DNA of 51,008 nucleotides, from positions 1 to 51,008 of the forward strand of contig JANXRN010000330.1 of NCBI GenBank assembly GCA_025352995.1. Direction: 5' to 3'. The stretch is from Acetobacteraceae bacterium. Lineage in GTDB: Bacteria > Pseudomonadota > Alphaproteobacteria > Acetobacterales > Acetobacteraceae. Made by a program: the position numbers and the translations under genes. The notes beneath the pieces were generated by a model, which saw nothing but the letters and a program-made list of their open reading frames with translations, was not told the DNA's origin and did no database searches. Shown here in pieces: positions 1-51,008 of this stretch; within the stretch, counting starts at the first letter, position 1, and every line of letters starts with the position of its first letter.

Positions 1-1387
1 CAAGATTGTCGAAACGCGTAATCGTGGCTCCGTTCAGCAAGCTATGGGCCGCGACGAGCACGCCGTCGAGCACCATCATGTGCTCAGGCGACACGAACAG
101 ATCGGCGCTCGGGATATTATCGCCAAGGGCACCAGCATTGATTCGAATCGGCATCAAGGCTGCGCGATGGTGAGCATGCACGAGACGGGCAAGGTACGCG
201 CGCTGCCCGATCCATCGCACCGGCTGCGCACCGAAATCAGCTGTCAGCAGCAGGTCGCCAATCATCAGGTCTTCTACCGCGACCGCGCCAGTCAAGGTCG
301 AAACACGCGTACCGGCAAGATAGCAAGCGGCCGACGCGGTCAGTGTTTGACCGCTGATAATATCGTTATTTGACCCAAGGGTCAAACCGCCGGCGAAGGA
401 CAACACTTGCAGTGTTGCGCCACCGCCGTTCAAGGCGCCGATCGTGCCAGTCGTCGTTCCGCCACCAGTAATTATTTTATATTGTGTAGCTCCATTGACC
501 ACAATCTGGTCGGTACCATGAAACCCGGTAATGCTCCGCCCGGCCAGCGCATTTCCACCTGTGCTATCATCAAACAGCGTTTGTGTTGTTGTCCCGGACG
601 CCGCGAATGCGATTGTCCCAGCCGTAAGTGTCGCACCGATGCGAACAGCGCCACCGGCGATATCTGCCAAAACAATACCGCCGCCACCCGCCGCGCCGCC
701 GGCTGCGACATTCACCGTCCCGCCAGCCGCCAATAACGTTCCCGTCGAAGAAATTGCAACGGCGGTGTCAATCTTCAGCGTGCCAGCGCTGACCTTCACC
801 GTGCCGCTTGATAGGCCGGTCAGACCGCTGGTCAGTTCAAGGCTACCAGAAACCAAATTAAACGTTGCGCCAGCCGCAACGCCGACCACCTTCAAGGAGT
901 TTGTCGCGCTACTGCCCAGCGACCCGACATCCACGTTCAAAACCGACGACGCCCCAGACGCGAGCATGCTACCGGTCGAGGCAATCGATGCGGTATTCAG
1001 CGTCAGCGCGCCCACCGCAATCAGCACGGTGCCGGTGCCGGTAACAGTCCCGCTCACCTTAAGGAAAGACGCATTATTTCCGGTGAATGTCTTCAAGAAT
1101 CCACCGGCGCCGAGGCCGGCAGCCCCATTCGTCAAGGTCAAAGAATTGGTAATCGTGGATGTAGAGTTGACCAGCTGCAAGGTTCCGGCTCGTGGCGTTC
1201 CGCTTGCACTACCAGACACGGTCATCGACGAAACGGTGACATCCGTCGTAAGCGTGATCGTCGATATCGCTGACGCCGTGGCCAGGATGGTAACGTCATC
1301 GACAATGCCAGGAACGCCACCAGTCCATGCCGCTCCATTCGTCCAGGTCAGGGCGATCGAACTGGCAATGGATGTAATGGCCACCAT
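1..1387 (-). CDS. Hint (Hedgehog/intein-like) domain-containing repeat protein; 3' end runs off the window
   Basis: Absent from the ORF track because there is no stop inside the window. Hand translation of the minus strand from ATG 1387 (AGGAG upstream) stays open to position 2. It starts MVAITSIASSIALTWTNGAAW, continues as a long Thr/Gly/Ala/Ser-rich passenger-like region, then reads CYLAGTRVSTLTGAVAVEDLMIGDLLLT..QPVRWIGQR..PIRINAGALGDNIPSADLFVSPEHMMVLDG..AAHSLLNGATI, a typical bacterial Hint_2 signature. Confidence 0.8.
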   Translation of the reverse strand, partial: MVAITSIASSIALTWTNGAAWTGGVPGIVDDVTILATASAISTITLTTDVTVSSMTVSGSASGTPRAGTLQLVNSTSTITNSLTLTNGAAGLGAGGFLKTFTGNNASFLKVSGTVTGTGTVLIAVGALTLNTASIASTGSMLASGASSVLNVDVGSLGSSATNSLKVVGVAAGATFNLVSGSLELTSGLTGLSSGTVKVSAGTLKIDTAVAISSTGTLLAAGGTVNVAAGGAAGGGGIVLADIAGGAVRIGATLTAGTIAFAASGTTTQTLFDDSTGGNALAGRSITGFHGTDQIVVNGATQYKIITGGGTTTGTIGALNGGGATLQVLSFAGGLTLGSNNDIISGQTLTASAACYLAGTRVSTLTGAVAVEDLMIGDLLLTADFGAQPVRWIGQRAYLARLVHAHHRAALMPIRINAGALGDNIPSADLFVSPEHMMVLDGVLVAAHSLLNGATITRFDNL

Positions 1388-1777
1388 GGTGAGGGCACTC
1401 CTAAAAACGACCGCGACGCGTCAAAATAGCGGCCAGGAAAAACAACAGCATATTGATATCAGGCTGAACACATCGCCGTCAACCATGAAATCAGGCATCT
1501 CTGAAAATTTCATCTCATTTTTACGGCGAAGCTTCTTTTTTTCGCTCATCAGCGAAGAGAAGCACCGTGCTTTTGCCGCGTGACGTCACCGAATCGATCG
1601 AAAATGGATACCGAAGCCTGCCGCCGGGCAACCTCGATTTAAATTGTCAGAAAACTTTACAGTCCCCGCTTTGCCTTTTCATCCGGTTATTCTTTTTTCG
1701 AGCATATTCAATATATTAACCAACCGGCACGGAGATTGCATATAAATTTTCACGCTTGTGTGGCACGAAAGCGCCAG

Positions 1778-1813
1778 CTTGGTTGGTGCAGTTGACTTGG
1801 TTGGTACAGTTGA
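1778..1813 (+). repeat. Tandem 18-bp direct repeat (2 copies, 1 mismatch) upstream of the PEP-CTERM gene
   Basis: cttggttggtGcagttga (1778-1795) is followed directly by cttggttggtAcagttga (1796-1813). TTGACT and TTGACA -35-like hexamers overlap or follow the repeat. Confidence 0.7.
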
Positions 1814-1861
1814 ATTGACAGCTTGCAGACTTTTTTGCGGGCGATTGAAGGACCTGAGCAG

Positions 1862-2785
1862 ATGCGACATTTTAAGACTTTAAGTTTCTGGCTCGCGAGC
1901 TCTGCCCTCGCGATGTCGACGATGGTGGGTGTTGCGTCAGCCGATCCGATTATGGGATTGAATGGCACCACCAGCGATTCTACAGCTGCTTACCTCAAGA
2001 CAGCTAACGGAACGCCCGGTGTGAGCTTGGTTACCTATAGCGTCGGCATGCCGGCGTATACTTGCGCAGGAGGCAATGCCGGGTGCATCCTTGATCCAGG
2101 CCCTGGCACCTTTGTTGGAACTGGTTATCATGGATCTATCGACCAGACATGGCTGCAGGCGACCGGGGGGATTATGCAATCCATCACCTGGGGAACCACA
2201 AATGGGAACTTGAACCCCGTCCGGGCAGATACACTTAACAATGGTTTTGACTTATTCCCACTTGATGGGCAGGGCAATCCAGTAGCCCTAACCGGTGGCT
2301 CGCTGCTCAGCTGGGGCAGCTCCTATAGTCTGGGTGACAACGGCACCTGGGACGGCACCACGAGGTTTATCGGCGTCAACTCGGATTCAAACGCCACAAC
2401 TACCCTGCCCGATACCGTATTTTTGTATTTTTCGACGCCGATCGCTGGATTCTCCGCCCTATTCAACTTCAATCCCGATGCATTCACAACAGCGACCGTC
2501 TCTGCCTTTGATGCCACTGGTACGCAGATCCCGCTGAACTCGAATACTATCGTCGGTGCGAATGTCGGCACAAACACCGGCGTTATCCTGGGCTTCCTCG
2601 ACGCAATGCCCGATATTTCCTTTATCGTGCTTACCGACGCCAACGCGGTCATGGCCAATGTATCAATCACTTATGGTGAACCCGCGCCGGAGCCGATCAC
2701 TCTGGCACTGCTTGGCTCTGGCCTAGCTGGCCTTGGCCTCGCCCGACGCTACCGCCGATCCAGGCAAGCAACCTCGAATGACTGA
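1862..2785 (+). CDS. PEP-CTERM sorting domain-containing secreted protein
   Basis: The ATG at 1862 follows GAAGGA and gives a signal peptide MRHFKTLSFWLASSALAMSTMVGVASA. The C-terminus PAPEPITLALLGSGLAGLGLARRYRRSR has the PEP motif, a TM helix and an Arg cluster (exosortase target). Confidence 0.8.
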   Translation: MRHFKTLSFWLASSALAMSTMVGVASADPIMGLNGTTSDSTAAYLKTANGTPGVSLVTYSVGMPAYTCAGGNAGCILDPGPGTFVGTGYHGSIDQTWLQATGGIMQSITWGTTNGNLNPVRADTLNNGFDLFPLDGQGNPVALTGGSLLSWGSSYSLGDNGTWDGTTRFIGVNSDSNATTTLPDTVFLYFSTPIAGFSALFNFNPDAFTTATVSAFDATGTQIPLNSNTIVGANVGTNTGVILGFLDAMPDISFIVLTDANAVMANVSITYGEPAPEPITLALLGSGLAGLGLARRYRRSRQATSND

Positions 2786-2789
2786 ATAT

Positions 2790-2822
2790 GAAAGCGGCAC
2801 GAAAATTGCCGCTTTCTTTCGT
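2790..2822 (+). terminator. Rho-independent terminator after the PEP-CTERM gene
   Basis: GAAAGCGGCA-cgaaaat-TGCCGCTTTC perfect 10-bp stem followed by TTTCGT. Confidence 0.6.
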
Positions 2823-3042
2823 GCCCGCCCCGCACTCATATCGTCGGTGTAAAATTTACTGACTCTTCCCCGCACGCGCGTGGGCGCCAAGCTGTATCGG
2901 AAGTGCTCCCCTTGGGCAGTCGCATCTGGCGCAGCTCGTCGCGCTTCAGTCGCGACGCCTTCCGCGCTTGTCGGTTGGGCCACCGTAAGCTCGGTTATGT
3001 TGCGTTGCATTAATATGGGCGACTTCCTGCGCCACTGTGATT

Positions 3043-3319
3043 TAAGTGCGTCGATACAGCCGCAGTATCCGCATCCAACCCACTATTGGTCGCAAGGTTC
3101 TGGCCTTCGGGTCTCCGCCGACGGACATCACCTTCTAGGGTTTGTTGAAATTTATCGTGAGTTGATCACGGCTCCTCCGAGGATGATGCTGTTGCTGTCA
3201 AACGCCTTGTCGGCGATTAGGGGTGGAACGCCAACCGTATCAAAGCGGTTCCCTGGCAGCAGAATGAAGCGCACTCAAGAGCCGAGCCCATCGGTAAGCG
3301 CCAGGATTTTGGTCGTCAT
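3043..3319 (-). pseudogene. IS5-family DDE transposase remnant (stop-interrupted, truncated)
   Basis: Hand translation of the minus strand gives MTTKILALTDGLGS*VRFILLPGNRFDTVGVPPLIADKAFDSNSIILGG..*. Downstream comes FNKP*..GGDPKARTLRPIVGWMRILRL*. This resembles the (H)ALxDxLGxxxxFxLTxGQxHD...ADKGYDS...RYDK core of IS5/IS427-type transposases, but it is broken by stops and lacks its N-terminus. Confidence 0.55.
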
Positions 3320-3326
3320 ACAGACC

Positions 3327-4787
3327 CTATCCCGGCGCACGCCCAGGCTTGCCAGCCAGCGGCACCGGAACCCAATGCACGCCGTCCTGGGACTGCACCA
3401 ACATCAACGCCGATTTCCGCCCCGCCTTGCGCAGTTTCTCCACCCGGTCCAGCACGTCGGCTGGCGTCGCCACTTCCTCCTGCTGCACCTCAACGATCAC
3501 ATCACCTGGCTTCAGCCCTTTTTCCCCAGCGGGCGATCCTGGCAGGACCTCGGTCACCAGCACGCCCTTCTGGCCATCCTTCAGCGAAAATCGTTTGGCG
3601 GATTCGGGCGTGATGGTCGTGAGCATCAAACCAAGCGTCGAAAGCTCCACCGGCACCACGGGTTTGCTGGCCTGAACGGAGGCCAGCTTCTTGTCATCCG
3701 GCATTTCGCCAATGGCGACGCTGATGGTGACTTCCTTGCCTTCACGCCAGATAACCACTGGGACCTGCTTGCCGATCGTGGTTTCCGCCACCGCGCGCGG
3801 CAAGGCACGATCCTTGATCTCCTGGCCGCCAAATTTCAGGATGACATCGCCGCCGCGCAGTTTGGCTGCATCGGCCGGACCGCCGGTGGTAACGCCGGCC
3901 ACCATCACCCCAGTGGTTTCCTTCAGCCCAAGGCTTTCGGCGATTTCAGGCGTCATTTGCTGGATCATCACGCCGAGCCAACCGCGCCGGGCTCGGCCGA
4001 AATCACGCAATTGTTCTACCACCGTCCGCGCCATGTTCGACGGCACCGAAAACCCAATGCCCACCGAACCACCGCTAGGGGAATAGATGGCAGTGTTGAT
4101 GCCGATCACCTGGCCGTCCATGTTAAACAGCGGGCCGCCCGAATTTCCGTGATTGATCGCTGCATCGGTCTGGATGAAATTGTCGTACGGCCCGCTATCG
4201 ATGTTGCGCCCGCGCGCGGAAACAATCCCCGCCGTGACCGAACCGCCCAACCCGAAAGGATTGCCGATCGCAATCACCCAATCCCCCACCCGCGCCTTGT
4301 CAGAGTCACCAAACACCACTGCCGGCAGGGGTTTTTCGGGCTTGACCCGCAACACCGCGACATCGCTTTTGTCATCACGGCCGATCAACTCGGCTTTAAG
4401 CGTTACGCCCTCGCTGGTGATCACATTAATCTCATCGGCGCCGTCAATCACATGGTTGTTGGTCACCACAATGCCGGACGCATCAATGATGAACCCCGAC
4501 CCCAAACTCTGCATCTTGCGCGGTGCCGGCGCCGGGCGCGCATCCCCGCCCTGCCCTTGGCGCTCCTGGAAACGTCGCATGAACTCATCGAATTCAGGCG
4601 GCATGCCTGGAATTCCAGGCCGGTCGCGGGTTTTGACGGTTTGCGTGGTGGCGATATTCACCACGCCCGGCAGTAATTTTTCCGCCAAATCGGCAAAACT
4701 GTCCGGCGCCCCCCTGCCGATCGCCAGACTCGAGGTCAGACACAACGCCACGGCTGGACCAAGTATAGTTGAGTTAAACAGGCGCAT
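3327..4787 (-). CDS. degP: Do/DegP/HtrA family periplasmic serine endoprotease (trypsin domain plus 2 PDZ)
   Basis: Signal peptide present, motifs VVTNNHV, DVAVL and GNSGGPLF, and a PDZ-like C-terminal half. ATG at 4787 with AAGGA upstream. Sits downstream of hflKC, as is common in alphaproteobacteria. Confidence 0.93.
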   Translation of the reverse strand: MRLFNSTILGPAVALCLTSSLAIGRGAPDSFADLAEKLLPGVVNIATTQTVKTRDRPGIPGMPPEFDEFMRRFQERQGQGGDARPAPAPRKMQSLGSGFIIDASGIVVTNNHVIDGADEINVITSEGVTLKAELIGRDDKSDVAVLRVKPEKPLPAVVFGDSDKARVGDWVIAIGNPFGLGGSVTAGIVSARGRNIDSGPYDNFIQTDAAINHGNSGGPLFNMDGQVIGINTAIYSPSGGSVGIGFSVPSNMARTVVEQLRDFGRARRGWLGVMIQQMTPEIAESLGLKETTGVMVAGVTTGGPADAAKLRGGDVILKFGGQEIKDRALPRAVAETTIGKQVPVVIWREGKEVTISVAIGEMPDDKKLASVQASKPVVPVELSTLGLMLTTITPESAKRFSLKDGQKGVLVTEVLPGSPAGEKGLKPGDVIVEVQQEEVATPADVLDRVEKLRKAGRKSALMLVQSQDGVHWVPVPLAGKPGRAPG

Positions 4788-4865
4788 CGGGGGCAATCCT
4801 TGAACGGGACGGAGTTGGGAGCCAATCCAGAAGATACGGTGCGCGCCCGGATCTGGTGTCCGCGC

Positions 4866-5750
4866 TTACTTTAGATCAGGGCCCGGTTGGGGCTGATGCC
4901 GCAGCAAATCCAGGAACCCTTCACCCGGCACCATCACCAGCCGCGACGTTCCCGCAGCGAAGGCATCGCGATAGGCTTGCAGGGTCCGCCAAACCTTAAA
5001 GAAATGCGGGTCCTGGTTGAATGCGGTCGCATAGATCGCGATCGCCTCGGCCTCACCACGGCCACGCAACTGGTCGGCCTCGGCCGCGGCCTTTGCCAAC
5101 ACAATGGTACGCTCGCGGTCAGCATCGGCGCGAATGCGGGCAGAGGCTTCGGCACCTTCCGCCCTGGTTTGGGCCGCAAGCCGTTGGCGTTCGGACTGCA
5201 TGCGCGCCAGCACCGCCTGGGTGTTACCTTCCGGCAGGTCCGCGCGGCGGATGCGAACGTCTTCGACGACAACGCCGAAGCCCTTCATTTCGGTGTTCGC
5301 CTGATTTCGGATCAGCCCCATGATGTGGCCACGGTTCGACGATAGCACGTTGAGCAGTTGTTCGGTGCCGAGCACCCGGCGCAAAGCCGAGGAAACCACC
5401 GAATTCAACCGTGCTTGGATCCCCGTCTCAGCCGAGCCCACCGCCTGATAGTACCGCAACGGGTCGACGATCCGGAACCGGGTGAAGCTGTCGACAATAA
5501 CCCGACGCTGGTCGCCCAGAATGACTTCCTCGGCAAGAATTTCATAATCCAGCAAGCGGCGATCGAAGCTGATAATCGTCTGGATCATCGGAATTTTGAA
5601 ATGCAATCCAGGCTCAGTAATCAGCCGTTTGGGCTCGCCAAACTGGGTGATCAGCACCTGCTCGGTTTGCTGAACAGTGAACATTGCCGACCCGGCGGTG
5701 ATCGCTGCCACCACTACGAGTGCGAGTATGCCAAGTGAAAAATTCCTCAT
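4866..5750 (-). CDS. hflC: Protease modulator HflC (SPFH/band-7)
   Basis: N-terminal TM helix followed by an SPFH domain. Its start overlaps the hflK stop as ATGA. Confidence 0.9.
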   Translation of the reverse strand: MRNFSLGILALVVVAAITAGSAMFTVQQTEQVLITQFGEPKRLITEPGLHFKIPMIQTIISFDRRLLDYEILAEEVILGDQRRVIVDSFTRFRIVDPLRYYQAVGSAETGIQARLNSVVSSALRRVLGTEQLLNVLSSNRGHIMGLIRNQANTEMKGFGVVVEDVRIRRADLPEGNTQAVLARMQSERQRLAAQTRAEGAEASARIRADADRERTIVLAKAAAEADQLRGRGEAEAIAIYATAFNQDPHFFKVWRTLQAYRDAFAAGTSRLVMVPGEGFLDLLRHQPQPGPDLK

Positions 5751-7039
5751 TTGCTGGCTCCCGGCTTGATCCCAGGCCCAATCGGCGGCGGCGTTCGATC
5801 GGAGCCACCGAGCGATAGGAACGGCACCACACCTTGTAGCCGGTCATCGACGATGGTGGCCGGGGTATGTGTCAGAATATTCTGCATCGTCTCGATATAC
5901 AGACGCTGCATGGTAACATCCTTGGCTGCCTGATAGGCCTTAAGCACCGACAGGAAGCGCTGCGCCTGACCTGTGGATTCCGTGGTCGACACTTGGCGGG
6001 CTGCGTCCGCCTCGGCGACCAATCGGGCCGCGTCGCCGCGAGCACGGGGCACGATATCATTGTGATAGGCCTGGGCCTCGTTCCGCATACGGTCGGCATC
6101 AGTACTGGCGCGCTGCAAGTCGCGGAAACTGTCGATCACTGCTGCGGGTGGATCGACCTTTTGCATCTGCACTTGGGTAATTGCCACACCCGATTTGTAG
6201 TCGTCGAGGATCGCTTGAACCCCTTTCAGCACCGCAGCTTCAATTTCCCCGCGCGCCCCGGTCAGTGCGGGTTGAATGGGTGTGCGCCCGATCACTTCAC
6301 GCATCACCGACTCGGCCGCAGATTTCACAGTGCTTTCGGGGTGCCTTGTATTGAAGAGAAAGGCACCGGCATCGCTGACCCGCCAAAAAACCGCAAAATC
6401 GATGTCGATGATGTTTTCATCACCAGTCAACATTAGACTTTCTTCCGGAACATCGCGAAGCGTGGCGTCGCGGCCACGCACGACGCGCGCGCTGGGTTCG
6501 GCCATGGTCCGATATCCAACCTCCACCCGCTCAATGCGGGTGACCGCAGGGCGAAGCACGGATTCAACCGGCCACGGCAGGTGGTAATTCAAACCCGGGA
6601 ACGTTGTCGCGCGATAGGCTCCGAAACGCAGCACCACGCCTTGTTCATCGGGTTGCACCCGGTAGAAGCCGCTCGCAAGCCATCCACCAACGACGAGTAC
6701 CATCAGAAGCAGAAGACTTCCGGCACCAATGGCGGGACTGAACCCGCCCCCCCCGCGTCCCCCGCCACTGCCAGCTCCGCCGCCCAAGCCGGGCGGCAGC
6801 ATCCCACGCAAAGCAGCCTGAAGGCGCGCGATTAATGCGTCGAGATCGGGCGGCCCCCCATCATTTGGGCGTCGACCGCTTCCCTCACCCCAAGGCCCGT
6901 TGGGGCCGCGATCCCGCGGCGGTTCGCCCCCGCGTTCATCCTTTGGTGGCGGGACACCCCAGGGTCCTGGCTTTGGACCACCCGCATTTCCGCCACTGCC
7001 GGAGGGAGGAGTCTCGGGGCCGCCTGGGTTCCAAGGCAT
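5747..7039 (-). CDS. hflK: FtsH protease modulator HflK (SPFH/band-7)
   Basis: Characteristic MPWNPGGP.. Gly/Pro-rich N-terminus, TM helix and SPFH domain. The ATG at 7039 has AGGAG upstream; the longer ORF-track start is unlikely. Confidence 0.9.
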   Translation of the reverse strand: MPWNPGGPETPPSGSGGNAGGPKPGPWGVPPPKDERGGEPPRDRGPNGPWGEGSGRRPNDGGPPDLDALIARLQAALRGMLPPGLGGGAGSGGGRGGGGFSPAIGAGSLLLLMVLVVGGWLASGFYRVQPDEQGVVLRFGAYRATTFPGLNYHLPWPVESVLRPAVTRIERVEVGYRTMAEPSARVVRGRDATLRDVPEESLMLTGDENIIDIDFAVFWRVSDAGAFLFNTRHPESTVKSAAESVMREVIGRTPIQPALTGARGEIEAAVLKGVQAILDDYKSGVAITQVQMQKVDPPAAVIDSFRDLQRASTDADRMRNEAQAYHNDIVPRARGDAARLVAEADAARQVSTTESTGQAQRFLSVLKAYQAAKDVTMQRLYIETMQNILTHTPATIVDDRLQGVVPFLSLGGSDRTPPPIGPGIKPGASK

Positions 7040-7184
7040 ATGGGATAGACGCTCCTGTGACGCTGCGAGGTATGAGAACGTTGACGTGGGCCGCGCGCCA
7101 GATTTGGCAATCCGCGCGCAGCACGCCATATGCGCTATTATGGACTATTTGCATATTGATTGGCTAAGAAAGGTTTTCACGCGC

Positions 7185-8267
7185 ATGACCGGACCGACTG
7201 TGGATGGATTGCGGCAGGCTCTGACGGCGATCAAGGACCCTGCCAGCGAGCGCAACATCGTCGAAGCCGGGCTGGTCGAGGCGGTGCAAGTCAAAAACGG
7301 CCTCGTTCAGGTTAGTCTGCTAACCGATCGGGCCTCGGCACCGGCAATGGAAGCTGTACGCCGCGAAGCAGAAGAACTACTGACGCGTCAGCCCGGGGTC
7401 ACGAATGCGACGGTCGTACTGACCGCCCACAAGCCCCCGCCGCCTGCGCCCACTCCTGAAGGCAAGCCGAAACTTTTGGCGGAGGTTGGGGCGATTGTTG
7501 CGGTTGCCTCGGGCAAAGGTGGCGTCGGGAAGTCCACAGTTGCGGTCAATCTTGCCGTTGCACTGGCGCGACAAGGCTTGGCTGTGGGATTGCTGGACGC
7601 CGATATTTACGGCCCGAGCCTGCCACGCATGCTCGGCCTGGCACGCAAACCCGACGTTAAGGGGGACAAAATGATCCCGCTTGAAGCCTGGGGCCTGAAG
7701 GCGATGTCCCTTGGTTTTCTGGTCGATGAAGACACACCCATGATCTGGCGTGGCCCTATGGTGATGGGCGCACTGGAACAGATGATGGGGCAGGTCACTT
7801 GGGGCAAGCTCGATATCATGATCGTCGATATGCCGCCGGGAACCGGGGATGCGCAGTTGACGATGGCACAAAGGGTCGCCTTGGCCGGCGCAGTGATCGT
7901 CTCGACACCGCAGGACATCGCATTGCTGGATGCCCGTCGAGGGGTCCGCATGTTTGAGCGCACAAAGGTTCCGGTGCTCGGTCTGGTAGAAAATATGAGT
8001 TTTTTCTGCTGCCCGAACTGCAATCACAGATCGGAAATTTTCGGCCATGGCGGCGCGCGACGGGAAGCGGAGGCATTGGGAACCGAATTTCTGGGCGAAA
8101 TACCGTTGGTATTGGATGTTCGGATCGCCGGTGATGAAGGAACCCCGATTGTTGCGTCCGCCCCAGACAGCCCTGCCGCCCAGGCGTTTGCAGCCGTCGC
8201 CGCGCGCCTTTGGCAGAAGGTTGGCGGAAAGCAGTCAAAGGCCGGCCCGAGGATTGTGGTGAGTTAA
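7185..8267 (+). CDS. apbC: Mrp/ApbC-type iron-sulfur cluster carrier ATPase
   Basis: N-terminal DUF59-like segment, deviant Walker [13 protein letters not shown], and CPNCNH. The start is placed at ATG 7185; the track ORF start at 6900 overlaps hflK antisense. Confidence 0.88.
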
Positions 8268-9139
8268 GGCCAGCGCACCTCCGGCGGCAAACTCATCAAG
8301 ATTGCCTCGATATTGCCGCCGGTTTTCAGTCCAAACAGAGTTCCCGCATCATGGATAAGATTGAATTCGACATAGCGGCCGCGACGCACCAACTGGTGCT
8401 CGCGCTCGGCCGGTGTCCAAGGGTCGCCCATGCGGCGCCGAACAATCCGTGGGAACATGTCGAGAAACGCGAGGCCCGTATCGCGGACGAACGCAAAATC
8501 CGCAGCAAGGTCGCCGCTGTCCAAGTGGTCGAAGAAGATGCCGCCTGCGCCCCTTGGCTCATTGCGATGCGGCAGGAAGAAGTAGCGGTCACACCATTCT
8601 TTGTATTTTTGGAAGTACGCCGGATCGTGCCGATCACAAGCCGCACGGAAGCTGGCATGGAAATCGGCGGCATCCGCAAGGGCTTCATGGGTGTCGAGCC
8701 GCATCGGCGTGAGGTCTCCTCCACCGCCGAACCATCCCCGCGCCGTCACCAGCATACGGGTGTTGAAATGTGCGGCTGGCACAAGCGGGCTGCACATATG
8801 CGCCACCAACGACACCCCACTTGCCCAGAACCTTGGGTCAGCGTCAGCACCCGGGATGCGTGCGCGCATTTCCGGTGAAAATTCACCGGTGACGGTCGAT
8901 ACATTGACCCCGACCTTTTCAAATACCTTCCCCCGCATCACGCTCATGACGCCCCCCCCCCCTGGAGTGCCATCCTGCGTGGGCCTGTTCCATGGCGTTC
9001 GGACAAAGCGGCCAGCCTCCGCCCCCGCCTGACTATCCTCGATTGCCTCGAACTCCGCACAGAGACGATCGCGGAGCGACTCAAACCAAATGCGAGCCTG
9101 ATTTTGCAGGAAAACATGGGCGGGAGGTGTGGTGGACAT
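8264..9139 (-). CDS. hemF: Oxygen-dependent coproporphyrinogen III oxidase
   Basis: [39 protein letters not shown] and YVEFNL motifs. ATG at 9139. Confidence 0.9.
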
Positions 9140-9355
9140 GGCGGACCAGCGTTCATTGTTGTTCGAGGTGCACTTTCTAGTGCGTCGCCCGGTTGCAGTC
9201 GATTCTGCCGCCCCGTAGGATGGCCCCGGCCGCGATCGTCTAGTCAAACGACATCCGGTCCGCTATGTGCCGCCTGCCGCACTTCGTTGTGCTGGTTGCG
9301 GCTATTGGGTGAATTTGCAACGTCCCGTCCCGGGTGGGACGGATTGAGGGAATAG

Positions 9356-9919
9356 ATGGCCAATTCGATGCCCGCCTCTGCCGATGGACACCATGGCAGC
9401 GATGTCACCAAAAGGGATTTCCTCAAGCTGGTCACTGCTGCGGGCGCCGCAGTGGGTGCGGGCGCCATGGCGTGGCCGCTTGTCGACAGCATGAACCCGT
9501 CCGCCGACGTTCTCGCGTTGTCCTCGACGACGGTCGACCTCGCCCCCATCCAACTTGGACAGGCGATTACGATCGTTTGGCGTGGCAAGCCCGTGTTTGT
9601 CCGCCATCGGACGCCCGACGAAATCAAGGCCGCCCAGGCAGTTGTTCCGAAAGGACTTGCTGATCCGGCGCTGGACTCGGCGCGCGTGAAAAAGGGCGCG
9701 GAGCAATGGCTGGTGGTCGTTGGCATTTGCACCCATTTGGGATGCGTCCCGATCGGCAATAAAACCACTGAGGCCCGCGGTGATTTCGGCGGCTGGTTCT
9801 GCCCCTGCCATGGCAGCCAGTACGACACATCCGGGCGCGTTCGCCATGGGCCTGCACCTACGAATTTGGCGGTGCCGCCTTACGCTTTCGAGGGCGATAC
9901 CAAGATCAAGATCGGCTAA
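9356..9919 (+). CDS. petA: Ubiquinol-cytochrome c reductase Rieske iron-sulfur subunit
   Basis: CTHLGC and CPCHGS Rieske boxes; first gene of petABC. Confidence 0.95.
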
Positions 9920-9966
9920 GCAGTCTCGCTTAAGCCCTATTCACCGTCCCAATCGGGAGCATATCG

Positions 9967-11238
9967 ATGGCCGGCCTGCACAAAAGCGACTTCGCCAACC
10001 CAGTGATCAACTGGATTGACACAAGACTGCCCATCTTCACGATGATGCAGAAAGAATATGGCGTGTTCCCGACGCCGAAAAACTTCAATTATTTCTGGAA
10101 TTTCGGCGCGCTGGCGATGATCAATCTGGTCATCATGATCGCCACCGGAATTTTCCTGGCGATGAACTACACGCCACATGTCAGCATGGCCTTCGACAGC
10201 GTCGAACGCATCATGCGAGACGTGAATTATGGCTGGCTGTTACGCTACGTACACGCCAATGGTGCCTCGATGTTCTTCATCGTGACCTACATCCACATCT
10301 TTCGAGGCCTCTACTACGGCTCCTACAAGGCCCCCCGGGAATTGCTATGGATGATCGGTGTGGTGATTTTGCTTATCATGATGGCGACTGCGTTCATGGG
10401 GTATGTGCTTCCCTGGGGGCAAATGTCCTATTGGGGCGCCACAGTCATCACCAACCTGTTCTCGGCCATTCCAGTGGTTGGCGAGTCCGTGGTAACCTGG
10501 CTTTGGGGCGGATTCTCGGTAGATAATCCCACTCTGAACCGATTCTTCAGCCTGCACTTCCTGCTTCCGTTTGTGCTCGTCGGTGTTGTGTTCCTTCATA
10601 TTGCGGCACTCCATGTCACCGGCTCGAACAATCCGCTTGGCATCGATGTCAAAACGCCTCAGGATACGTTGCCGTTCCACCCTTATTATACGATGAAGGA
10701 CAGCGTCGGAATCTGCGTTTATCTGTTGGTATTCGCGGTATTGGTGTGCTTCGCGCCGAACCTGTTTATGGCGGCCGAGAATTATATCCCGGCCAACCCG
10801 CTGGTAACGCCCGCTGAGATCGTACCCGAATGGTACTTTCTACCATTCTACGCCATTCTGCGCGCCGTCCCGTCCAAGCTCGGCGGTGTGTTGCTCATGT
10901 TTGGCGCCATCGCAGTATTGTTTGTGCTGCCCTGGCTGGATACCAGCCCGGTGCGCAGCGCAAAGTTCCGTCCGATTTACCGCAATTTTTTCTGGGTTCT
11001 GCTGGTTGCCGTCGTGGTGCTCGGCTTCGTCGGCGCTCACCGGCCCGAGGGAATTTGGGTCGTCCTCGGGCGTGTTGCGACCTTCTACTACTTCTTTCAC
11101 TTCCTGGTGCTTCTGCCGGTACTTGGCAAACTCGAACGACCTTTGCCGCTGCCTGAAAGCATCAGTCGCGCAGTAACCTCCGGAGGCGGTGGTCCGCTAC
11201 CCGGTGGCGCCACTGCGAAGCCGATGGAGAAAGCCTGA
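9967..11238 (+). CDS. petB: Cytochrome b
   Basis: Polytopic membrane protein with conserved FNYFWNFG and heme-ligand His patterns. Confidence 0.95.
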
Positions 11239-11999
11239 TGCGTATCACCCGCGTTCTCACCCTCGTTGCCACGCTTGGCGCTTTGGCCCTTGGTTCCGCC
11301 ATTGCTGAGGAAGCAATCCATTATCCGAAGCAGAAATGGAGCTTCGACGGCCCGTTCGGGACGTTCGATCGCGGCGCGGCCCAGCGCGGTGCTCAGGTCT
11401 ATAAGGAAGTCTGCGCAAACTGCCATTCGTTGAAGATGGCCTACTACCGTGACCTGGGCGGCATAGGGATGCCGCCCGCAGCAATCGCCGCGATCGCTGC
11501 CAGCGTAACCGTGCCGACGATTGGCGATGATGGATCCACGGCTGAACGGCCAGCGCTGGCCTCAGATCATTTTCGTTCGCCGTTCGCAAACGAAAAGGCC
11601 GCCCGGGCTGCAAATGGCGGGGCTTTGCCGCCTGATTTATCCGTTATCACGAAAGCACGAGAGGACGGCGAGGACTATTTATATGCGCTGCTTCTCGGCT
11701 ACGGAGATGCGCCTGCCAGCCTCAAAATGGGCGACGGCATGCATTACAATAAGATGTTCCCTGGCAGCCAGATCGGCATGCCTCGGCCGTTGAACGACGG
11801 CCAGCTGGAATACGGCGACGGAACCAAGGCCACAACCGAGCAAATGTCGCGTGACGTGGTGACTTTCCTGTCGTACATCGCCAACCCGGAGATGGAAGCC
11901 CGCAAGCGCCTCGGGGTGAAGATGGTGCTGTTTCTTGTGTTGATGACCGGCCTCACTTACGCGGTAAAGCGCAAGGTCTGGGCTGACGTCGACCACTGA
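11238..11999 (+). CDS. petC: Cytochrome c1
   Basis: Signal peptide, CANCHS heme-c motif and a C-terminal TM anchor. Start overlaps the petB stop. Confidence 0.9.
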   Translation: MRITRVLTLVATLGALALGSAIAEEAIHYPKQKWSFDGPFGTFDRGAAQRGAQVYKEVCANCHSLKMAYYRDLGGIGMPPAAIAAIAASVTVPTIGDDGSTAERPALASDHFRSPFANEKAARAANGGALPPDLSVITKAREDGEDYLYALLLGYGDAPASLKMGDGMHYNKMFPGSQIGMPRPLNDGQLEYGDGTKATTEQMSRDVVTFLSYIANPEMEARKRLGVKMVLFLVLMTGLTYAVKRKVWADVDH

Positions 12000-12023
12000 T
12001 CTGCACTGGCTGCCAGATTAGTT

Positions 12024-12072
12024 CCGCCGCGCTTCTTCCCCCCAATAATGGGGTGCGAAGCGCGGCGGTGTC
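12024..12072 (+). terminator. Long stem-loop after petC
   Basis: CCGCCGCGCTTC ... GAAGCGCGGCGG 12-bp perfect inverted repeat with a nested CCCC/GGGG pair, followed by TGTCGTTTG. Confidence 0.5.
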
Positions 12073-12092
12073 GTTTGAAGGAATGGGTACTA

Positions 12093-12998
12093 ATGACCGA
12101 CGTTGACCTGATTACCCCTGTCATTGGTATTATTGGTGGCTCGGGCATCTACGATATTGACGGTTTGGAAAACAAGGCCTGGCGCCGGGTCATGACGCCT
12201 TGGGGTGCTCCATCGGATGAAGTTTTGGAAGGGATGCTGGGTGGCACGCGATGTGTGTTTCTTCCGCGACACGGGCGCGGCCATCCTCTATCCCCGAGCC
12301 ATTTAAACTATCGGGCGAACATCGATGCGTTGAAGCGCCTTGGATGCACCGATGTGCTGTCCCTGTCTGCGGTCGGCAGCTTGCGCGCCAATTTGCCGCC
12401 CGGCCATTTTGTGATCGTCGACCAGTTCATCGATCGCAGCTTTGCCCGCGAGAAAAGCTTCTTCGGCGACGGCTGTGTCGCCCACGTTTCCGTCGCCGAC
12501 CCAGTGTGCCCCCGTTTGGGAGACGCCTTGGAGGCCTCAGCGCGTCATCTGGGTCTGCCGGTCACCCGTGGGGGGACATATTTGGTCATGGAGGGGCCGC
12601 AATTCTCCACCAGGGCAGAAAGCGAGCTCTATCGCAGCTGGGGATGTTCGGTCATCGGCATGACTAACATGCCGGAAGCAAAGCTGGCCCGCGAGGCCGA
12701 GCTTTGTTACGCAACGGTCGCAATGGTGACCGATTACGATTGCTGGCACCCGGATCACGACGCGGTGTCGGTCGAAATGGTCGTCAAAACGCTATTTGCC
12801 AATGCCGATCGTGCGCGGTCATTGGTCCGTGATGTGGTGCCTCGTATTTCTGCGCATCGCCCGCCATGTGAGGCTGGCTGCGATCGTGCGCTGGAATACG
12901 CAATCATCACCGCCCCGGAGCGACGGGACCCGGCCTTGATGTCCAAGCTCGATGCCGTAGCAGGAAGGATGCTGGTGACTGGCCCGGTTTCCGCCTGA
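12093..12998 (+). CDS. mtnP: S-methyl-5'-thioadenosine phosphorylase
   Basis: IGIIGGSGIYD, FLPRHGRGH and MTNMPEAKLAREAE motifs. ATG at 12093. Confidence 0.88.
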   Translation: MTDVDLITPVIGIIGGSGIYDIDGLENKAWRRVMTPWGAPSDEVLEGMLGGTRCVFLPRHGRGHPLSPSHLNYRANIDALKRLGCTDVLSLSAVGSLRANLPPGHFVIVDQFIDRSFAREKSFFGDGCVAHVSVADPVCPRLGDALEASARHLGLPVTRGGTYLVMEGPQFSTRAESELYRSWGCSVIGMTNMPEAKLAREAELCYATVAMVTDYDCWHPDHDAVSVEMVVKTLFANADRARSLVRDVVPRISAHRPPCEAGCDRALEYAIITAPERRDPALMSKLDAVAGRMLVTGPVSA

Positions 12999-13054
12999 CC
13001 GGGAACCGGCCAGAATTTCTTTGATGACGAAATTGCTCGCCTGCCGATGCCTGA

Positions 13055-13900
13055 TTAGCTGAAGTTCTGTACTATCAACTTTGGCGCAATGCCGGCTTCA
13101 CGTGCATGCAACTCTGCGGCTGCATTCGTCGCGAAGTCACCAGCGTGGATACCACCCAAGACCCAGCAACTATCGATCGCGACCCCGCGCGCGCCGGCAA
13201 TATCGGTGCGCAGCGTGTCACCGACAGCTAACACCCGGTTCGCCGGCAGATCCAGCATTCGTAAAACCGGCGCGTAAATCGCTGGATCTGGCTTACCAAT
13301 CCAGCGTGCCTGCCCTCCGATTTCTTCATATCTTTGGGCCAATGCGCCCGCACAGATCAGCCGCGTAGAGCCTCGCATGACTTCGAGATCCGGGTTGGAA
13401 CAAATCATCGGCAACCCGGCATCGTGAAACGATTGAAGCATATCATTCCAGTCCCCCAATTCGGTTGGACCGCCGGCGTCGTCGGGTCCGGTATTGAGGA
13501 CAAAATCGGCATTCTGGGGTCGATCAACCAGCACCAGCTCCAAACCCGCAATAACATTGCGGTCGCGTTCGGGGCCAAGATGGAACACGTTCCTGCCCAA
13601 CGCCGCAAACCAAGCATCGGCTCTATCCCGCAACAGGATATGGGTTGCCTCGCCGCTGGTCATGATGTCGGTATATAAATTGTCGGCAATGCCCATTGCT
13701 CGCAAGCCAACCTGCGCCGCAGCGGCGCGCCGCGGGGCGTTCGACAATAGAACAATGCGCTTCCCGGCGTCACGCAGCCTCGCCAAACATGCGGCAGTTC
13801 CCGAATATGGTTGGACGCCATCATGGATGACCCCCCAAAGATCGAGGATAAAGCCGTCATAATCACTCTCGATCTCAGCAAAGCTTGACAAAAACCGCAT
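13055..13900 (-). CDS. HAD-superfamily subfamily IIA hydrolase
   Basis: DLWGVIHDG (DxDG-type motif I), LLSNAPR and VGDTLRTDIAGA motifs. Start overlaps the pyrD stop as ATGA. Confidence 0.8.
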   Translation of the reverse strand: MRFLSSFAEIESDYDGFILDLWGVIHDGVQPYSGTAACLARLRDAGKRIVLLSNAPRRAAAAQVGLRAMGIADNLYTDIMTSGEATHILLRDRADAWFAALGRNVFHLGPERDRNVIAGLELVLVDRPQNADFVLNTGPDDAGGPTELGDWNDMLQSFHDAGLPMICSNPDLEVMRGSTRLICAGALAQRYEEIGGQARWIGKPDPAIYAPVLRMLDLPANRVLAVGDTLRTDIAGARGVAIDSCWVLGGIHAGDFATNAAAELHAREAGIAPKLIVQNFS

Positions 13901-14955
13901 CAACCCTGCCTCATATCAGCACCAATTGCGGCGGTGACATTTTCAAAACCCTCACGATCCAAACAGTCCAGTAACTCGCGTTTCAAGCGAGGGATGAGCG
14001 CGGGCCCCTCATAAGCAAAGCTCGAATATATCTGCACCGCACTCGCACCAGCGCGCAGTTTTGTTAAGACGTCCTTGCCTGAAAACACCCCACCGACGCC
14101 TACCAATGCCAATCTTCCGCGTCCCAAACGAGCAACACGGCGCAGCATATCGGTAGAAAGGTCAAATAGCGGCCCACCCGACAGCCCGCCGAGTTCCTTC
14201 CCGTGTTGGGAAATGAGGCTGGATGGCCGCGAGATCGTGGTGTTCGATATAATCAGACCATCCGCGCCTTCGTCGACACATGTCTCGACGACACTCTCCA
14301 CTGCTTGGGACGCCAGGTCGGGCGCAAGCTTCACAAGCAATGGCGGCCGGGAGGGGACCGCGGCTGCGATGGAGCGGAGGATCGCTCGTAGCCGTTCCTC
14401 CCCCTGAAGATCACGTAGTCCAGGCGTATTGGGGGACGACACGTTGATGACGATGTAATCGACATAGGGGGCAACCGACGCCACCAAAAACGGGTAGTCA
14501 CGCAAAGGGTCAGCACCCTCCTTGTTGATCCCGACATTCGCGCCCACCGGGCGCCCACCTCCGCGTGATTTCTTCAATCTTTCAACATACGCGTCAAGGC
14601 CCGCATTGTTAAAGCCCATGCGATTAATGATCGCGCGATCTTCGGTAAGACGAAAGAGGCGCGGCCGGGGATTCCCGTTTTGTGGGAGGGGGGTAACAGA
14701 GCCAGTTTCCAAAAAACCAAAACCAAGGCGCGACAGGCCCGCAATCGCTGTTGCATTTTTATCGAAACCGGCGGCTAGCCCTATCGGGTTCGAAAGAGGA
14801 AGACCAGCCAGATTTGAGTTCAGTCGACTATCGTCGATTTGCGACGATGTCCCCATCAATCCCGACGCGAGCGCCAATAGCGACAGCCGATGCGCTCGCT
14901 CAGGATCAATGGAGCGCATCAGCGGCATCAGGGAGGAGGCAAGCGATATAAACAT
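13900..14955 (-). CDS. pyrD: Dihydroorotate dehydrogenase (quinone), class 2
   Basis: GFLETGSVTP, NVSSPNTPGLR and GVGGVFSG motifs. Confidence 0.92.
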   Translation of the reverse strand: MFISLASSLMPLMRSIDPERAHRLSLLALASGLMGTSSQIDDSRLNSNLAGLPLSNPIGLAAGFDKNATAIAGLSRLGFGFLETGSVTPLPQNGNPRPRLFRLTEDRAIINRMGFNNAGLDAYVERLKKSRGGGRPVGANVGINKEGADPLRDYPFLVASVAPYVDYIVINVSSPNTPGLRDLQGEERLRAILRSIAAAVPSRPPLLVKLAPDLASQAVESVVETCVDEGADGLIISNTTISRPSSLISQHGKELGGLSGGPLFDLSTDMLRRVARLGRGRLALVGVGGVFSGKDVLTKLRAGASAVQIYSSFAYEGPALIPRLKRELLDCLDREGFENVTAAIGADMRQG

Positions 14956-15105
14956 CCGCGCTTCCTGCCTCAAACTCAGCGGGTTGGGAAGCCCTGAACA
15001 CGAGCGCTATCGTTTGGTCCGCTGATTATACCTCGCCAGATTGGCTCTCAAGTCGGGTCTCGACTCGCGGCGCGGCTCGTTCATCTGGAGTTCCCCGATG
15101 AAACG

Positions 15106-15360
15106 CTAGTTGAAAGGTGCGACGACAACCTTGCGCGCCCCTTGCGCGTTGCGCAGACCGCCGACGATCATCATTTTGCCGCCATCGGCCGCTGCGATCA
15201 GCAGCATGTCACCAACCGCAAGCATATCGGATGCGGTATCAAAATATCCATCACGCGCAATATCAACCAAGGCTGCCTCTCCGCCCTGATAGTGCCAAAG
15301 AGTGAAGCCCTGCGCATAGGCGAGAACGGACATCGAACGGATCGAAACATTATGTGACAT
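15106..15360 (-). CDS. Small conserved hypothetical protein (84 aa)
   Basis: ATG at 15360 preceded by GAGGA. Protein MSHNVSIRSMSVLAYAQGFTLWHYQGG.. looks globular. The ORF-track extension to 15456 would run through a terminator hairpin. Confidence 0.55.
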   Translation of the reverse strand: MSHNVSIRSMSVLAYAQGFTLWHYQGGEAALVDIARDGYFDTASDMLAVGDMLLIAAADGGKMMIVGGLRNAQGARKVVVAPFN

Positions 15361-15371
15361 AGGATTGGTCC

Positions 15372-15408
15372 TCAAAAAAAAAGCTGCCTCCCGGATGGGA
15401 GGCAGCTT
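15372..15408 (-). terminator. Strong rho-independent terminator directly abutting the RBS of the 84-aa gene
   Basis: On the minus strand, AAGCTGCCTCCC-ATCC-GGGAGGCAGCTT (12-bp perfect stem) is followed by T9, then GAGGA and the ATG. Confidence 0.75.
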
Positions 15409-15520
15409 GGAGTGGGATAGGCGGTCAACCTGTGGGCAGAGTCCGCCTGCCGACACCGAATGTTTAGTCGAGGAAGGGAAAAATTGTCAACGTTTTTTTT
15501 CCTATTATTAACTAATTTTC

Positions 15521-15913
15521 CTAACCAACAATTCCTTTGATCCTCAGTGGCCACTCAAGCCTGGCGAGCGCATCATTCCAAAGTTCAAACTCAACCCGCT
15601 CGCCTGGATGGTAAGCGTCCGGTGGCGTCTGTCGCTCGCCCCAGATGCGCAGAATACGTGCGTGCCGGAGTTGAATTTTTCCAGCGCAATAGAGACGATC
15701 AAGGCTTTTAACCACATCATCTGGATCGCACGGCCTCGGAACACCCCCGCCACTGCGGCCGGAGCCTTCACGACGCGCCCGTAAAGCGCCCATCGTCCAA
15801 AACCATGCTTCAGCAACCGACCGAAATGGAACGCTTAAGGTTCGCACAGTCTCATGGCGCCCTGCCTGGGTCCGCCTGGCCATCGCTGGACGGCAAAGTG
15901 TGTTCGTCGTCAT
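15521..15913 (-). CDS. Small basic Trp-rich hypothetical protein (130 aa), probably SOS-regulated; possible regulator
   Basis: ATG at 15913 with GGAAAG upstream. A LexA-type box lies 38-52 nt upstream of the start. The segment LDRLYCAGKIQLRHARILRIWGERQ is vaguely sigma-region-4/HTH-like. No family was recognised with confidence. Confidence 0.5.
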   Translation of the reverse strand: MTTNTLCRPAMARRTQAGRHETVRTLSVPFRSVAEAWFWTMGALRARREGSGRSGGGVPRPCDPDDVVKSLDRLYCAGKIQLRHARILRIWGERQTPPDAYHPGERVEFELWNDALARLEWPLRIKGIVG

Positions 15914-15950
15914 TTTCGAAAACTTTCCTATTTCACGCAACGCGGCCTAA

Positions 15951-15965
15951 GAACATATCATGAAC
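15951..15965. promoter_or_regulatory. Alphaproteobacterial SOS (LexA) box GAAC-N7-GAAC
   Basis: GAACATATCATGAAC matches the direct-repeat consensus exactly. It sits in the divergent intergenic region and overlaps a TGATATGTT extended -10-like element for the minus-strand gene. Confidence 0.6.
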
Positions 15966-15975
15966 ATACAAACAT

Positions 15976-15992
15976 GCTCTGATAATCAGAGC
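15976..15992. promoter_or_regulatory. 17-bp perfect palindrome, candidate operator
   Basis: GCTCTGAT-A-ATCAGAGC lies between a TTGACG -35-like hexamer and the SOS box. Confidence 0.5.
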
Positions 15993-16127
15993 AATCGTCA
16001 ATTCATAATTTTTTCCTATTTAACTTTGCGAACTTTCCTATCACACTAGAGTAACAGTGTTCCGCGCTATCAGGTCCCAGATTGGGTGAGCGCAAAGCGT
16101 TGGAAATAGCTCCGAGGACCAAGCCAA

Positions 16128-16775
16128 ATGAAGCACAACGAAGTATGGCGCGCACTTGACACTCTGGCGGAGGAGCACGGCCTCTCACCATCTGGACTTG
16201 CGAAACGCGCGGGTTTGGACGCGACCACTTTCAACCCATCAAAACGCACCATGCCTGACGGACGCGCACGTTGGCCCAGCACGGAAAGCGTGGCCAAAGC
16301 CCTGGACGCAACAAATGTCTCGATTGATGCGTTTGCCGCCCTGGTAAGCGGCGCCAGGACCCTTCCCGGCGGCGGGCGGGCGAATACCGTACGTCGCATT
16401 CCGCTCATCGGGTTGGCCCAGGCCGGTAGCGAAGGTTATTTTGACGACGGTGGCTATCCGGTTGGCGGCAGTTGGGATGAAGTGAGCCTACCCGAAGTGG
16501 GGGATCCACATGCCTATGCGTTGGAAATCAGCGGCGACTCGATGGAACCAGTATTTCGTGACGGCGACCTTGTGATCGTCTCGCCCGCCGCACCACTCCG
16601 CCGCGGCGATCGGGTCGTGATCAGGATCGGAACTGGCGCAGTCATGGCCAAACAACTTGCCAGGCGCTCTGCCCGCCGCGTGGAACTTCGCAGCCTCAAC
16701 CCACTTCACCCCGACTACAGCTTTGATCTGAGCGAGGTCACTTGGATCCATCGGATCATTTGGGCCAGTCAATAG
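16128..16775 (+). CDS. CI/LexA-like repressor: XRE-type HTH plus S24 autopeptidase domain
   Basis: N-terminal HTH (LSPSGLAKRAGLDATTFN) and C-terminal S24 motifs (EISGDSMEP, and a Lys in VMAKQL). GAGGA RBS. Confidence 0.85.
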   Translation: MKHNEVWRALDTLAEEHGLSPSGLAKRAGLDATTFNPSKRTMPDGRARWPSTESVAKALDATNVSIDAFAALVSGARTLPGGGRANTVRRIPLIGLAQAGSEGYFDDGGYPVGGSWDEVSLPEVGDPHAYALEISGDSMEPVFRDGDLVIVSPAAPLRRGDRVVIRIGTGAVMAKQLARRSARRVELRSLNPLHPDYSFDLSEVTWIHRIIWASQ

Positions 16776-16783
16776 GTCTCAGC

Positions 16784-18058
16784 TCATGCCAATCTCGGGT
16801 TCAGCCATCTCGCCCACGCATTGCGATTGCTAGGGTGACCGGGCGCCATTTCGGTCTGAAGAATAATTCGATGCCGTCCAAAAGCCGCCTCGAACTCCAG
16901 TTCGATCGGCTCCTTACAGCCCTCGACCAGCGTCCTACTCGTCTCAGCGACAACTCGGCCATCCTCCGTTTCAATTCTAAGCAGAAAGCGAACCGGAGAT
17001 GACTGAACGCCAGCGTGCATGACCCAAGTCAACGCACGTGATTGTCCGGAAAGCGACCGTGGGAAAATCAACCGCGCAGGCCGCTCAACCGTGGGCGAGT
17101 TGGGGTGGAGCTGACAGGACGTCCCATCGAACGTAAAAAATCCCCAAGGAACAGGGTCAACGTCCTGCACAAAAAAGGGCGATACGGTCACGCCAGGATT
17201 GATCAACACTATTTCAGGAGCGGCCGGATCAAGCAATGCGTGAAACGGCAGTTTACGCTCAAAGACTGCTACCTCGCCAAACACCGATTGTGCAATGTCC
17301 ACAGGATCGAAACAAGCTTCCACCGCGTGCGAAGCCCCGGAAACAATGTCGTCGTGAGTCACTATCAGCAATGCATCAAGCGTGTTGAGCCAGCGGGATT
17401 TTGGGTCTGCGAACACCGCAATTTCGGCGCCTGCAATGCTACATTTGATCAGATCAACATGCGGCCATTCTGCAGATTGCAACAATGTTGCGATCGTTTG
17501 GGCGTCACACGAGATCCCTCCTTGCTCAACACCATCCGACAAATACATCCCAGCTTCACCTTCGAGAACCGTATGAGGCGATAGCCGGGCCGCATGACCC
17601 CAGACGCCTACATTTCGGCAGATGATGTTTGGATAAGGCAAGGTATTGAGCAGAAGCACACGGAAAGCAGCGACCATCGGTTCGACACACAGGATTTTGG
17701 CGTCAGGGAAGCGCTGAGCGAAATGTACTGCGGCATAGCCTACATAGGCCCCAAGATCCAAAATCCTCCGCGGCCGTGCTTTCAAAGGTACATCATATCG
17801 CTGCTGCAGAAATATCTGGACCATACTTGCAACATCGGTCGACCCGTGCCGAAAAAACAGAGGGTGCGACAATTCTGGTAGTACAGCCCATCCCAGCCCT
17901 GTTGTCGCTGCCGCTACTCGACCCAAAAGACTGAAATAAGCTTGCCGCAACGACTGGTCTCCTGGCGCGCGCCGCATATCTTCCTCACGTCCTAGCTTTT
18001 CCGCCAAATCCGAGAAGGCGTGCGTATGCGCCGAGTTGTCCAACGAAGAATAATTCAT
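16784..18058 (-). CDS. FkbM-family SAM-dependent methyltransferase with an uncharacterised ~170-aa C-terminal domain
   Basis: ILDLGAYVGY motif I, VEP and LIKCSIAGAE blocks typical of FkbM-type methyltransferases. No motif was recognised in the C-terminal half. Confidence 0.65.
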   Translation of the reverse strand: MNYSSLDNSAHTHAFSDLAEKLGREEDMRRAPGDQSLRQAYFSLLGRVAAATTGLGWAVLPELSHPLFFRHGSTDVASMVQIFLQQRYDVPLKARPRRILDLGAYVGYAAVHFAQRFPDAKILCVEPMVAAFRVLLLNTLPYPNIICRNVGVWGHAARLSPHTVLEGEAGMYLSDGVEQGGISCDAQTIATLLQSAEWPHVDLIKCSIAGAEIAVFADPKSRWLNTLDALLIVTHDDIVSGASHAVEACFDPVDIAQSVFGEVAVFERKLPFHALLDPAAPEIVLINPGVTVSPFFVQDVDPVPWGFFTFDGTSCQLHPNSPTVERPARLIFPRSLSGQSRALTWVMHAGVQSSPVRFLLRIETEDGRVVAETSRTLVEGCKEPIELEFEAAFGRHRIILQTEMAPGHPSNRNAWARWLNPRLA

Positions 18059-18216
18059 AGCTCATTCCACCGAAACATATATATCGCGACTCAGGCAACG
18101 CCATCCCATGCACTGTGCCACATGTTCAGTTTCACTGCATTTCTTTACTGCGGGTCCCAGCGGACAGAAGCACCGACGGTTCCCGTCACCCGGCATCATG
18201 TTCCGGACACAGGTAT

Positions 18217-18232
18217 TTAACGAATAATTAAC
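18217..18232. promoter_or_regulatory. Consensus CtrA-type box TTAA-N7-TTAAC
   Basis: TTAACGAATAATTAAC lies in the divergent region between the FkbM-like gene and the MarR gene. Confidence 0.5.
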
Positions 18233-18336
18233 GTTGAATTATCGATTGCAAGTAGCTAGGCTGCGTTATGCGATTTGTAGGTTTGGGCGACACCAAATTT
18301 GCAGCCGTAAAAATGTCCATACAGGAGGATGCCAAC

Positions 18337-18687
18337 ATGGCCGCTACGATACCCCCAGAGAAACTGTTAGGTATGCTCCGCGACGCCATTATTGGAACGG
18401 TACGGCGGGACGGCCCCGACCTATCCGCCCGTCAGTTCGGCGTTATGTTGATTAGCTATCTCGAAGACGGTCCGCACACTGTACGCGGATTGGCAGCCAG
18501 ACTGGAGGTTTCCAAACCCGCTATTACGCGATCACTCGACCGGCTAGCGGAGCTTGGGCTCGCAAAACGGTCACCCGATCTGCGGGACCGGAGATCCGTT
18601 CTTGTCACCCGCACGCGTAAGGGTCAAGATTTCGTTTCAGATATTAGGACTAATTTGGTTGCCGCATCGAAGGCCAAAGGGGCCTGA
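18337..18687 (+). CDS. MarR-family winged-helix transcriptional regulator
   Basis: The ATG at 18337 follows AGGAGGA. Sequence LSARQFGVMLISYL..TVRGLAARLEVSKPAITRSLDRLAELGLAKR..DLRDRRSVLV. Confidence 0.8.
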   Translation: MAATIPPEKLLGMLRDAIIGTVRRDGPDLSARQFGVMLISYLEDGPHTVRGLAARLEVSKPAITRSLDRLAELGLAKRSPDLRDRRSVLVTRTRKGQDFVSDIRTNLVAASKAKGA

Positions 18688-18864
18688 CGGCCGGTTGCCG
18701 GATAAAGCAGGCAATCAACGCAGCCCGGTCGAGGCCGCACTTTGCTGGGCAGTGTCCCGAAGCGCGCAATTTGACGGCCTGTGCCGCCAAATTGGCCCCC
18801 GCGCCGGCACTGTGGCGAAAATGGCTAAACTAACGCACTGCCATAAACGATCGCGCTTGCACGG

Positions 18865-19809
18865 CTACGGACTCCGCGTGATCGCATCTACCTCGGTGAG
18901 CTCGGTAGGGGTTAGGACCCAGTTTCCGGCAGCCGCGTTTTGAACGACCTGTTCAGGCTTCGTCGCCCCCGCGATAACGCTGGCTACCGGCTTTTGGGAA
19001 AGCAACCAACTGACGGCGAGTTCCAATGCGCTGTGCCCCCGGGTTTCAGCGAAATCGATCAGTTTTTCGCTTATTTGCCAATTGCGATCGCTCAAGTAGC
19101 GATCTGCGAGACGTTGGGTCTGTGTTAATCTAGCCCCCGCAGGCATTGACGCATTGCGGCGATATTTTCCCGTAAGAAGTCCACTTGCCAGGGGAAAATA
19201 TGGCAACAAGCCCATTCCATAGGCCCGTGCCGCCGGCACCATATCCTTTTCAGCATCACGAACAACCAGTGAGTACTCGTCCTGGCAGGAGACGAAGGGG
19301 TTGAGGCCATCGGACTTCGCCGTCCACTGAGCTTCCACCATCGCCCAGGCAGGGAAATTTGAACATCCGACGTAGCGTACTTTGCCAGCCCGGATGACAT
19401 CATCGAGCGCCCGCAAGGTTTCGTCGATCGGGGTGAGTTGATCGTGACGATGCTGCTGGTAAAGGTCGATATAATCCGTCTTCAGACGACGCAAACTAGC
19501 CTCAACCGCGGCCACAATATATCGCCGCGACGCGCCTTGTTTTGTGCCGTCATCGGACATTGGCATTGCAAATTTGGTTGCAAGAACAATGTCTTTTCGC
19601 ATCGTTCCTAAAACCTCACCCAACAAGTCCTCGGAGCCCCCGCGTTCGCCGTAAACGTCTGCGGTATCGAATAAAGTGATGCCTTTATCGAACGCCGCAT
19701 GAACCACTGCACGTGTGGCTTGCAGATCCAGGCGACCGCCAAAATTATTGCAACCCAACCCAATTGCCGAGACACGCAGGCCAGACTTCCCGAGATTGCG
19801 AAGTTCCAT
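18865..19809 (-). CDS. Aldo/keto reductase
   Basis: LGCNNFGG, FDTADVYG and SRRYI motifs. Confidence 0.9.
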   Translation of the reverse strand: MELRNLGKSGLRVSAIGLGCNNFGGRLDLQATRAVVHAAFDKGITLFDTADVYGERGGSEDLLGEVLGTMRKDIVLATKFAMPMSDDGTKQGASRRYIVAAVEASLRRLKTDYIDLYQQHRHDQLTPIDETLRALDDVIRAGKVRYVGCSNFPAWAMVEAQWTAKSDGLNPFVSCQDEYSLVVRDAEKDMVPAARAYGMGLLPYFPLASGLLTGKYRRNASMPAGARLTQTQRLADRYLSDRNWQISEKLIDFAETRGHSALELAVSWLLSQKPVASVIAGATKPEQVVQNAAAGNWVLTPTELTEVDAITRSP

Positions 19810-19943
19810 TCTCTCGCTCCATGATTTACATCGACAGAGTTACGTCCGAACCGCCCCCGCGTCAAAGGCACGTTGGTTCGGGAACGAGTAAACCTCGGCT
19901 AAATTCAAAGTCACTACCAAAGCGCTAAAGTCCCATGGACGTG

Positions 19944-20213
19944 TCAGCTCCGCCACACGGACCAGAAATGGGCAGCCGCAAACCCTCCCGCTGCCGCCAC
20001 AGTGCGCCCGACCCAAAACCCGAGCTTCGCCGCCCCCATTCCGACGGCCAACTTCTCAGCCATTTCATCAATTTTCACTGTCATGACGCCCAGATGGGCA
20101 TCGAATCTCCTGAGCGCCGATTCAACCCCCTCCGTCTTAACCTCAACCCTCGCAACACGCTCGCGCAGGTCGGAGATATTGGCCTGCAGCTGTTCGTCAC
20201 CCATGCTCTCCAT
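19944..20213 (-). CDS. Small coiled-coil protein with a C-terminal hydrophobic segment (holin-like candidate or fibre accessory)
   Basis: Starts 1 nt after the tailspike stop (TAGGATG). It has an N-terminal heptad-like region and the segment GMGAAKLGFWVGRTVAAAGGFAAAHFW. Confidence 0.45.
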   Translation of the reverse strand: MESMGDEQLQANISDLRERVARVEVKTEGVESALRRFDAHLGVMTVKIDEMAEKLAVGMGAAKLGFWVGRTVAAAGGFAAAHFWSVWRS

Positions 20214-20214
20214 C

Positions 20215-23200
20215 CTATTGCGAGTACCATTTTGTTGCCGACATTTTACGAAATATCTTTGTATTATTTCCGCCCATCGAAAATGGATTATTGACTAATC
20301 CTATGTCAATACTCTGTCCGACTGGTGGAAAAACAAGTAATGCAACCGAACTTTGAGCATTTCTAATTGCAATTTCGCCACCCACGCCCGGATCCGGAAG
20401 CAAAACACTGTTCGCTCCGGAAGCGACCGTAGCAATTTCGTTGAAGTCACTCGTCAGTGCTGCTGCCGATCCCTGCGCAGTACCAGCGGCGCTCAAATTC
20501 GTACCAACCGAGCGCCTTGAACTTCCCGTAAAAATTGGGGCATTTGCGAAAACCAAGCCCGAAGCACTCAATGTATCGTTGCTTAATACTAGGCCACTGC
20601 CGACCGCGATCGTTCCAAATGTTGTACCGTCTGATTTGACAATCCCCACCGTTGTGACCGCAGGTAACGGCGGTAGCGATAAAATATCGGAGAACCGGCC
20701 TGTGGTTGCAACTGTCGCCAGGCCACCTATGTCAGATCCCGACAGAACGACGGTCCCGGTTCGTCCGGCAACAGTTGAAACGACTGAAGCAGCGCCGCTA
20801 AACTTTTCCCATTTTGAACCGTTGAACGCAAGGTGATCGCCAACAAGCCACTGCGAAATTCCGTCTAAAGCGGTCGTGCCTGCCACTGAAACGGTATAGT
20901 AAAATCCCTTGCTACCCACGCTCGATGTTAGGCCAGGAATGTTGATTATGGCGTCCCAATTCCCCTGAAAATTCAGGGCACCCTGCACTGCAGCCGGAAT
21001 CTGAAAGATCGGAACTTTTGTTGTGCTATCGAGCGCCGCATACCCGTTCGCCACCCCTTTGCGAGAAAGGCTTTCTGCCCCATTAATGTCCGCGGACGTT
21101 AGAACGCGAAAAGTAGGGGCCGAAGCACCAACGATAGGTCCCGCCAGAACCTCCGACGCGCCAGCAGATCCAGTTATTACCAAAGAGGCGGCTGTTACTG
21201 TTCCCGTTATAAAAGCTTGCCCAACACTAAGCGACCCAGTGCCACTAAAGTCCTTGCCTGAAATTAAGCCATTTGGCACGGATAGCGTCGCACCACTTCC
21301 TGCACTTCGCGTTAAAGTCAGTTGACCGGCTGACTGCATTTGGAGTCTAACTGAGTAGCCTGCCGAGACGTTCGCGCCTTGGAAGTCTATATAGGATCCA
21401 GCGGCACTACCGAGGTAACCTAGCGCTATGTTCGGGTTCGTTCTATCCGACCCAATTGTGACGCCTCCACTGCCGACCACCAGCGAATCGGTTGTGGTTA
21501 GTGGGCCCGTGATCTTCGCAGAAGTCAGCGATTGGACAAAAGCGGTACCTGGACCAAATAAAAATGGTCCAGCATCATCAGTATAAAAAGGACCGACGAA
21601 TTTCGACGGCGGAACCCAAACCGATGCAAATTGGCTGCTAATATAAACCTCGCCCTGGACACTGTATTTGGACGGAACGTCAAATACGCTCTGTGCTGCC
21701 CCGGTTGTGGAATACCATTCAGGCGTTTCAAATTTTGCACCAGTAATGGTGACGGTATTGACCTCTGAAGTAACTGCAAATAAATTTTTTGCCTGGACAA
21801 TGTGATCACGAATCAGCAACCCCGACAATTTCGGGTTTGCATAACCGGTCAACAAAAACACCGACGTCGGCGCAATTTCCGCGTGCACATCCCATTCAAG
21901 CAGCGACTGAGTGTGACCTGACCCAAGGAGATCGAGGAAGCTCATGACGACCGCCGGGACGCCGGACTGCACTGCAACGTATCCGCCGCGATATGAATGA
22001 CGATGTGTAGCCGCCATCCACACTGCAGGACCGCCGCCGGTCATCTCCAATACCGGTTCGATAAACATATTTTCATTGAAGCTCATCGCGGCGTTGGGCG
22101 AACGGGCCACAGGCACATACTTTGACACAATAGGCCAAAATCCGGTGGCGTCCTGAATAAGAGCGTAACACCATTTTGGCCCAATGTAGCGATTTACGAC
22201 CTTTAGGCTGGTGAATACCGAGGTTTCTGACCCGGTGTTGAAAACGCAAGATTGTGTGAAATATCCGGTTATGGTAACATTTTCAACAGCGTTTTGTGGA
22301 TGCCCTTGATTGTCAATATACAAGCCGAGCTGAAGCCCTATCAGAGCGGGATTATTCTGGGAACCGGAATACAAAATTAAATCTTTGATTATGCAATTTT
22401 CAATGCCTAGCGCGTCAATAACTGCAAAACCTTTGACATTAGATATAATTTGCGACCCTTGACCATCAAAAGTAAAATATTTGAATCTGGTAAAATCTAT
22501 GGTTTCATTTACAATGTATCGACGTCCGAACCCTAAAACCCAGGCCTGTTGAGCGCCATTCATGCTGCGCTGCTGTCGAAGCCATACACTATATGATAAA
22601 AATGCCGCGGTATCATCTGTTATACCGTCGCCAACAGCACCAAAATCGTGTATTGTTTTCAATCCAGCATTAACATTAATAGTTCCATCTGGAAGTATTG
22701 TTAGGCCAGAGCCAATTTTTACATTTCCCACTGTCACCGCTGTAGCAACAGGGAGCAATGGCACCACATCACTTGCGGTGATTTGACCGCCACCAATGAC
22801 CTGCCCCTTCGCGTTGATTTGAACTTTCGAGAAGGTGCCGGCGGTAGTCACAGTCGCTAACGTGGTCGCGATTGAACCAACCCCGGCGCCGACGATATCG
22901 CCAGTAAAAGCGATAGGCTGACCTCGGGCGACATTGGCTTGAACGAACGCAGTAGTGGCAAGCGCAGTTGATGAGTCTAGCGTCGGGCGAGTTGGCGCCG
23001 TTGGGGTTCCGATGAGCGCGGGAGAGTCGATCACCGCGACCCAACCTGTATCCAGGTGAAGTCCGCCCGCGTCCAAAAGGAGGCCCGCCCCAACCTGAAT
23101 GGGCTGAGGAGCGCCCGCGACGGCAGTGTTCGCTCTCCCGACCAGAGTGTTGGGGGCAAAGGTCAAGCGCGGCTGAGTTTGGGCAAGCAGCGTCGCAACA

Positions 23201-23292
23201 TCCGACACAAAAGCAACGCCGTCCTTCTCAATAAAAATTTGATCTGTAGGGTCAATAACCGTTGCTTGTGGAAGCTGCTGAAGCGTTGGCAT
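20215..23292 (-). CDS. Tailspike/tail fibre with pectate-lyase-like right-handed beta-helix (depolymerase) domain
   Basis: N-terminus MPTLQQLPQATVIDPTDQ.. is paralogous to the neighbouring spike. Also has DFGAVGDGITDDTAAF (Pectate_lyase_3-type motif) and C-terminal GNWDA..G..W fibre repeats. The gene is visibly lower in GC than its surroundings. Confidence 0.8.
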   Translation of the reverse strand: MPTLQQLPQATVIDPTDQIFIEKDGVAFVSDVATLLAQTQPRLTFAPNTLVGRANTAVAGAPQPIQVGAGLLLDAGGLHLDTGWVAVIDSPALIGTPTAPTRPTLDSSTALATTAFVQANVARGQPIAFTGDIVGAGVGSIATTLATVTTAGTFSKVQINAKGQVIGGGQITASDVVPLLPVATAVTVGNVKIGSGLTILPDGTINVNAGLKTIHDFGAVGDGITDDTAAFLSYSVWLRQQRSMNGAQQAWVLGFGRRYIVNETIDFTRFKYFTFDGQGSQIISNVKGFAVIDALGIENCIIKDLILYSGSQNNPALIGLQLGLYIDNQGHPQNAVENVTITGYFTQSCVFNTGSETSVFTSLKVVNRYIGPKWCYALIQDATGFWPIVSKYVPVARSPNAAMSFNENMFIEPVLEMTGGGPAVWMAATHRHSYRGGYVAVQSGVPAVVMSFLDLLGSGHTQSLLEWDVHAEIAPTSVFLLTGYANPKLSGLLIRDHIVQAKNLFAVTSEVNTVTITGAKFETPEWYSTTGAAQSVFDVPSKYSVQGEVYISSQFASVWVPPSKFVGPFYTDDAGPFLFGPGTAFVQSLTSAKITGPLTTTDSLVVGSGGVTIGSDRTNPNIALGYLGSAAGSYIDFQGANVSAGYSVRLQMQSAGQLTLTRSAGSGATLSVPNGLISGKDFSGTGSLSVGQAFITGTVTAASLVITGSAGASEVLAGPIVGASAPTFRVLTSADINGAESLSRKGVANGYAALDSTTKVPIFQIPAAVQGALNFQGNWDAIINIPGLTSSVGSKGFYYTVSVAGTTALDGISQWLVGDHLAFNGSKWEKFSGAASVVSTVAGRTGTVVLSGSDIGGLATVATTGRFSDILSLPPLPAVTTVGIVKSDGTTFGTIAVGSGLVLSNDTLSASGLVFANAPIFTGSSRRSVGTNLSAAGTAQGSAAALTSDFNEIATVASGANSVLLPDPGVGGEIAIRNAQSSVALLVFPPVGQSIDIGLVNNPFSMGGNNTKIFRKMSATKWYSQ

Positions 23293-23473
23293 GATTAACC
23301 TTTTGATGTTACACGATACTGCTGAATTTTCCACACATCACACATTTACAAGAATGATATTTGTGTTTATCCTTGCATATCTGGTTGCCTATTATTTAAA
23401 ACTATAGAGTTTAACCAACAACGACAGATTTGGAGGTTGGCCTGTTTGGGCACGCACAACATTCCGTTACGGC

Positions 23474-25825
23474 TTAAACGACCGCAATCCATCCGGAACT
23501 ACCAACACCCGACTGCTTCAGCCAGAACGTTGCGCCCGCTCCACCATTCAAGTTTCTATAGTCCGATCCCGGCGACGCCGACCGTATCCCTTGCGGTGAT
23601 CCCCGGCCGACCAACGATTGTGCTCCAACAGGTTCGGCTTCGCTGGATATGCGTACAGCACCTGTGCCGGAAGGTCGCAGGATGACATCTGCATTACCCA
23701 CGGAGCGAATGAGCGCACCACCGAGTTGGTCTGTTGTGAACCAATCTGGGATGCTGAAGCTACTTGCCCGCCAGGTGCCCCAGATAGCCCTCCATTCGAC
23801 ATCCGAGTTGGCCACAACATCGAGATCCGCGAGCGTCCAGTTCTCCTGCAGTGGAAAGGAAGCGCCGCGCGCGAACGCGACCGCTGTATTACAGGTCACC
23901 CGCAGGCTTCTATTATCCGACAGCGGGGGGGCAGCATAACCGATTGCAGTTGCCCCAGTTCCGTTGCCCGAAATTGATATTGCAACTTCATTACCAACTT
24001 CGCCGTATCCTGCGCCTTGGGCGCCGACTGTAATCCCTACGACCACGCCATCTTTCAAGATTGCCTGCGCACTCGCGCCGGTGCCCGATCCACCGATGGC
24101 AACCGAGGCATTGGTATAACCTATCCCGCCAGACTGTACCTTTACGAAGCTAAGTTTCCCGGAGGCCGCAGCCTGGGTGCTTGAAATCATGGACTGTACG
24201 CCTGACGGCGCATAAGTTATCAGAACACTATCGATAATATCTGGATATACTAATGTATTTCTTCCCGCTATCACGACAGGATTTATTGTAAATCGTTTGG
24301 AAAAATTGAAGCTATTTCCCTCAACACTACAACTGTCAGTTTCATTGCGTAGGCATAGCTGTGCACCGCCCGCTCCAATGAATTCATTCCGCGCGATGAG
24401 GACATGCTGCGGTCCATCACGGAGCCAAACACCCCAGCCGCCAATGGGCATCGAAATCCAATTATCGGTGATAGCAGTGTTACGGCTGGCGATGCCAAAG
24501 GTTTGCGTTAAGCCATCGGCCTCGACATTATTAATAACAACTCCCCAACCTGTGCAATCCTGCAGGTAATTGCCGGTCACTCTAATATCAGTACCACCGC
24601 CCGCATTTATGCCGACAAGCGCGCTTTGAATTTGGTTACCGCTAACATCGCTCGCGAGCGATCCGCCGATATCGATTCCGTAAGTGCCAGCACCCGAGAC
24701 CATATTACCTGCCACGCGGGAATATTCAATATTTGCCAGAATGCCTGCGCCGCCGACTAATCCTGTTCCGTTGTTGAACAGCAAGTTTCCAGTGATAGAA
24801 ACAGATTTCCCAGCCGCTGCAATACCGTAAATCGAGTTTTCGTGGCAGATATTTCCGTCGATTAAGATCGCGATTGCATCAGGATTGGCGTTTCCCCATA
24901 CGGGTGGCTGGGCGTTGGTTGCATTGAAATTTCCAACATTTATCCCACGCTGATTGGCCCAGCATCTGTTGCCAGAGATCTGAACCAAGGAAACTTTCCG
25001 TTGAAAGGTTGGGTCGTTGAAGTCGATACAAAGGCCATATCTGCCGTTGTCGTGCGCCTGGCAATCATTGATGCGCGCACCGGTACAGGCTTGCATCCAA
25101 AGGCCATGGATGGCGTTTCCCGAAAAAGTGCATCCATCAACAACGTGTGTCGTGGCAACGCCTCCGCCCTGGATTACCAGACCGCTGCCCTGAACTGCGC
25201 CACCTGCATTTAGGAAACTACAGGCCTCAAATCTGGCCGAGGAACATACACCGGCTACAAACACGCCCCAACTGTCCTGATTTACCGCAGGGCCGTTGGC
25301 ATCAAATACGACGCCATGCGCGTAGAAAGCCGCGCCTTGGAGGGAAATCCACGCGCCGGAACCGACTTGTCGCGCACGGCGAAGAATGCTTACACCTGGT
25401 ACACCAATCAGCGTGCAGGACGCCTGACCGACCGTCCATTGGCCGTTCAGGATATAGGTTTTCGCGCCAAGCCGAACTGGCTTACCGGACGCAATCGCCG
25501 CGGACAATGCAGCGGTATCGTCCGTTATGCCATCGCCGACTGCGCCATAGTCCTCCGCGTGCACCGCATCAGGCATGGCTGGGACCGTCGCCGACAAAGT
25601 CCCGGACGCAAGAGAGAGGCCGGCGCCGATTGCAATAGGTTCAACTGCACCAACGCCGGCTGTGGTTCGACCTATCAATCGAGCCTGATTGAGCAAGAGC
25701 TGAGACTGCACTCCGGCGAGTAATTGCGCGCGCGTAGCCTTTCGGGCTACGCCGTTTTGGCTGAGCATAACCGCGTCCGCGTCGCTGGTTGCAAGCGCGG
25801 TCTCCAGTTGGTCAATGGTTGGCAT
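23474..25825 (-). CDS. Tailspike with pectate-lyase-like beta-helix domain
   Basis: N-terminus MPTIDQLETALATSDADAV.., EDYGAVGDGITDDTAAL, repeated beta-helix rungs, and C-terminus GSPQGIRSASPGSDYRNLNGGAGATFWLKQSG.GSSGW. Confidence 0.8.
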   Translation of the reverse strand: MPTIDQLETALATSDADAVMLSQNGVARKATRAQLLAGVQSQLLLNQARLIGRTTAGVGAVEPIAIGAGLSLASGTLSATVPAMPDAVHAEDYGAVGDGITDDTAALSAAIASGKPVRLGAKTYILNGQWTVGQASCTLIGVPGVSILRRARQVGSGAWISLQGAAFYAHGVVFDANGPAVNQDSWGVFVAGVCSSARFEACSFLNAGGAVQGSGLVIQGGGVATTHVVDGCTFSGNAIHGLWMQACTGARINDCQAHDNGRYGLCIDFNDPTFQRKVSLVQISGNRCWANQRGINVGNFNATNAQPPVWGNANPDAIAILIDGNICHENSIYGIAAAGKSVSITGNLLFNNGTGLVGGAGILANIEYSRVAGNMVSGAGTYGIDIGGSLASDVSGNQIQSALVGINAGGGTDIRVTGNYLQDCTGWGVVINNVEADGLTQTFGIASRNTAITDNWISMPIGGWGVWLRDGPQHVLIARNEFIGAGGAQLCLRNETDSCSVEGNSFNFSKRFTINPVVIAGRNTLVYPDIIDSVLITYAPSGVQSMISSTQAAASGKLSFVKVQSGGIGYTNASVAIGGSGTGASAQAILKDGVVVGITVGAQGAGYGEVGNEVAISISGNGTGATAIGYAAPPLSDNRSLRVTCNTAVAFARGASFPLQENWTLADLDVVANSDVEWRAIWGTWRASSFSIPDWFTTDQLGGALIRSVGNADVILRPSGTGAVRISSEAEPVGAQSLVGRGSPQGIRSASPGSDYRNLNGGAGATFWLKQSGVGSSGWIAVV

Positions 25826-25827
25826 CG

Positions 25828-26328
25828 TTAACTCCCAAGAAGGATGGGATTGCCGTTCTGATCGGTCACAATGGCGCCTGTGCTTGTCGTGAGGATCGAC
25901 GCAGGCACGGACCCACCAGCTAGTGTCTGGACCGGTAGTAGAATAGAGCGGCGGAGGGTTCGTCCGCTATCCGTCGATATCGTAACCTGCACGACGTAGA
26001 TCTTTCCGGCGATACCACCCGCTATCCATAGGACGGCAATGCCGCCATCGACGGCGACGCGGGTCGCAACAATGTCATTGACGCCGTTGGGTGTGGTGAC
26101 GACATTGACAACTGTTATGCTGTCGCCCTCATTACCCAGAATTGCCGGTCCGATGTCGATTTCATAGTCCAAGACATCCGACGGATCTTTTTCCGGCCAA
26201 ATCAAAACCGATGGACTGCGACCAGAGCCCCCCCTTGGCACCGGGGAGAAACCGTCAAGTACGACCCGGCGCGCGTTGCTCGGCCGCCAAACGGTTCCCG
26301 ATTGGGCAATATTGGATTGAATAGTCAT
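25828..26328 (-). CDS. Phage hypothetical protein, possible fibre-tail adaptor
   Basis: Lies between the fibre genes. The WPEKDPSDVLDYEIDIG motif resembles adaptor-like proteins, but the recognition is weak. Confidence 0.45.
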   Translation of the reverse strand: MTIQSNIAQSGTVWRPSNARRVVLDGFSPVPRGGSGRSPSVLIWPEKDPSDVLDYEIDIGPAILGNEGDSITVVNVVTTPNGVNDIVATRVAVDGGIAVLWIAGGIAGKIYVVQVTISTDSGRTLRRSILLPVQTLAGGSVPASILTTSTGAIVTDQNGNPILLGS

Positions 26329-26340
26329 TGCGACCCCTAC

Positions 26341-27600
26341 CTAATACTCAATGATAACCAATCCATTTCCGCCAGATGCACCCGGAAAGTTTCCACCGCC
26401 GCCCGCTCCACCGCCGCCTGGGCTCGCGCCAGAGCTTGGTAGGCCACTCGATGCAGCGCCACCTCCACCGCCGGCGGCACCGGCGGCACCATGTCCACCA
26501 AAGCCGTTCGGCCCCGCGCTGAAGCCGGCGTTACCCGCGCCACCTGTCATCGAAATTGTGGCACCAAAGCCACTTCCAGCAGCCCCTGAATTGCCTTGGC
26601 CACCCGACAATGAACCAGCCCCCCCATGGCCGCCGGTTGCGCCAAAGGCCCCGCCGAAGCTGGACGATCCGCCATCTTGCCCATTGTTGGCGCTGGCGCT
26701 GCCTCCAGCATTGGAGCCCCCCTGCCCGCCGGAACCAACGACGATGAGAATGATTTGGCCTCCGGTGACTTGCTGAATGGCCTCGGCATATCCACCGCCA
26801 CCACCGCCACCACCGCCACCTTGCCCAGTGTTGCCCCCCCCACCGCCGCCGGCGCCATGGACGCGGACCTTGACCAAATTCACGCCTTGGGGAACGACAA
26901 AGTTGTCAGACGCGGCGAACTGCTGGAGAGACGAAAACCCGGGGCGCAAGCTCGGGAGTTTAAATGGAATGATTGGCTTAGCCGGGAAGGTCAAAATATC
27001 GGCACCACCGACCGCCACCTGACCATAGACAGTCGTGATAAGCGCAAGACCAATCCAGCCGGGCGCCACGGACGGAGCAACCTGGCTTCCCGTGGTTGCC
27101 GGTGCGCCTGCGCGCGTTCGCACTGCGACTGTCTGCAACCTAGCTGTGGGTTGCGGGGTCCCCGAATTATGGGGACCCAGCCAGGTTTGAGTAGGTGCGG
27201 CGGCATTGTAGTACGGCAGAACCATGGGGCCGTCGTCGGCTTCTTGAAACGCGGCCTCGACGATCCAGACAGTTGATTGGCCCGCGATAGGCGGTGGTGT
27301 GACATGAAGCACCGCAGCCGCACGGTTGATGCCCATCTTCACAATCGGCGCAAGCCCATCGATCGGTAAGGTGCCATACGTCGAGTTGTCAACATTTTCT
27401 AAGGACGTGATACAGCCAGGCGCCACCAATACTGATAAGCTTGGCGGTGTAGTGGACAGGATCGACAGCCCATCTACAATCGGCGCCGTACCGAGGACGG
27501 AGCCCATCAGCGTACCTAAGGCAATCATGATATTGCGATTTGTATTCAAAATATCGCTGTCGAGCGGGATACCGCCGGGGTAGACGATGGTGCGATCCAT
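26341..27600 (-). CDS. Tail fibre protein with an extended C-terminal glycine-rich domain
   Basis: The ATG at 27600 follows GAGGAA and gives MDRTIVYPGGIPLDSDILNTNRNIMIALGTL (a fibre-type N-terminus). The last ~190 aa are poly-Gly/GGxGG repeats ending LVIIEY. Confidence 0.7.
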   Translation of the reverse strand: MDRTIVYPGGIPLDSDILNTNRNIMIALGTLMGSVLGTAPIVDGLSILSTTPPSLSVLVAPGCITSLENVDNSTYGTLPIDGLAPIVKMGINRAAAVLHVTPPPIAGQSTVWIVEAAFQEADDGPMVLPYYNAAAPTQTWLGPHNSGTPQPTARLQTVAVRTRAGAPATTGSQVAPSVAPGWIGLALITTVYGQVAVGGADILTFPAKPIIPFKLPSLRPGFSSLQQFAASDNFVVPQGVNLVKVRVHGAGGGGGGNTGQGGGGGGGGGGYAEAIQQVTGGQIILIVVGSGGQGGSNAGGSASANNGQDGGSSSFGGAFGATGGHGGAGSLSGGQGNSGAAGSGFGATISMTGGAGNAGFSAGPNGFGGHGAAGAAGGGGGAASSGLPSSGASPGGGGAGGGGNFPGASGGNGLVIIEY

Positions 27601-27812
27601 GGCTTCCTCACTAAATAGGGACTGGTGCCTGCCAAGCGAGCGGCCGGACGGTGCGAGCGGAGGCGGCTTGCGTGGGCGGTTCGTGTTGGACGGCAGTTCG
27701 GCTTCAAGGGCTTGCCAATTTCGATATTCGTAAAATGAGCCAGCGAGCGTCATCGACCGACGACTACGGCGCGATCCGTTAAAGCTACGGTGTTCGCACG
27801 GAGAACAGGGTG

Positions 27813-28394
27813 TTAAGATTCAATACGAACCCATACTGTTGTCGCAATTGGAGCAACATCAGCTGCCGCAGACAGTATATCGAAGTCCGAGAGTTCGGCA
27901 GCCGCCGGTGTGCCGGGAAACGGGCGATAGGCAGTGAGAAGAATTTGATTTGGCATTCGAAGACTGCCCCAACGTCCGGCAACACCATAACCACCTAGCT
28001 GGTTCCAGATACCTGTATCGGCGGGGCGACTAGGTTCGAATATATCAGGGAGCCGACCGGTTGGATCCTGCACCCCCTGCGAAAGTGCATCCCGTGTGGC
28101 GCGCGGACGAAAAATCTCCCGAAGGATCGCTGCACGAAAGGCTTGATCAGACTGCCCGGCACCGCGAACAACCCTTGAGCCGAAGAAGTCAGCCGCAGCG
28201 ATATCGAGAAATACTTCACTTGCAGTAGCAATACGTGCCTGCTGACGGACTGCACCGAGCAATTCATAGGCCCAGGTGGATGTGGACCCCAATCCGGTCA
28301 GCACACCATCCAGTATCGGCGTGTTGTCGGCGAACCATCGCGCAGGCAATACCATCTTCAAGCGGCGTATCATATCATCGATGCTACCGATCAT
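27813..28394 (-). CDS. Baseplate/tail protein (P2 gpI or Mu gp48-like)
   Basis: Sits immediately after the baseplate J gene, with typical size and sequence LPARWFADNTPILDGVL. Confidence 0.55.
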   Translation of the reverse strand: MIGSIDDMIRRLKMVLPARWFADNTPILDGVLTGLGSTSTWAYELLGAVRQQARIATASEVFLDIAAADFFGSRVVRGAGQSDQAFRAAILREIFRPRATRDALSQGVQDPTGRLPDIFEPSRPADTGIWNQLGGYGVAGRWGSLRMPNQILLTAYRPFPGTPAAAELSDFDILSAAADVAPIATTVWVRIES

Positions 28395-28395
28395 A

Positions 28396-29538
28396 TTAGT
28401 ATACCACGATAGACGAGAGACGGACGACGCCGACCGCGGTAGGTCGGATGTCCGCGCCCCCGCCGTTCAGTGAAATCCCGGTGACATTGGTGACTGCTGC
28501 CGAAGCGGCGAAGGCAAGTTGCGTGATCCGGGCAAAGGGAAGCGCTGCCCCAATTGGCAATCCGCTGACATAGGAGGAAATCGCGTTCCTGACCGCGGTC
28601 ACCGCTGCGCCATGGGGAGTCGATCCGTCAGTTGTCACACCTAACACGATTGCGGCATTCATCACGGTTGGTGAAATAACCGCAAAAATTGTGCCTACTG
28701 GGCGAACCGCCTCGATCGCCGCTGCAACCCGAGTGAGCAGAGAAGGTAACGGGCTTCCGGTGCCATCATCCACGACCGCAAGGAAGCTGCCCGGTTGCGG
28801 CGAGCCATTCGCAGCGACATTTTCGGTCACGGTGAAATTGAGGCCGAGCTCAACACCTGCAATGGCTGCCTTGACGGCAGTGCTGGTCGCGCGGGAAAGA
28901 CTGGCAATATAGGCGATGAACCGTGTTCGAAACGCTGCATCAGATTCCGCATCGATCCCTCCGACCAGCGCTACCGCGTTTTCTACCGCATCGACCCCGG
29001 GCAGCGACGTCGCGACAAGCGAGACCGTCCCAGCCTGGACATTGCCCAATTTTCCCGCAATGGCGGCGCGAACCGGAACAGTTGCGGATGTCATGCCAAC
29101 GGAGATCAAGTAGCCATTTTGGCCGGTCGCCCAGTTGGGGTGGGATGGATCCGCCTGAACCAGGAATGCCTGGCTGGCATCGGCGGTGCGGAGTGGCATA
29201 CCGACCGGAATGAATGCCGAACCCACGCTTGTGAAACGAGAGAAGGTGACGCCGCCACCCGCGGCCGTCGCGGGGAGCCGAGTGAACGCATAATCCGCCA
29301 TCCAGCTATCGAGATCCGCCGCAGCACTCGTCGCCGCTCGCGTCATTCGTAGCACCTGCAGGATCAGCCACTGCAACCAAAGCGCAATCGATGCATTCGC
29401 CTCAAGGATCGCGCGAAGGGTTGACCCTACTGTCAAATCGACGAGTTGCGCGGCCGCGCCCTGCACGGCGGCTGCGGCATTGTTAACCAGGGTCGAAAAT
29501 GTTTGAAGTTGAAGCTGCATGACGTTAATTGCTCCCAA
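28396..29538 (-). CDS. Baseplate J-like protein (P2 gpJ or Mu gp47 family)
   Basis: Size and position after the gpW-like gene, plus general Baseplate_J sequence character. Confidence 0.8.
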   Translation of the reverse strand: MGAINVMQLQLQTFSTLVNNAAAAVQGAAAQLVDLTVGSTLRAILEANASIALWLQWLILQVLRMTRAATSAAADLDSWMADYAFTRLPATAAGGGVTFSRFTSVGSAFIPVGMPLRTADASQAFLVQADPSHPNWATGQNGYLISVGMTSATVPVRAAIAGKLGNVQAGTVSLVATSLPGVDAVENAVALVGGIDAESDAAFRTRFIAYIASLSRATSTAVKAAIAGVELGLNFTVTENVAANGSPQPGSFLAVVDDGTGSPLPSLLTRVAAAIEAVRPVGTIFAVISPTVMNAAIVLGVTTDGSTPHGAAVTAVRNAISSYVSGLPIGAALPFARITQLAFAASAAVTNVTGISLNGGGADIRPTAVGVVRLSSIVVY

Positions 29539-29896
29539 CCGGGAATGAAAGAAGTCTGGTCGTTCCAGTCTCGGCGTCGGCGTAGCGAATTTGTACTGTC
29601 ACGACGCCAGTTTGGTCGGCACGAACGTCAATTGCTGGCTCTGGCGTGCGCGCTACCGCCGCTTCGCCAAATATTTGTCCACGAATTAATCCTTGAATTC
29701 GCTGCGAAGCGCTTGGCTGCCCAACAAGGCTACCGAGGCCCGCGCCGTAGGTCAGCTGCCATACATAGTCACCAGCATTGGTCAACAACCGGCGCAGGAG
29801 ACGCTGTTGGGTCGCTGTCGGCCCGGTGGCGACCACCAGGTCTCCCGTTGGACCAACCGCCAGGTCGCCACCAAAATGATGCCAAACATCGGCCAT
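29525..29896 (-). CDS. Baseplate wedge protein, GPW/gp25-like
   Basis: 123 aa, lying between the gpV-like and gpJ-like genes. Sequence QQRLLRRLLTNAGDYVWQLTYGAGL. Confidence 0.7.
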   Translation of the reverse strand: MADVWHHFGGDLAVGPTGDLVVATGPTATQQRLLRRLLTNAGDYVWQLTYGAGLGSLVGQPSASQRIQGLIRGQIFGEAAVARTPEPAIDVRADQTGVVTVQIRYADAETGTTRLLSFPVGSN

Positions 29897-29899
29897 ATG

Positions 29900-30406
29900 C
29901 TAATCCTGAGGTATGGGTTGAGTAGCCGCTGCACCCGGATGGATGTGTTGATTATAGTGACGGCGGAGCTGCGACAACGAACCGTGACTGTCGATGATGT
30001 CACCGGTGACCTGCAAATCACCTTCCAGACGCACGGTGCCGTCGTTGGCGAATGTAAGACTTGAGCCAGAGGCATGGACGATCCGCAACTCGCCAGGAAG
30101 CGCAGACGGCGGTCGATTTTTCGCCGAATAGCTGCAAGCAATGACCACACCATGCTCGGCGTCGCCCTCTTGGGGGACAACAAAAACCTGATCACCAGGG
30201 CTGGGCAGCGCGACAAAGCCCCAACCCGCGCCAACCCAAGGCGATAGAATTGGCAACCATCCCGTCAATACGCCTTCAGGTTGCAATACGACCCGCACAG
30301 CGTAGCTTGACGGATCAACGCTGGTAACAATCGCGAAGCGCGGTTGGCCTTGGCTACGATCGAGCGCCGCAGCCTGTCCTTTCATGACGTTGAGAAGCCG
30401 GTCCAT
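29900..30406 (-). CDS. Baseplate assembly/spike protein (P2 gpV or Mu gp45-like)
   Basis: OB-fold-like N-terminus (FAIVTSVDP..YAVRV) and a C-terminal HYNQHIH His-rich apex motif. Confidence 0.75.
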   Translation of the reverse strand: MDRLLNVMKGQAAALDRSQGQPRFAIVTSVDPSSYAVRVVLQPEGVLTGWLPILSPWVGAGWGFVALPSPGDQVFVVPQEGDAEHGVVIACSYSAKNRPPSALPGELRIVHASGSSLTFANDGTVRLEGDLQVTGDIIDSHGSLSQLRRHYNQHIHPGAAATQPIPQD

Positions 30407-31512
30407 GGTGTTCCGATCCTATCTGCGGGCGAGGTTGCCTGGGACGTAACGTTGGAATTGCTGGCCCGGACGCGCTGGGTGAACCCGCCATTAAAATCGA
30501 GGCGACGATCAATCTCGTCGATCCAATAAATCTGATCGAACTCCGTTCCGGTGCCAGCCAATTTAGCTTGCATGCGTGGGCGGAGTTGGATGTCGCCCGG
30601 CATTTCGATGGTGATCGTCCGTTCCCTCTGTGTAAGCTCAGCGAGCTTTTGCTGTGCCAGCTTCAGAGCTGCATCCGGACTTAAATTTGGCACCACAAAC
30701 ACATAGCGCCGAGGCGGGCGCCTTGGTGCATCATCCCTCGGTCGGCTCCGAGCGGTTTGTATAAACGCAGCCTGTTGTCGAGAGTTCCAACTTTTAACCT
30801 CAACCTGAATGTCGCGAGCCAATGTAAGGCTGCGTTGAAGCCGGGCTCCTATTACATTTGGTAAACCCGCTCTGCTTCCCGACACCTGCAAAATTGCCGG
30901 GACTTCGTTATTGCCCCGGGTTGGACGAAAATGCAAAATTGTCCCGCTGACCCAGACATCATAGCCTTCATGTTGCGCCAGGGTGACGAGAAGATCCCAT
31001 TCGGTGGTGGTGGAAGAAAACTGATCCAATGTCACTCGATCATGCTCGAGCTGCCAATAGCGTCCAACGAGAGTTGAAGTCGGGACTACGTCTGGCACCA
31101 GATTATGCCGCCGAGCCAGAATTTCCGCAATTTCGCTTGATGTTTGGTTAACAAAAGCCTCGTGTGTGCGGGCTTCGATCAGGGACGCGGTGAGATCACG
31201 CCCGGACAAATAGAGCTTACCGGCGATCGGGTCATAGTCGAGAACATCCACCGCGCCTTGCACGATGCTGGTCCACTTGATACCCGCATTCAGCGAGAAT
31301 TGAACGTCCACAAAACAATTCGCCGTCGAACACCAAGCCGCCGCTGATACGGGGTCTATGGCCAAGGTTAGGCGGAAGCGATCGGCCGCATAGTGATTGT
31401 TGGAATTGACATCGGCAGAAACAATGTGTGTCGCGATGACACCATTGGCCAAGGCCCTAATCCGGGGCCGGCGATATGCCTGAAGCGGAAGGTCACTGAG
31501 GAGCAATGCCAC
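30382..31512 (-). CDS. Tail protein D-like (P2 gpD or Mu P family, hub/late control D)
   Basis: 376 aa, positioned after the gpX-like gene and before the gpV-like gene. Confidence 0.75.
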   Translation of the reverse strand: MALLLSDLPLQAYRRPRIRALANGVIATHIVSADVNSNNHYAADRFRLTLAIDPVSAAAWCSTANCFVDVQFSLNAGIKWTSIVQGAVDVLDYDPIAGKLYLSGRDLTASLIEARTHEAFVNQTSSEIAEILARRHNLVPDVVPTSTLVGRYWQLEHDRVTLDQFSSTTTEWDLLVTLAQHEGYDVWVSGTILHFRPTRGNNEVPAILQVSGSRAGLPNVIGARLQRSLTLARDIQVEVKSWNSRQQAAFIQTARSRPRDDAPRRPPRRYVFVVPNLSPDAALKLAQQKLAELTQRERTITIEMPGDIQLRPRMQAKLAGTGTEFDQIYWIDEIDRRLDFNGGFTQRVRASNSNVTSQATSPADRIGTPWTGFSTS

Positions 31513-31678
31513 CTCCCGCTGCTGGATCTCTATCAGGCAACCACAAGCTGACGACGCCGACGATTATCGGGTCAGTGAGATTGTTGGCCTGGGCGATTCT
31601 TATCCATTGAGTGGCATCGTCAAGCTGCTCGGCTGCGAGGCGGAACATATTGCCGCCCACCACTGTAATGTTTCGCAT
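31493..31678 (-). CDS. Tail protein X-like (LysM-like)
   Basis: 61 aa starting at ATG 31678: MRNITVVGGNMFRLAAEQLDDATQWIRIAQANNL.DP. Confidence 0.6.
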   Translation of the reverse strand: MRNITVVGGNMFRLAAEQLDDATQWIRIAQANNLTDPIIVGVVSLWLPDRDPAAGGGIAPQ

Positions 31679-31723
31679 GACGCATCCATGTGTGATGATA
31701 TGTTCGAACAAAGGTGGGGCAAT

Positions 31724-32434
31724 TTACCGCGAGAAACCCTCGGTGTTAACTTGGGCACGTTGAATGTATCCCCGCGCAGAGGAAAGCCTTGCCAATTCCT
31801 CTGCCGCATTGGTGCGATTGATGATATCGTCGCCCGATGCCATTGGTGAGCCATTCAGCGCAGAGTACTGCGCCGAAATTCTGGTTTCAATTGAAGAATT
31901 GGCATCCGCCAGGCTTGCCCGTGCGCGCAGATTCGCCGCAGTGCCAAATGTGGAGGCGCCTGCCGCCGAAACTGCGGTCATTGCGGCATCGAGTTGGACA
32001 GTTGAGCCGACGGCATTGGCCCCCGCCAAGTCCGTCAGCACTGCCTCGGCAGCCGAGAGCGCAGTTTCCAAAATGCCCTCAACCTCGTCCCTGGCAACAG
32101 TACAGCTGAGGCGATATGGCAACCAATTGTCCTTGCGATAGTCGATCTCAAAGCTCCGAATGACGACAGAGTAAAAGAAGCTTGCCCAGGTTAGCGGCCA
32201 CGGTCGCCCGCCCGCGCGCATCAGGTCAATCAACCGTGCTCTAAGGGCCGCGTCGGCACCGGTGAACACGCCGGTCCAGGTAATATCAGCGTCATCCCGG
32301 CCAAGACTGTCGAGAACCCGGCGCCCACCTGGAAGCTTGTGCACAATCAATCGCTGGCCGCCACCCCAGGAGATATGGTCAGGCATCTCAAAGCCTTGCA
32401 GAAGGACGGGACCTATTAATAGATAGTCTGACAT
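31724..32434 (-). CDS. gpU / DNA-circulation N-terminal-like tail protein with an Ala-rich helical C-terminal extension
   Basis: The ATG at 32434 follows GGGAGG. The pattern GGRRVLDSLGRDDADITWTGVF..GGRPWPLTW..YSVVIRSFEIDY resembles P2 gpU. Confidence 0.55.
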   Translation of the reverse strand: MSDYLLIGPVLLQGFEMPDHISWGGGQRLIVHKLPGGRRVLDSLGRDDADITWTGVFTGADAALRARLIDLMRAGGRPWPLTWASFFYSVVIRSFEIDYRKDNWLPYRLSCTVARDEVEGILETALSAAEAVLTDLAGANAVGSTVQLDAAMTAVSAAGASTFGTAANLRARASLADANSSIETRISAQYSALNGSPMASGDDIINRTNAAEELARLSSARGYIQRAQVNTEGFSR

Positions 32435-32542
32435 CGCAGACCTAGCCTCCCATTTTGGCAGCACTGTATTCGGTGCTGGCGGTCTTCAAACGATCAATAA
32501 TGCGCACGCCCCTGCCAGGCCCGACTGACCGCCATACCCGGC

Positions 32543-33460
32543 TTAAGCCCATGCGCGCGCCTGGCGTGGATCAAAGGCTACGCCACCAACCGGTGCGCGG
32601 TCGGCCTCTTGACCCAAATGATCGATGACCCAACGGCCTAACAAGCTGCCATCCAGCATGAGTTGCCCTTCGGCGCCATCTGCATCCGCCATAGGTGCGG
32701 TGGACATCGCATCCGGGGCAGCCCCGCCCGCTGGGGCCACATCCGACGCAGACCCGACGGGCCCAGCAAGCACGGTGTCCTTGGGGGCGACACTTTCAGA
32801 CTGCGGCACAATCATCGGAGCGAAGGGCGCCGACGCCAAAGCAGAATTGGAACTCGTCTCGGGGGGAGAAATCGAAGAGATGGCTGGGCCAATCATATCA
32901 GCCAATATGGGCGCGACAGCTAGGGGCCAAGGCACACCGAATTCACCATTCTGCGGTCGCTGCAACGGCACGATTTGTGGCGTGTTAGAAACAGCGGTTT
33001 GCTGGTAAACAGCGCGAGAATCATTTGGATCGCTATTGGTAAGTGGAGGCAACATGTCCGGCGCGATTGGCCACCCGGGCAACGCCGACGTCAGAACGGA
33101 CAGGGGCACATCGGGCGCACGAAGCGACGGCGCAAGCAAGTCACGCGGAGCCGGCGCTACCGGGAGCGAAACTGCGACCGTCGGAACGAAAATAGGTTCG
33201 AGCCGTGACGTTGGCTGTGCTTCTGGGTTAGAGGGCAACTCCTGCGGAAGTTCAATTTGGGGTCCAGAGACGGCAGATACAGGCTCCTGCAAGATAGGGC
33301 TACGTGGAAGATCGCCGTTGGATGGCAGTCCCTCCCAGTTAGCCGCAGTCGCCGCAATGGCCTGATCAGCGGCAGCCAACTGGTCTGTGATGCCTGCAAG
33401 CGCTACTGACACACCGTCTTCAACCAGAAGGTGAACACCAACTTTATACTCATCGTCCAT
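32543..33460 (-). CDS. Short proline-rich tape-measure-like protein (305 aa)
   Basis: Occupies the tape-measure slot. Its start overlaps the upstream stop (TAATG). The C-terminus GQLMLDGSLLGRWVIDHLGQEADRAPVGGVAFDPRQ resembles tape-measure C-termini, while the middle ~200 aa are Pro/Ser/Ala-rich low complexity. Confidence 0.45.
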   Translation of the reverse strand: MDDEYKVGVHLLVEDGVSVALAGITDQLAAADQAIAATAANWEGLPSNGDLPRSPILQEPVSAVSGPQIELPQELPSNPEAQPTSRLEPIFVPTVAVSLPVAPAPRDLLAPSLRAPDVPLSVLTSALPGWPIAPDMLPPLTNSDPNDSRAVYQQTAVSNTPQIVPLQRPQNGEFGVPWPLAVAPILADMIGPAISSISPPETSSNSALASAPFAPMIVPQSESVAPKDTVLAGPVGSASDVAPAGGAAPDAMSTAPMADADGAEGQLMLDGSLLGRWVIDHLGQEADRAPVGGVAFDPRQARAWA

Positions 33461-33801
33461 TAACGCTTCCTTGCTAGCTGGTAAGCAACGATTTGGGAGA
33501 TTGCACCGCGGGCGGCTTGGGTGAATGGCCCTCGCCGGGCTTGAAGGGCAGGGCGCAAAAATGGCGCCGGCGGTTGTCCTGGTGCACCAAGTTCTTCCGC
33601 AAATACACTTTTTCCGAACGCGCAAATATCGGCCGATGTGCCCGAAGCGCTTGGTGCAATTGTATCGACAAAGCCATGCCTGCGTAACCACGTAAAGCGA
33701 TCGGAATCCCCCGCCGAGTGAAAGAGATTTTCCCTGGCGGTTTGGGCGAGTTGTTCGGCCTTGTGCTGCAGAACGGGCTGCATAAGCTCTGCCAAATCCA
33801 T
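33460..33801 (-). CDS. HK97 gp10-like tail component (113 aa)
   Basis: The ATG at 33801 follows GGAGGG. The segment FAEELGAPGQPPAPFLRPAL matches the EfGT...a.PFlrPA signature. Confidence 0.45.
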   Translation of the reverse strand: MDLAELMQPVLQHKAEQLAQTARENLFHSAGDSDRFTWLRRHGFVDTIAPSASGTSADICAFGKSVFAEELGAPGQPPAPFLRPALQARRGPFTQAARGAISQIVAYQLARKR

Positions 33802-33905
33802 TGTGGCCCTCCGTTTCGACTGAGTGATTATGGAAACAGCGGCAAGTGACACAGGATCGGTACGGTTACCCGCCGACCCGTTGCTCTGCGCAACCAGACA
33901 ATGCA

Positions 33906-34082
33906 TTAACTTTCGACCCATTTCGTGTTCGCCCAGTCGAAAACCCTACCTTTGAGGGTGCCGACTGCTACAACCCATGCCAGCCTTGAGGTCGGCGAAA
34001 GCGAGAACGCAACGTCAAAGGGCACCCCGTTCATGCAGAGAAAGAGCGGGTCGAGGAGATCGGGGTGCCTACTCAGTTTCCC
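33906..34082 (-). other. Predicted -1 programmed ribosomal frameshift site plus the extension frame of the tail assembly chaperone
   Basis: Slippery heptamer G GGA AAC (34082-34076) lies immediately before the TGA stop (34075-34073). By hand translation the -1 frame stays open for 56 codons to a TAA at 33908-33906, inside an otherwise unassigned gap. Confidence 0.5.
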
Positions 34083-34402
34083 GCCGTGACCAGATCGGCG
34101 GCAGGTTCAGGTGCGAGCGCCCGGGCAAGCGCTGTTTGCCCAATGTCGCCGAGGCGTTGAACCATCGCCTCGATCGTCGATTTGCTGTTCGGGAATGGAT
34201 AGGGAACCCCGTCGATCGCAGTTGCCGAGCAGGCCAGTAACGCCACGCCGAGCCACCGATCATTGCGTGAAAGGTCGGGCCCTGCGGCTTCGAAGACGCG
34301 AAGCCGATCCAGCGGGCCCAATCGACGCACGGACAGAATGCGCCCGAGCTGATCAGTAACCGTGGTCAGGCTATTTTGATGTGCGCTTGCGTGGATTTCC
34401 AT
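34073..34402 (-). CDS. Tail assembly chaperone (gpE/gpG-like), 0-frame product
   Basis: The ATG at 34402 follows GGAGAA. Its position directly after the tube gene and the frameshift signal at its end support the call. Confidence 0.55.
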   Translation of the reverse strand: MEIHASAHQNSLTTVTDQLGRILSVRRLGPLDRLRVFEAAGPDLSRNDRWLGVALLACSATAIDGVPYPFPNSKSTIEAMVQRLGDIGQTALARALAPEPAADLVTAGN

Positions 34403-34415
34403 TTGGGTTCTCCGT

Positions 34416-34844
34416 TCAAATTCGCTTGCGGGAGCTTGCAAAGAATTCCAATCGTTGCTTCACACTCTGGTCGCCCCGCCATGTGCCAGCCTGGCTAAGC
34501 TTGAAAACTGCGCCATCATACTGATACGTGCTGGTGGATCCATCGGTTTCGCTGACATACTGATAGAGCGATCCGACCGGAATGGCACCTCCTGCGTAAT
34601 ATGTTTGTTCCATTTTAGCAATTAAATCATCAACTGCTGACGATCCGCGTTCAATCTCGAAGTATCCCTCCCATCCCTTGGGAAGTTCGGCGCCGAGCTG
34701 CGTACCGTCGATGCGGTCAATTCGAACAGCAGCTGTGCGTTGTCGACTGTCGAACCCCGTCACGTGGGTCAGATCGAGACGACCGAAGGGACCCATGACC
34801 ACGAGTTGGCAATCGCGTCCGACTGAAAATGCATTTATCGACAT
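34416..34844 (-). CDS. Contractile tail tube protein
   Basis: 142 aa, immediately downstream of the sheath gene. Confidence 0.75.
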   Translation of the reverse strand: MSINAFSVGRDCQLVVMGPFGRLDLTHVTGFDSRQRTAAVRIDRIDGTQLGAELPKGWEGYFEIERGSSAVDDLIAKMEQTYYAGGAIPVGSLYQYVSETDGSTSTYQYDGAVFKLSQAGTWRGDQSVKQRLEFFASSRKRI

Positions 34845-34856
34845 GATAAGGGCTCC

Positions 34857-36428
34857 TTATGCCGCCAGCGCGCCGGGTGTGGTGGGCAAAATCTGCCGCT
34901 GCACCTGAACAGTTTGGCCGCCTTCGAGATTGACAATGAATTTCTCGTTGATCGCTTGATATTGAACTTGCGCGTCGGATTGCACATAGCCCAGACCGGT
35001 GCGGGCGAGCGGGTTGTTGCTCGCGTCACACACCACACTGAATGGCACTGCACCGTCAGTGCTGCCAAGCAAGCCCTGGCTTAACATGCCCTGAAGGAAA
35101 CTCAACTGAGTGGCACGAATTCGGCGGAACAGGCTGGCGTTCACAACCTGCCCGACATATTGACCCATGCCCGATGCCAGGGTTGCTGCGATGTAGTTGG
35201 TTAGCCTGGTGTAGTTGTCGCCGTTGGTGGCGGCGTTGCTGCTGGCGTTGTGCCCGCCGCGCACGCCCCAGAAATTCCCGCCTGGTTGCGGGTTGGCGAT
35301 CATGTCGATACCTGCGCTGAGCAATGTGGACAGCTCAGCTGTCGAATAGGTTGCCAACTGGCCACTACCCGGACTACCCGACTTCTGGGTCCCGGCGACC
35401 CCGTAAAGCGGCTTATTCAAGCTTGATTGTTCGGGTGACAGATTGGCTAAGCGCCCAACCACAAAACCTTGCGGACTCACCAGACGAACAGTCTGATTGG
35501 CAAGATCAATCCACCAAACCCAATCGCCAAACATGAGCTTGACGGCATAAGTGTCCAATCCCCAGGACTGCTTAGCGAAAACAGCACTGCCAATATTATC
35601 ACCGGCAGCTGTCGTCAGGATCATGTAGATGCCTTCGGACAATCCAAACTCTGCTTGAGTGCCCCAGTGAGCTGCCTCGTCGCCATCGGCAAGCATGGCG
35701 AGACTGCAGGACTGCCCGCGCAGCGCATACATTCCAGTTCTCGGCAATGTATCGCTGCCCACCAGCGTCGCCGCGCTGATTGCTGTCGCACCATCTGTGC
35801 CGGGCACGCCGTAGCTGAAACTCCAGGAAAACGCAACGGGATCGGCAACGGTTGCGCCGGCGTTCATGATGATGATTTGGCTTGGGCCACGCTGCGGACC
35901 GAGGCCATGGTTGACCGCAGTTGCAAGCGCTGCCCAGAAAGCCACGCCGTTACCAGAAATATTATCGAACACTTCCGGCTGAAGCCCCGGCAGCGATACA
36001 GTCAGGCGCCAACTCGTGGCCCGCGATCCGGTGCTGAGGGCAACGTTGATCCGGTTGCCAAGCGAGCCTGTGTGAAGGGCGGTAAATAGGGTCGTCGTAT
36101 TGGGCAATTGGAACGCCGCAGCAGTATCGGTCCCATCTGTCACACGAACACAACGAAAATTCCAGGCGCCCTGCTGTACGGCAATTGCAACCGGCGTGCC
36201 CAAATCATACTTGCGGGCCATGATCGGGCCGAAGGTGTGGGCATAGTCAGACATGGTGCCGATCACGACCGGCGATCCAACCGGCCCCCAGGAAGCCGTT
36301 CCCACAACCCCCACGATATTGGTCGGAACCCCGTTGAGAATAAGGTTTTGCGGCGGAACGATCTGAACATAAAGATCCGGGACCACCAGCGCGGTTGTGT
36401 TGATGTTACCTTGCTGCACGATCGGCAT
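34857..36428 (-). CDS. Contractile tail sheath protein
   Basis: 523 aa. The N-terminus PDLYVQIVPPQ..VPTNIVGVVGTASWGP is typical of sheath proteins. Confidence 0.88.
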   Translation of the reverse strand: MPIVQQGNINTTALVVPDLYVQIVPPQNLILNGVPTNIVGVVGTASWGPVGSPVVIGTMSDYAHTFGPIMARKYDLGTPVAIAVQQGAWNFRCVRVTDGTDTAAAFQLPNTTTLFTALHTGSLGNRINVALSTGSRATSWRLTVSLPGLQPEVFDNISGNGVAFWAALATAVNHGLGPQRGPSQIIIMNAGATVADPVAFSWSFSYGVPGTDGATAISAATLVGSDTLPRTGMYALRGQSCSLAMLADGDEAAHWGTQAEFGLSEGIYMILTTAAGDNIGSAVFAKQSWGLDTYAVKLMFGDWVWWIDLANQTVRLVSPQGFVVGRLANLSPEQSSLNKPLYGVAGTQKSGSPGSGQLATYSTAELSTLLSAGIDMIANPQPGGNFWGVRGGHNASSNAATNGDNYTRLTNYIAATLASGMGQYVGQVVNASLFRRIRATQLSFLQGMLSQGLLGSTDGAVPFSVVCDASNNPLARTGLGYVQSDAQVQYQAINEKFIVNLEGGQTVQVQRQILPTTPGALAA

Positions 36429-36431
36429 GAC

Positions 36432-36581
36432 CTAACCCCCCTGTTGCGGAATGATGGAAACCCGAACTACGAACCTGCGATCCTCGGACGCAAGCAACTG
36501 CTCGATAGCTCCGGGATCTGTAATGACTTCACCCTTTGCATATGTCGCGAACGCGGCGACGACCACGAGATAGATGTTCAT
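36432..36581 (-). CDS. Small phage hypothetical protein (49 aa)
   Basis: The ATG at 36581 follows GGAGAA and lies just after the upstream stop at 36598. Confidence 0.35.
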   Translation of the reverse strand: MNIYLVVVAAFATYAKGEVITDPGAIEQLLASEDRRFVVRVSIIPQQGG

Positions 36582-36597
36582 ACGTAATATTTCTCCG

Positions 36598-37428
36598 TCA
36601 GGCCAACAGGGTTTGTACTGAGCCGGCATCGGCCGGGGTGAAGTTGAGATTGCCAAATATCATTGTCGGAAGCATCTCGGTAATTGTTGTTGGGTATTCG
36701 ATATCAAATATGATGTCCCGGCGATATAGATTTGCATTCAGACTCTGGTCGAAAACCTTGGTCGTCGCGCCGCGAATGAAGCCACTGGTGCGGTCGGGTA
36801 GGGCGAGCCAATTACTGTCGGACAGCCCCCGGTCGATCAAACCAGCGACTGTGTCACGCAACGCGGCGCTTGGGCACCAAATCGTGGCACGGAACCCCTG
36901 TCGTTGCCGACGGGTTTCGCGTTGAACGGTCTGATCTGCAACGACCCTGCCGATGACGGCGCGGGCGTTGGGGATTGTGATACTTGCACCAACAACACTG
37001 ACCAGCCTTCTGGTTCGGAGATAGGCCCCCAGGGTCGCCGCGACCAGTTCAAGCGTTTCCCCATCCTGAACGCGATGCACGACGGCCATATTGTCCACTA
37101 GAATGCCTGCCACCTGGCCGGCGCCGATCACCCCTGCAAAGGTGACCGTGGTGCCGGCAACGTCAACGATAAGGGTCGGGACATTGCGACTGACAAGTCT
37201 GGGCTCATCAGAATAGCGGGTTGTGTCTTGGTGACCGCTTCCATCTGGGAAGATCGTAATATTTATGACTTCGGCGGCAAGATCGGCGTTAAGGGCTGCC
37301 GTGGAGGGCCATCCTCGGAATATGCGGCATCGGCTGCCGATCAGACTTGGGGCGTCCGCCCCTTGGGGATAGAGGATTGCCGCAATGGCGGTTACCAGAG
37401 CAGCTTCAACATCGGATTGATCAGCCAT
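36598..37428 (-). CDS. Phage structural hypothetical protein (neck or tail completion region)
   Basis: Lies between the head genes and the sheath gene and is translationally coupled. Confidence 0.5.
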   Translation of the reverse strand: MADQSDVEAALVTAIAAILYPQGADAPSLIGSRCRIFRGWPSTAALNADLAAEVINITIFPDGSGHQDTTRYSDEPRLVSRNVPTLIVDVAGTTVTFAGVIGAGQVAGILVDNMAVVHRVQDGETLELVAATLGAYLRTRRLVSVVGASITIPNARAVIGRVVADQTVQRETRRQRQGFRATIWCPSAALRDTVAGLIDRGLSDSNWLALPDRTSGFIRGATTKVFDQSLNANLYRRDIIFDIEYPTTITEMLPTMIFGNLNFTPADAGSVQTLLA

Positions 37429-37429
37429 G

Positions 37430-38098
37430 TCAGGTTGCTATCTCCTTGGCAATTACGCGCCAGCCAAGGCTGCTGAGTTCAGCGGCTGTTACAATCGCGC
37501 TCCGCCCCTTCTCATCAGTGATGCGATCGTTCGTTCGCACAACCAGATCAGCTATATTCGGTAGCAATACCTCCCAATTTCCCGGCACGACCGATGCCGG
37601 CAGGTCCAGCGGGTTCAGTCCCGTCCCCATGGAATGAGAAACAGCGGCCGGCCAGCCCGTAAGGATTGAGATCGACGTCAGTGCCCCGCCACCTCCGTAG
37701 GCCGCCGCACCCGTGGTCGTTGAGATCCGCATGCGCGCAACCGATACCGTGGCCGACGTTTGCACACAGAGCGATGGTAGCAACGATTGTTGTGCTGCGA
37801 TAAACCAAACAGCTGCGTCGCCGTTACCGCGGCGTGACGGCTGACGAACGATATAGTCGCCCGGTCGCGTGTAGGCAGTATCGAACAGGCCCTGCCAGGT
37901 CACATGACCATAGCTCACAGGAGACTTGGTGCGCCCGTCCAGCGGCAAAAATGCCGCACGGAGCCGCAGAATATGGTTGCGTCCATCAATCGGATCAGTA
38001 TTACCCCGCGGGCGGTAAACATCGCACCAGTCCCCGATGGAACGTGCCGCGATGCCGTTGCCACGGCTAATACGATCATTTAGCAAATTGACCTGCAT
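37430..38098 (-). CDS. Phage structural hypothetical protein (head-tail joining region)
   Basis: ATG at 38098, 1 nt after the upstream TAA. Confidence 0.5.
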   Translation of the reverse strand: MQVNLLNDRISRGNGIAARSIGDWCDVYRPRGNTDPIDGRNHILRLRAAFLPLDGRTKSPVSYGHVTWQGLFDTAYTRPGDYIVRQPSRRGNGDAAVWFIAAQQSLLPSLCVQTSATVSVARMRISTTTGAAAYGGGGALTSISILTGWPAAVSHSMGTGLNPLDLPASVVPGNWEVLLPNIADLVVRTNDRITDEKGRSAIVTAAELSSLGWRVIAKEIAT

Positions 38099-38099
38099 C

Positions 38100-38477
38100 T
38101 TAGACCACCAAAGTAGGTTGGCGCGACGCAAGCCCCGGACCGGGCGGGATGCCTAGAAATCCGCACAGGCGCCGGCACCATCCGTCGTACAAGCGAACGC
38201 GATCGTCAATTTCATCGCGGTTGCGGGTCCAAACTGCTGCTTGGTCGGTATCAAGATTTTCGCCAGACGCGGGAATGGCTTGCTCCAGACCTGCCAATGA
38301 CGCGAGGTATCGACGCGTAGTCGTTTCCTCGCTGCCGGTGAGGTGCCCTAGGCGAAATTCCAGAAGCCCATAGACCTGATGGAAGCGCCAGCCCTGAAAG
38401 CCTTGATTGCCTGCACCATAGGCCGGGTAGCCGCAGAAACGTCGAATGTCGGTACGTTCGGCTTCAGTGAAGGCCAT
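38100..38477 (-). CDS. Phage hypothetical protein (head completion/adaptor region)
   Basis: 125 aa, downstream of the capsid gene. Confidence 0.5.
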   Translation of the reverse strand: MAFTEAERTDIRRFCGYPAYGAGNQGFQGWRFHQVYGLLEFRLGHLTGSEETTTRRYLASLAGLEQAIPASGENLDTDQAAVWTRNRDEIDDRVRLYDGWCRRLCGFLGIPPGPGLASRQPTLVV

Positions 38478-38554
38478 GTTGGCAATCCTTGCGTAAGTGC
38501 CGGATCGAAAGCGCCGATCGCGACCCGGGCTTAGCGGCCCGGGTCGGGTGGTGG

Positions 38555-39877
38555 TCAGCCCATATGTTCAATCATCACGCAGCGTTTGAACGCTGCATTG
38601 GTGGCCGTTGGAACCGTGGTCGGATTGGTCGTGGTATCCGATGGCGCCGCAAAGCCACCGATCCAGTACCACGATTGCGCGATGATCTGCTGAAGACGAT
38701 CGATCGGTTCGCGGGTAACCATGGCGACGCCATCAACAATCGAAACGATACTGTCGGATGGCGCAACATCTGCTTGAGCCATGCCGGCAAAATTGCCTTC
38801 AATAAGCGCGCCGGCACCACATACAATCGGCCGGCGGATTACCGCGCCACCACCCGATGGGTGGGCTTGGACATAGGCTTCCGTGGTCGGAATGAAACGC
38901 AGACCCAGGAAATCATTGATCATGCCGCGCTTGAAAACCTGATTTGCCGACGTTGCGCCCACGAAGAGCTGACGGAAGTCATTGTCGGCAAACAATTGGC
39001 GGGCGGAAACCGGATCCAGGTAGCAATTGAAAACACCATCAATTTCCGGCACCGCGTTCTGTCGAAGGGTCGCAACGGCATTGAGCAGCGAGGCCATTGT
39101 CAGGCTATCTCCGGCAACGAGTTGCGCGGTATTGGTACGATTATTCGGTCGCTGGATCGAGCTTGCGGTCGACGCGGTGATCGTGTTCCCAGCAGTCGCA
39201 TCGCTGGTCAGCACCGAGTTACTGAAGGTCAGCGTTCCGGAAATGCCACCCGGCGCAGATGAGATGGTCGGGTTGTCGACAGATACGCCAACCAACAGAT
39301 ACTGGTTGACACCCACCATGACCGTCATCGAAGCGGCGCCGCCCACCGGGGTTTGCACACCGTTGACAAAGACATTCTGAAAGCCCCGCACGTCATCAAC
39401 CGCAACGGTCGGACCAGCAGAACCAAGCGTCGTGCGGACCCGTGTGTTGCCGCCGAAATAGGGCGCAAACAGGGCGTTACGGGCCAATTCATCGAGAGAA
39501 CGGGCCGCCTGCTCGCCATTGATCGTTGCATTGAGGAGAAATTGGTTTGCGATTCCAACCCGGCTGGTGACCATATTGAGATCGGTCGTTGCAGCATAAT
39601 GATTGATTGTGATCGTAAACTGTTCAACGCCATAGCTGGTTGCTGCCAAACCATTATCCAGATTGGTATTGGTTGCGGGTGCCAGAGGAACAGTAACGCT
39701 CGGTTTCAGGCCAGCGCGCGTCTTGGTGAGGGTTTCACCCATTCCCACAGCGAACTCGACACGATCGGCGACGGCGCGATACCCAAGGCGCGACCGCATG
39801 GCCTGCTGGAACTCGCGTTCCAGGAAACCCTGCTGGATGATGGGTTGCAGCGCGGCGGGGAAATTCTGAATGCCCAT
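38555..39877 (-). CDS. Major capsid protein (HK97-fold, scaffold-dependent type)
   Basis: 440 aa, following a scaffold-like gene. No delta-domain-like N-terminus. Composition typical of coat proteins. Confidence 0.7.
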   Translation of the reverse strand: MGIQNFPAALQPIIQQGFLEREFQQAMRSRLGYRAVADRVEFAVGMGETLTKTRAGLKPSVTVPLAPATNTNLDNGLAATSYGVEQFTITINHYAATTDLNMVTSRVGIANQFLLNATINGEQAARSLDELARNALFAPYFGGNTRVRTTLGSAGPTVAVDDVRGFQNVFVNGVQTPVGGAASMTVMVGVNQYLLVGVSVDNPTISSAPGGISGTLTFSNSVLTSDATAGNTITASTASSIQRPNNRTNTAQLVAGDSLTMASLLNAVATLRQNAVPEIDGVFNCYLDPVSARQLFADNDFRQLFVGATSANQVFKRGMINDFLGLRFIPTTEAYVQAHPSGGGAVIRRPIVCGAGALIEGNFAGMAQADVAPSDSIVSIVDGVAMVTREPIDRLQQIIAQSWYWIGGFAAPSDTTTNPTTVPTATNAAFKRCVMIEHMG

Positions 39878-39984
39878 GTTGAGTCCTCAAACAATGTTAA
39901 TTTTAGATTGGTAGACCTGCCGGCGTGATTCCGGTTGCTGCAGGAATGGCCGCATTCGCCTGCCTCGGAACGATTGAGCAGGCA

Positions 39985-40377
39985 CTACCGGATGCCCACG
40001 AGTTCGGCCCTCGCGGCGCGCCATTCAGCATCGGTCATTTCTTTTACGTTTCGTGCCTTGCTGGTCTGAGCAAGCGGCGGCATCGCGGGCATGGATGAGC
40101 TGTCCCCGCCAAAGAGCCAAGGTTTGTTGCGCCGCATATCACGCATCAGCACGGCAGCACCCTTCACTTCGCCTGTCGGATCAAGCTCGACCTGAGCAAA
40201 ATCCACCAGCTTTAGGCCATCAAGATCGATCATACCGGCCCGAAGGGCCTCGGACTTCAGCTCGGCATGTACAAGGCGACGGCGACTGTCGACTTCAAGT
40301 TGGGCGATCCTTAGCTCAAGCTCAGCGGCGCGAGCGGCATAGTCAATATTCGTTGGATCATGTGGCTGTTCGGTCAT
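39985..40377 (-). CDS. Head scaffolding protein (putative)
   Basis: 130 aa, coiled-coil and charged, lying between the portal and capsid genes. Start overlaps the portal stop. Confidence 0.55.
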   Translation of the reverse strand: MTEQPHDPTNIDYAARAAELELRIAQLEVDSRRRLVHAELKSEALRAGMIDLDGLKLVDFAQVELDPTGEVKGAAVLMRDMRRNKPWLFGGDSSSMPAMPPLAQTSKARNVKEMTDAEWRAARAELVGIR

Positions 40378-41765
40378 GCGATCTCCTCGGTATCGATGCG
40401 CAGTAATTCAGTCGGAACGTCTTGGATGGAGTAGACGTCAGCGATTGACCTGACCGCGGTTTCGCGGCTTATGAGCTTGGCATTGATCAGGGTTTGCAGG
40501 GTTTGAGCATCGGCCTGTCGATCCTGAGAGCCAGGCGCGTACCACCGCGGCCAGGACAATGTGATGCGGCTAGTTGGATCCAGCGGCGGCAGCAATTCAC
40601 CGTCGGCGCGAAGCTGGTAAAGGTTGGACGCAGCCACGCACATGCGTGCGAGCTGAAGCATACCCCGACCGTAAGCAACGCGAAGGTTGTCCGCGAGCCA
40701 AATGAGACCTTGGTTCATGAGCTCCAGCGCCCGACCTGACTGGGCGCCGGAGAGGCGTTCTGGGCTGGCACGATTGGCATGCACGCCCTCGAGCGCAAAC
40801 TCCCGGAGCGTACGGACATACTCGATGACCGCTGCGGCGGCGGTTCCGCCGATTTCCAGGAGCTTGGCGTCTCCCTTCTCGGTGACGACGAGCGCGTTGC
40901 CGCCACCGCGAATTATTTCGCTGTCGGCAAATGCAGGTTCTTTGATCAGCAATGTTGGGTCGGAACTATATTTGAGGCCACGGCCAGCTTGGCTCAATTG
41001 ATAGTCAATTTCGATATTGGTTTCGACTGCCGATCTGAAAGTGCAACCGCCATCGATGTCATCCCCGCCTGGCAGATTTCGGATCCATACGATCGGCACG
41101 AAGCCGAGACCGTGTCGCACAGTGCGCGTGCTATCGACAGTCGGGGTCGCATCCCCTGTAGTAGACCAGGGAAGATACCAAGTTTCCGTATCTGAGTCCC
41201 AACGACGCATGAACCAGTAGTGAGCCTGAACATCTGGAACCTCATACCCCATCGCTCGCAGGTGAGAGCCAGAGACTTTGTATTTCTCAATGAGCGAGGA
41301 GAGTTGATCGGGCACCTCCTGATCCCAAGTTGGCGTTAAATATTGCGACTGCAGAACCTTGAAGAAAATACGGCCTTTCAAAACTCGCAGGAGAATCGCG
41401 ACTGACCCAATGCTTCCGCGCAAAGCGGCTTCTTGCATGGTCTGGTTTAAGCCAGCATCACGCGCGATGGCGGCCAGGGCTGCCGAAACAGTTCCATCTG
41501 GGCAGTTATAAGTCGGGAAATGCCCGTCCGAAAAAACGAGCGCCAGACTGTCGTCCACGATGATGCGCGCCATTGGGTAGCGAACACTGGGGCGCCGGAG
41601 GCGGAGTGGGATATAATCACCGTTCGCCGAGCGTTCCTCGTGAAACTCATACGGCAAGACGTCGTAATGAGAACCTTCGAGAACGCGCGATAAAATTTCC
41701 AACCTGTTGGTTCTCGGCAGGTAGGCCTGATCAGGTGGAATGAGGCCGCATATCGTTGCGAACAT
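40374..41765 (-). CDS. Portal protein (SPP1 gp6-like)
   Basis: 463 aa, after the terminase gene. SGAQSGRALELM resembles the portal SGxALK motif region. Confidence 0.8.
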   Translation of the reverse strand: MFATICGLIPPDQAYLPRTNRLEILSRVLEGSHYDVLPYEFHEERSANGDYIPLRLRRPSVRYPMARIIVDDSLALVFSDGHFPTYNCPDGTVSAALAAIARDAGLNQTMQEAALRGSIGSVAILLRVLKGRIFFKVLQSQYLTPTWDQEVPDQLSSLIEKYKVSGSHLRAMGYEVPDVQAHYWFMRRWDSDTETWYLPWSTTGDATPTVDSTRTVRHGLGFVPIVWIRNLPGGDDIDGGCTFRSAVETNIEIDYQLSQAGRGLKYSSDPTLLIKEPAFADSEIIRGGGNALVVTEKGDAKLLEIGGTAAAAVIEYVRTLREFALEGVHANRASPERLSGAQSGRALELMNQGLIWLADNLRVAYGRGMLQLARMCVAASNLYQLRADGELLPPLDPTSRITLSWPRWYAPGSQDRQADAQTLQTLINAKLISRETAVRSIADVYSIQDVPTELLRIDTEEIA

Positions 41766-41929
41766 GATTTCCTTTCAGCCCGCCAGCCTGATTGGCCTGC
41801 GGTCCTTGCGATTTAAAAACAATTTTGATGTTCGGAGACAACTAGAGCGTGATCCGTTCAGTTTGCGCCGACGGATACGCTTTAAATTTTTGCTTTCACA
41901 ATCATCTCTATTTGAAGCCGACCGGCCGC

Positions 41930-43399
41930 CTAGCGAACGAAAATGGGCACCTGAACCCGACGAGAGGGCAGCGCCCCATCCGCCAAAAGTGCGTAGGCCC
42001 GGGATAAAGCATCCACCTGGTCATCCTTTCGACCATGCGGAAAATTTTGCAACTCTTCGAGGAACGCCGCGTTCCACGGCGCCCGCATAAGCGTCATACG
42101 TCCAGCCTCAACCTGGGCCGCGACCGGTGCGGCCCGCGTTGCCTTGGCGCCGGTTTCTGGGGATGCGACAACAGTAAAGCCGTGCAGTTGCGCAGATAGC
42201 CAAGCCACTTGCTGTTTGCCGGCCTGCCCTGGGTCTTGTGGCAAGCCCACTGATACAGAGTTTCCGTCACATTTGGCGGTTGCAACAACAGTTTCACTGA
42301 CAACATGTGGACCCGCACGGAACCGGACAACATCGATGACGTAACATCTCCCATCCAGTGCACGGGCGAGCTTCACGCCGACAGTCCAATCGGGATCGCG
42401 GCCAGCTTCGGGCGCTGTTGCTGCGAGATCCCAGGCACGGACGGCCCTCAAATTCGGCGGCAGGGTATCTGCGATAGTGATCTGCGCGGCGGGAAACAAC
42501 CCTCCTGCCGCAGAAATCGGAGCTTGTTGATAGTGCGCAGCCCAAATCCGAGACCCCACGGTCGCGCGCTTGCGGTGGAGCGCGGCAGCATCTTCCCAAT
42601 CTGCCCAAAGTGGTTCGCCTGGACTGCGACCAAGCGGGTCGCCCGGTTCGGCCAACGCCGGAAGCTTGAGTTGATGCCAGCTATCACCACTGTCGAGCAA
42701 TCGTCCGCCAATGTCATCGTGATGCCAACGGGTCATTATCAAGACTATGCGCCCTTTTGGTTTAAGGCGAGTGATCAACTCCGACCGATACCAATTCCAC
42801 AGGTGGTCGCGGGCCTGGGCACTGTCGGCGTCGGCGTGATTTTTTATCGGATCATCGATCAGAATTAAGTCCGCACGGCGACCTATAACTGGCCCGTGCA
42901 CGCCAGTAGCGAAATAGTCGCCCTTGGCTGTCGTGGCGAAGCGATGGGCCGCGTGACTGTCAGGGGCAAGTCGGTAGCCCAATGGATGTTCATGCTCGCT
43001 AATCAGATTACGCAGCCTGCGTCCAAAGTGTTCGGCGAGGTCCGCCGTGTGGCTTGCCGCTATCACTGACGACCGTGGATGGTGGCGGAACCACCAGGCT
43101 GGGAAAATTGTCGAACTGTAAGTCGATTTGGCACTTCCTGGGGGCATCAGCACGAGGAGGCGGTCGATTTTTCCAGTTGTGACCCTTTCAAGGTGATCTA
43201 GAAGCAATCGATGATGCGGCGCTGGCGTCTGCTGAAGCGGCTTGAGAACAAATTCTGCCCAATTCTCCAGGGTTTCAATGAGTTGAGGGCCAAGCGCGAC
43301 GGTATTCGACGAGATTTCAGCTGCCTTAGTGCGCCGCTTTCGTGGCGGTGGAGCTACCGCAGGAATTTCTGCCGAGTCGACGGAGAGCCGATCTGTCAT
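41930..43399 (-). CDS. Terminase large subunit
   Basis: Walker A-like MPPGSAKST, Walker B LILIDDP, and the C-terminal nuclease motif GRKDDQVDALSRAY. GGGAGGGGAAAG RBS. First gene of the operon. Confidence 0.88.
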   Translation of the reverse strand: MTDRLSVDSAEIPAVAPPPRKRRTKAAEISSNTVALGPQLIETLENWAEFVLKPLQQTPAPHHRLLLDHLERVTTGKIDRLLVLMPPGSAKSTYSSTIFPAWWFRHHPRSSVIAASHTADLAEHFGRRLRNLISEHEHPLGYRLAPDSHAAHRFATTAKGDYFATGVHGPVIGRRADLILIDDPIKNHADADSAQARDHLWNWYRSELITRLKPKGRIVLIMTRWHHDDIGGRLLDSGDSWHQLKLPALAEPGDPLGRSPGEPLWADWEDAAALHRKRATVGSRIWAAHYQQAPISAAGGLFPAAQITIADTLPPNLRAVRAWDLAATAPEAGRDPDWTVGVKLARALDGRCYVIDVVRFRAGPHVVSETVVATAKCDGNSVSVGLPQDPGQAGKQQVAWLSAQLHGFTVVASPETGAKATRAAPVAAQVEAGRMTLMRAPWNAAFLEELQNFPHGRKDDQVDALSRAYALLADGALPSRRVQVPIFVR

Positions 43400-43662
43400 A
43401 CGATCTTTCCCCTCCCTGAAACGCGAAGCGGCGTGCCGGTTTCCCGCACACGCCGCTGATCATGTAAAGGTATATAGTCCAAAATGGGGCAGATGGGAAG
43501 TTATTTTTCCTACTAACGTGTATTTTTTATTATATTCGTGAGACGGGCAGCTAACACGGCCCGATCACGTTCCATCGCGGAACTGCCGAGACAGCTGGCC
43601 AGGCACACATAATATAGACGGCAGATTCCGCCAAACGGCAGGCATTTATTTTTAAATACATA

Positions 43663-43696
43663 GAGATATAGGCAATATCTCACGAGATAATTATCT
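43663..43696. promoter_or_regulatory. Two adjacent palindromes in the AT-rich control region upstream of the terminase gene
   Basis: GAGATAT-aggca-ATATCTC (43663-43681) and AGATAATTATCT (43685-43696) share a GAGATA core. Confidence 0.4.
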
Positions 43697-43867
43697 GCCT
43701 TGAGTTGCCGAGCACTAAGGATCTAACGACAGCATCCTGAACAAATTGATTTTTTAGTCTTTATAGTGCGTTATAATTTTGCTCGTTCAGCTTAGTCGCC
43801 CTCGTTGGCACATTGTTGCCGTATTAGGCTGCCAGTAAACTGTGGCGCTGTAGTGTTAGGAGACAGG

Positions 43868-44362
43868 ATGCCTTTGTGTGCTCACCATGCTATCCTATTT
43901 GGACTCCTGCTTGTGGCACACGGAGATGCTTTTGCTGCTGAGGGCTCTCAGATTGGCGGAGGAGCGGGAAATAGCGCTGTTGCATTGCACCAGCCGCCGC
44001 AAACTGCGCGGAAGCCAAGTGAAAAGTTTGCGACGAGCGCACCTGCCACAACGGTGCACAAATCTGGATGGGCGCAGAGCGGCGTGGCGTCCTGGTATGG
44101 TGGCGAACAGTGGCAGGGCAAACTAACAGCAAGCGGCGCGCGCTACGACCAGAACGCACTCACGGCCGCACATGCCACACTTCCGATCGGGTCACGGGTG
44201 AAGGTAACTGTCGCGGGCACTGACCGCACCCTTGTTGTGACTATCAATGACAGGCCGGGAACCAGGACGAGGATCATCGACCTTTCGCGCGCGGCCGCGA
44301 AGGAACTTGGCATCCTGAGCCGGGGCGTAGCGCGGGTAAACCTTGTCCGGCTCGACTCCTGA
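43868..44362 (+). CDS. RlpA-like double-psi beta-barrel lytic transglycosylase with signal peptide
   Basis: The ATG at 43868 follows AGGAGA. Sequence GVASWYGGEQWQGKLTASGARYDQNALTAAHATLPIGSRVKVT...INDRPG. Confidence 0.8.
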   Translation: MPLCAHHAILFGLLLVAHGDAFAAEGSQIGGGAGNSAVALHQPPQTARKPSEKFATSAPATTVHKSGWAQSGVASWYGGEQWQGKLTASGARYDQNALTAAHATLPIGSRVKVTVAGTDRTLVVTINDRPGTRTRIIDLSRAAAKELGILSRGVARVNLVRLDS

Positions 44363-44396
44363 GGATAAATGGCGGCAGAGATAACTGCCACAGTAT

Positions 44397-45281
44397 TTGG
44401 AGGCCTGCTTGAAAGTTGTTTTGCCCGGGGATGCCCGGGTACGGTTGGTCGATGGTTTCGAACAGGTTCAGCGGCTTAGAGTTGGGTCTGAACTTGCAGG
44501 ACCTGGTGGGGGCTGCCGGATATTATCGACCAATCGTTGCCCACCACCGGCGAAATGCGTTGTGTTCGGGGCAGGCAGCCTGTTCCCCAACGGGCCTGAA
44601 GCGAAAATGCGGGTTGCGCCGGATACGCTCGTAGGGTTTCAGATGCTTGGTGGTCAGTGGCAATTGGCCGCCGCCGCGGGCTTGGTCGATGGCTTGAATA
44701 TCCGCTTTGAAAATTGGCCACGCCGACTTGCAGCTTTTGCGATCGAGGTTGACTGCGAAATAGCGATGAACGGGTGCTGGATCGCCGCCCTGGGGACAGC
44801 CGATCTGCGTTCCGGGACTATCTGGGGTGGAACCTCGATTGCGCGATGGCTTCACCGTCCCCGCCACCAGGACGACTTCGAACGGCAAGAGCAATCGCCA
44901 GTGCGGGTGATGGCGGAGGGGCATTGGGCTGAATTGCTGAGTTCAACGCATATAAGTGACGATATTATCATGCATTTTCGTATCGCAAGCCAGGCGCGCT
45001 GGATGCGAGTCATCAGTCCAGCGTTAGTTTCGCCCGGCCAGGCGGGTGACGAAGTTGAGCAGCGCCGGTTCGGTATCGCGATTATTGCGCTGAGCATCGG
45101 TGAGCACAGAATAGCCTTGGATAGCAACGCCTTGGCCTCGGGTTTTTATCCCGTCGAAGGCGATACGCCGCGAAATTGGCGGTGGACAGACGGGAATGGC
45201 TTGATCGTGCTTGATCCAACGCCATCGGAACAAGTGTTTCTAATTCGGTTCACCAATTGGCACGAAATGTTGAAATTGTAG
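44397..45281 (+). CDS. Orphan, degenerate Hint-like domain protein (possibly a truncated gene)
   Basis: TTG start only; the first in-frame ATG is at 44607. The protein begins MEAC, so the Hint-type Cys is at residue 4. CVVFGAGSLFPNGPEAKMRVAPDTLVGF and AAAGLVDGLNI parallel PIRINAGALGDNIPSADLFVSPEHMMVL and AAHSLLNGATI in the Hint protein at 1-1387. C-terminal RWTDGNG motif. Confidence 0.5.
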   Translation: MEACLKVVLPGDARVRLVDGFEQVQRLRVGSELAGPGGGCRILSTNRCPPPAKCVVFGAGSLFPNGPEAKMRVAPDTLVGFQMLGGQWQLAAAAGLVDGLNIRFENWPRRLAAFAIEVDCEIAMNGCWIAALGTADLRSGTIWGGTSIARWLHRPRHQDDFERQEQSPVRVMAEGHWAELLSSTHISDDIIMHFRIASQARWMRVISPALVSPGQAGDEVEQRRFGIAIIALSIGEHRIALDSNALASGFYPVEGDTPRNWRWTDGNGLIVLDPTPSEQVFLIRFTNWHEMLKL

Positions 45282-45323
45282 ACGCAACTTACGCGGACCA
45301 TAATGGGCCATCGTGTGAAAATT

Positions 45324-45359
45324 AAAAAAACCCCGCTGCCAAGAGACAGCGGGGTTTTT
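45324..45359. terminator. Bidirectional rho-independent terminator
   Basis: A7-CCCCGCTG-ccaagaga-CAGCGGGG-T5 lies between convergent genes. Confidence 0.8.
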
Positions 45360-45379
45360 GATCGTTAAACCACCAGTGG

Positions 45380-46933
45380 TTAACTGAAGAATCGAGTCGT
45401 ATCGGTCGTCGTTACATTCAAGAATTTCAACCTGGTGCCGTCTGACAAGGTAACATCCACATTAAACCTGCCTCCGGCCACCGACGCGGAACTCGAAAGG
45501 CTAACCGCAGGCGCTGCTAGAGTTCCGCCTGACGCGTAGCCAGCGGTCAGTCTAAAGACATCGATACCGACGACGAAATCACCAATCGTATCTGACCCAC
45601 CTGCCGCATAAAGTTGGTAGGTATCTGCATTGGTTGTGGACGCTTCGACCGAACCGTGCTGTCCGTAGACGAACGCCGAACCAGATCCCAATTGGATGGT
45701 ATTTGCGCCACCCGCGCCACCTAACACAGTCGTAGAACTGCCTGAAGCACCAGTCCGGAAAGTGTTCCCCGGCGCATTAAAGCCGCCCAAACCTGCCAGC
45801 ACGTCATTACCGCCACCGGCGATTAGCAGATCTCCACCCGCCATAGCGAATAGTTGGTCATCGCCTGCACCACCTATCAGGGTGGTCACGGCGTTGACAG
45901 TGCTGGTCAGCATCACACCGCCACGGGCGCCGGCGGTAAACATGCCCCTTCCGCCAAACACCGTGGTTCCACCAGTGCCGCCTGTAACGGTTTCCGACCC
46001 AGTGTTGGAGCCGGCCAGCACCACCACGTCCGACGCGTTCGGATTAATGAAGGCATTGCCGCCGTTCTGGATGTAGATAAGCCGCGAGTTGGACACTGTT
46101 GGGCTGGCGCCTGGCACTGTCGTCGTAATCGTCAGGGCCGCCGTTGCACCGGAGATACTCACCACGGCCGGAACAGTACTTGACCCTGCCGCAACTGTGG
46201 CGCTCGAAAGAGCAATAACCACGGTGCCACTCTGCGCAACCACATTCGCGCTGGTGCTGCTATTTGTGTTAATGTTGATCAAGGAGTTGTTACCAATGGT
46301 GACATTGGAAGTTCCGACCGTCGCATCGATATATGCCCGCCCATCGCCAAGCGACTGCCCGCCGGTAAGGGTTGCACTGGTCGACGAGCTGGTACCCGAG
46401 TTGCCGATGTAGCTGTTACCACCCGTAAGAAGCACGCTGCCGCTGCTCGACCGGTTAACGTAAGCCGTATTGCTGCCGCCGCCGGCGATCAAGGTGGATG
46501 GGACCGTGGAGCTGATGACCGCGACAGTTCCGCCGGACGTATCCGTATTCAAAACTTGGTTAATGTTGTTCGACAATACGCCCAAATTCGCGACACCCGC
46601 TTGGGTGGCGGTGATTGTTACAGGGACTGTCGAACCGGTCGTGGATGCCACCGTCGAGCTTATCGTGGCGGCGTTTATGGTCTGGACCACAAACGCGGAC
46701 GCGATGGTCACCGATGTCACTGACCCGCTGACAGTTGCCGCCCGCGTTGCAGGAACCGTGCTGATGGGGACGGTCGAGTTTGGATTGAAACTCTGAATAT
46801 TCAACGACCCAGAGCTAACCTGTGACGTTAGAGCGGCTAGAGCGCTCGTGGCTATTGAGTTACTGGGATCAGCCGACACCGGCAACGAAATAGTGATCGT
46901 TCCTACAGTCGCGACGATAGTTGAGTCAGCCAT
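45380..46933 (-). CDS. Repeat-rich secreted protein with RTX-type calcium-binding repeats (probable T1SS substrate)
   Basis: No signal peptide and a Thr/Ser/Gly/Ala/Val-rich N-terminus. Contains GGAGDDQLF and GGGNDVLAG nonapeptides, plus a DTIGDFVVGIDVFRL motif near the C-terminus. Confidence 0.65.
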   Translation of the reverse strand: MADSTIVATVGTITISLPVSADPSNSIATSALAALTSQVSSGSLNIQSFNPNSTVPISTVPATRAATVSGSVTSVTIASAFVVQTINAATISSTVASTTGSTVPVTITATQAGVANLGVLSNNINQVLNTDTSGGTVAVISSTVPSTLIAGGGSNTAYVNRSSSGSVLLTGGNSYIGNSGTSSSTSATLTGGQSLGDGRAYIDATVGTSNVTIGNNSLININTNSSTSANVVAQSGTVVIALSSATVAAGSSTVPAVVSISGATAALTITTTVPGASPTVSNSRLIYIQNGGNAFINPNASDVVVLAGSNTGSETVTGGTGGTTVFGGRGMFTAGARGGVMLTSTVNAVTTLIGGAGDDQLFAMAGGDLLIAGGGNDVLAGLGGFNAPGNTFRTGASGSSTTVLGGAGGANTIQLGSGSAFVYGQHGSVEASTTNADTYQLYAAGGSDTIGDFVVGIDVFRLTAGYASGGTLAAPAVSLSSSASVAGGRFNVDVTLSDGTRLKFLNVTTTDTTRFFS

Positions 46934-47206
46934 ATGTCGATTCCAGCCTGCTAATGCGATGAAACACGCGTTAGATTGGTTTTAGCCTGACTATGGTGGT
47001 TATGCAAGTATCAACATGTGACAGGAGTGTTTAAAAAATGAGGCATGTCGCAAAATCTTAACCTCTATGCGGCCGTCCCTTCGCACTGCAACACGAACAC
47101 CGCAAAATCAGCGATCGCAGAGTACGCAACATATCAATATATTACAGCACAGAGTCGAGTGCCGGGAGGGTAGTTTCGTTCCCCTGGCATCCGATTATCA
47201 ACTGGA

Positions 47207-47581
47207 TCACTCCTGGTCGCGTAAAGATTTGTTACTTTCCCGAGCAAGGCGCGTGGCGGTGCGCAGGAGAAACGCCCGGTCCTCATCACTACAGGCGCGA
47301 TAGAGCCGTAACAAGGCGAGTTCCACCGCACCTTCGGCCGCTGCATCGGCCGCAGACTCACGCGAACCGTCCACAATATAAGCGACCGGCACCCGGAGAA
47401 TCGCTGCAACCTTCGATAGATTGCCGCGCACCTGCCCCGCACGATCGGTTTCCCATTGAGCAACCGCGCTGCGGCTAACCCCAACCGCTCGGGCTAAGTC
47501 TCCTTGGGTCATTCCGAGGGCTCGGCGGGCATTGCGGATACGTGCGCCCGCGGGCGGGTCGAGATCATGTGTGTCGGTCAT
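47207..47581 (-). CDS. XRE-family HTH transcriptional repressor
   Basis: IRNARRALGMTQGDLARAVGVSRSAVAQWE. Confidence 0.85.
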   Translation of the reverse strand: MTDTHDLDPPAGARIRNARRALGMTQGDLARAVGVSRSAVAQWETDRAGQVRGNLSKVAAILRVPVAYIVDGSRESAADAAAEGAVELALLRLYRACSDEDRAFLLRTATRLARESNKSLRDQE

Positions 47582-47684
47582 GCCATTGTTTTAAGCAAGC
47601 CGAACTAACATCGCAATGTTTTTATTATTGACTTTGAAAGTTATTTCATTTAACTTTTGATTTAGCAAAATCACGAGGTAATTC

Positions 47685-47993
47685 ATGCCCGAGCCACTGA
47701 TCTGGTCGTTGCCCAACGACCTGCAACTCCGCCGGATGCGCGCCGAGGGTGCGTGCTGGGACGATATTGCCACCACGCTTCGGGTGAGCCGTTGGTCCGT
47801 CATTGAACGAGGCCGGAAAATCGGTGCCTACAAAAACCCTCGGGTCGCAAGCGGCCCCATCACGCCCGTCGCCAGCGATTCTGGCCGCGAGCCGCTCCCG
47901 GCGGGACACGCGGCAAGCTGGGGCGCGCTCATTGCCCACACAACTCTCCACGGACAATCCTATCCGTGGCCACCTTTGCCGTTTGGGGGCTAA
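47685..47993 (+). CDS. GcrA-N-terminal-like HTH protein (102 aa)
   Basis: GAGG RBS. WSLPNDLQLRRMRAEGACWDDIATTLRVSRWSVIERGRKIG aligns by eye with the GcrA N-terminus (W..e....L..lw..G.S...IA..L.gvtRnAViGK.hRLG). Confidence 0.5.
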   Translation: MPEPLIWSLPNDLQLRRMRAEGACWDDIATTLRVSRWSVIERGRKIGAYKNPRVASGPITPVASDSGREPLPAGHAASWGALIAHTTLHGQSYPWPPLPFGG

Positions 47994-47996
47994 GTC

Positions 47997-48479
47997 ATGG
48001 CTGCATTATCGAACGATAACGCCCGGCTGGACGCAGCCACCGTCATTCAGCGTCTTGAAGAATGTGGGCGCACCCTACTGGCACTGCCCGCGGGCGGGTA
48101 TTCCACCCGCATGCGCGGCTTCAATCTCGACGTCGTAAGGAGCGCCGTGGAGGCAAATGGGTGGGAAGGTGGAAAGTTACGGCCATCCATTCCAAGTGCG
48201 AGCCACATCACCCGCATGGACGATGCATTGCGCTGGGTGCAGTTGATCCCGCAGGACCGTTATGTGCTGCGGCGCATTGTTGGGGCACGCAGCTTGGTCA
48301 GCCCGCTGAACGACAAGCATCTTTTCCCATGGCGCCGCCTGGGCACGATGCTTGGCGCCGACCACAAAGCGATCCAAAGGTGGCATGGCCAGGGTATCGA
48401 CCTGATCGTCGCAGGCCTAAATGGGTTTGCGCCCGGCCAAATGAAACGGGCCGAGCGGGTGAGCGCAACCCGAATGTAG
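47997..48479 (+). CDS. Hypothetical regulator with a sigma-70 region-4-like C-terminal HTH (160 aa)
   Basis: Starts 3 nt after the upstream stop. DRYVLRRIVGARSL...PWRRLGTMLGADHKAIQRWHGQGIDLIVAGL follows the region-4/LuxR-type pattern. Confidence 0.45.
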   Translation: MAALSNDNARLDAATVIQRLEECGRTLLALPAGGYSTRMRGFNLDVVRSAVEANGWEGGKLRPSIPSASHITRMDDALRWVQLIPQDRYVLRRIVGARSLVSPLNDKHLFPWRRLGTMLGADHKAIQRWHGQGIDLIVAGLNGFAPGQMKRAERVSATRM

Positions 48480-48544
48480 GCTCCGTGCTGGCGAGATTGG
48501 GGCGAACTGGGCATCATGCGACGGTTGCAAAAGGGTAGAGCGGA

Positions 48545-49525
48545 ATGACCGTGACATATATCGACGGAATTAACGTGCCTGATTTGACTGCTATCGCTGA
48601 GATTGCGGTTGCCCTCAAACCCTTCATTCGGACAACGCCGATATATGAGACGATTATAGACAATGATATCAGAGCAGTATTTAAATTGGAGATGCTGCAG
48701 GCCAGCGGGACCTTCAAGGCGCGGGGGGCTTTCTCCAATCTGCTGGGATTAAGCGACCCTCAGGCCCAGGCCGGTGTGACCTGCGTGTCGGCGGGCAACC
48801 ACGCGGTGGCGGTAGCCTATGCCGCAATGGTGATGGGTATTTCGGCAAAGGTCGTCATGTTGGCGACCGCAAATCCGGCCCGGGTCGCGCTATGCCGCGC
48901 ATTCGGCGCTGATATTGTCATCGAGCCTGACGGCGCGCAGGGCTTCGCCCGGGTCCGCCAGATTGAGAGCGACGAGGGGCGGTTCTTTGTGCATCCGTTC
49001 AATGGGTATCGGACAATTCTCGGGACCGCGACACTTGGCGCCGAATGGGCGCAGCAGGCGGGCAGGCTTGATGCAATCGTGTTGCCAATCGGTGGTGGCG
49101 GACTAGCCGCAGGGGTGGCAACGGCCGTCAAGCTTCTACAACCGGACATCGAGGTGTATGGCGTTGAACCTGCCGGGGCGGCGTCGATGGCGCGCAGTTT
49201 TGCTGAGGGCGGGCCGATCAAGATGGGGCCAATGCATAGTATCGCCGACAGTCTCATGGCGCCGCATACGGAGGCTTACAGTTATGGGCTATGCCGGCGT
49301 GCGATCGATCATCTAACGACCGTCGATGACACGATGATCCGGGATGCCATGCGGTTCCTGTTTGATGGCTTGAAGCTCGCAATTGAGCCGGCGTGTGCCG
49401 TTGCGACGGCCGCAGTGCTTGGGCCCCTCCGCGAGACCCTATCGGGCAAGCGGGTCGGCGTGCTGTTGTGTGGCAGCAACACCGATGCGACGACGTTTGC
49501 GCACCATATTGGGAACATGACCTGA
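48545..49525 (+). CDS. PLP-dependent threonine/serine dehydratase family protein
   Basis: LQASGTFKARGA (PLP lysine), SAGNHA and PIGGGGL motifs. Confidence 0.85.
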   Translation: MTVTYIDGINVPDLTAIAEIAVALKPFIRTTPIYETIIDNDIRAVFKLEMLQASGTFKARGAFSNLLGLSDPQAQAGVTCVSAGNHAVAVAYAAMVMGISAKVVMLATANPARVALCRAFGADIVIEPDGAQGFARVRQIESDEGRFFVHPFNGYRTILGTATLGAEWAQQAGRLDAIVLPIGGGGLAAGVATAVKLLQPDIEVYGVEPAGAASMARSFAEGGPIKMGPMHSIADSLMAPHTEAYSYGLCRRAIDHLTTVDDTMIRDAMRFLFDGLKLAIEPACAVATAAVLGPLRETLSGKRVGVLLCGSNTDATTFAHHIGNMT

Positions 49526-49582
49526 CGCCGGACGACGCTCCATCACACCCAGAGAAATCCGCGCGTGGGGTTCACCTTTCCT

Positions 49583-50728
49583 ATGTTTCAATCGCTTAGC
49601 CTAGACGTCAAACGGCTCCTATGGCTGACCGGGGTGCTATGCGCCACGCTCGCCGCAGGTGGGGTGAGTGCCCAAACCGTCGTGAAGCCACCCGTCACTG
49701 TCGCGCAAACTGCACCGCTGAGCCTGCGACTTGAAGGGGCACTTACCTTGCGGTCGCCACCTACGCCGTGGGGCAAAATTACGCTTGACGAAAGCACCAG
49801 GCGGCTATTTCTGGCCCGGCGCGCCGCGGGTGTCAGCGTCTATAATATTGATACGCTCAAGCCGCTGGCCGAAATCTCTGATGCGAAAGGGGCGGTGGCA
49901 GTGGCCATCGCCGAGGGAATTGGTGGGCAAGCAGGTCGTGGATTCACGGCAAACGGGGATGTCGGCGAGAAATCGCTTACTGTTTTCGATCTCGCCAGCT
50001 ACAAAACGGTCGCCAAGGTGGCACTCGATTTCGTGCCGGCCAGCCTGGTTTATGACGCGGGTAGCCAGCGCTTGGCAGTCATGGCGGAGTCAAGCGGCCC
50101 TGTTACCTCAATATATCTGGTCGATCCGCTCAAGCTGGATGTCGTGAAAAAGTTGGAGGTGGCAACGCCTGCGCCAGGGGGCATGACGGTTGATGGTCGC
50201 GGCCGGCTGTTCGTGACATTGCCGGATAAGGACAGTGTGGCAATCTATAACCTCGTCAGTGGCGAGGCACTTGGCACTTGGCCGACCGCACCGTGCCGGC
50301 AGCCGGGTTTGGTGGCCTTCGAGCGTCTGAGCTTTCGCCTGGTGATGACGTGTGGCGCGACACCTTGGATAGCGACAACGATCGACGTCATGTCAGGCAG
50401 AGTTGCCGCGAGCGTGCGGATCGGCAATCAGCCAGGGCAAATTGCTATCGATTCCCGCGATGGCCTGCTCTATTTCGCCTCTGGCGCGGAGGCAACGCTT
50501 ACCGTCGTGCGTGCACGCGGGACAGATCGTTATGACGTGCTCGAACAAATCAGCACCCGGACTTTGGCCCAGGAAATCGCAGTCGACAGCCGCACCGGGC
50601 GGGTTTTCATGGTGGCGGCAGACGTCGTGCGGAGTGTGCCGCCACAAAGTGATGGGCCGGCCACGACCCGGATCGTGGCCAATAGTTTCGCGATCCTGGT
50701 TTATCGACGGATGCCGATCGAGCCGTGA
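49583..50728 (+). CDS. Secreted YncE/YVTN-like beta-propeller repeat protein
   Basis: The ATG at 49583 gives a signal peptide ending AGGVSAQT. Repeated ~40-aa blades are present. Confidence 0.6.
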   Translation: MFQSLSLDVKRLLWLTGVLCATLAAGGVSAQTVVKPPVTVAQTAPLSLRLEGALTLRSPPTPWGKITLDESTRRLFLARRAAGVSVYNIDTLKPLAEISDAKGAVAVAIAEGIGGQAGRGFTANGDVGEKSLTVFDLASYKTVAKVALDFVPASLVYDAGSQRLAVMAESSGPVTSIYLVDPLKLDVVKKLEVATPAPGGMTVDGRGRLFVTLPDKDSVAIYNLVSGEALGTWPTAPCRQPGLVAFERLSFRLVMTCGATPWIATTIDVMSGRVAASVRIGNQPGQIAIDSRDGLLYFASGAEATLTVVRARGTDRYDVLEQISTRTLAQEIAVDSRTGRVFMVAADVVRSVPPQSDGPATTRIVANSFAILVYRRMPIEP

Positions 50729-50797
50729 GGATCAAATCCAGCTTAAACACTATCAGGATTGTAGCAAATTCGAGAACGGGTTTATGCGCATCGGTTC

Positions 50798-51008
50798 CTA
50801 AAGGACGGTGAGGGCTTGCCAGTAACGTCCACCCGCAATGGCGGCGGCGATGTCAGGTGCGGCTTCGGGATCGAACTTGCGGGCAAAAAGCGCCGATGCG
50901 CTGGCGATGCGAAACCCAGGCAGATCAAGCGTATCATCGCCCCCGGCCCTGCGGATGTGATCGGCGAACATCGGCGTGCCCTGCAATTTTCTCCCCGCCA
51001 TTAGCTGA
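50798..51008 (-). CDS. Hypothetical protein, possibly 5'-truncated by the window edge
   Basis: The open frame continues to the last base of the window. No family recognised. Confidence 0.3.
   Translation of the reverse strand, partial: QLMAGRKLQGTPMFADHIRRAGGDDTLDLPGFRIASASALFARKFDPEAAPDIAAAIAGGRYWQALTVL

Follow-up and report, generated by a model that had tools for sequence, protein, structure and literature searches.

A conserved LexA-type box between a CI-like S24 regulator gene and a divergent small basic protein gene in Acetobacteraceae

LexA operators of the Alphaproteobacteria, as described in Caulobacter, Rhodobacter and Rhizobium, have a direct-repeat core with a characteristic spacer preference and typically occur as a single box near the coding sequence, lying over the transcription start. 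GTTC-N7-GTTC is the stated LexA motif of the class, and the Caulobacter box GTTCttgttatGTTC has a consensus built on the promoters of SOS genes, with LexA ChIP-seq in its support. Other described systems place a self-cleaving S24 regulator next to a divergent partner. In Acinetobacter, a genus without LexA, the UmuD-like regulator UmuDAb is encoded divergently from DdrR, a small lineage-restricted protein of unknown fold; DNA damage induces DdrR, which acts as a modulator of UmuDAb, and one UmuDAb site spans the -35 elements of both promoters. Francisella FddR and the non-canonical LexAs of Bacteroidetes are CI-type S24 proteins that look like co-opted phage repressors and are vertically inherited in self-contained divergent units; they bind palindromes (GTG-N11-CAC and CTAA-N5-TTAG), and they take the place of, or add to, a LexA that is missing or has diverged. 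Phage immunity regions (lambda cI/cro, 186 Tum, PrtR/PrtN) likewise combine a CI-like S24 gene with a divergent small basic gene, and in coliphage 186 it is LexA that controls Tum, the small protein.

The locus described here lies in a 51,008-nt stretch of DNA from an Acetobacteraceae bacterium (contig JANXRN010000330.1), which we refer to as the window, and consists of an S24 regulator gene and a divergent gene for a small basic protein. Upstream of the small gene is a box with the same direct-repeat core, spacer preference and position as the alphaproteobacterial LexA operators, but the gene it precedes belongs to a family that is not known to take part in repair, mutagenesis or division, and the link to LexA is made from sequence. 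As in Acinetobacter, a self-cleaving type of S24 regulator faces a small lineage-restricted protein; here, however, the partner gene carries a LexA-type box and the S24 protein is CI-like. The resemblance to the Francisella and Bacteroidetes units extends to vertical inheritance, whereas the strongly conserved repeats at this locus are all direct. Unlike phage immunity regions, the pair lies outside a prophage, at a chromosomal locus with no conserved target operon beside it. Our best explanation, to which we give as a whole a probability of roughly 0.6, is that the intergenic interval is the common control region of the two divergent genes, an inherited pair in which the small gene would be under LexA control and its neighbor encodes a CI-like S24 regulator. 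The features on which this reading draws are collected in Table 1.

Table 1. Features of the S24/small-gene locus, by position in the window
Feature	Position	Strand	Remarks
Candidate small RNA with its promoter	15374-15511	minus	
Predicted small-RNA transcript	about 15456-15374	minus	5' hairpin, C/U-rich stretch, intrinsic terminator
Small-RNA promoter, ATAGGAAA	15505-15498	minus	
Small-RNA promoter, TTGACA	15490-15485	minus	followed by N17
Small-RNA promoter, CTAAAC	15467-15462	minus	
Small gene, 130-aa ORF	15521-15913	minus	
Intergenic interval, 214 bp	15914-16127		between divergent small gene and S24 gene
Third TTTCCTAT copy	15924-15931	plus	in the small gene's 5' leader
Candidate LexA-type operator GAACATATCATGAAC	15951-15965	plus (as written)	GAAC-N7-GAAC; in the promoter of the minus-strand gene
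Same box on the small gene's strand, GTTCATGATATGTTC		minus	37 nt upstream of small-gene ATG, 162 nt upstream of S24 ATG
-10-like TTGTAT, small-gene promoter	15971-15966	minus	read from sequence
-10-like CATGTT, small-gene promoter	15976-15971	minus	read from sequence
Palindrome extended to 19 bp, TGCTCTGAT-A-ATCAGAGCA	15975-15993		
Perfect 17-bp palindrome GCTCTGATAATCAGAGC	15976-15992		between -35-like and -10-like elements
-35-like TTGCTC, small-gene promoter	15994-15989	minus	17 nt from TTGTAT
-35-like TTGACG, small-gene promoter	16001-15996	minus	19 nt from CATGTT
Tandem element TTTTCCTATT-N12-TTTCCTAT	16010-16041	plus	between small-gene promoter and S24 gene
Copies within tandem element	16012-16019 and 16034-16041	plus	22 bp apart
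S24 gene, 215-aa ORF	16128-16775	plus	

The two genes travel together. We compared the window with 80 fetched related loci (~877 kb) and with two distant ones, L081 and L082 (82 in all). The S24 and small genes are adjacent and divergent in 72 of the 80, with S24 identities of 70-91%, and the same divergent pair is found in both distant loci; pyrD lies near the pair in roughly half of the fetched set. The pair is a vertically inherited chromosomal module, known from 512 species, that occurs throughout the Acetobacteraceae, with at least one occurrence in a more distant genome of the Rhodospirillales. Its cultured carriers include Roseomonas aerilata DSM 19363, Caldovatus sediminis, Rubritepida flocculans and Acidisphaera rubrifaciens.

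An exact match to GAAC-N7-GAAC had been reported between the two genes in the earlier note, and we find it there. Counted in the window alone, where five such matches stand against 1.66 expected and 3 of 100 shuffles reach five, it is weakly supported, but across the relatives the evidence is overwhelming. Specifically, the exact motif recurs, unchanged in position and direction, in 51 of the 72 orthologous intergenic regions (52 of 73 with the window), a further eight carry it in register with one mismatch, and it is missing from the remaining 13. Exact matches number 71 in the 876,707 bases of related loci, and 54 of these are on the coding strand of the small gene, in the 200 bp that precede it. 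Across the 52 aligned sites the tetramers carry ~2 bits each and the N7 spacer is weakly conserved, giving the family consensus GAACA.aaca.GAACAtaaAacc on the plus strand (GTTC.tgtt.TGTTC on that of the small gene), which matches the Caulobacter box. The -10-like hexamers are followed by the box after 0-5 nt. A pentamer of the GCAAG or GTCAA type stands at a fixed distance of 22-27 nt from the end of the box in 47 of the 51 regions that carry a box and in which such a pentamer could be identified. In the distant locus L081, where the S24 gene is also divergent, TTGACT-N16-TATGGT-N4-TGTTC-N6-TGTTT precedes the small gene, the same layout of promoter and box as in the window. As judged from this conservation, the box is a real, selected site, and its position supports a conserved operator of the alphaproteobacterial SOS-box type on the small-gene promoter, from which we infer LexA as the protein that binds it.

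The fetched loci include no known SOS gene that could serve for calibration, and the GTTC-N7-GTTC sites remaining in them adjoin no recognizable SOS gene; a literature search returned no paper on a LexA motif in Acetobacteraceae. One might then take the direct repeat for the site of an unrelated regulator, such as a response regulator of the OmpR/PhoB type, in which case the module would not be damage-controlled there, and both the shortness of the tetrameric half-sites and their 11-bp periodicity would suit such a protein. We consider this highly improbable, given that the box matches the class-wide LexA consensus and the validated Caulobacter box exactly, overlaps the predicted transcription start in the classic position of a repressor, and is paired with a predicted self-cleaving regulator of the RecA-responsive type.

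That regulator is, by its sequence, CI-like and not a canonical LexA, in agreement with how the gene had been described before. The protein contains Peptidase_S24 (PF00717, E=4e-22) and matches phrog_4, 'transcriptional repressor', over residues 14-214 (2.8e-29), and its best solved relative is lambda CI, in which the catalytic Ser and Lys are aligned. Its Ser138 and Lys175, which align with Ser149 and Lys192 of lambda CI, are invariant in 189 homologues, as is the Gln98-Ala99-Gly100 stretch that contains the predicted cleavage site Ala99-Gly100, so that to judge by the alignment all residues needed for self-cleavage are in place and the protein would be expected to cleave itself. Against the LexA model TIGR00498 it scores 28.9 bits (cut-off 110.95), with the C-terminal part alone matching, and the Pfam search found no PF01726 (LexA_DNA_bind), which true LexAs carry together with PF00717. 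Matches to helix-turn-helix families at the N terminus fall below the Pfam thresholds (HTH_31 0.014, HTH_3 0.027, HTH_26 0.12); a single-sequence AlphaFold model, which is poor beyond residue 75, has confident helices in residues 1-75 (pLDDT 74-95), where a putative helical DNA-binding domain of the Cro/C1 type would lie.

Since S24 proteins of the CI type are able to assume SOS control and to regulate both themselves and divergent genes, an alternative is that the S24 protein binds the box directly, as a non-canonical LexA in the manner of Bacteroidetes or Francisella FddR, with no canonical LexA needed. In most loci the box has the S24 gene as its neighbor, and our searches for a canonical LexA in these genomes fit this possibility as well: the matches listed for a LexA query (a Caulobacter sequence, 96% identical to real proteins) were all from Caulobacter, and a tblastn search with LexA in the plasmid collection turned up nothing from Acetobacteraceae. 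We nevertheless regard binding by the S24 protein as unlikely. The motif is the established one for canonical alphaproteobacterial LexA, spacer preference included, and where the two genes are separated it stays with the small gene: with no S24 gene adjacent, the box is still found upstream of the small gene, exact in L035, L067 and L072 and with one mismatch in L065 and L070. The 13 lineages that have lost the box, moreover, keep an S24 protein with the same recognition helix, a pattern more in keeping with a trans-acting LexA regulon that turns over than with the S24 protein losing its own operator. A dimer of the XRE type would also more usually bind an inverted repeat, as the CI and 434 repressors do.

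The predicted promoter of the small gene reads leftwards, into the box. In anchored alignments the positions equivalent to the -10-like hexamers read TATGGT and TTTTAT in relatives, and TTGACGATTGC at the -35 region is invariant in the close ones. Neither candidate -10 hexamer in the window is a good sigma-70 match, and a consensus promoter scan called no minus-strand promoter in the region. The extended -10 proposed earlier, TGATATGTT, falls inside the N7 spacer of the box and, because that spacer is weakly conserved, is not a conserved promoter element. A promoter-like TTCACG-18-TATCAT on the plus strand inside the box was rejected as not conserved, and we dropped four further readings of the conserved elements, as a CtrA box or as promoters of the RpoH, EcfG or sigma-54 type, because spacing or order did not agree.

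Within the promoter spacer lies the palindrome to which the earlier note had also drawn attention; its presence beside TTGACG is confirmed, but its standing as a functional element is not borne out. The window holds seven different perfect palindromes whose arms measure 8 bp or more, within the chance range given by shuffles (3.3 +/- 2.2). We weighed it as an operator, positioned in the MerR style, for the S24 protein or another dimeric regulator, and as a leader hairpin acting as attenuator. It does sit exactly between TTGACG and the -10 region, in a 19-nt spacer; short dyads occupy its place in other lineages (AACC-N3-GGTT, GGCCA-AA-TGGCC, CGAAG-G-CTTCG); and its minus strand is flagged as a weak terminator-like hairpin. 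Yet the dyads differ between lineages while the S24 recognition helix is almost invariant, and in close relatives the arms change without compensation: relatives whose small proteins are 77-79% identical keep the flanks and break the dyad, which is broken in L083, L085, L087, L088, L002 and L029 with the flanks invariant. The hairpin stem has only four G-C pairs, followed by a poor U tract. A functional role of any of these kinds is quite unlikely, and the palindrome is probably incidental or lineage-specific, in a fast-evolving promoter spacer.

A better candidate for the site of S24 action is the tandem element that separates the S24 gene from the small-gene promoter. Of the five copies of the TTTCCTAT type in the window four cluster around the pair (0.74 expected), and about 59 of the 104 copies of the TTCCTAT 7-mer in the 877 kb fall in this intergenic region. 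Of 37 regions, 26 show the 22-bp CCTA spacing. Read on the strand of the small gene, the element is ATAGGAAAA and lies upstream of the -35. Because it is conserved in every lineage, as the S24 recognition helix is, we consider TTTTCCTATT-N12-TCCTAT the strongest candidate for an S24 promoter or autoregulatory operator.

The small protein belongs to a strongly conserved family with neither annotation nor recognizable fold, comprising 1329 homologues, 610 cluster representatives and 512 species, in which all cluster names are 'hypothetical'. It is basic, as had been noted (pI 10.4 here, 9.3-11.0 across the family), and four helices are predicted in its core, which spans residues about 29-130 and contains the motifs RPC[DE]PDDV and LEWPLR[VI]KG, with 37 invariant columns in the family alignment and a structure model of pLDDT 80.2. 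Searches of Pfam, NCBIfam, PHROGs and PADLOC gave no match, and the longer homologues contain no additional Pfam domain. A profile search against PDB sequences gave a single hit, at E=0.11, and with Foldseek the best PDB match was the Q21 antiterminator (E 0.93, TM about 0.4) and viral folds in BFVD scored E values of at least 0.9. None of these databases thus supports the Tum-like antirepressor or activator suggested earlier. By analogy to DdrR or Cro, our guess would be a nucleic-acid-binding modulator of the S24 regulon.

The earlier note had further taken the position of the pair near a phage-like cluster as the mark of a host-integrated control circuit; by our measurement the cluster begins 3.2 kb beyond the S24 stop codon. 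We weighed the pair accordingly as a switch of that cluster, in which the small protein would be a Tum-like antirepressor or PrtN-like activator and the S24 protein the repressor. The cluster (19.9-43.4 kb) encodes virion genes only (terminase, portal, capsid, sheath, baseplate, fibers), and among the flanking ORFs scanned we saw no repressor, integrase or tRNA, so that if active it would need a regulator from outside. Phage genes also occur near the pair elsewhere: in L024 an N-terminal tail-fiber fragment lies about 4.5 kb from the S24 gene, and in L082 tail and terminase genes lie 2-9 kb from the pair. The L082 terminase, however, is 25% identical to that of the window and comes from an unrelated phage, and the terminase of the window is closest to that of a true phage, Acetobacter phage phiAO1 (47%). 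Similarity to any of 20 phage proteins of the window within about 5 kb beyond the S24 gene is found in one of the 80 loci, and phage genes near the pair in three of 82 are about what typical prophage content would give by chance, by rough estimate rather than calculation. Against the switch stand also the breadth of the pair's distribution, with pyrD close by in about half of the fetched set, and the failure of the small protein to match any PHROG, viral fold or Pfam family, PrtN being one of the latter. Phage linkage of the pair is sporadic and involves unrelated phages, and the adjacent cluster is a neighbor, not a conserved partner. We consider a switch of this kind very unlikely; control of the cluster by the pair is not supported, and our findings offer no explanation of how the cluster is controlled.

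Returning to the reading that we prefer, LexA control of the small gene beside a CI-like S24 regulator, the leftward promoter (-35 TTGACG or TTGCTC, -10 CATGTT or TTGTAT) would run directly into GTTC-N7-GTTC, where the host's canonical LexA, covering the expected transcription start, would keep the small gene off. DNA damage would activate RecA, LexA would cleave itself, and the small protein would be made. With an Ala-Gly site and the Ser/Lys pair, the S24 protein, which may act at the tandem TTCCTAT element, would be inactivated by the same signal as a second, parallel input; the box on the small gene together with a self-cleavable S24 protein therefore makes two damage inputs plausible. If LexA gates the partner of the S24 protein family-wide, the pair would be a compact and testable case of SOS networks gaining layers from co-opted phage immunity modules, a question under current study in Acinetobacter, Francisella and Bacteroidetes. 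Damage induction, if true, would give a first functional handle on a family of more than 1300 sequences and on an unannotated conserved small RNA beside it.

This candidate small RNA lies just downstream of the small gene. It is conserved in 60 of the 80 loci and belongs to no Rfam family; 9 of 12 pairs are compensatory, z is -6.05, and a terminator is predicted. Its promoter shares the upstream element TAGGAAAA with that of the small gene. The window has two occurrences of TAGGAA-N6-12-TTGAC, and the 877 kb contain hardly any that lie outside the module. For this reason we do not regard TAGGAAAA as an UP element of general use, although it may act in an UP-like way at the two promoters concerned. 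As TAGGAAAA precedes the promoter of the small RNA, the latter may belong to the same local regulon. A wider and more tentative idea is that S24 protein, small protein and small RNA make up a domesticated switch of the immunity type, common to the whole family and serving, in series with LexA, as a second tier of the response to DNA damage. LexA would gate the small protein, which would be co-repressor or antagonist of an S24 regulon marked by TAGGAAAA, with targets elsewhere in the genome, possibly including defective prophages; we hold this to be doubtful. A further feature of the intergenic interval is the third TTTCCTAT copy, at 15924-15931, which is conserved in close relatives only and which, read on the coding strand as ATAGGAAAG, supplies the ribosome-binding site of the small gene.

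All the sequence elements that the earlier note had listed are found, at the coordinates it gave, in and around the intergenic region between the small gene, a minus-strand gene for a small basic protein, and the divergent S24 gene, which encodes a CI-like regulator. Judged from the window alone, its LexA-type box is weak evidence, with 5 GAAC-N7-GAAC matches against 1.66 expected and at least 5 in 3 of 100 shuffles. Comparison of related loci shows that selection maintains the box at the small gene's promoter. Of 73 intergenic regions, the window's included, 52 have it exactly, with unchanged orientation and register, and 8 further regions carry it in register with one mismatch; in 876,707 bases from related loci, both strands counted, only 71 exact matches occur, and 54 of these sit on the small gene's coding strand, no more than 200 bp upstream of that gene.

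Features of the module formed by the small gene and the S24 gene, and of the nearby phage-like cluster
Feature	Coordinates	Strand	Description
LexA-type box	15951-15965		GAACATATCATGAAC; exact GAAC-N7-GAAC
Palindrome	15976-15992		GCTCTGATAATCAGAGC; grows to 19 bp as TGCTCTGAT-A-ATCAGAGCA
TTGACG hexamer	16001-15996	minus	
Small gene ORF	15521-15913	minus	130 aa
S24 gene ORF	16128-16775	plus	215 aa
Candidate small RNA and promoter	15374-15511	minus	just downstream of small gene
Phage-like cluster	19944-43399	minus	large terminase, portal, major head protein, sheath, baseplate, fibres

When the sites are aligned on the box, the two tetramers are nearly invariant, whereas the flanks and the greater part of the spacer are unconstrained, giving a family consensus of GAACA.aaca.GAACAtaaAacc on the plus strand and GTTC.tgtt.TGTTC on the small gene's strand. 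The latter matches in form the Caulobacter LexA box GTTCttgttatGTTC, a consensus derived from SOS promoters and supported by LexA ChIP-seq, and GTTC-N7-GTTC is the published alphaproteobacterial LexA motif, as the earlier note had recognized. A -35-like GCAAG or GTCAA pentamer (TTGC/TTGAC on the gene's strand) lies 22–27 nt beyond the box and -10-like hexamers directly adjoin it, and the conserved site covers the start region of the small gene's predicted promoter; neither -10 candidate of this promoter is strong, and the extended -10 previously proposed (TGATATGTT) lacks the conservation of a promoter element, as it sits within the weakly conserved box spacer. A distant genome (L081) has TTGACT-N16-TATGGT-N4-TGTTC-N6-TGTTT.

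Where the small gene has a neighbor other than S24, it still has its promoter and the box, the latter exact in L035, L067 and L072 and with one mismatch in L065 and L070. Thirteen lineages without the box retain S24 with an unchanged recognition helix, and this loss fits better with gain and loss of LexA-regulon membership than with loss of S24's own operator. Another two GAAC-N7-GAAC matches are found less than 900 bp from the main box (15079-15093 and 15324-15338), one upstream of pyrD and the other inside an 84-aa ORF; no second site as frequent as the main box was seen in related loci, where at most 3 share any 200-bp bin. We also noted a plus-strand sigma-70-like TTCACG-18-TATCAT (15932-15961) directed to S24, with its -10 inside the box, which is not conserved in relatives. 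In one locus (L046:3369-4438) a 323-aa ORF, transposase-like by eye only, lies between the box, which still adjoins S24, and the small gene, a natural rearrangement that cuts the small gene off from its promoter.

The palindrome is likewise real but probably incidental. Such palindromes are not unusual in the window: 7 distinct perfect ones have arms of 8 bp or more, and shuffles yield 3.3 ± 2.2. It is intact in the relative whose small protein is 96% identical; in relatives with 77–79% identical small proteins the flanks TTGACGATTGC and GCATG(T/A)TTGTATGTTC are identical base for base, and the sequence between them reads CTCGATGTATCAGGG or CCCTTCTTATCGGAG, with no compensating change. Because these relatives fix the flanks and change the interior uncompensated, the palindrome is the least constrained part of the promoter spacer. 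Short dyads occupy its place in other lineages (e.g. AACC-N3-GGTT and GGCCA-AA-TGGCC), for which reason we keep a slim chance that it is a lineage-specific operator, though S24, given its near-invariant helix, is unlikely to read sequences so different.

Besides the box, the module carries a second conserved repeat element, TTCCTAT, common to the pair and to the neighboring small-RNA promoter. The window has 5 copies of TTTCCTAT (expected 0.74; 5 reached in 0 of 100 shuffles), 4 of which cluster in 550 bp around the pair. The interval from the small-gene promoter to S24 has two copies, at 16012 and 16034, whose 22-bp spacing is kept in 26 of 37 regions; the profile reads TTTTCCTATT...G.....AaTCCTA..A.acT. 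In the 877 kb of pooled related loci the 7-mer has 104 copies, about 59 in this intergenic region and most others just downstream of the small gene. Since every lineage has the element, as it has the S24 helix, we infer that it is a candidate S24 promoter or operator. TAGGAA-N6-12-TTGAC is found in the window only at the small-gene and small-RNA promoters. The third TTTCCTAT copy also serves as the small gene's ribosome-binding site, and the start and ribosome-binding region of this gene resembles the -35/upstream region of its own promoter as a 30-nt direct repeat (15907-15936 vs 15995-16024; 73% identity, TCGTCA...TTTCCTATTT(C/A)AC).

The candidate small RNA has a near-consensus promoter, TTGACA-N17-CTAAAC, 31 nt past the small gene's stop codon; as at the small-gene promoter, TAGGAAAA precedes it, and the whole reads ATAGGAAA-N8-TTGACA-N17-CTAAAC. 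The predicted transcript of ~80 nt has a hairpin at its 5′ end, a stretch rich in C and U (CUUUCUCCUCCUC in most relatives) and a strong intrinsic terminator, which was also detected computationally; 60 of 80 related loci have this RNA, with compensatory changes at 9 of 12 consensus pairs and a folding z of -6.05, and matches no Rfam family. A 116-aa ORF on the same strand (15106-15456) is over-called, since the small RNA and its terminator take up part of the initial third of it. From its most likely start, ATG 15360, the conserved ORF encodes 84 aa (MSHNVSIRSMSVLAYAQGF...), the length that gene callers likewise give on related contigs; it matches phrog_18004 weakly and nothing in Pfam.

Relatives of the small protein occur in 512 species-level genomes, the named carriers all being Acetobacteraceae (Roseomonas, Caldovatus, Rubritepida, Roseococcus, Acidisphaera and others). 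In 72 of 80 fetched loci S24, at 70–91% identity, directly adjoins the small gene in divergent orientation; most loci have a conserved small ORF after the small gene, about half have pyrD further on, and the divergent pair is also found in a distant Rhodospirillales genome. This breadth, together with the shared neighbors, marks the pair as a vertically inherited chromosomal module. Beside the S24 gene (16784-19809) lie genes for a FkbM-family methyltransferase-like protein (424 aa), a MarR-family regulator and an aldo/keto reductase, which recur near S24 in varying order in a subset of loci (L002, L008, L027, L030 and others).

The small protein is basic, as first described, with a pI of 10.4 (family range 9.3–11.0). 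Its family comprises 1329 matches (610 cluster representatives), all named 'hypothetical protein' at source; 37 columns are invariant among 21 aligned members, and the AlphaFold model has four helices (mean pLDDT 80). Searches of Pfam, NCBIfam, PHROGs, PADLOC, PDB sequences, PDB folds and viral folds returned nothing similar. The S24 protein has a Peptidase_S24 domain (E=4e-22) and matches a PHROG 'transcriptional repressor' family over residues 14–214. Its description as CI-like rather than canonical LexA stands: among solved relatives lambda CI is the best match, its catalytic Ser and Lys lining up with those of the S24 protein, the TIGR00498 score of 28.9 bits falls short of the 110.95 cut-off, and a domain search found no LexA_DNA_bind domain. 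Ala99-Gly100, Ser138 and Lys175 are invariant among 189 homologues, such that the co-inherited protein keeps its predicted cleavage residues intact, and the presumed recognition region GLSxSGLAKRAGLDxTTFNPSKR is almost invariant. The N-terminal HTH is only weakly detectable (HTH_31, E=0.014) in a helical, confidently modelled region.

The phage-like cluster holds 23.5 kb of virion genes only, of myovirus type, and the terminase of Acetobacter phage phiAO1 shares 47% identity with its own. No integrase or repressor was seen among the ORFs scanned, which past 43.4 kb include cellular-type enzymes, and no tRNA gene is present; the cluster could be a defective prophage or particle-producing element. 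When 20 cluster proteins were compared with the 80 related loci, only the N-termini of two fibre proteins matched, in one locus (L024:274-636, a similar tail-fibre N-terminal fragment). A distant genome's locus (L082:2634-7642) has tail proteins and a terminase near the pair, the latter only 25% identical to the window's. Phage genes lie near the pair in 3 of 82 loci, by our estimate roughly the number that typical prophage content would give, and because this linkage is sporadic the pair's placement, taken earlier as the mark of a control circuit for the cluster, is no evidence of one. The pair may act in trans on this cluster or other elements. In L024 and L082 phage structural genes lie less than 10 kb from the pair, which may reflect chance or a favored insertion region.

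Of the DNA-damage switch proposed earlier, an SOS-type input to a CI-like/small-protein switch remains likely; the supposed control over the neighboring phage cluster finds no support. In such a switch a presumed canonical LexA would bind the box and repress the small gene until DNA damage, S24 would be cleaved in parallel and might act at the TTCCTAT element, and the small protein could, as a guess, be a nucleic-acid-binding modulator of the local regulon. Phage cI/cro, 186 Tum and PrtR/PrtN bear a looser likeness to the pair. Similar in architecture are Acinetobacter UmuDAb-DdrR, the Bacteroidetes non-canonical LexAs, and Francisella FddR, described as a regulator of 'self-contained divergently transcribed units'. 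The module differs from all of these in combining a canonical-type LexA box with a second, non-LexA S24 regulator, in having a partner protein with no detectable relatives, and in being chromosomally fixed family-wide.

Follow-up and report, generated by a model that had tools for sequence, protein, structure and literature searches.

A contractile-tail head-tail locus in an Acetobacteraceae genome as a probable domesticated, non-autonomous phage descendant

The contractile-tail locus described here probably descends from a temperate myovirus similar to Rahariannevirus/phiKX1 and is now domesticated and non-autonomous, inherited vertically in a peat-associated Acetobacteraceae lineage and kept by selection, with genes that would suffice to build DNA-filled heads and contractile tails. 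With a complete gene set for head and tail but none seen for its own replication or movement, and inherited intact at one chromosomal site by related peat-bog bacteria, it resembles a virus that the host has tamed, possibly to transfer genes. All coordinates refer to the window, the whole 51-kb stretch of DNA that was analyzed.

Gene content and borders of the element

ORF layout and Pfam/PHROG scans confirmed the contractile-tail head-tail operon that a preliminary description had placed at 19944-43399, as a single co-oriented minus-strand unit running from 43399 to 19944. It holds 25 genes, or 26 with the product of a -1 frameshift, and not the approximately 27 claimed earlier. The order is TerL, portal, scaffold (a weak match), capsid, neck proteins, sheath, tube, chaperone, tape-measure-position protein, gpD-like, Phage_base_V, W-like and Baseplate_J proteins, p193, Gly-rich fibre and Gp77-like adaptor, and the operon ends with a beta-helix spike, a 1039-aa fibre and an 89-aa membrane protein. 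The large terminase TerL (41930-43399) carries Terminase_6N/6C domains (phrog_38, 1.7e-93) and its start has a strong RBS. It has no homology to the TerL of Hyacinthe or phiKX1, and its closest phage match is phiAO1 (47%). The portal (40374-41765; SPP1_portal, 5e-11) shows a 52% identity with the Hyacinthe portal, while the scaffold-like protein (39985-40377; weak Phage_scaffold match) is syntenic with Hyacinthe 4969-5562 (50%). The major capsid protein (38555-39877; phrog_1357, 8.6e-35), named DUF4043 in the sources, has a 58.7% identity with the Rahariannevirus MCP; the best 120 homologues listed have identities of 78-94% and lengths of 438-452 aa, with almost every one at exactly 440 aa. 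Four head-completion/neck proteins of 125, 233, 276 and 49 aa (36432-38477; phrog_14539, phrog_14605, phrog_13532) are syntenic in Hyacinthe and phiKX1, and three of them are conserved. The reported absence of a prohead protease holds; it is no loss but a family trait common to Rahariannevirus phages, Hyacinthe being annotated without one as well.

The tail genes begin with the sheath (34857-36428; phrog_23, 1.4e-39), 57% identical to that of Hyacinthe, followed by the tube (34416-34844), assigned by its position after the sheath and by phrog_12993 (1.4e-42). The tail assembly chaperone (33906-34441; phrog_20383) bears a programmed -1 frameshift, with the slippery site G_GGA_AAC at 34082 and the -1 frame open from 34106 to 33906; 118 of 118 relatives retain a slippery heptamer. 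The small conserved tail protein p112 (33460-33798), assigned by position, corresponds in place to Hyacinthe 13233-13721 and phiKX1 31914-32429, and its gene was also called in L004 and L247. The tape-measure slot is occupied, again by position, by a 305-aa Pro-rich protein (32543-33460) without a family match in profile scans. Its N- and C-termini are conserved and its length is 300-460 aa across all relatives, and the shortness is likewise a family trait. Two baseplate hub accessory proteins of 246 and 72 aa (31493-32464) both match phrog_21362, and the same split is present in phiKX1. The baseplate set at 28396-31512 comprises gpD-like (376 aa), spike V (168 aa), W/gp25-like (123 aa) and J (380 aa) proteins, with matches to phrog_52, Phage_base_V (1.8e-09), phrog_120 and Baseplate_J (1.1e-31), and p193 (27813-28394; phrog_26379, 1.4e-51) is a baseplate/fibre attachment protein at the gpI position. 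The fibre module (20215-27753) encodes a Gly-rich fibre (470 aa), a Gp77-like adaptor (166 aa), a beta-helix spike (783 aa) and the distal fibre, matching Gly_rich_2, Gp77 (2e-19), Beta_helix (1.2e-19) and phrog_13892. Its order is kept in 39-75 IMG/VR loci, and the distal fibre region has a GC of 0.48-0.52 versus ~0.58. Finally, the last gene (19944-20213), with a coiled coil and a C-terminal transmembrane helix, is a holin/XhlA-like candidate; profile scans gave no family match, and L249-L252 retain the gene with a length of 86 aa.

Concerning the right border, the operon had been described as abutting a cellular-looking RlpA-like gene after a gap of ~470 bp. The gap measures 405 bp (45.7% GC) and the border was misplaced, as the RlpA-like gene and further genes up to 48479 are element-linked. 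The genes at 43805-48479 (XRE, p102, DUF6362, RTX-like and RlpA-like) are part of the element, as TerL is accompanied by them in many genomes; with them, the element covers 19944-48479 (~28.5 kb). The RlpA-like DPBB lytic transglycosylase (43805-44362, plus strand, divergent from TerL; DPBB_1, 2.6e-21) has TerL as its neighbour in 10 loci from genomes and 10 from IMG/VR, of differing chromosomal contexts. The adjacent p294 (44397-45281, plus strand) is a fast-evolving protein with 27-48% identity in L005, L247 and L248 and no family match in profile scans. Downstream of the XRE gene lies an RTX-like Ser/Thr/Gly-rich protein of 517 aa (45380-46933, minus strand; weak HemolysinCabind match), which keeps this position in eight relatives (L005, L013, L015, L021, L022, L091, L161 and L247), has a dN/dS of 0.08 against L247 and comes with a strong terminator at 45359-45326. 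The XRE/Cro-CI-type HTH repressor candidate (47207-47581, minus strand; HTH_3, 2.6e-11; phrog_8/phrog_4) is divergent from p102 and DUF6362 in all loci carrying the module, across an AT-rich control region (47582-47684, GC 0.30). The 102-aa p102 (47685-47993, plus strand), a candidate partner regulator co-transcribed with DUF6362, matched no family or PDB entry. Its place beside DUF6362 is conserved in 11 loci from genomes and 9 from IMG/VR, and it shares a C-terminal motif with family c39 of Gluconobacter loci (hhalign probability 93%). The DUF6362 protein (47997-48479, plus strand, 160 aa; PF19889, 3.4e-10; phrog_6836) is a candidate sigma-like late activator or antiterminator. It has more than 2400 homologues (60-93% identity among the best 120 listed) and is linked to TerL in many loci. 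Foldseek searches with its AF2 model (pLDDT 75.8) gave weak matches (none with E<=0.001), mostly to sigma factors, sigma region 4 and phage sigma-like proteins, a weak fold evidence pointing to a candidate sigma-like protein. Alternatively, it could be an unconventional small terminase, because it is located directly before TerL in L043 and L044.

The absence of a small terminase (TerS), integrase, replication genes, tRNA and border repeats in the 51 kb, already noted in the preliminary description, was borne out. No window ORF scanned matched integrase, replication or excision families, no tRNA was detected in the window and no att-like direct repeats were found at the element borders. Profiles of two related TerS families did not match the six-frame translation of the window, and tblastn of all Hyacinthe and phiKX1 ORFs against the window returned no early, lysis or TerS gene. 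Early genes or TerS could be located elsewhere in the genome, 51 kb being the visible part, and lysis could be provided by the holin-like last gene together with the RlpA-like hydrolase.

Control region and proposed mode of action

A conserved late-operon leader (43417-43510, minus strand) consists of an A-tract, -35-like and -10-like hexamers, a GC hairpin and a T-rich tract. With nhmmer it was detected ahead of TerL in ~35 loci and has a single occurrence in the window; Rfam gave no match. The promoter lies at ~43471-43510 and the hairpin at 43427-43457 (dG -26 kcal/mol), where RNAalifold supported 12 pairs, 3 of them with compensatory changes. The U-tract of the hairpin is modest. We infer that the hairpin serves as a terminator, and promoter and leader hairpin before TerL suggest an antitermination-type control. 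The wiring to LexA and CtrA proposed earlier was not recovered: GTTC-N7-GTTC boxes are lacking in the element control regions and concentrate around the host lexA gene (15.0-16.0 kb), and the single CtrA-like box is outside the element. Direct control by LexA or CtrA is unsupported. Control appears to be element-encoded, by the XRE repressor, p102 and the sigma-like DUF6362 acting on the conserved promoter and hairpin.

According to the mechanism we propose, the layout would allow the XRE repressor to hold the divergent p102-DUF6362 operon off. Upon its relief, DUF6362 and p102 may activate the late promoter and let RNA polymerase pass the leader hairpin, so that the 25-gene operon is switched on. 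Heads would assemble by scaffold, protease-free, and would be filled by TerL without a dedicated sequence-specific small terminase, because of which packaging is probably a non-specific headful of any DNA present, mostly host chromosome. The tail genes are those of a tail built with the frameshifting chaperone and presumably measured by the short Pro-rich protein, and release would be aided by the holin-like and RlpA-like products. The fast-evolving fibre and polysaccharide-spike module would then bind related cells, to which the particles may deliver DNA, as GTAs do, or which they may kill, as PBSX does.

Inheritance, selection and alternative readings

The element occupies the same chromosomal site in at least four close relatives, each seen by one flank. 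On the left, L249-L252 share fibres, p86, AKR, MarR, p422, LexA, pyrD, HAD, PNP, petC, petB, Rieske and hemF; on the right, L005 and L247 share TerL, RlpA, p294, RTX, XRE, p102, DUF6362 and PALP, and L248 has the identical order as far as DUF6362. Every element gene has a dN/dS of 0.03-0.2 at a saturated dS of 1.4-3, and each of the 25 operon ORFs has its full length in comparison with relatives diverged to synonymous saturation. The host genes PALP, pyrD and AKR are diverged as much as the element genes, and host-flank and element genes place the relatives in one ranking. Related clusters occur in Rhodopila, where TerL directly abuts tgt/queG, and in at least 13 species of Gluconobacter, with an accD-folC-dnaB flank; each genus has a conserved host locus of its own for them, and they co-diverge with the host there as well. 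Shared site, intact ORFs, low dN/dS, same rankings and the kept slippery site together support vertical inheritance under purifying selection and not decay. Upstream of TerL (114 ORFs, 21 species), integrase and replication families are not among the 25 commonest of 75, and the 56 ORFs downstream of the fibres in relatives include one lysozyme, one transposase and no integrase. None of the 160 IMG/VR contigs retrieved with the module exceeds 35 kb. Some metagenomic relatives may be active phages: in L197 the fibres are followed by a run of small opposite-strand genes, and in one relative a lysozyme gene is found at this place. The module is found in different chromosomal contexts in different lineages, and its family has thus moved or been re-acquired several times and does not go back to one ancient domestication.

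Of the earlier proposal of a GTA-like or otherwise domesticated particle, the domesticated, non-autonomous part is what synteny, dN/dS and co-divergence support, while a PBSX-like killer particle fits the sequence data equally well as a GTA function. As a reading in its own right, a defective-phage killer, kept since its contractile-tailed particles kill competitors and packaging DNA as an assembly by-product without productive transfer, seems rather unlikely to us. The parts do parallel the layout of PBSX (XRE-type repressor, sigma-like positive factor, long head and contractile-tail late operon), and evolution is fastest in the fibre and spike genes, whose GC is atypical, as for an arms-race receptor module. 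However, TerL, portal and capsid belong to the genes under the strongest constraint (dN/dS 0.03-0.05) and the capsid keeps its high identity across more than 100 clusters, which seems beyond the need of a by-product; pure killing devices (tailocins) are, moreover, usually devoid of head genes. Less probable still is a helper-dependent or split mobile element, a phage segment replicated, excised or specifically packaged once integrase, replication and small terminase are provided from elsewhere in the genome or by a co-resident phage. The 51-kb limit of the visible genome would leave room for it, the differing contexts among lineages show past mobility and TerL types have been swapped among relatives; against it, att repeats are lacking, identical host genes on both sides have co-diverged with the element in relatives, and no pac, cos or TerS partner was seen in the window. 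A cryptic prophage, the late half of a temperate phage drifting to loss after deletion of its early region, is the least credible explanation and was the alternative raised in the preliminary description: the locus lacks integrase, replication, TerS and a canonical lysis cassette, its regulatory module is, compared with other lineages, inverted and set apart from TerL, and active relatives exist (phiKX1, Rahariannevirus), but a functionless remnant would have gained frameshifts or deletions over such divergence, whereas ORFs, frameshift signal and leader are intact and the same gene set occupies the same site in several species.

Comparison with known systems

The domesticated element favored here resembles RcGTA and CcGTA as an alphaproteobacterial, vertically inherited head-tail cluster without integration or replication genes. 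It differs from RcGTA in having structural genes without sequence homology to it, a contractile instead of a siphovirus-type tail, another capsid family (DUF4043), a scaffold and no protease, and in showing neither a detected TerS, which RcGTA has, nor CtrA/LexA boxes in its control regions. PBSX of Bacillus subtilis is contractile-tailed, chromosomally fixed and non-infectious, and packages host DNA; it has an Xre repressor, a sigma-like late factor (Xpf) and a single long operon of late genes. The element shares this plan by its genes, while PBSX has a Gram-positive host, unrelated sequence, small and large terminases and a canonical lysis cassette (xhlA, xhlB, xlyA), for which only the holin-like gene and the RlpA-like hydrolase are candidates here. 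In CcGTA, the repressor RogA acts over the two-gene activator GafY and GafZ; GafZ has a sigma-like HTH, binds inside the promoter and works through antitermination (PMC11150451). By analogy, an XRE repressor facing the two-gene unit of p102 and the sigma-like DUF6362, with a promoter followed by a leader hairpin, may represent a similar arrangement.

The closest phages are Rahariannevirus (Raharianne, Hyacinthe and Albius of Ralstonia) and Komagataeibacter phiKX1, which together with phiKX2 are homologous and syntenic with the element from the portal through the baseplate to the first fibre (capsid identity 58.7% for Rahariannevirus and 51.5% for phiKX; sheath 57% and 50%) and are likewise protease-free and scaffold-dependent. 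In contrast, they have 46-54 kb genomes with TerS, lysis and replication (DnaB) genes and, in phiKX1, an integrase, none of which has a match in the window; their TerL is non-homologous and their tape-measure-position genes encode 636-742 aa versus 305 aa here. phiKX1 packages its own 53-kb genome (PMC8566455). Mitomycin-inducible myovirus-like particles of acetic acid bacteria were described by Omata 2021 (PMC8566455), including phiAO1 of Acetobacter (LC644971; 43-nm head, 47-nm tail). The phiAO1 locus has no integrase and bears host genes inside it and at either end. As a non-autonomous particle locus observed by experiment, it is an analogue from the same bacterial family; its structural genes are unrelated except for TerL and the Gp77-like protein and its packaged DNA was not examined as GTA-type. 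Finally, phage-like contigs of the Sphagnum 'core virome' group with Raharianne; they encode gpVWJ baseplate domains, can be aligned to Acetobacteraceae genomes and have no lysogeny module (PMC12142844, 2025). That study left their origin and function open between temperate phage and degraded prophage, the synteny, selection, borders and regulation addressed here being beyond its scope. One of its contigs has DHOD and an S24 peptidase beside structural genes (PMC12142844), resembling the left flank of the window, and these contigs almost certainly belong to the same element family.

Gene content and extent of the element

ORF layout together with Pfam and PHROG scans revealed, in the 51,008-bp window (GC about 58%), one co-oriented operon on the minus strand from 43399 to 19944. 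The contractile-tail operon announced in the preliminary description is therefore real, but it holds 25 genes rather than about 27, with a 26th product made via a -1 frameshift. Its first gene encodes TerL (ATG at 43399; Terminase_6N/6C, phrog_38, 1.7e-93) and is followed by an SPP1-type portal, a scaffold with a weak match, the major capsid protein (38555-39877; phrog_1357, DUF4043 by source naming), three conserved head/neck proteins with a 49-aa ORF, and the tail sheath (phrog_23), tube and tail chaperone. The chaperone gene ends in a canonical -1 slippery site, G_GGA_AAC at 34082, and its in-frame heptamer is kept in all 118 of 118 relatives. A 112-aa protein and a 305-aa Pro-rich protein in the tape-measure position (32543-33460) come next, then two hub accessory proteins, a gpD-like protein, Phage_base_V, a W/gp25-like protein, Baseplate_J and p193 (193 aa). 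A Gly-rich fibre, a Gp77-like adaptor, a beta-helix spike, a 1039-aa distal fibre and an 89-aa membrane protein complete the operon, all on the minus strand.

Among the more than 2,800 homologues of the capsid protein in the database, the top 120 share 78-94% identity with it and have lengths of 438-452 aa, in almost every case exactly 440 aa. Such constraint is unusually strong for a phage capsid. The protein in the tape-measure slot is a 300-460 aa, Pro/Ala-rich product with conserved N- and C-termini in all window-type relatives (L007-L054, L165-L244; clusters TMP and c37), which rejects a truncated pseudogene, while Rahariannevirus and the Komagataeibacter phage phiKX1 have genes of 636-742 aa in that position. 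The protein is probably non-helical; the tail may be short (about 46 nm if the protein were helical, near the 47 nm of phage phiAO1), or the protein may act as an extended polyproline-type ruler. The spike and distal fibre genes (20001-25000) have a GC content of 0.48-0.52, against 0.55-0.61 in the remaining operon, and diverge most among close relatives, a pattern suggestive of swapped receptor-binding modules. Neck and baseplate proteins are only 25-60% identical in the loci of the listed capsid homologues (P0001-P0120), whose capsids are 78-94% identical.

As the preliminary description had it, the operon is accompanied by no integrase, replication gene or small terminase. Integrase, recombinase, excisionase and replication families gave zero matches among the window ORFs scanned, tblastn of all ORFs of the two closest phages against the window returned structural genes only, and HMMs of the Gluconobacter-type and Hyacinthe (Ralstonia phage) TerS gave zero matches among its six-frame ORFs. 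The absence of border direct repeats and tRNA genes was upheld as well, with no att-like repeats bracketing the cluster and no tRNA anywhere in the 51,008 bp. A 56-aa ORF at 43513-43683 was rejected as TerS, because the sequence around it, 5' of the conserved promoter, does not align among relatives. Across the 51-kb window and the relatives, means of autonomous replication, integration and excision are absent; the missing TerS is at most suggestive of random packaging of host DNA. The window contains no canonical lysis cassette either. The product of the last operon gene, kept in L249-L252 (metagenomic contigs of close relatives), has a coiled coil and a C-terminal transmembrane helix and is holin/XhlA-like in form, and the RlpA-like gene divergent from TerL encodes a lytic-transglycosylase-type domain. 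One or both may serve in particle release.

Host genes bound the element on both sides in the window, and close relatives show them too, each contig covering a single flank. The left 15 kb consists of core host genes (hflKC, hemF, petB, petC, purine-nucleoside phosphorylase, HAD hydrolase, pyrD), and the AKR, MarR and S24 genes that follow are kept together in L253/L254, a relative lacking the cluster. On the other side, gene maps of the genome loci and of 160 IMG/VR loci showed that an RlpA-like DPBB gene, a small lipoprotein gene (in relatives), an XRE-type HTH gene, p102 (102 aa) and DUF6362 recur beside TerL across differing chromosomal contexts, and they are accordingly assigned to the element. 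In the window, 43805-48479 holds RlpA, XRE, p102 and DUF6362 together with an RTX-like gene and p294 (294 aa). With these genes linked to the element and AKR, MarR and S24 to the host, the element thus spans 19944-48479, about 28.5 kb. Of the two cellular borders proposed initially, AKR on the left stands as a host gene, while RlpA on the right proved to be part of the element. The XRE/RTX and p102/DUF6362 module (45380-48479) is inverted in the lineage of the window, likewise in L005, L247 and L248, which places the RTX-like and p294 genes between the module and RlpA/TerL. Most other lineages have p102 and DUF6362 oriented toward TerL (compared: L013, L015, L021, L022, L087, L091, L111).

The S24 protein (16128-16775), called CI-like by PHROG, was rejected as a prophage repressor and identified as the host LexA, since it keeps its host neighbours even in the cluster-less L253, shows 89-92% conservation and is preceded by a GTTC-N7-GTTC box. 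It belongs to a host SOS module at 15079-16775, with boxes at 15951-15965, 15079 and 15324 and two small genes of unknown function near them (15106-15456, 15521-15940). No clean empty-site junction was found, the nearest AKR-containing relative without the cluster (L253/L254) having a rearranged neighbourhood. There, two giant genes with Hint_2 domains (1299 and 622 aa) lie between AKR and MarR at 11083-16970, and the phage cluster is absent.

Distribution, inheritance and selection

Scanning a single genome for each species gave 134 loci. Capsids 67-85% identical to that of the window occur in about 50 species of Acetobacteraceae, among them Rhodopila, Acidisphaera and numerous MAGs from peat or soil, and Gluconobacter, Acetobacter, Asaia and allies have capsids about 52-56% identical. 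Among phages, the capsid is 58.7% identical in the 46-kb Ralstonia phages Hyacinthe, Raharianne and Albius (Rahariannevirus) and 51.5% in the 53-kb Komagataeibacter phages phiKX1 and phiKX2. The genome of phiKX1 is circular (PMC8566455). From portal through first fibre, Rahariannevirus and phiKX1 are syntenic with the window, with conserved order and 22-59% amino-acid identity, but their TerS, TerL, lysozyme, DnaB and the integrase carried by phiKX1 have no tblastn match in it. A protease-free, scaffold-dependent head is common to the window and Rahariannevirus (no protease is annotated in Hyacinthe); the missing prohead protease reported earlier is thus confirmed, but as a family trait and not as a loss.

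Several variants were met. The sequencing run of the window contains a second one (L245, SRR23617308 contig 1123083; capsid 90%, TerL 82%), therefore two related carrier strains or species were present in one sample. One sub-lineage (L019, L020, L030, L016, L041) has two extra, uncharacterised genes (about 215 and 226 aa) between TerL and portal. Among its loci, L016 and L019 also have an ORF of 80-120 aa just upstream of TerL, and its 87-aa homologue in L040 bears an 'APYVHP' motif reminiscent of small terminases.

The preliminary description had proposed to examine synteny, inheritance and selection in related genomes, and conserved flanks, vertical inheritance and purifying selection on the structural genes were indeed found (L005, L247-L252). 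The metagenomic contigs L249-L252 (AKR 80-86% identical) show the left flank, with J, p190, fibre, Gp77-like, spike, p1107/1150, p86, AKR, MarR, p422 and LexA, then two small ORFs, pyrD, HAD, PNP, petC, petB, Rieske and hemF. The contigs L247 and L248 (capsid 90%) and L005 (85%) show the other, with DUF6362, p102, XRE, RTX, p294, RlpA and TerL onward, and with PALP beyond DUF6362 in L005 and L247. Compared with L247, every element gene keeps its full length, synonymous sites are saturated (dS 1.4-3) and dN/dS ranges from 0.03 to 0.2; dN is 0.14 for the host gene PALP, 0.15 for TerL and 0.075 for the capsid, the host gene being as diverged as the element. The order of the relatives is the same whether host or element genes are compared: L249 is nearer than L251, and L247 nearer than L005.

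Fixed positions recur further out. In four Rhodopila species, including R. globiformis DSM 161, host tgt and queG directly abut TerL. At least 13 Gluconobacter species carry a related cluster, always after accD-folC-dnaB and with a TerS-like gene, whose element identities track those of the flank (e.g., folC 76-97% vs. J 71-98%). It looks like a genus-wide fixed element, apparently undescribed. Each Gluconobacter species genome retrieved has the head-tail cluster at this site; these clusters (L058-L083) include an XRE gene, a 180-aa protein, a 163-aa TerS-like gene and a different TerL type. Since the module occupies different sites in different lineages and TerL types are swapped, the family was mobile in the past, and it was probably fixed more than once.

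A decaying prophage that has lost its early region, the alternative offered initially, would account for the missing genes, yet it is disfavoured: a functionless remnant would not remain intact across such divergence, and full-length genes, the low dN/dS and the conserved slippery site speak against decay. An intact temperate prophage is not supported: integrase with att repeats, replication genes, TerS and a lysis cassette beside the late genes are all absent in the window. In relatives from 21 species, the 114 ORFs preceding TerL hit 75 families; the 25 commonest of these include no integrase or replication family and comprise host genes together with DPBB, HTH_3 and DUF6362. The 56 ORFs downstream of the fibres include one phage lysozyme, one IS transposase and no integrase, and none of the 160 IMG/VR contigs with the module is longer than 35 kb. 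A tailocin, eCIS or T6SS-like device is dismissed by the strongly constrained TerL, portal, scaffold and capsid.

Control region and regulators

The gap before TerL (405 bp, 45.7% GC) holds a block that persists even where the TerL of relatives has fallen to about 60% identity. On the minus strand it comprises an A-tract (43510-43501), 3' of it a -35-like CTT(G)CCC with a conserved GCCCC in the spacer, a -10-like TATA(A/T)A (43476-43471) followed by CATGATC, a GC hairpin (43457-43427; dG about -26 kcal/mol), a T-rich tract and the ribosome-binding site AGGGAGGGG ahead of the TerL ATG. RNAalifold on 20 sequences gave 12 pairs, three of them with compensatory double changes, and an Rfam scan of the leader gave zero matches. 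The window has a single copy of this element. Some relatives have a second one, before the scaffold gene (in the portal-scaffold gap where visible) or duplicated before TerL (L118 28-117 and 3156-3242; L102 7695-7784; L100 1958-2035; L157 179-250; L101 2200-2256; L134 5265 and 5429).

DUF6362 is a highly conserved protein with a C-terminus reminiscent of sigma region 4. Its AlphaFold model (pLDDT 75.8) had no significant Foldseek match; the weak hits at the top of the PDB and viral lists are mostly sigma factors, region-4 domains, phage sigma-like/DUF1492 proteins and a Q antiterminator. Sequence searches of the PDB with p102 and DUF6362, and of GenBank phages with DUF6362, gave zero matches. 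In L043 and L044 the DUF6362 gene directly precedes TerL, but a TerS role is less likely, as the modelled fold resembles sigma-like proteins and not TerS.

In the lambda PR'-tR' layout a promoter is followed at once by a terminator-like hairpin. The TerL leader resembles this layout and, by analogy, the promoter of CcGTA. The latter is controlled by antitermination, with the sigma-like GafZ binding between -35 and -10 (PMC11150451). From the promoter-hairpin layout and the sigma-like fold resemblance of DUF6362, we propose a circuit in which the XRE repressor would block p102 and DUF6362, and these would act on the late promoter and permit read-through of the leader; the DNA elements are shown, and the assignment of who acts on what is ours. 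Host-regulator wiring through LexA or CtrA, suggested initially, is unsupported, because the control regions contain neither box. Five GTTC-N7-GTTC boxes occur in the window (1.4 expected); they lie around host lexA and within the AKR and portal genes, with none in the element control regions. A CtrA-like TTAA-N7-TTAA box occurs once, at 18217.

Nature of the element and comparison with known systems

In the best reading, this is a domesticated locus, inherited vertically and not autonomous, for a DNA-packaging head and a contractile tail; it would belong to the GTA/PBSX class and appears to carry its own repressor and sigma-like antitermination circuit. Gene transfer by this particle is possible, though we would not put it foremost; it may instead kill competitors, or do both. 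A broader proposal, to be taken as a whole, is that of a new, independently domesticated family of contractile-tailed GTAs across Acetobacteraceae, reaching from peat and Sphagnum lineages to Rhodopila and Gluconobacter, which would package host DNA without a dedicated TerS under an element-encoded repressor/sigma-like antitermination switch; we regard it as a minority prospect. Cultured carriers of related clusters exist (Rhodopila globiformis DSM 161; Gluconobacter, L058-L083), so the question is open to direct experiment. If true, this would be a fresh case of phage domestication, a vertically inherited and strongly selected myovirus-type particle locus in a dominant bacterial family of peat moss, and would explain puzzling "core virome" contigs in all Sphagnum metagenomes. 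In peatland microbiomes the element could also stand for a major path by which genes are exchanged, or by which strains fight one another.

Mitomycin-inducible myovirus-like particles have been described in 15 of 177 acetic acid bacteria (Omata et al., 2021; PMC8566455). One of them, phiAO1 (L255, LC644971), is the best phage match to the TerL of the window (47%). The deposited sequence is linear, 34.1 kb long and devoid of an integrase; host genes lie at both of its ends (sorbosone dehydrogenase, MutT), and genes for sulfurtransferase, peroxiredoxin, SOD and catalase interrupt it. Its particles have a 43-nm head and a 47-nm tail (PMC8566455), a head that seems too small for 34 kb, and phiAO1 may be a GTA-like element never analysed as such. 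Besides TerL its genes are unrelated to the window, hence it is a particle-level analogue seen by experiment and not a homologue. A 2025 Sphagnum study found phage-like contigs in every sample, which cluster with Raharianne, have gpVWJ domains, align to Acetobacteraceae genomes and are without a lysogeny module (PMC12142844). One contig has DHOD and an S24 peptidase adjoining the structural genes, exactly as in the window, and its authors assigned no function (PMC12142844). Our search of the literature on gene transfer agents and Acetobacteraceae or Gluconobacter found no paper calling these elements GTAs, and the element is characterised here much better than in the literature so far.

RcGTA-type clusters (g1-g15) have an HK97-type capsid with a protease and a siphovirus tail. 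The window differs in its contractile tail (phrog_23), its phrog_1357 capsid and the lack of a protease; the architecture unlike RcGTA noted initially was thus right, whereas the LexA and CtrA wiring expected by likeness to GTAs was not seen. To our knowledge, only a handful of GTA families is accepted, none of them contractile-tailed, and we know of no RcGTA-type clusters in Acetobacteraceae. The DUF6362/p102 pair with its promoter and leader hairpin would be a second, apparently independent antitermination-type control of a domesticated phage operon, analogous to RogA/GafYZ and not known to be homologous to it. The layout of a fixed head and contractile tail, a repressor and a putative sigma-like factor, called from weak fold matches, may correspond to that of PBSX-like elements.

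Follow-up and report, generated by a model that had tools for sequence, protein, structure and literature searches.

A three-gene repressor–regulator cassette as the probable switch of an integrase-less, myovirus-like particle cluster in Acetobacteraceae

INTRODUCTION

The locus described here raises the question of what controls a long, phage-derived structural operon lodged between host genes, and whether a small regulatory cassette near it is the switch. The window, that is, the whole 51,008-nt stretch of Acetobacteraceae DNA analysed, contains an XRE-family gene that faces two small, coupled regulator genes, and the three together form a cassette (Table 1). The initial annotation had read the coupled pair as the activator and antiterminator of the structural operon, held off by the XRE protein, and had likened it to GafA and to the GafY–GafZ pair, which control GTA production. 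The functional part of this picture is supported by gene architecture, by an operator-like palindrome, by linkage and by promoter anatomy, from which we infer activation by the pair; the suggested homology, in contrast, did not hold. On balance, the cassette probably acts as master switch for a myovirus-like particle cluster that lacks an integrase, is inherited vertically and occurs widely in Acetobacteraceae; as such it would be a non-homologous analogue of RogA–GafYZ.

Table 1. Features of the cassette, of the late promoter P_terL and of the neighbouring genes (positions in the window)
Feature	Position	Strand	Remarks
Structural operon, ~23 kb, myovirus-like	20215..43399	-	Presumed target; TerL, portal, scaffold, DUF4043 capsid protein, sheath, baseplate V/J, fibres
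P_terL, single promoter and leader of structural operon	43418..43511	-	
P_terL A-tract AGGAAAAA	43511-43504	-	
P_terL -35 TTCCCA	43499-43494	-	
P_terL spacer element GCCCCA	43490-43485	-	
P_terL -10 TATATA	43476-43471	-	
P_terL -10-like element CATGATCAGCGG (CATGAT)	43464-43453	-	
P_terL leader hairpin	43457-43427	-	
P_terL T-tract TCGCGTTTC	43426-43418	-	
RlpA-like DPBB gene	43805-44362	+	Divergent from TerL; between cluster and cassette
294-aa gene	44397-45281	+	Accessory; between cluster and cassette
RTX-like 517-aa gene	45380-46933	-	Accessory; between cluster and cassette
XRE-family repressor gene, 124 aa	47207..47581	-	HTH residues 12-69, then ~55-aa C-terminal tail
Divergent control region, 103 bp, 30% GC	47582..47684		Architecture conserved in 73 distinct loci
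Distal half-site CTAAC	47605..47609		Beside XRE start; CTAAC in 72/73 loci
-35 hexamer TTGACT	47628..47633	+	Rightward promoter of two-gene operon; TTGAC in 72/73 distinct loci
Inverted repeat ACTTTgAAAGT, ACTTTGAAAGT	47631..47641		Repeat of the initial annotation; present, not conserved
Operator-like palindrome AAGTTA-N7-TAACTT	47638..47656		Spans spacer and candidate -10; putative XRE site
Candidate -10 TAACTT	47651-47656	+	Rightward cassette promoter; overlapped by operator-like palindrome
Small regulator gene, 102 aa	47685..47993	+	N-terminal Myb/GcrA/HTH_23-like HTH (~residues 5-47) and conserved C-terminal motif
DUF6362 gene, 160 aa	47997..48479	+	N-terminal helical part; C-terminal sigma-region-4-like HTH domain, ~residues 68-141

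A CONSERVED THREE-GENE UNIT

The three open reading frames of the initial annotation were located exactly as called, and the tight coupling that it had seen between the two plus-strand genes (102 and 160 aa) corresponds to a gap of 3 nt. Its assignment of the 124-aa minus-strand product to the XRE HTH proteins was confirmed by membership in Pfam HTH_3 (PF01381; E = 2.6e-11, 43.8 bits against a 23-bit cut-off); the protein also matches PHROG transcriptional repressor families, and its 124 residues hold no S24 peptidase domain. The 160-aa product belongs to Pfam DUF6362 (3.4e-10) and to phrog_6836 (9.5e-18).

Relatives of the cassette occur in at least 385 species genomes of Acetobacteraceae/Rhodospirillales. 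The three genes behave as one unit: of 88 DUF6362 loci, 82 have the small gene and 79 the XRE gene, and the order is always XRE (minus), small gene (plus), DUF6362 (plus). Because their dN/dS values lie between 0.014 and 0.23 (0.014–0.054 for XRE, 0.11–0.23 for the small gene and 0.06–0.15 for DUF6362), all three are genuine genes under purifying selection.

THE DIVERGENT CONTROL REGION

The AT-rich region of about 100 bp to which the initial annotation had drawn attention is the 103-bp intergenic region, with 30% GC against 57% for the window, and both the TTGACT and the inverted repeat reported within it are present. The conserved palindrome, however, is not that repeat, which is degraded in two close relatives (L009 and L010), but the adjacent AAGTTA-N7-TAACTT. 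This is the window's copy, and the only one in its 51 kb, of a GTYA-N7-TAAC element that recurs in 53 of the 73 distinct loci, mostly at an offset of 12–13 from TTGAC, as against 0.3 in shuffles. Shuffled counts are 12 for TTGAC and 11 for the CTAAC half-site, each of which is found in all but one of these loci. We infer from the sequence that the XRE protein binds the palindrome, and the half-site may serve as another operator or belong to the leftward promoter.

A LexA box (GTTC-N7-GTTC, identified after PMC9578287, Table 1) is present in 37 of the 73 loci, mostly at an offset of 35–36 (0.2–0.3 in shuffles), and is absent from the cassette promoter of this window. It is split unevenly, occurring in 36 of 62 stand-alone cassettes and in 1 of 11 that adjoin the cluster. 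Thirteen of the 73 cassettes carry another palindrome, GGAA-W-TTCC, and in some copies of P_terL, the promoter of the structural operon, the -35 is bordered by a similar element; no motif clearly shared by the cassette promoter and P_terL within the same lineage was found.

TWO SMALL REGULATORS

Taken alone, the window's 102-aa protein matches no family. The initial annotation had aligned it by eye with the N-terminal HTH of GcrA, and this resemblance is in register but weak and below threshold. The family profile runs along the whole GcrA DNA-binding domain (7ye1_G residues 2–65; 5yiu residues 4–48) with E of only 0.017–0.028 for GcrA chains and 0.004 for Myb in the PDB. Among 14 homologues, weak Pfam matches point to HTH_23, GcrA and Myb; GcrA (PF07750) is matched by 4 of the 14 at about 0.01, and its scores of 16–17 bits (best 16.9) fall short of the 26.9-bit cut-off. 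Furthermore, Myb/SANT and HTH_23 match equally well, and a counterpart of the C-terminal sigma-70-binding domain of GcrA is lacking. The family alignment ends in a conserved motif, REPLPAGHxxSWGxLxxxTxLxGxxYPxP, which is all that the small protein keeps in divergent cassettes. The HTH being missing there, DNA binding cannot be its universal role.

For the DUF6362 protein, an AF2 model built on a 121-sequence alignment (pLDDT 76, pTM 0.71) supports a sigma-region-4-like C-terminal domain. In Foldseek searches of the PDB it superposes on sigma-4 domains (3vfz, probability 0.90, TM 0.73, 2.7 Å; 2h27, 2.3 Å), and its BFVD neighbours are small phage sigma-like proteins (probability 0.99–1.0, TM 0.4–0.6). 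The fold and HTH similarities of both regulators all remain below significance (E of 0.87 or more in the PDB, 4e-3 for the best BFVD match, about 0.02 for GcrA), and the likeness to sigma-4 is therefore one of fold class only. Thus, the sigma-region-4 pattern that the initial annotation saw in this protein stands at the level of fold, by AF2 and Foldseek, but not by Pfam sequence models: neither Sigma70_r2 nor Sigma70_r4 is detected at E ≤ 0.1, so that the region 2 plus region 4 composition of ECF/group-4 sigma factors is not found. The BFVD neighbours, annotated as ECF-like, Sigma70_r4 or DUF1492, resemble DUF6362 in size (120–170 aa), in their all-helical fold and in their sigma-4-like C-terminal HTH, at 9–18% identity and E of 4e-3 at best; none of the matches listed is functionally characterised. 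A literature search found no paper mentioning DUF6362. Natural fusions of the small protein to DUF6362 were also considered and discarded, as the long representatives (235–276 aa) mostly look like over-extended start calls and P0350 looks like a frameshifted read-through, leaving no convincing case.

The comparison with the Gaf proteins made use of reference sequences recovered from Supplementary Figure 8 of PMC11150451. In Pfam, the GafA C-terminus and GafZ match DUF6456 (~3.9e-56 and ~9.4e-44) and GafY matches Bac_DnaA_C, a DnaA-domain-IV HTH (2e-8). The window's 160-aa protein matches DUF6362 and not DUF6456, and 0 of the 14 small-protein homologues match Bac_DnaA_C. BLASTP of the 160-aa protein against GafZ returned E = 0.8. 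The profile search against GafA, GafY and GafZ that the initial annotation had proposed, run here by hhalign with a Gaf profile of only two OCR-derived sequences, gave probabilities of 0.08% for DUF6362 against GafZ/GafA-C, and of 1.3% against GafY/GafA-N and 3.4% against the GafA N-terminus for the small protein. With no sequence or profile similarity detectable by Pfam assignment, BLASTP or hhalign, homology to GafA or GafYZ is rejected.

What the two systems have in common is architecture. As in GafY and GafZ, a gene for an HTH DNA-binding protein is followed, in the same direction, by one for a protein with a sigma-region-4-like C-terminal fold, the likeness to GafZ and to the GafA C-terminus being again one of fold class (PMC6363796). 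As in the systems of RogA–GafYZ (Caulobacter CcGTA) and of the fused GafA (RcGTA), a dedicated repressor, whose binding here is predicted, would sit at the core promoter of the two-gene operon, the regulators may adjoin the cluster or lie far from it, and the DNA-damage response is connected with the system (PMC9632790, PMC11150451, PMC6363796). The protein families differ, with DUF6362 in place of DUF6456 and a Myb/GcrA-like HTH in place of the DnaA-domain-IV HTH, and the repressor is a plain XRE protein without an S24-like domain.

THE STRUCTURAL CLUSTER AND ITS LINKAGE TO THE CASSETTE

The presumed target is myovirus-like, with tail sheath and baseplate J/V genes, and extends over ~23 kb, in contrast to the siphovirus-like, 14-kb cluster of the RcGTA type. 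Like the CcGTA and RcGTA targets, it is a single long operon of head and tail genes whose promoter has a weak -35 and an additional element in the spacer, with a candidate terminator that transcription would have to pass. No integrase or replication gene was found in the operon, several of whose reading frames have no family match, and none of integrase, excisionase or replication genes was found between the host flanks of the 20.2–48.5-kb interval. The capsid gene is 78–94% identical across the relatives listed, nearly always 440 aa long, and belongs to a family of at least 2,834 clusters. Around it, the RlpA gene divergent from TerL recurs in L089–L091 and in IMG/VR loci, and the RTX-like gene recurs to the left of XRE in L102 and L127.

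The element looks domesticated and vertically inherited, because its content is confined to structural genes, flanked by host genes, because the same PALP flank is found in four loci (L001, L009, L010 and L013), because the dS of its genes tracks that of the flanking host genes in these same loci, and because its dN/dS is 0.03–0.23. Structural genes devoid of integration and replication functions, vertical inheritance and purifying selection are among the marks of a GTA, and the element agrees with GTAs in these. A literature search yielded no account of GTAs from Acetobacteraceae; in one Sphagnum virome paper this cluster was probably encountered under the name 'phage-like contigs'.

The cassette adjoins this cluster in at least two gene orders, that of the window (L001–3, L013) and a co-directional one in which the cassette lies directly upstream of RlpA/TerL (L017, L026, L041, L062, L082, L089, L091). 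Where capsid-anchored IMG/VR loci extend at least 3 kb upstream of TerL, DUF6362 is found there in 11 of 14. It speaks against the reading as a switch that, for roughly 85% of the cassettes retrieved from species genomes by way of DUF6362, the stretch within 10 kb is free of structural genes. One isolate, L. gyesilva, had been put forward as carrying an unlinked cassette and cluster; the case does not stand, since the DUF6362 gene of this isolate has a non-canonical, RepA-like context with neither the XRE nor the small gene.

A LATE PROMOTER UPSTREAM OF TerL

In P_terL, phased A-tract repeats flank a weak -35, the spacer carries a conserved GCCCCA element, and a good -10 of the sigma-70 type (TATAWA) follows at a spacing of 17–18 nt that is conserved across loci; a -10-like element, CATGATSGSCGG, is conserved directly downstream of the -10. 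Under a permissive pattern, the core is present in 36 of 55 regions upstream of TerL, and it is unique in the window. The leader of the window folds into a hairpin of -30.8 kcal/mol (z -3.07). A hairpin with T-tract is found in about 10 of 33 loci, the window included, with compensatory changes in 2 of 8 pairs, which amounts to weak covariation; as a universal conserved RNA structure the hairpin is not supported, the median z across the 33 leaders being -0.6. A simple promoter/terminator scan called neither the cassette promoter, nor P_terL, nor the leader hairpin. The CATGAT/ACGATGG sequence presumably resembles the pause element of lambda PR', which we take as a lead only.

This anatomy supports the view that P_terL is a late promoter of the Q/GafZ type, dependent on an activator and an antiterminator; the matching circuit components are listed for Q/BrrG in 10.1101/2024.11.20.624540 and for GafZ in PMC11150451. 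Features that P_terL may share with Q-type antitermination (lambda Q, Q21, Bartonella BrrG) are those of a late promoter whose spacer holds a conserved element, a -10-like sequence among the earliest bases of the transcript, a hairpin with T-tract ahead of the late genes, and the great length of the single operon served. The hairpin and T-tract are however not universal here, and two proteins stand where Q-type circuits have one. Q21 has been reported to have a sigma-region-4-like fold (10.1101/2024.11.20.624540), yet no Q21 or Q-lambda chain appears among the top 50 Foldseek PDB matches of DUF6362, and a Q-like fold was thus not found.

PROPOSED MECHANISM AND ALTERNATIVE READINGS

In the proposed off state, the XRE protein would bind the GTTA-N7-TAAC palindrome, and since this overlaps the -10 of the rightward promoter, the two-gene operon would be silent. 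In most lineages (the 37 loci counted above, though not this window), a LexA box downstream of the -10 would add SOS control. Relief of repression would lead to joint production of the small protein and the DUF6362 protein, and the pair would act at the single promoter upstream of TerL, where it may recruit or modify RNA polymerase such that the whole 23-kb operon is transcribed. Such a pair would be a functional analogue of RogA–GafY/GafZ and of Q-type late control, built from other protein families.

The nature of the DUF6362 protein admits two other readings. It may be an alternative late sigma factor in its own right (ECF-like), partnered by the small protein and taking the place of the housekeeping sigma at the cluster promoter, rather than a sigma-70-dependent activator or antiterminator. 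Full-length Foldseek alignments to ECF and other sigma factors, among them CnrH, RpoE, SigW and SigH, BFVD matches annotated as ECF sigma, Sigma70 or RpoE homologue, and the precedent of GafA, once proposed as an alternative sigma factor (PMC6363796), speak for it. We consider it unlikely nonetheless: Pfam finds neither Sigma70_r2 nor Sigma70_r4, only a short stretch, modelled in part with low confidence, precedes the sigma-4-like domain, superposition is good for the sigma-4 part alone and poor at full length (TM 0.2–0.35, rmsd 12–25 Å), and P_terL has the -10 and spacer of a sigma-70 promoter. That the two proteins instead serve packaging specificity, as a small terminase and a helper, is scarcely credible. 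Upstream of TerL, no gene can be recognised as that of a small terminase, and the DUF6362 profile has a single sequence match in the PDB, a small-terminase HTH; this match, at E = 0.57, is not significant, the HTH of DUF6362 is C-terminal and sigma-4-like in fold, no oligomerisation domain is matched, and a dedicated repressor with LexA control far from TerL would not be normal for terminase subunits.

Two further readings concern what the cassette belongs to. A repressor divergent from early genes is the classic layout of a lysogeny switch, and the cassette could be the ordinary immunity region of an active temperate phage (its repressor CI-like, its early genes Cro/CII-like or of another kind), its conservation that of a successful phage family and not of a domesticated element. 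The PHROG matches of the XRE and DUF6362 proteins, at least 557 IMG/VR contigs that carry the capsid gene, and LexA boxes suggestive of SOS induction are in keeping with this. It is quite improbable, however, given the missing integrase, excisionase and replication genes, a window without tRNA genes, a tblastn search of 50,697 phage genomes that returned nothing for DUF6362, the same chromosomal site and PALP flank in relatives whose host genes are 71–92% identical with matching dS, and the many cassettes, most of those found, that stand alone among housekeeping genes such as dnaK–dnaJ and pta. The converse reading, in which a host stress/SOS module is unrelated to the phage-like cluster and adjoins it in some lineages by historical accident, draws on the absence of phage genes within 10 kb at most DUF6362-anchored loci and on the LexA boxes being mainly those of stand-alone cassettes. 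We hold it to be very improbable, as adjacency recurs in at least two gene orders and across capsid identities of 71–94%, the cassette is directly upstream at 11 of the 14 capsid-anchored loci, and P_terL of one locus (L026) has a LexA box overlapping its -35, linking the cluster to the signal found at the cassettes.

CONCLUSION

The reading of the cassette as master switch of the particle cluster can be taken further, in a form that we put forward tentatively and believe somewhat less readily than we doubt it. The cassette could be the dedicated switch of an unrecognised, family-wide myovirus-type GTA (or other domesticated head-and-tail particle) of Acetobacteraceae. DUF6362 could then be a late-gene factor of a new class, with a sigma-region-4-like fold, that acts either as a sigma-appropriating activator or by processive antitermination. 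Its small partner would have a single universal part, a ~35-residue PLPAGHPxSW...YP motif, and the switch would be connected to the host through LexA. A repressor that governs an HTH and sigma-like pair, which in turn governs a long particle operon, would on this account have been invented independently a third time, after GafA/GafYZ and BrrG.

The predicted operator, LexA box and late-promoter elements are testable in culturable carriers such as Acidisphaera, Rhodopila and Limobrevibacterium. If the proposal is true, both DUF6362 (~958 clusters at 50% identity) and the small protein beside it would have a first hypothesis of function, a well-defined and very widespread phage-derived element of soil and peat Acetobacteraceae would become a candidate new GTA, and the control logic of RcGTA, CcGTA and BaGTA would have arisen a further time from unrelated proteins.

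The regulatory cassette and its conservation

The cassette consists of an XRE repressor gene facing a divergent gene pair, in which the gene for a 102-aa small protein is followed, 3 nt past its stop codon, by the gene for a 160-aa DUF6362 protein (see the table). All three open reading frames have exactly the coordinates given in the initial annotation, and its reading of the 124-aa product as an XRE helix-turn-helix (HTH) protein is borne out by matches to HTH_3 (E=2.6e-11) and to PHROG repressor families. The 160-aa product belongs to Pfam DUF6362 (3.4e-10) and matches phrog_6836 (9.5e-18); the small protein returned no match across Pfam, PHROGs and NCBIfam. We found no mention of DUF6362 in the literature.

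Coordinates and elements of the cassette, the structural operon and their surroundings
Feature	Position	Strand	Remarks
GTTC-N7-GTTC LexA-type box	15951-15965	-	upstream of S24 gene
S24 gene	16128-16775	+	215 aa
Aldo-keto reductase gene	18865-19809		host flank
Structural operon	43399 down to ~20215	-	TerL through tail and fibre genes
Leader hairpin	43457-43427		followed by TCGCGTTTC, ahead of the TerL ribosome-binding site
TerL promoter elements	43511-43453	-	
A-tract repeats AGGAAAAA			often two copies ~21 bp apart (spacing judged by eye)
TerL promoter -35			TTGCCC or TTCCCA
TerL promoter spacer element			GCCCCA
TerL promoter -10			TATAWA; spacer 17-18 nt
CATGATSGSCGG			few bases downstream of the TerL promoter -10
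294-aa gene	44397-45281		weak Hint_2 match
Bidirectional terminator-like hairpin	45326-45359		15 bp stem, A and T runs either side
RTX-like gene	45380-46933	-	517 aa
XRE gene	47207-47581	-	124 aa
TTGACT	47628-47633		in intergenic region
ACTTTGAAAGT	47631-47641		ACTTTgAAAGT repeat
AAGTTA-N7-TAACTT palindrome	47638-47656		overlaps candidate -10
Small-protein gene	47685-47993	+	102 aa
DUF6362 gene	47997-48479	+	160 aa
PALP enzyme gene	48545-49525		host flank

The DUF6362 family comprises 2,477 clusters at 90% identity (E<=1e-3) and 958 representatives at 50% identity. Relatives occur in at least 385 species genomes, the best 80 of which are all Acetobacteraceae/Rhodospirillales, including Rhodopila, Acidisphaera and Limobrevibacterium. 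Across 88 loci searched by tblastn, the small gene was present in 82 and the XRE gene in 79, with constant order and orientation. Many cassettes lie isolated amid housekeeping genes, for example beside dnaK-dnaJ or pta, and in these distant loci the small protein is 47-49% identical. Ratios of dN/dS (XRE gene, 0.014-0.054; small gene, 0.11-0.23; DUF6362 gene, 0.06-0.15) indicate purifying selection on all three genes. In one genome (L006, 7486-9812), an IS21-family element (IstA/IstB) sits between the small gene and DUF6362 and splits the operon.

The small protein and the DUF6362 protein

The small protein carries two conserved blocks, an N-terminal HTH (W..D..L..R.R.EG..W..IA..L) and a C-terminal motif (REPLPAGHxxSWG...T.L.G..YP.P). 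In profile searches the family matched Myb repeats (E=0.004) and the DNA-binding domain of GcrA (7ye1_G, 0.017; 5yiu, 0.028); the GcrA resemblance proposed earlier reappears in register, but below family cut-offs. Individual homologues match HTH_23 (7/14), GcrA (4/14) and Myb (2/14) weakly, and in 7 of 14 residues 5-44 match positions 53-92 of the DUF6362 model, all likewise under family cut-offs. The last of these matches argues that the two proteins share a related three-helix HTH. In a divergent subgroup of loci (L089, L091, L112, L115, L126, L132, L062), the middle gene encodes 51-68 aa and keeps the C-terminal motif alone, so that the motif, not the HTH, is the universal part. Three of these cassettes (L112, L126, L062) have an extra 138-154-aa ORF, located after the short middle gene and before DUF6362, with the consensus ...LLAxLxxxGLVGRAEALxAFL....

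An AlphaFold2 model of DUF6362 from a 121-sequence alignment reached pLDDT 76 (core >87) and pTM 0.71. The C-terminal sigma-region-4 look described in the initial annotation survives as a superposition of the C-terminal ~70 residues on isolated sigma region-4 domains, namely 3vfz (prob 0.90, TM 0.73, 2.7 A), 3vep, 2h27 (sigma-E region 4 on -35 DNA, 2.3 A), 6ido and 5fgm, but no Foldseek match to the PDB was significant in a list made up mostly of sigma factors. In BFVD, the best matches (prob 0.99-1.0; E of 4e-3 upwards) are to small proteins of phages, with the annotations Sigma70, ECF sigma, Sigma70_r4 or DUF1492. No Q protein stood among the top 50 Foldseek matches to the PDB, and no convincing natural fusion of the small protein with DUF6362 was found.

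The pair had been likened to GafA, the activator of RcGTA, and to GafY and GafZ of Caulobacter. Using sequences taken from a machine-read alignment with a few residues missing (Supplementary Fig. 8 of PMC11150451), the C-terminus of GafA and GafZ fall into Pfam DUF6456 (3.9e-56 and 9.4e-44), GafY is a Bac_DnaA_C HTH (2e-8), and the N-terminus of GafA matches HTH_23 weakly. With the 160-aa protein as query, BLASTP against GafZ gave E=0.8. By hhalign, the probability was 0.08% for DUF6362 against GafZ/GafA-C and 1.3% for the small protein against GafY/GafA-N; against the GafA N-terminus alone it was 3.4%, an in-register but generic HTH match. Because of these Pfam, BLASTP and hhalign results, membership of the window proteins in the Gaf families is rejected. 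The earlier interpretation is partly supported in another form, with the cassette as a functional and architectural analogue, not a homologue, of RogA-GafYZ.

Cassette promoter and operator-like elements

The 103-bp region between the XRE and small genes has 30% GC, compared with 57% for the window. Both TTGACT and the inverted repeat pointed out in the initial annotation are present, but the repeat is unconserved in the related loci L009 and L010. When 73 distinct intergenic regions were anchored on TTGAC, present in 72, CTAAC was likewise found in 72 of 73. GTYA-N7-TAAC, often as the perfect palindrome GTTAGT-N3-ACTAAC, occurs in 53 regions, mostly at offset 12-13 (shuffles, 0.3); in the window GTTA-N7-TAAC has its single occurrence in 51 kb here.

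GTTC-N7-GTTC, the Caulobacter LexA box (PMC9578287 Table 1), is found in 37 of 73 regions, mostly at offset 35-36 and ~16 nt ahead of the start codon (shuffles, 0.2). It is absent from the cassette intergenic region in the window lineage, and present in 1/11 cluster-adjacent cassettes versus 36/62 others, counts that are not independent events because the loci are related by descent. Elsewhere in the window, a LexA-type box precedes a gene whose product combines an N-terminal phage-repressor-like HTH with a Peptidase_S24 domain keeping its GDSM...K catalytic motifs; with no LexA_DNA_bind match, this protein is ruled out as a canonical LexA.

In 13/73 cassettes (L020, L043, L053, L078 and others; shuffles, 0.3), a GGAA-W(2-6)-TTCC palindrome precedes TTGAC by ~31-32 nt, and a similar GGAATTTTTTCC adjoins the TerL-promoter -35 in L016, L062, L142 and L169. 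Seen in separate lineages, these may represent a regulator site common to both promoters.

The structural cluster and its linkage to the cassette

The operon encodes a T4-type TerL, portal, scaffold and DUF4043-type major capsid protein, followed by tail sheath, baseplate V and J proteins, and beta-helix and glycine-rich fibres; it is myovirus-like, not RcGTA-like. No integrase or replication domains were found between the host flanks, no tRNA genes within the 51-kb window, and no recognisable small-terminase gene upstream of TerL in the window (43400-43804) or in relatives L089-L091. With a cut-off of E<=1e-20, the capsid family reaches at least 2,834 clusters; the top 120 show 78-94% identity and nearly all are exactly 440 aa long, and at least 557 IMG/VR contigs carry the gene. 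This head-plus-contractile-tail cluster is a candidate for an as yet undescribed GTA-like element in Acetobacteraceae. A virome study (PMC12142844) probably encountered it among 'phage-like contigs' that were left unexplained and that matched genomes of Acetobacteraceae.

Three genes (43805-46933) separate TerL from the cassette. The first, an RlpA-like DPBB gene (lytic transglycosylase-like), is invariably divergent from TerL in the window and L089-L091, and may have a lysis or wall-degrading function. The 294-aa gene and the convergent RTX-like gene, which is Ser/Thr/Gly-rich with RTX nonapeptide repeats, are separated by a strong hairpin. RTX-like genes recur as XRE-gene neighbours (L102, L127), and Hint_2-domain proteins recur around the cluster (L090, L091).

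About 12 of the DUF6362-anchored loci have TerL, portal, capsid and sheath homologues no more than 10 kb from the cassette, arranged either as in the window (L001-3, L013) or co-directionally, with the cassette directly upstream of TerL (L017, L026, L041, L062, L082). In the nearby region, to which the look-up was confined, most DUF6362-anchored loci have no structural genes. The capsid-anchored loci L089 and L091 read XRE(-) / small(+) DUF6362(+) NUDIX(+) RlpA(-) / TerL(+), and DUF6362 is upstream of TerL in 11/14 IMG/VR loci having at least 3 kb there. The same PALP gene beside the cassette in L001, L009, L010 and L013, and dS of element genes that tracks dS of the host flanks there, point to vertical inheritance of the element.

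A Limobrevibacterium gyesilva isolate has the cluster (L090) with no cassette next to it. The isolate's DUF6362 gene (L024, contig59, 21-1909) directly follows a 417-aa P-loop RepA/AAA-like ORF, with neither XRE nor small gene beside it. This context, unlike the cassette and probably a mobile element, means that the DUF6362 domain also exists outside the cassette.

The TerL promoter and leader

One architecture is common to 36/55 regions upstream of TerL, and its core pattern occurs once in the 51 kb. The leader hairpin has a folding energy of -30.8 kcal/mol (z=-3.07; 0/200 shuffles fold as well). Hairpin plus TTTYGCGTTTC recurs in ~10/33 distinct leaders, with weak covariation (2/8 pairs). 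A simple terminator scan left the hairpin uncalled. The circuits described for GafZ (PMC11150451) and for Q/BrrG (10.1101/2024.11.20.624540) combine a -35 of low strength, an element within the spacer, a -10-like element close to the promoter, a terminator and a single operon of great length; the TerL promoter region resembles this layout, with the hairpin as a candidate terminator. In L026, a GTTCTGTTTTTGTTC LexA-type box overlaps the structural-operon promoter -35, ~30 nt upstream of the -10, and the cassette there has no box. This arrangement suggests that SOS signals can enter the circuit through the cassette or through the structural-operon promoter.

Proposed mechanism

We propose that the XRE protein would bind the palindrome over the -10 and repress the two-gene operon, with LexA supplying SOS control too in most lineages. 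Once made, the small protein would act jointly with DUF6362, the sigma-4-like partner, to recruit or modify RNA polymerase at the TerL promoter; in leader-hairpin lineages, the pair would also take the polymerase past the hairpin, allowing expression of the 23-kb operon. We regard control of the cluster by the cassette as somewhat probable, and antitermination as the specific means as doubtful. This type of control system is already known, and the cassette is an uncharacterised version of it, attached to what looks like an undescribed, vertically inherited, myovirus-type particle cluster.
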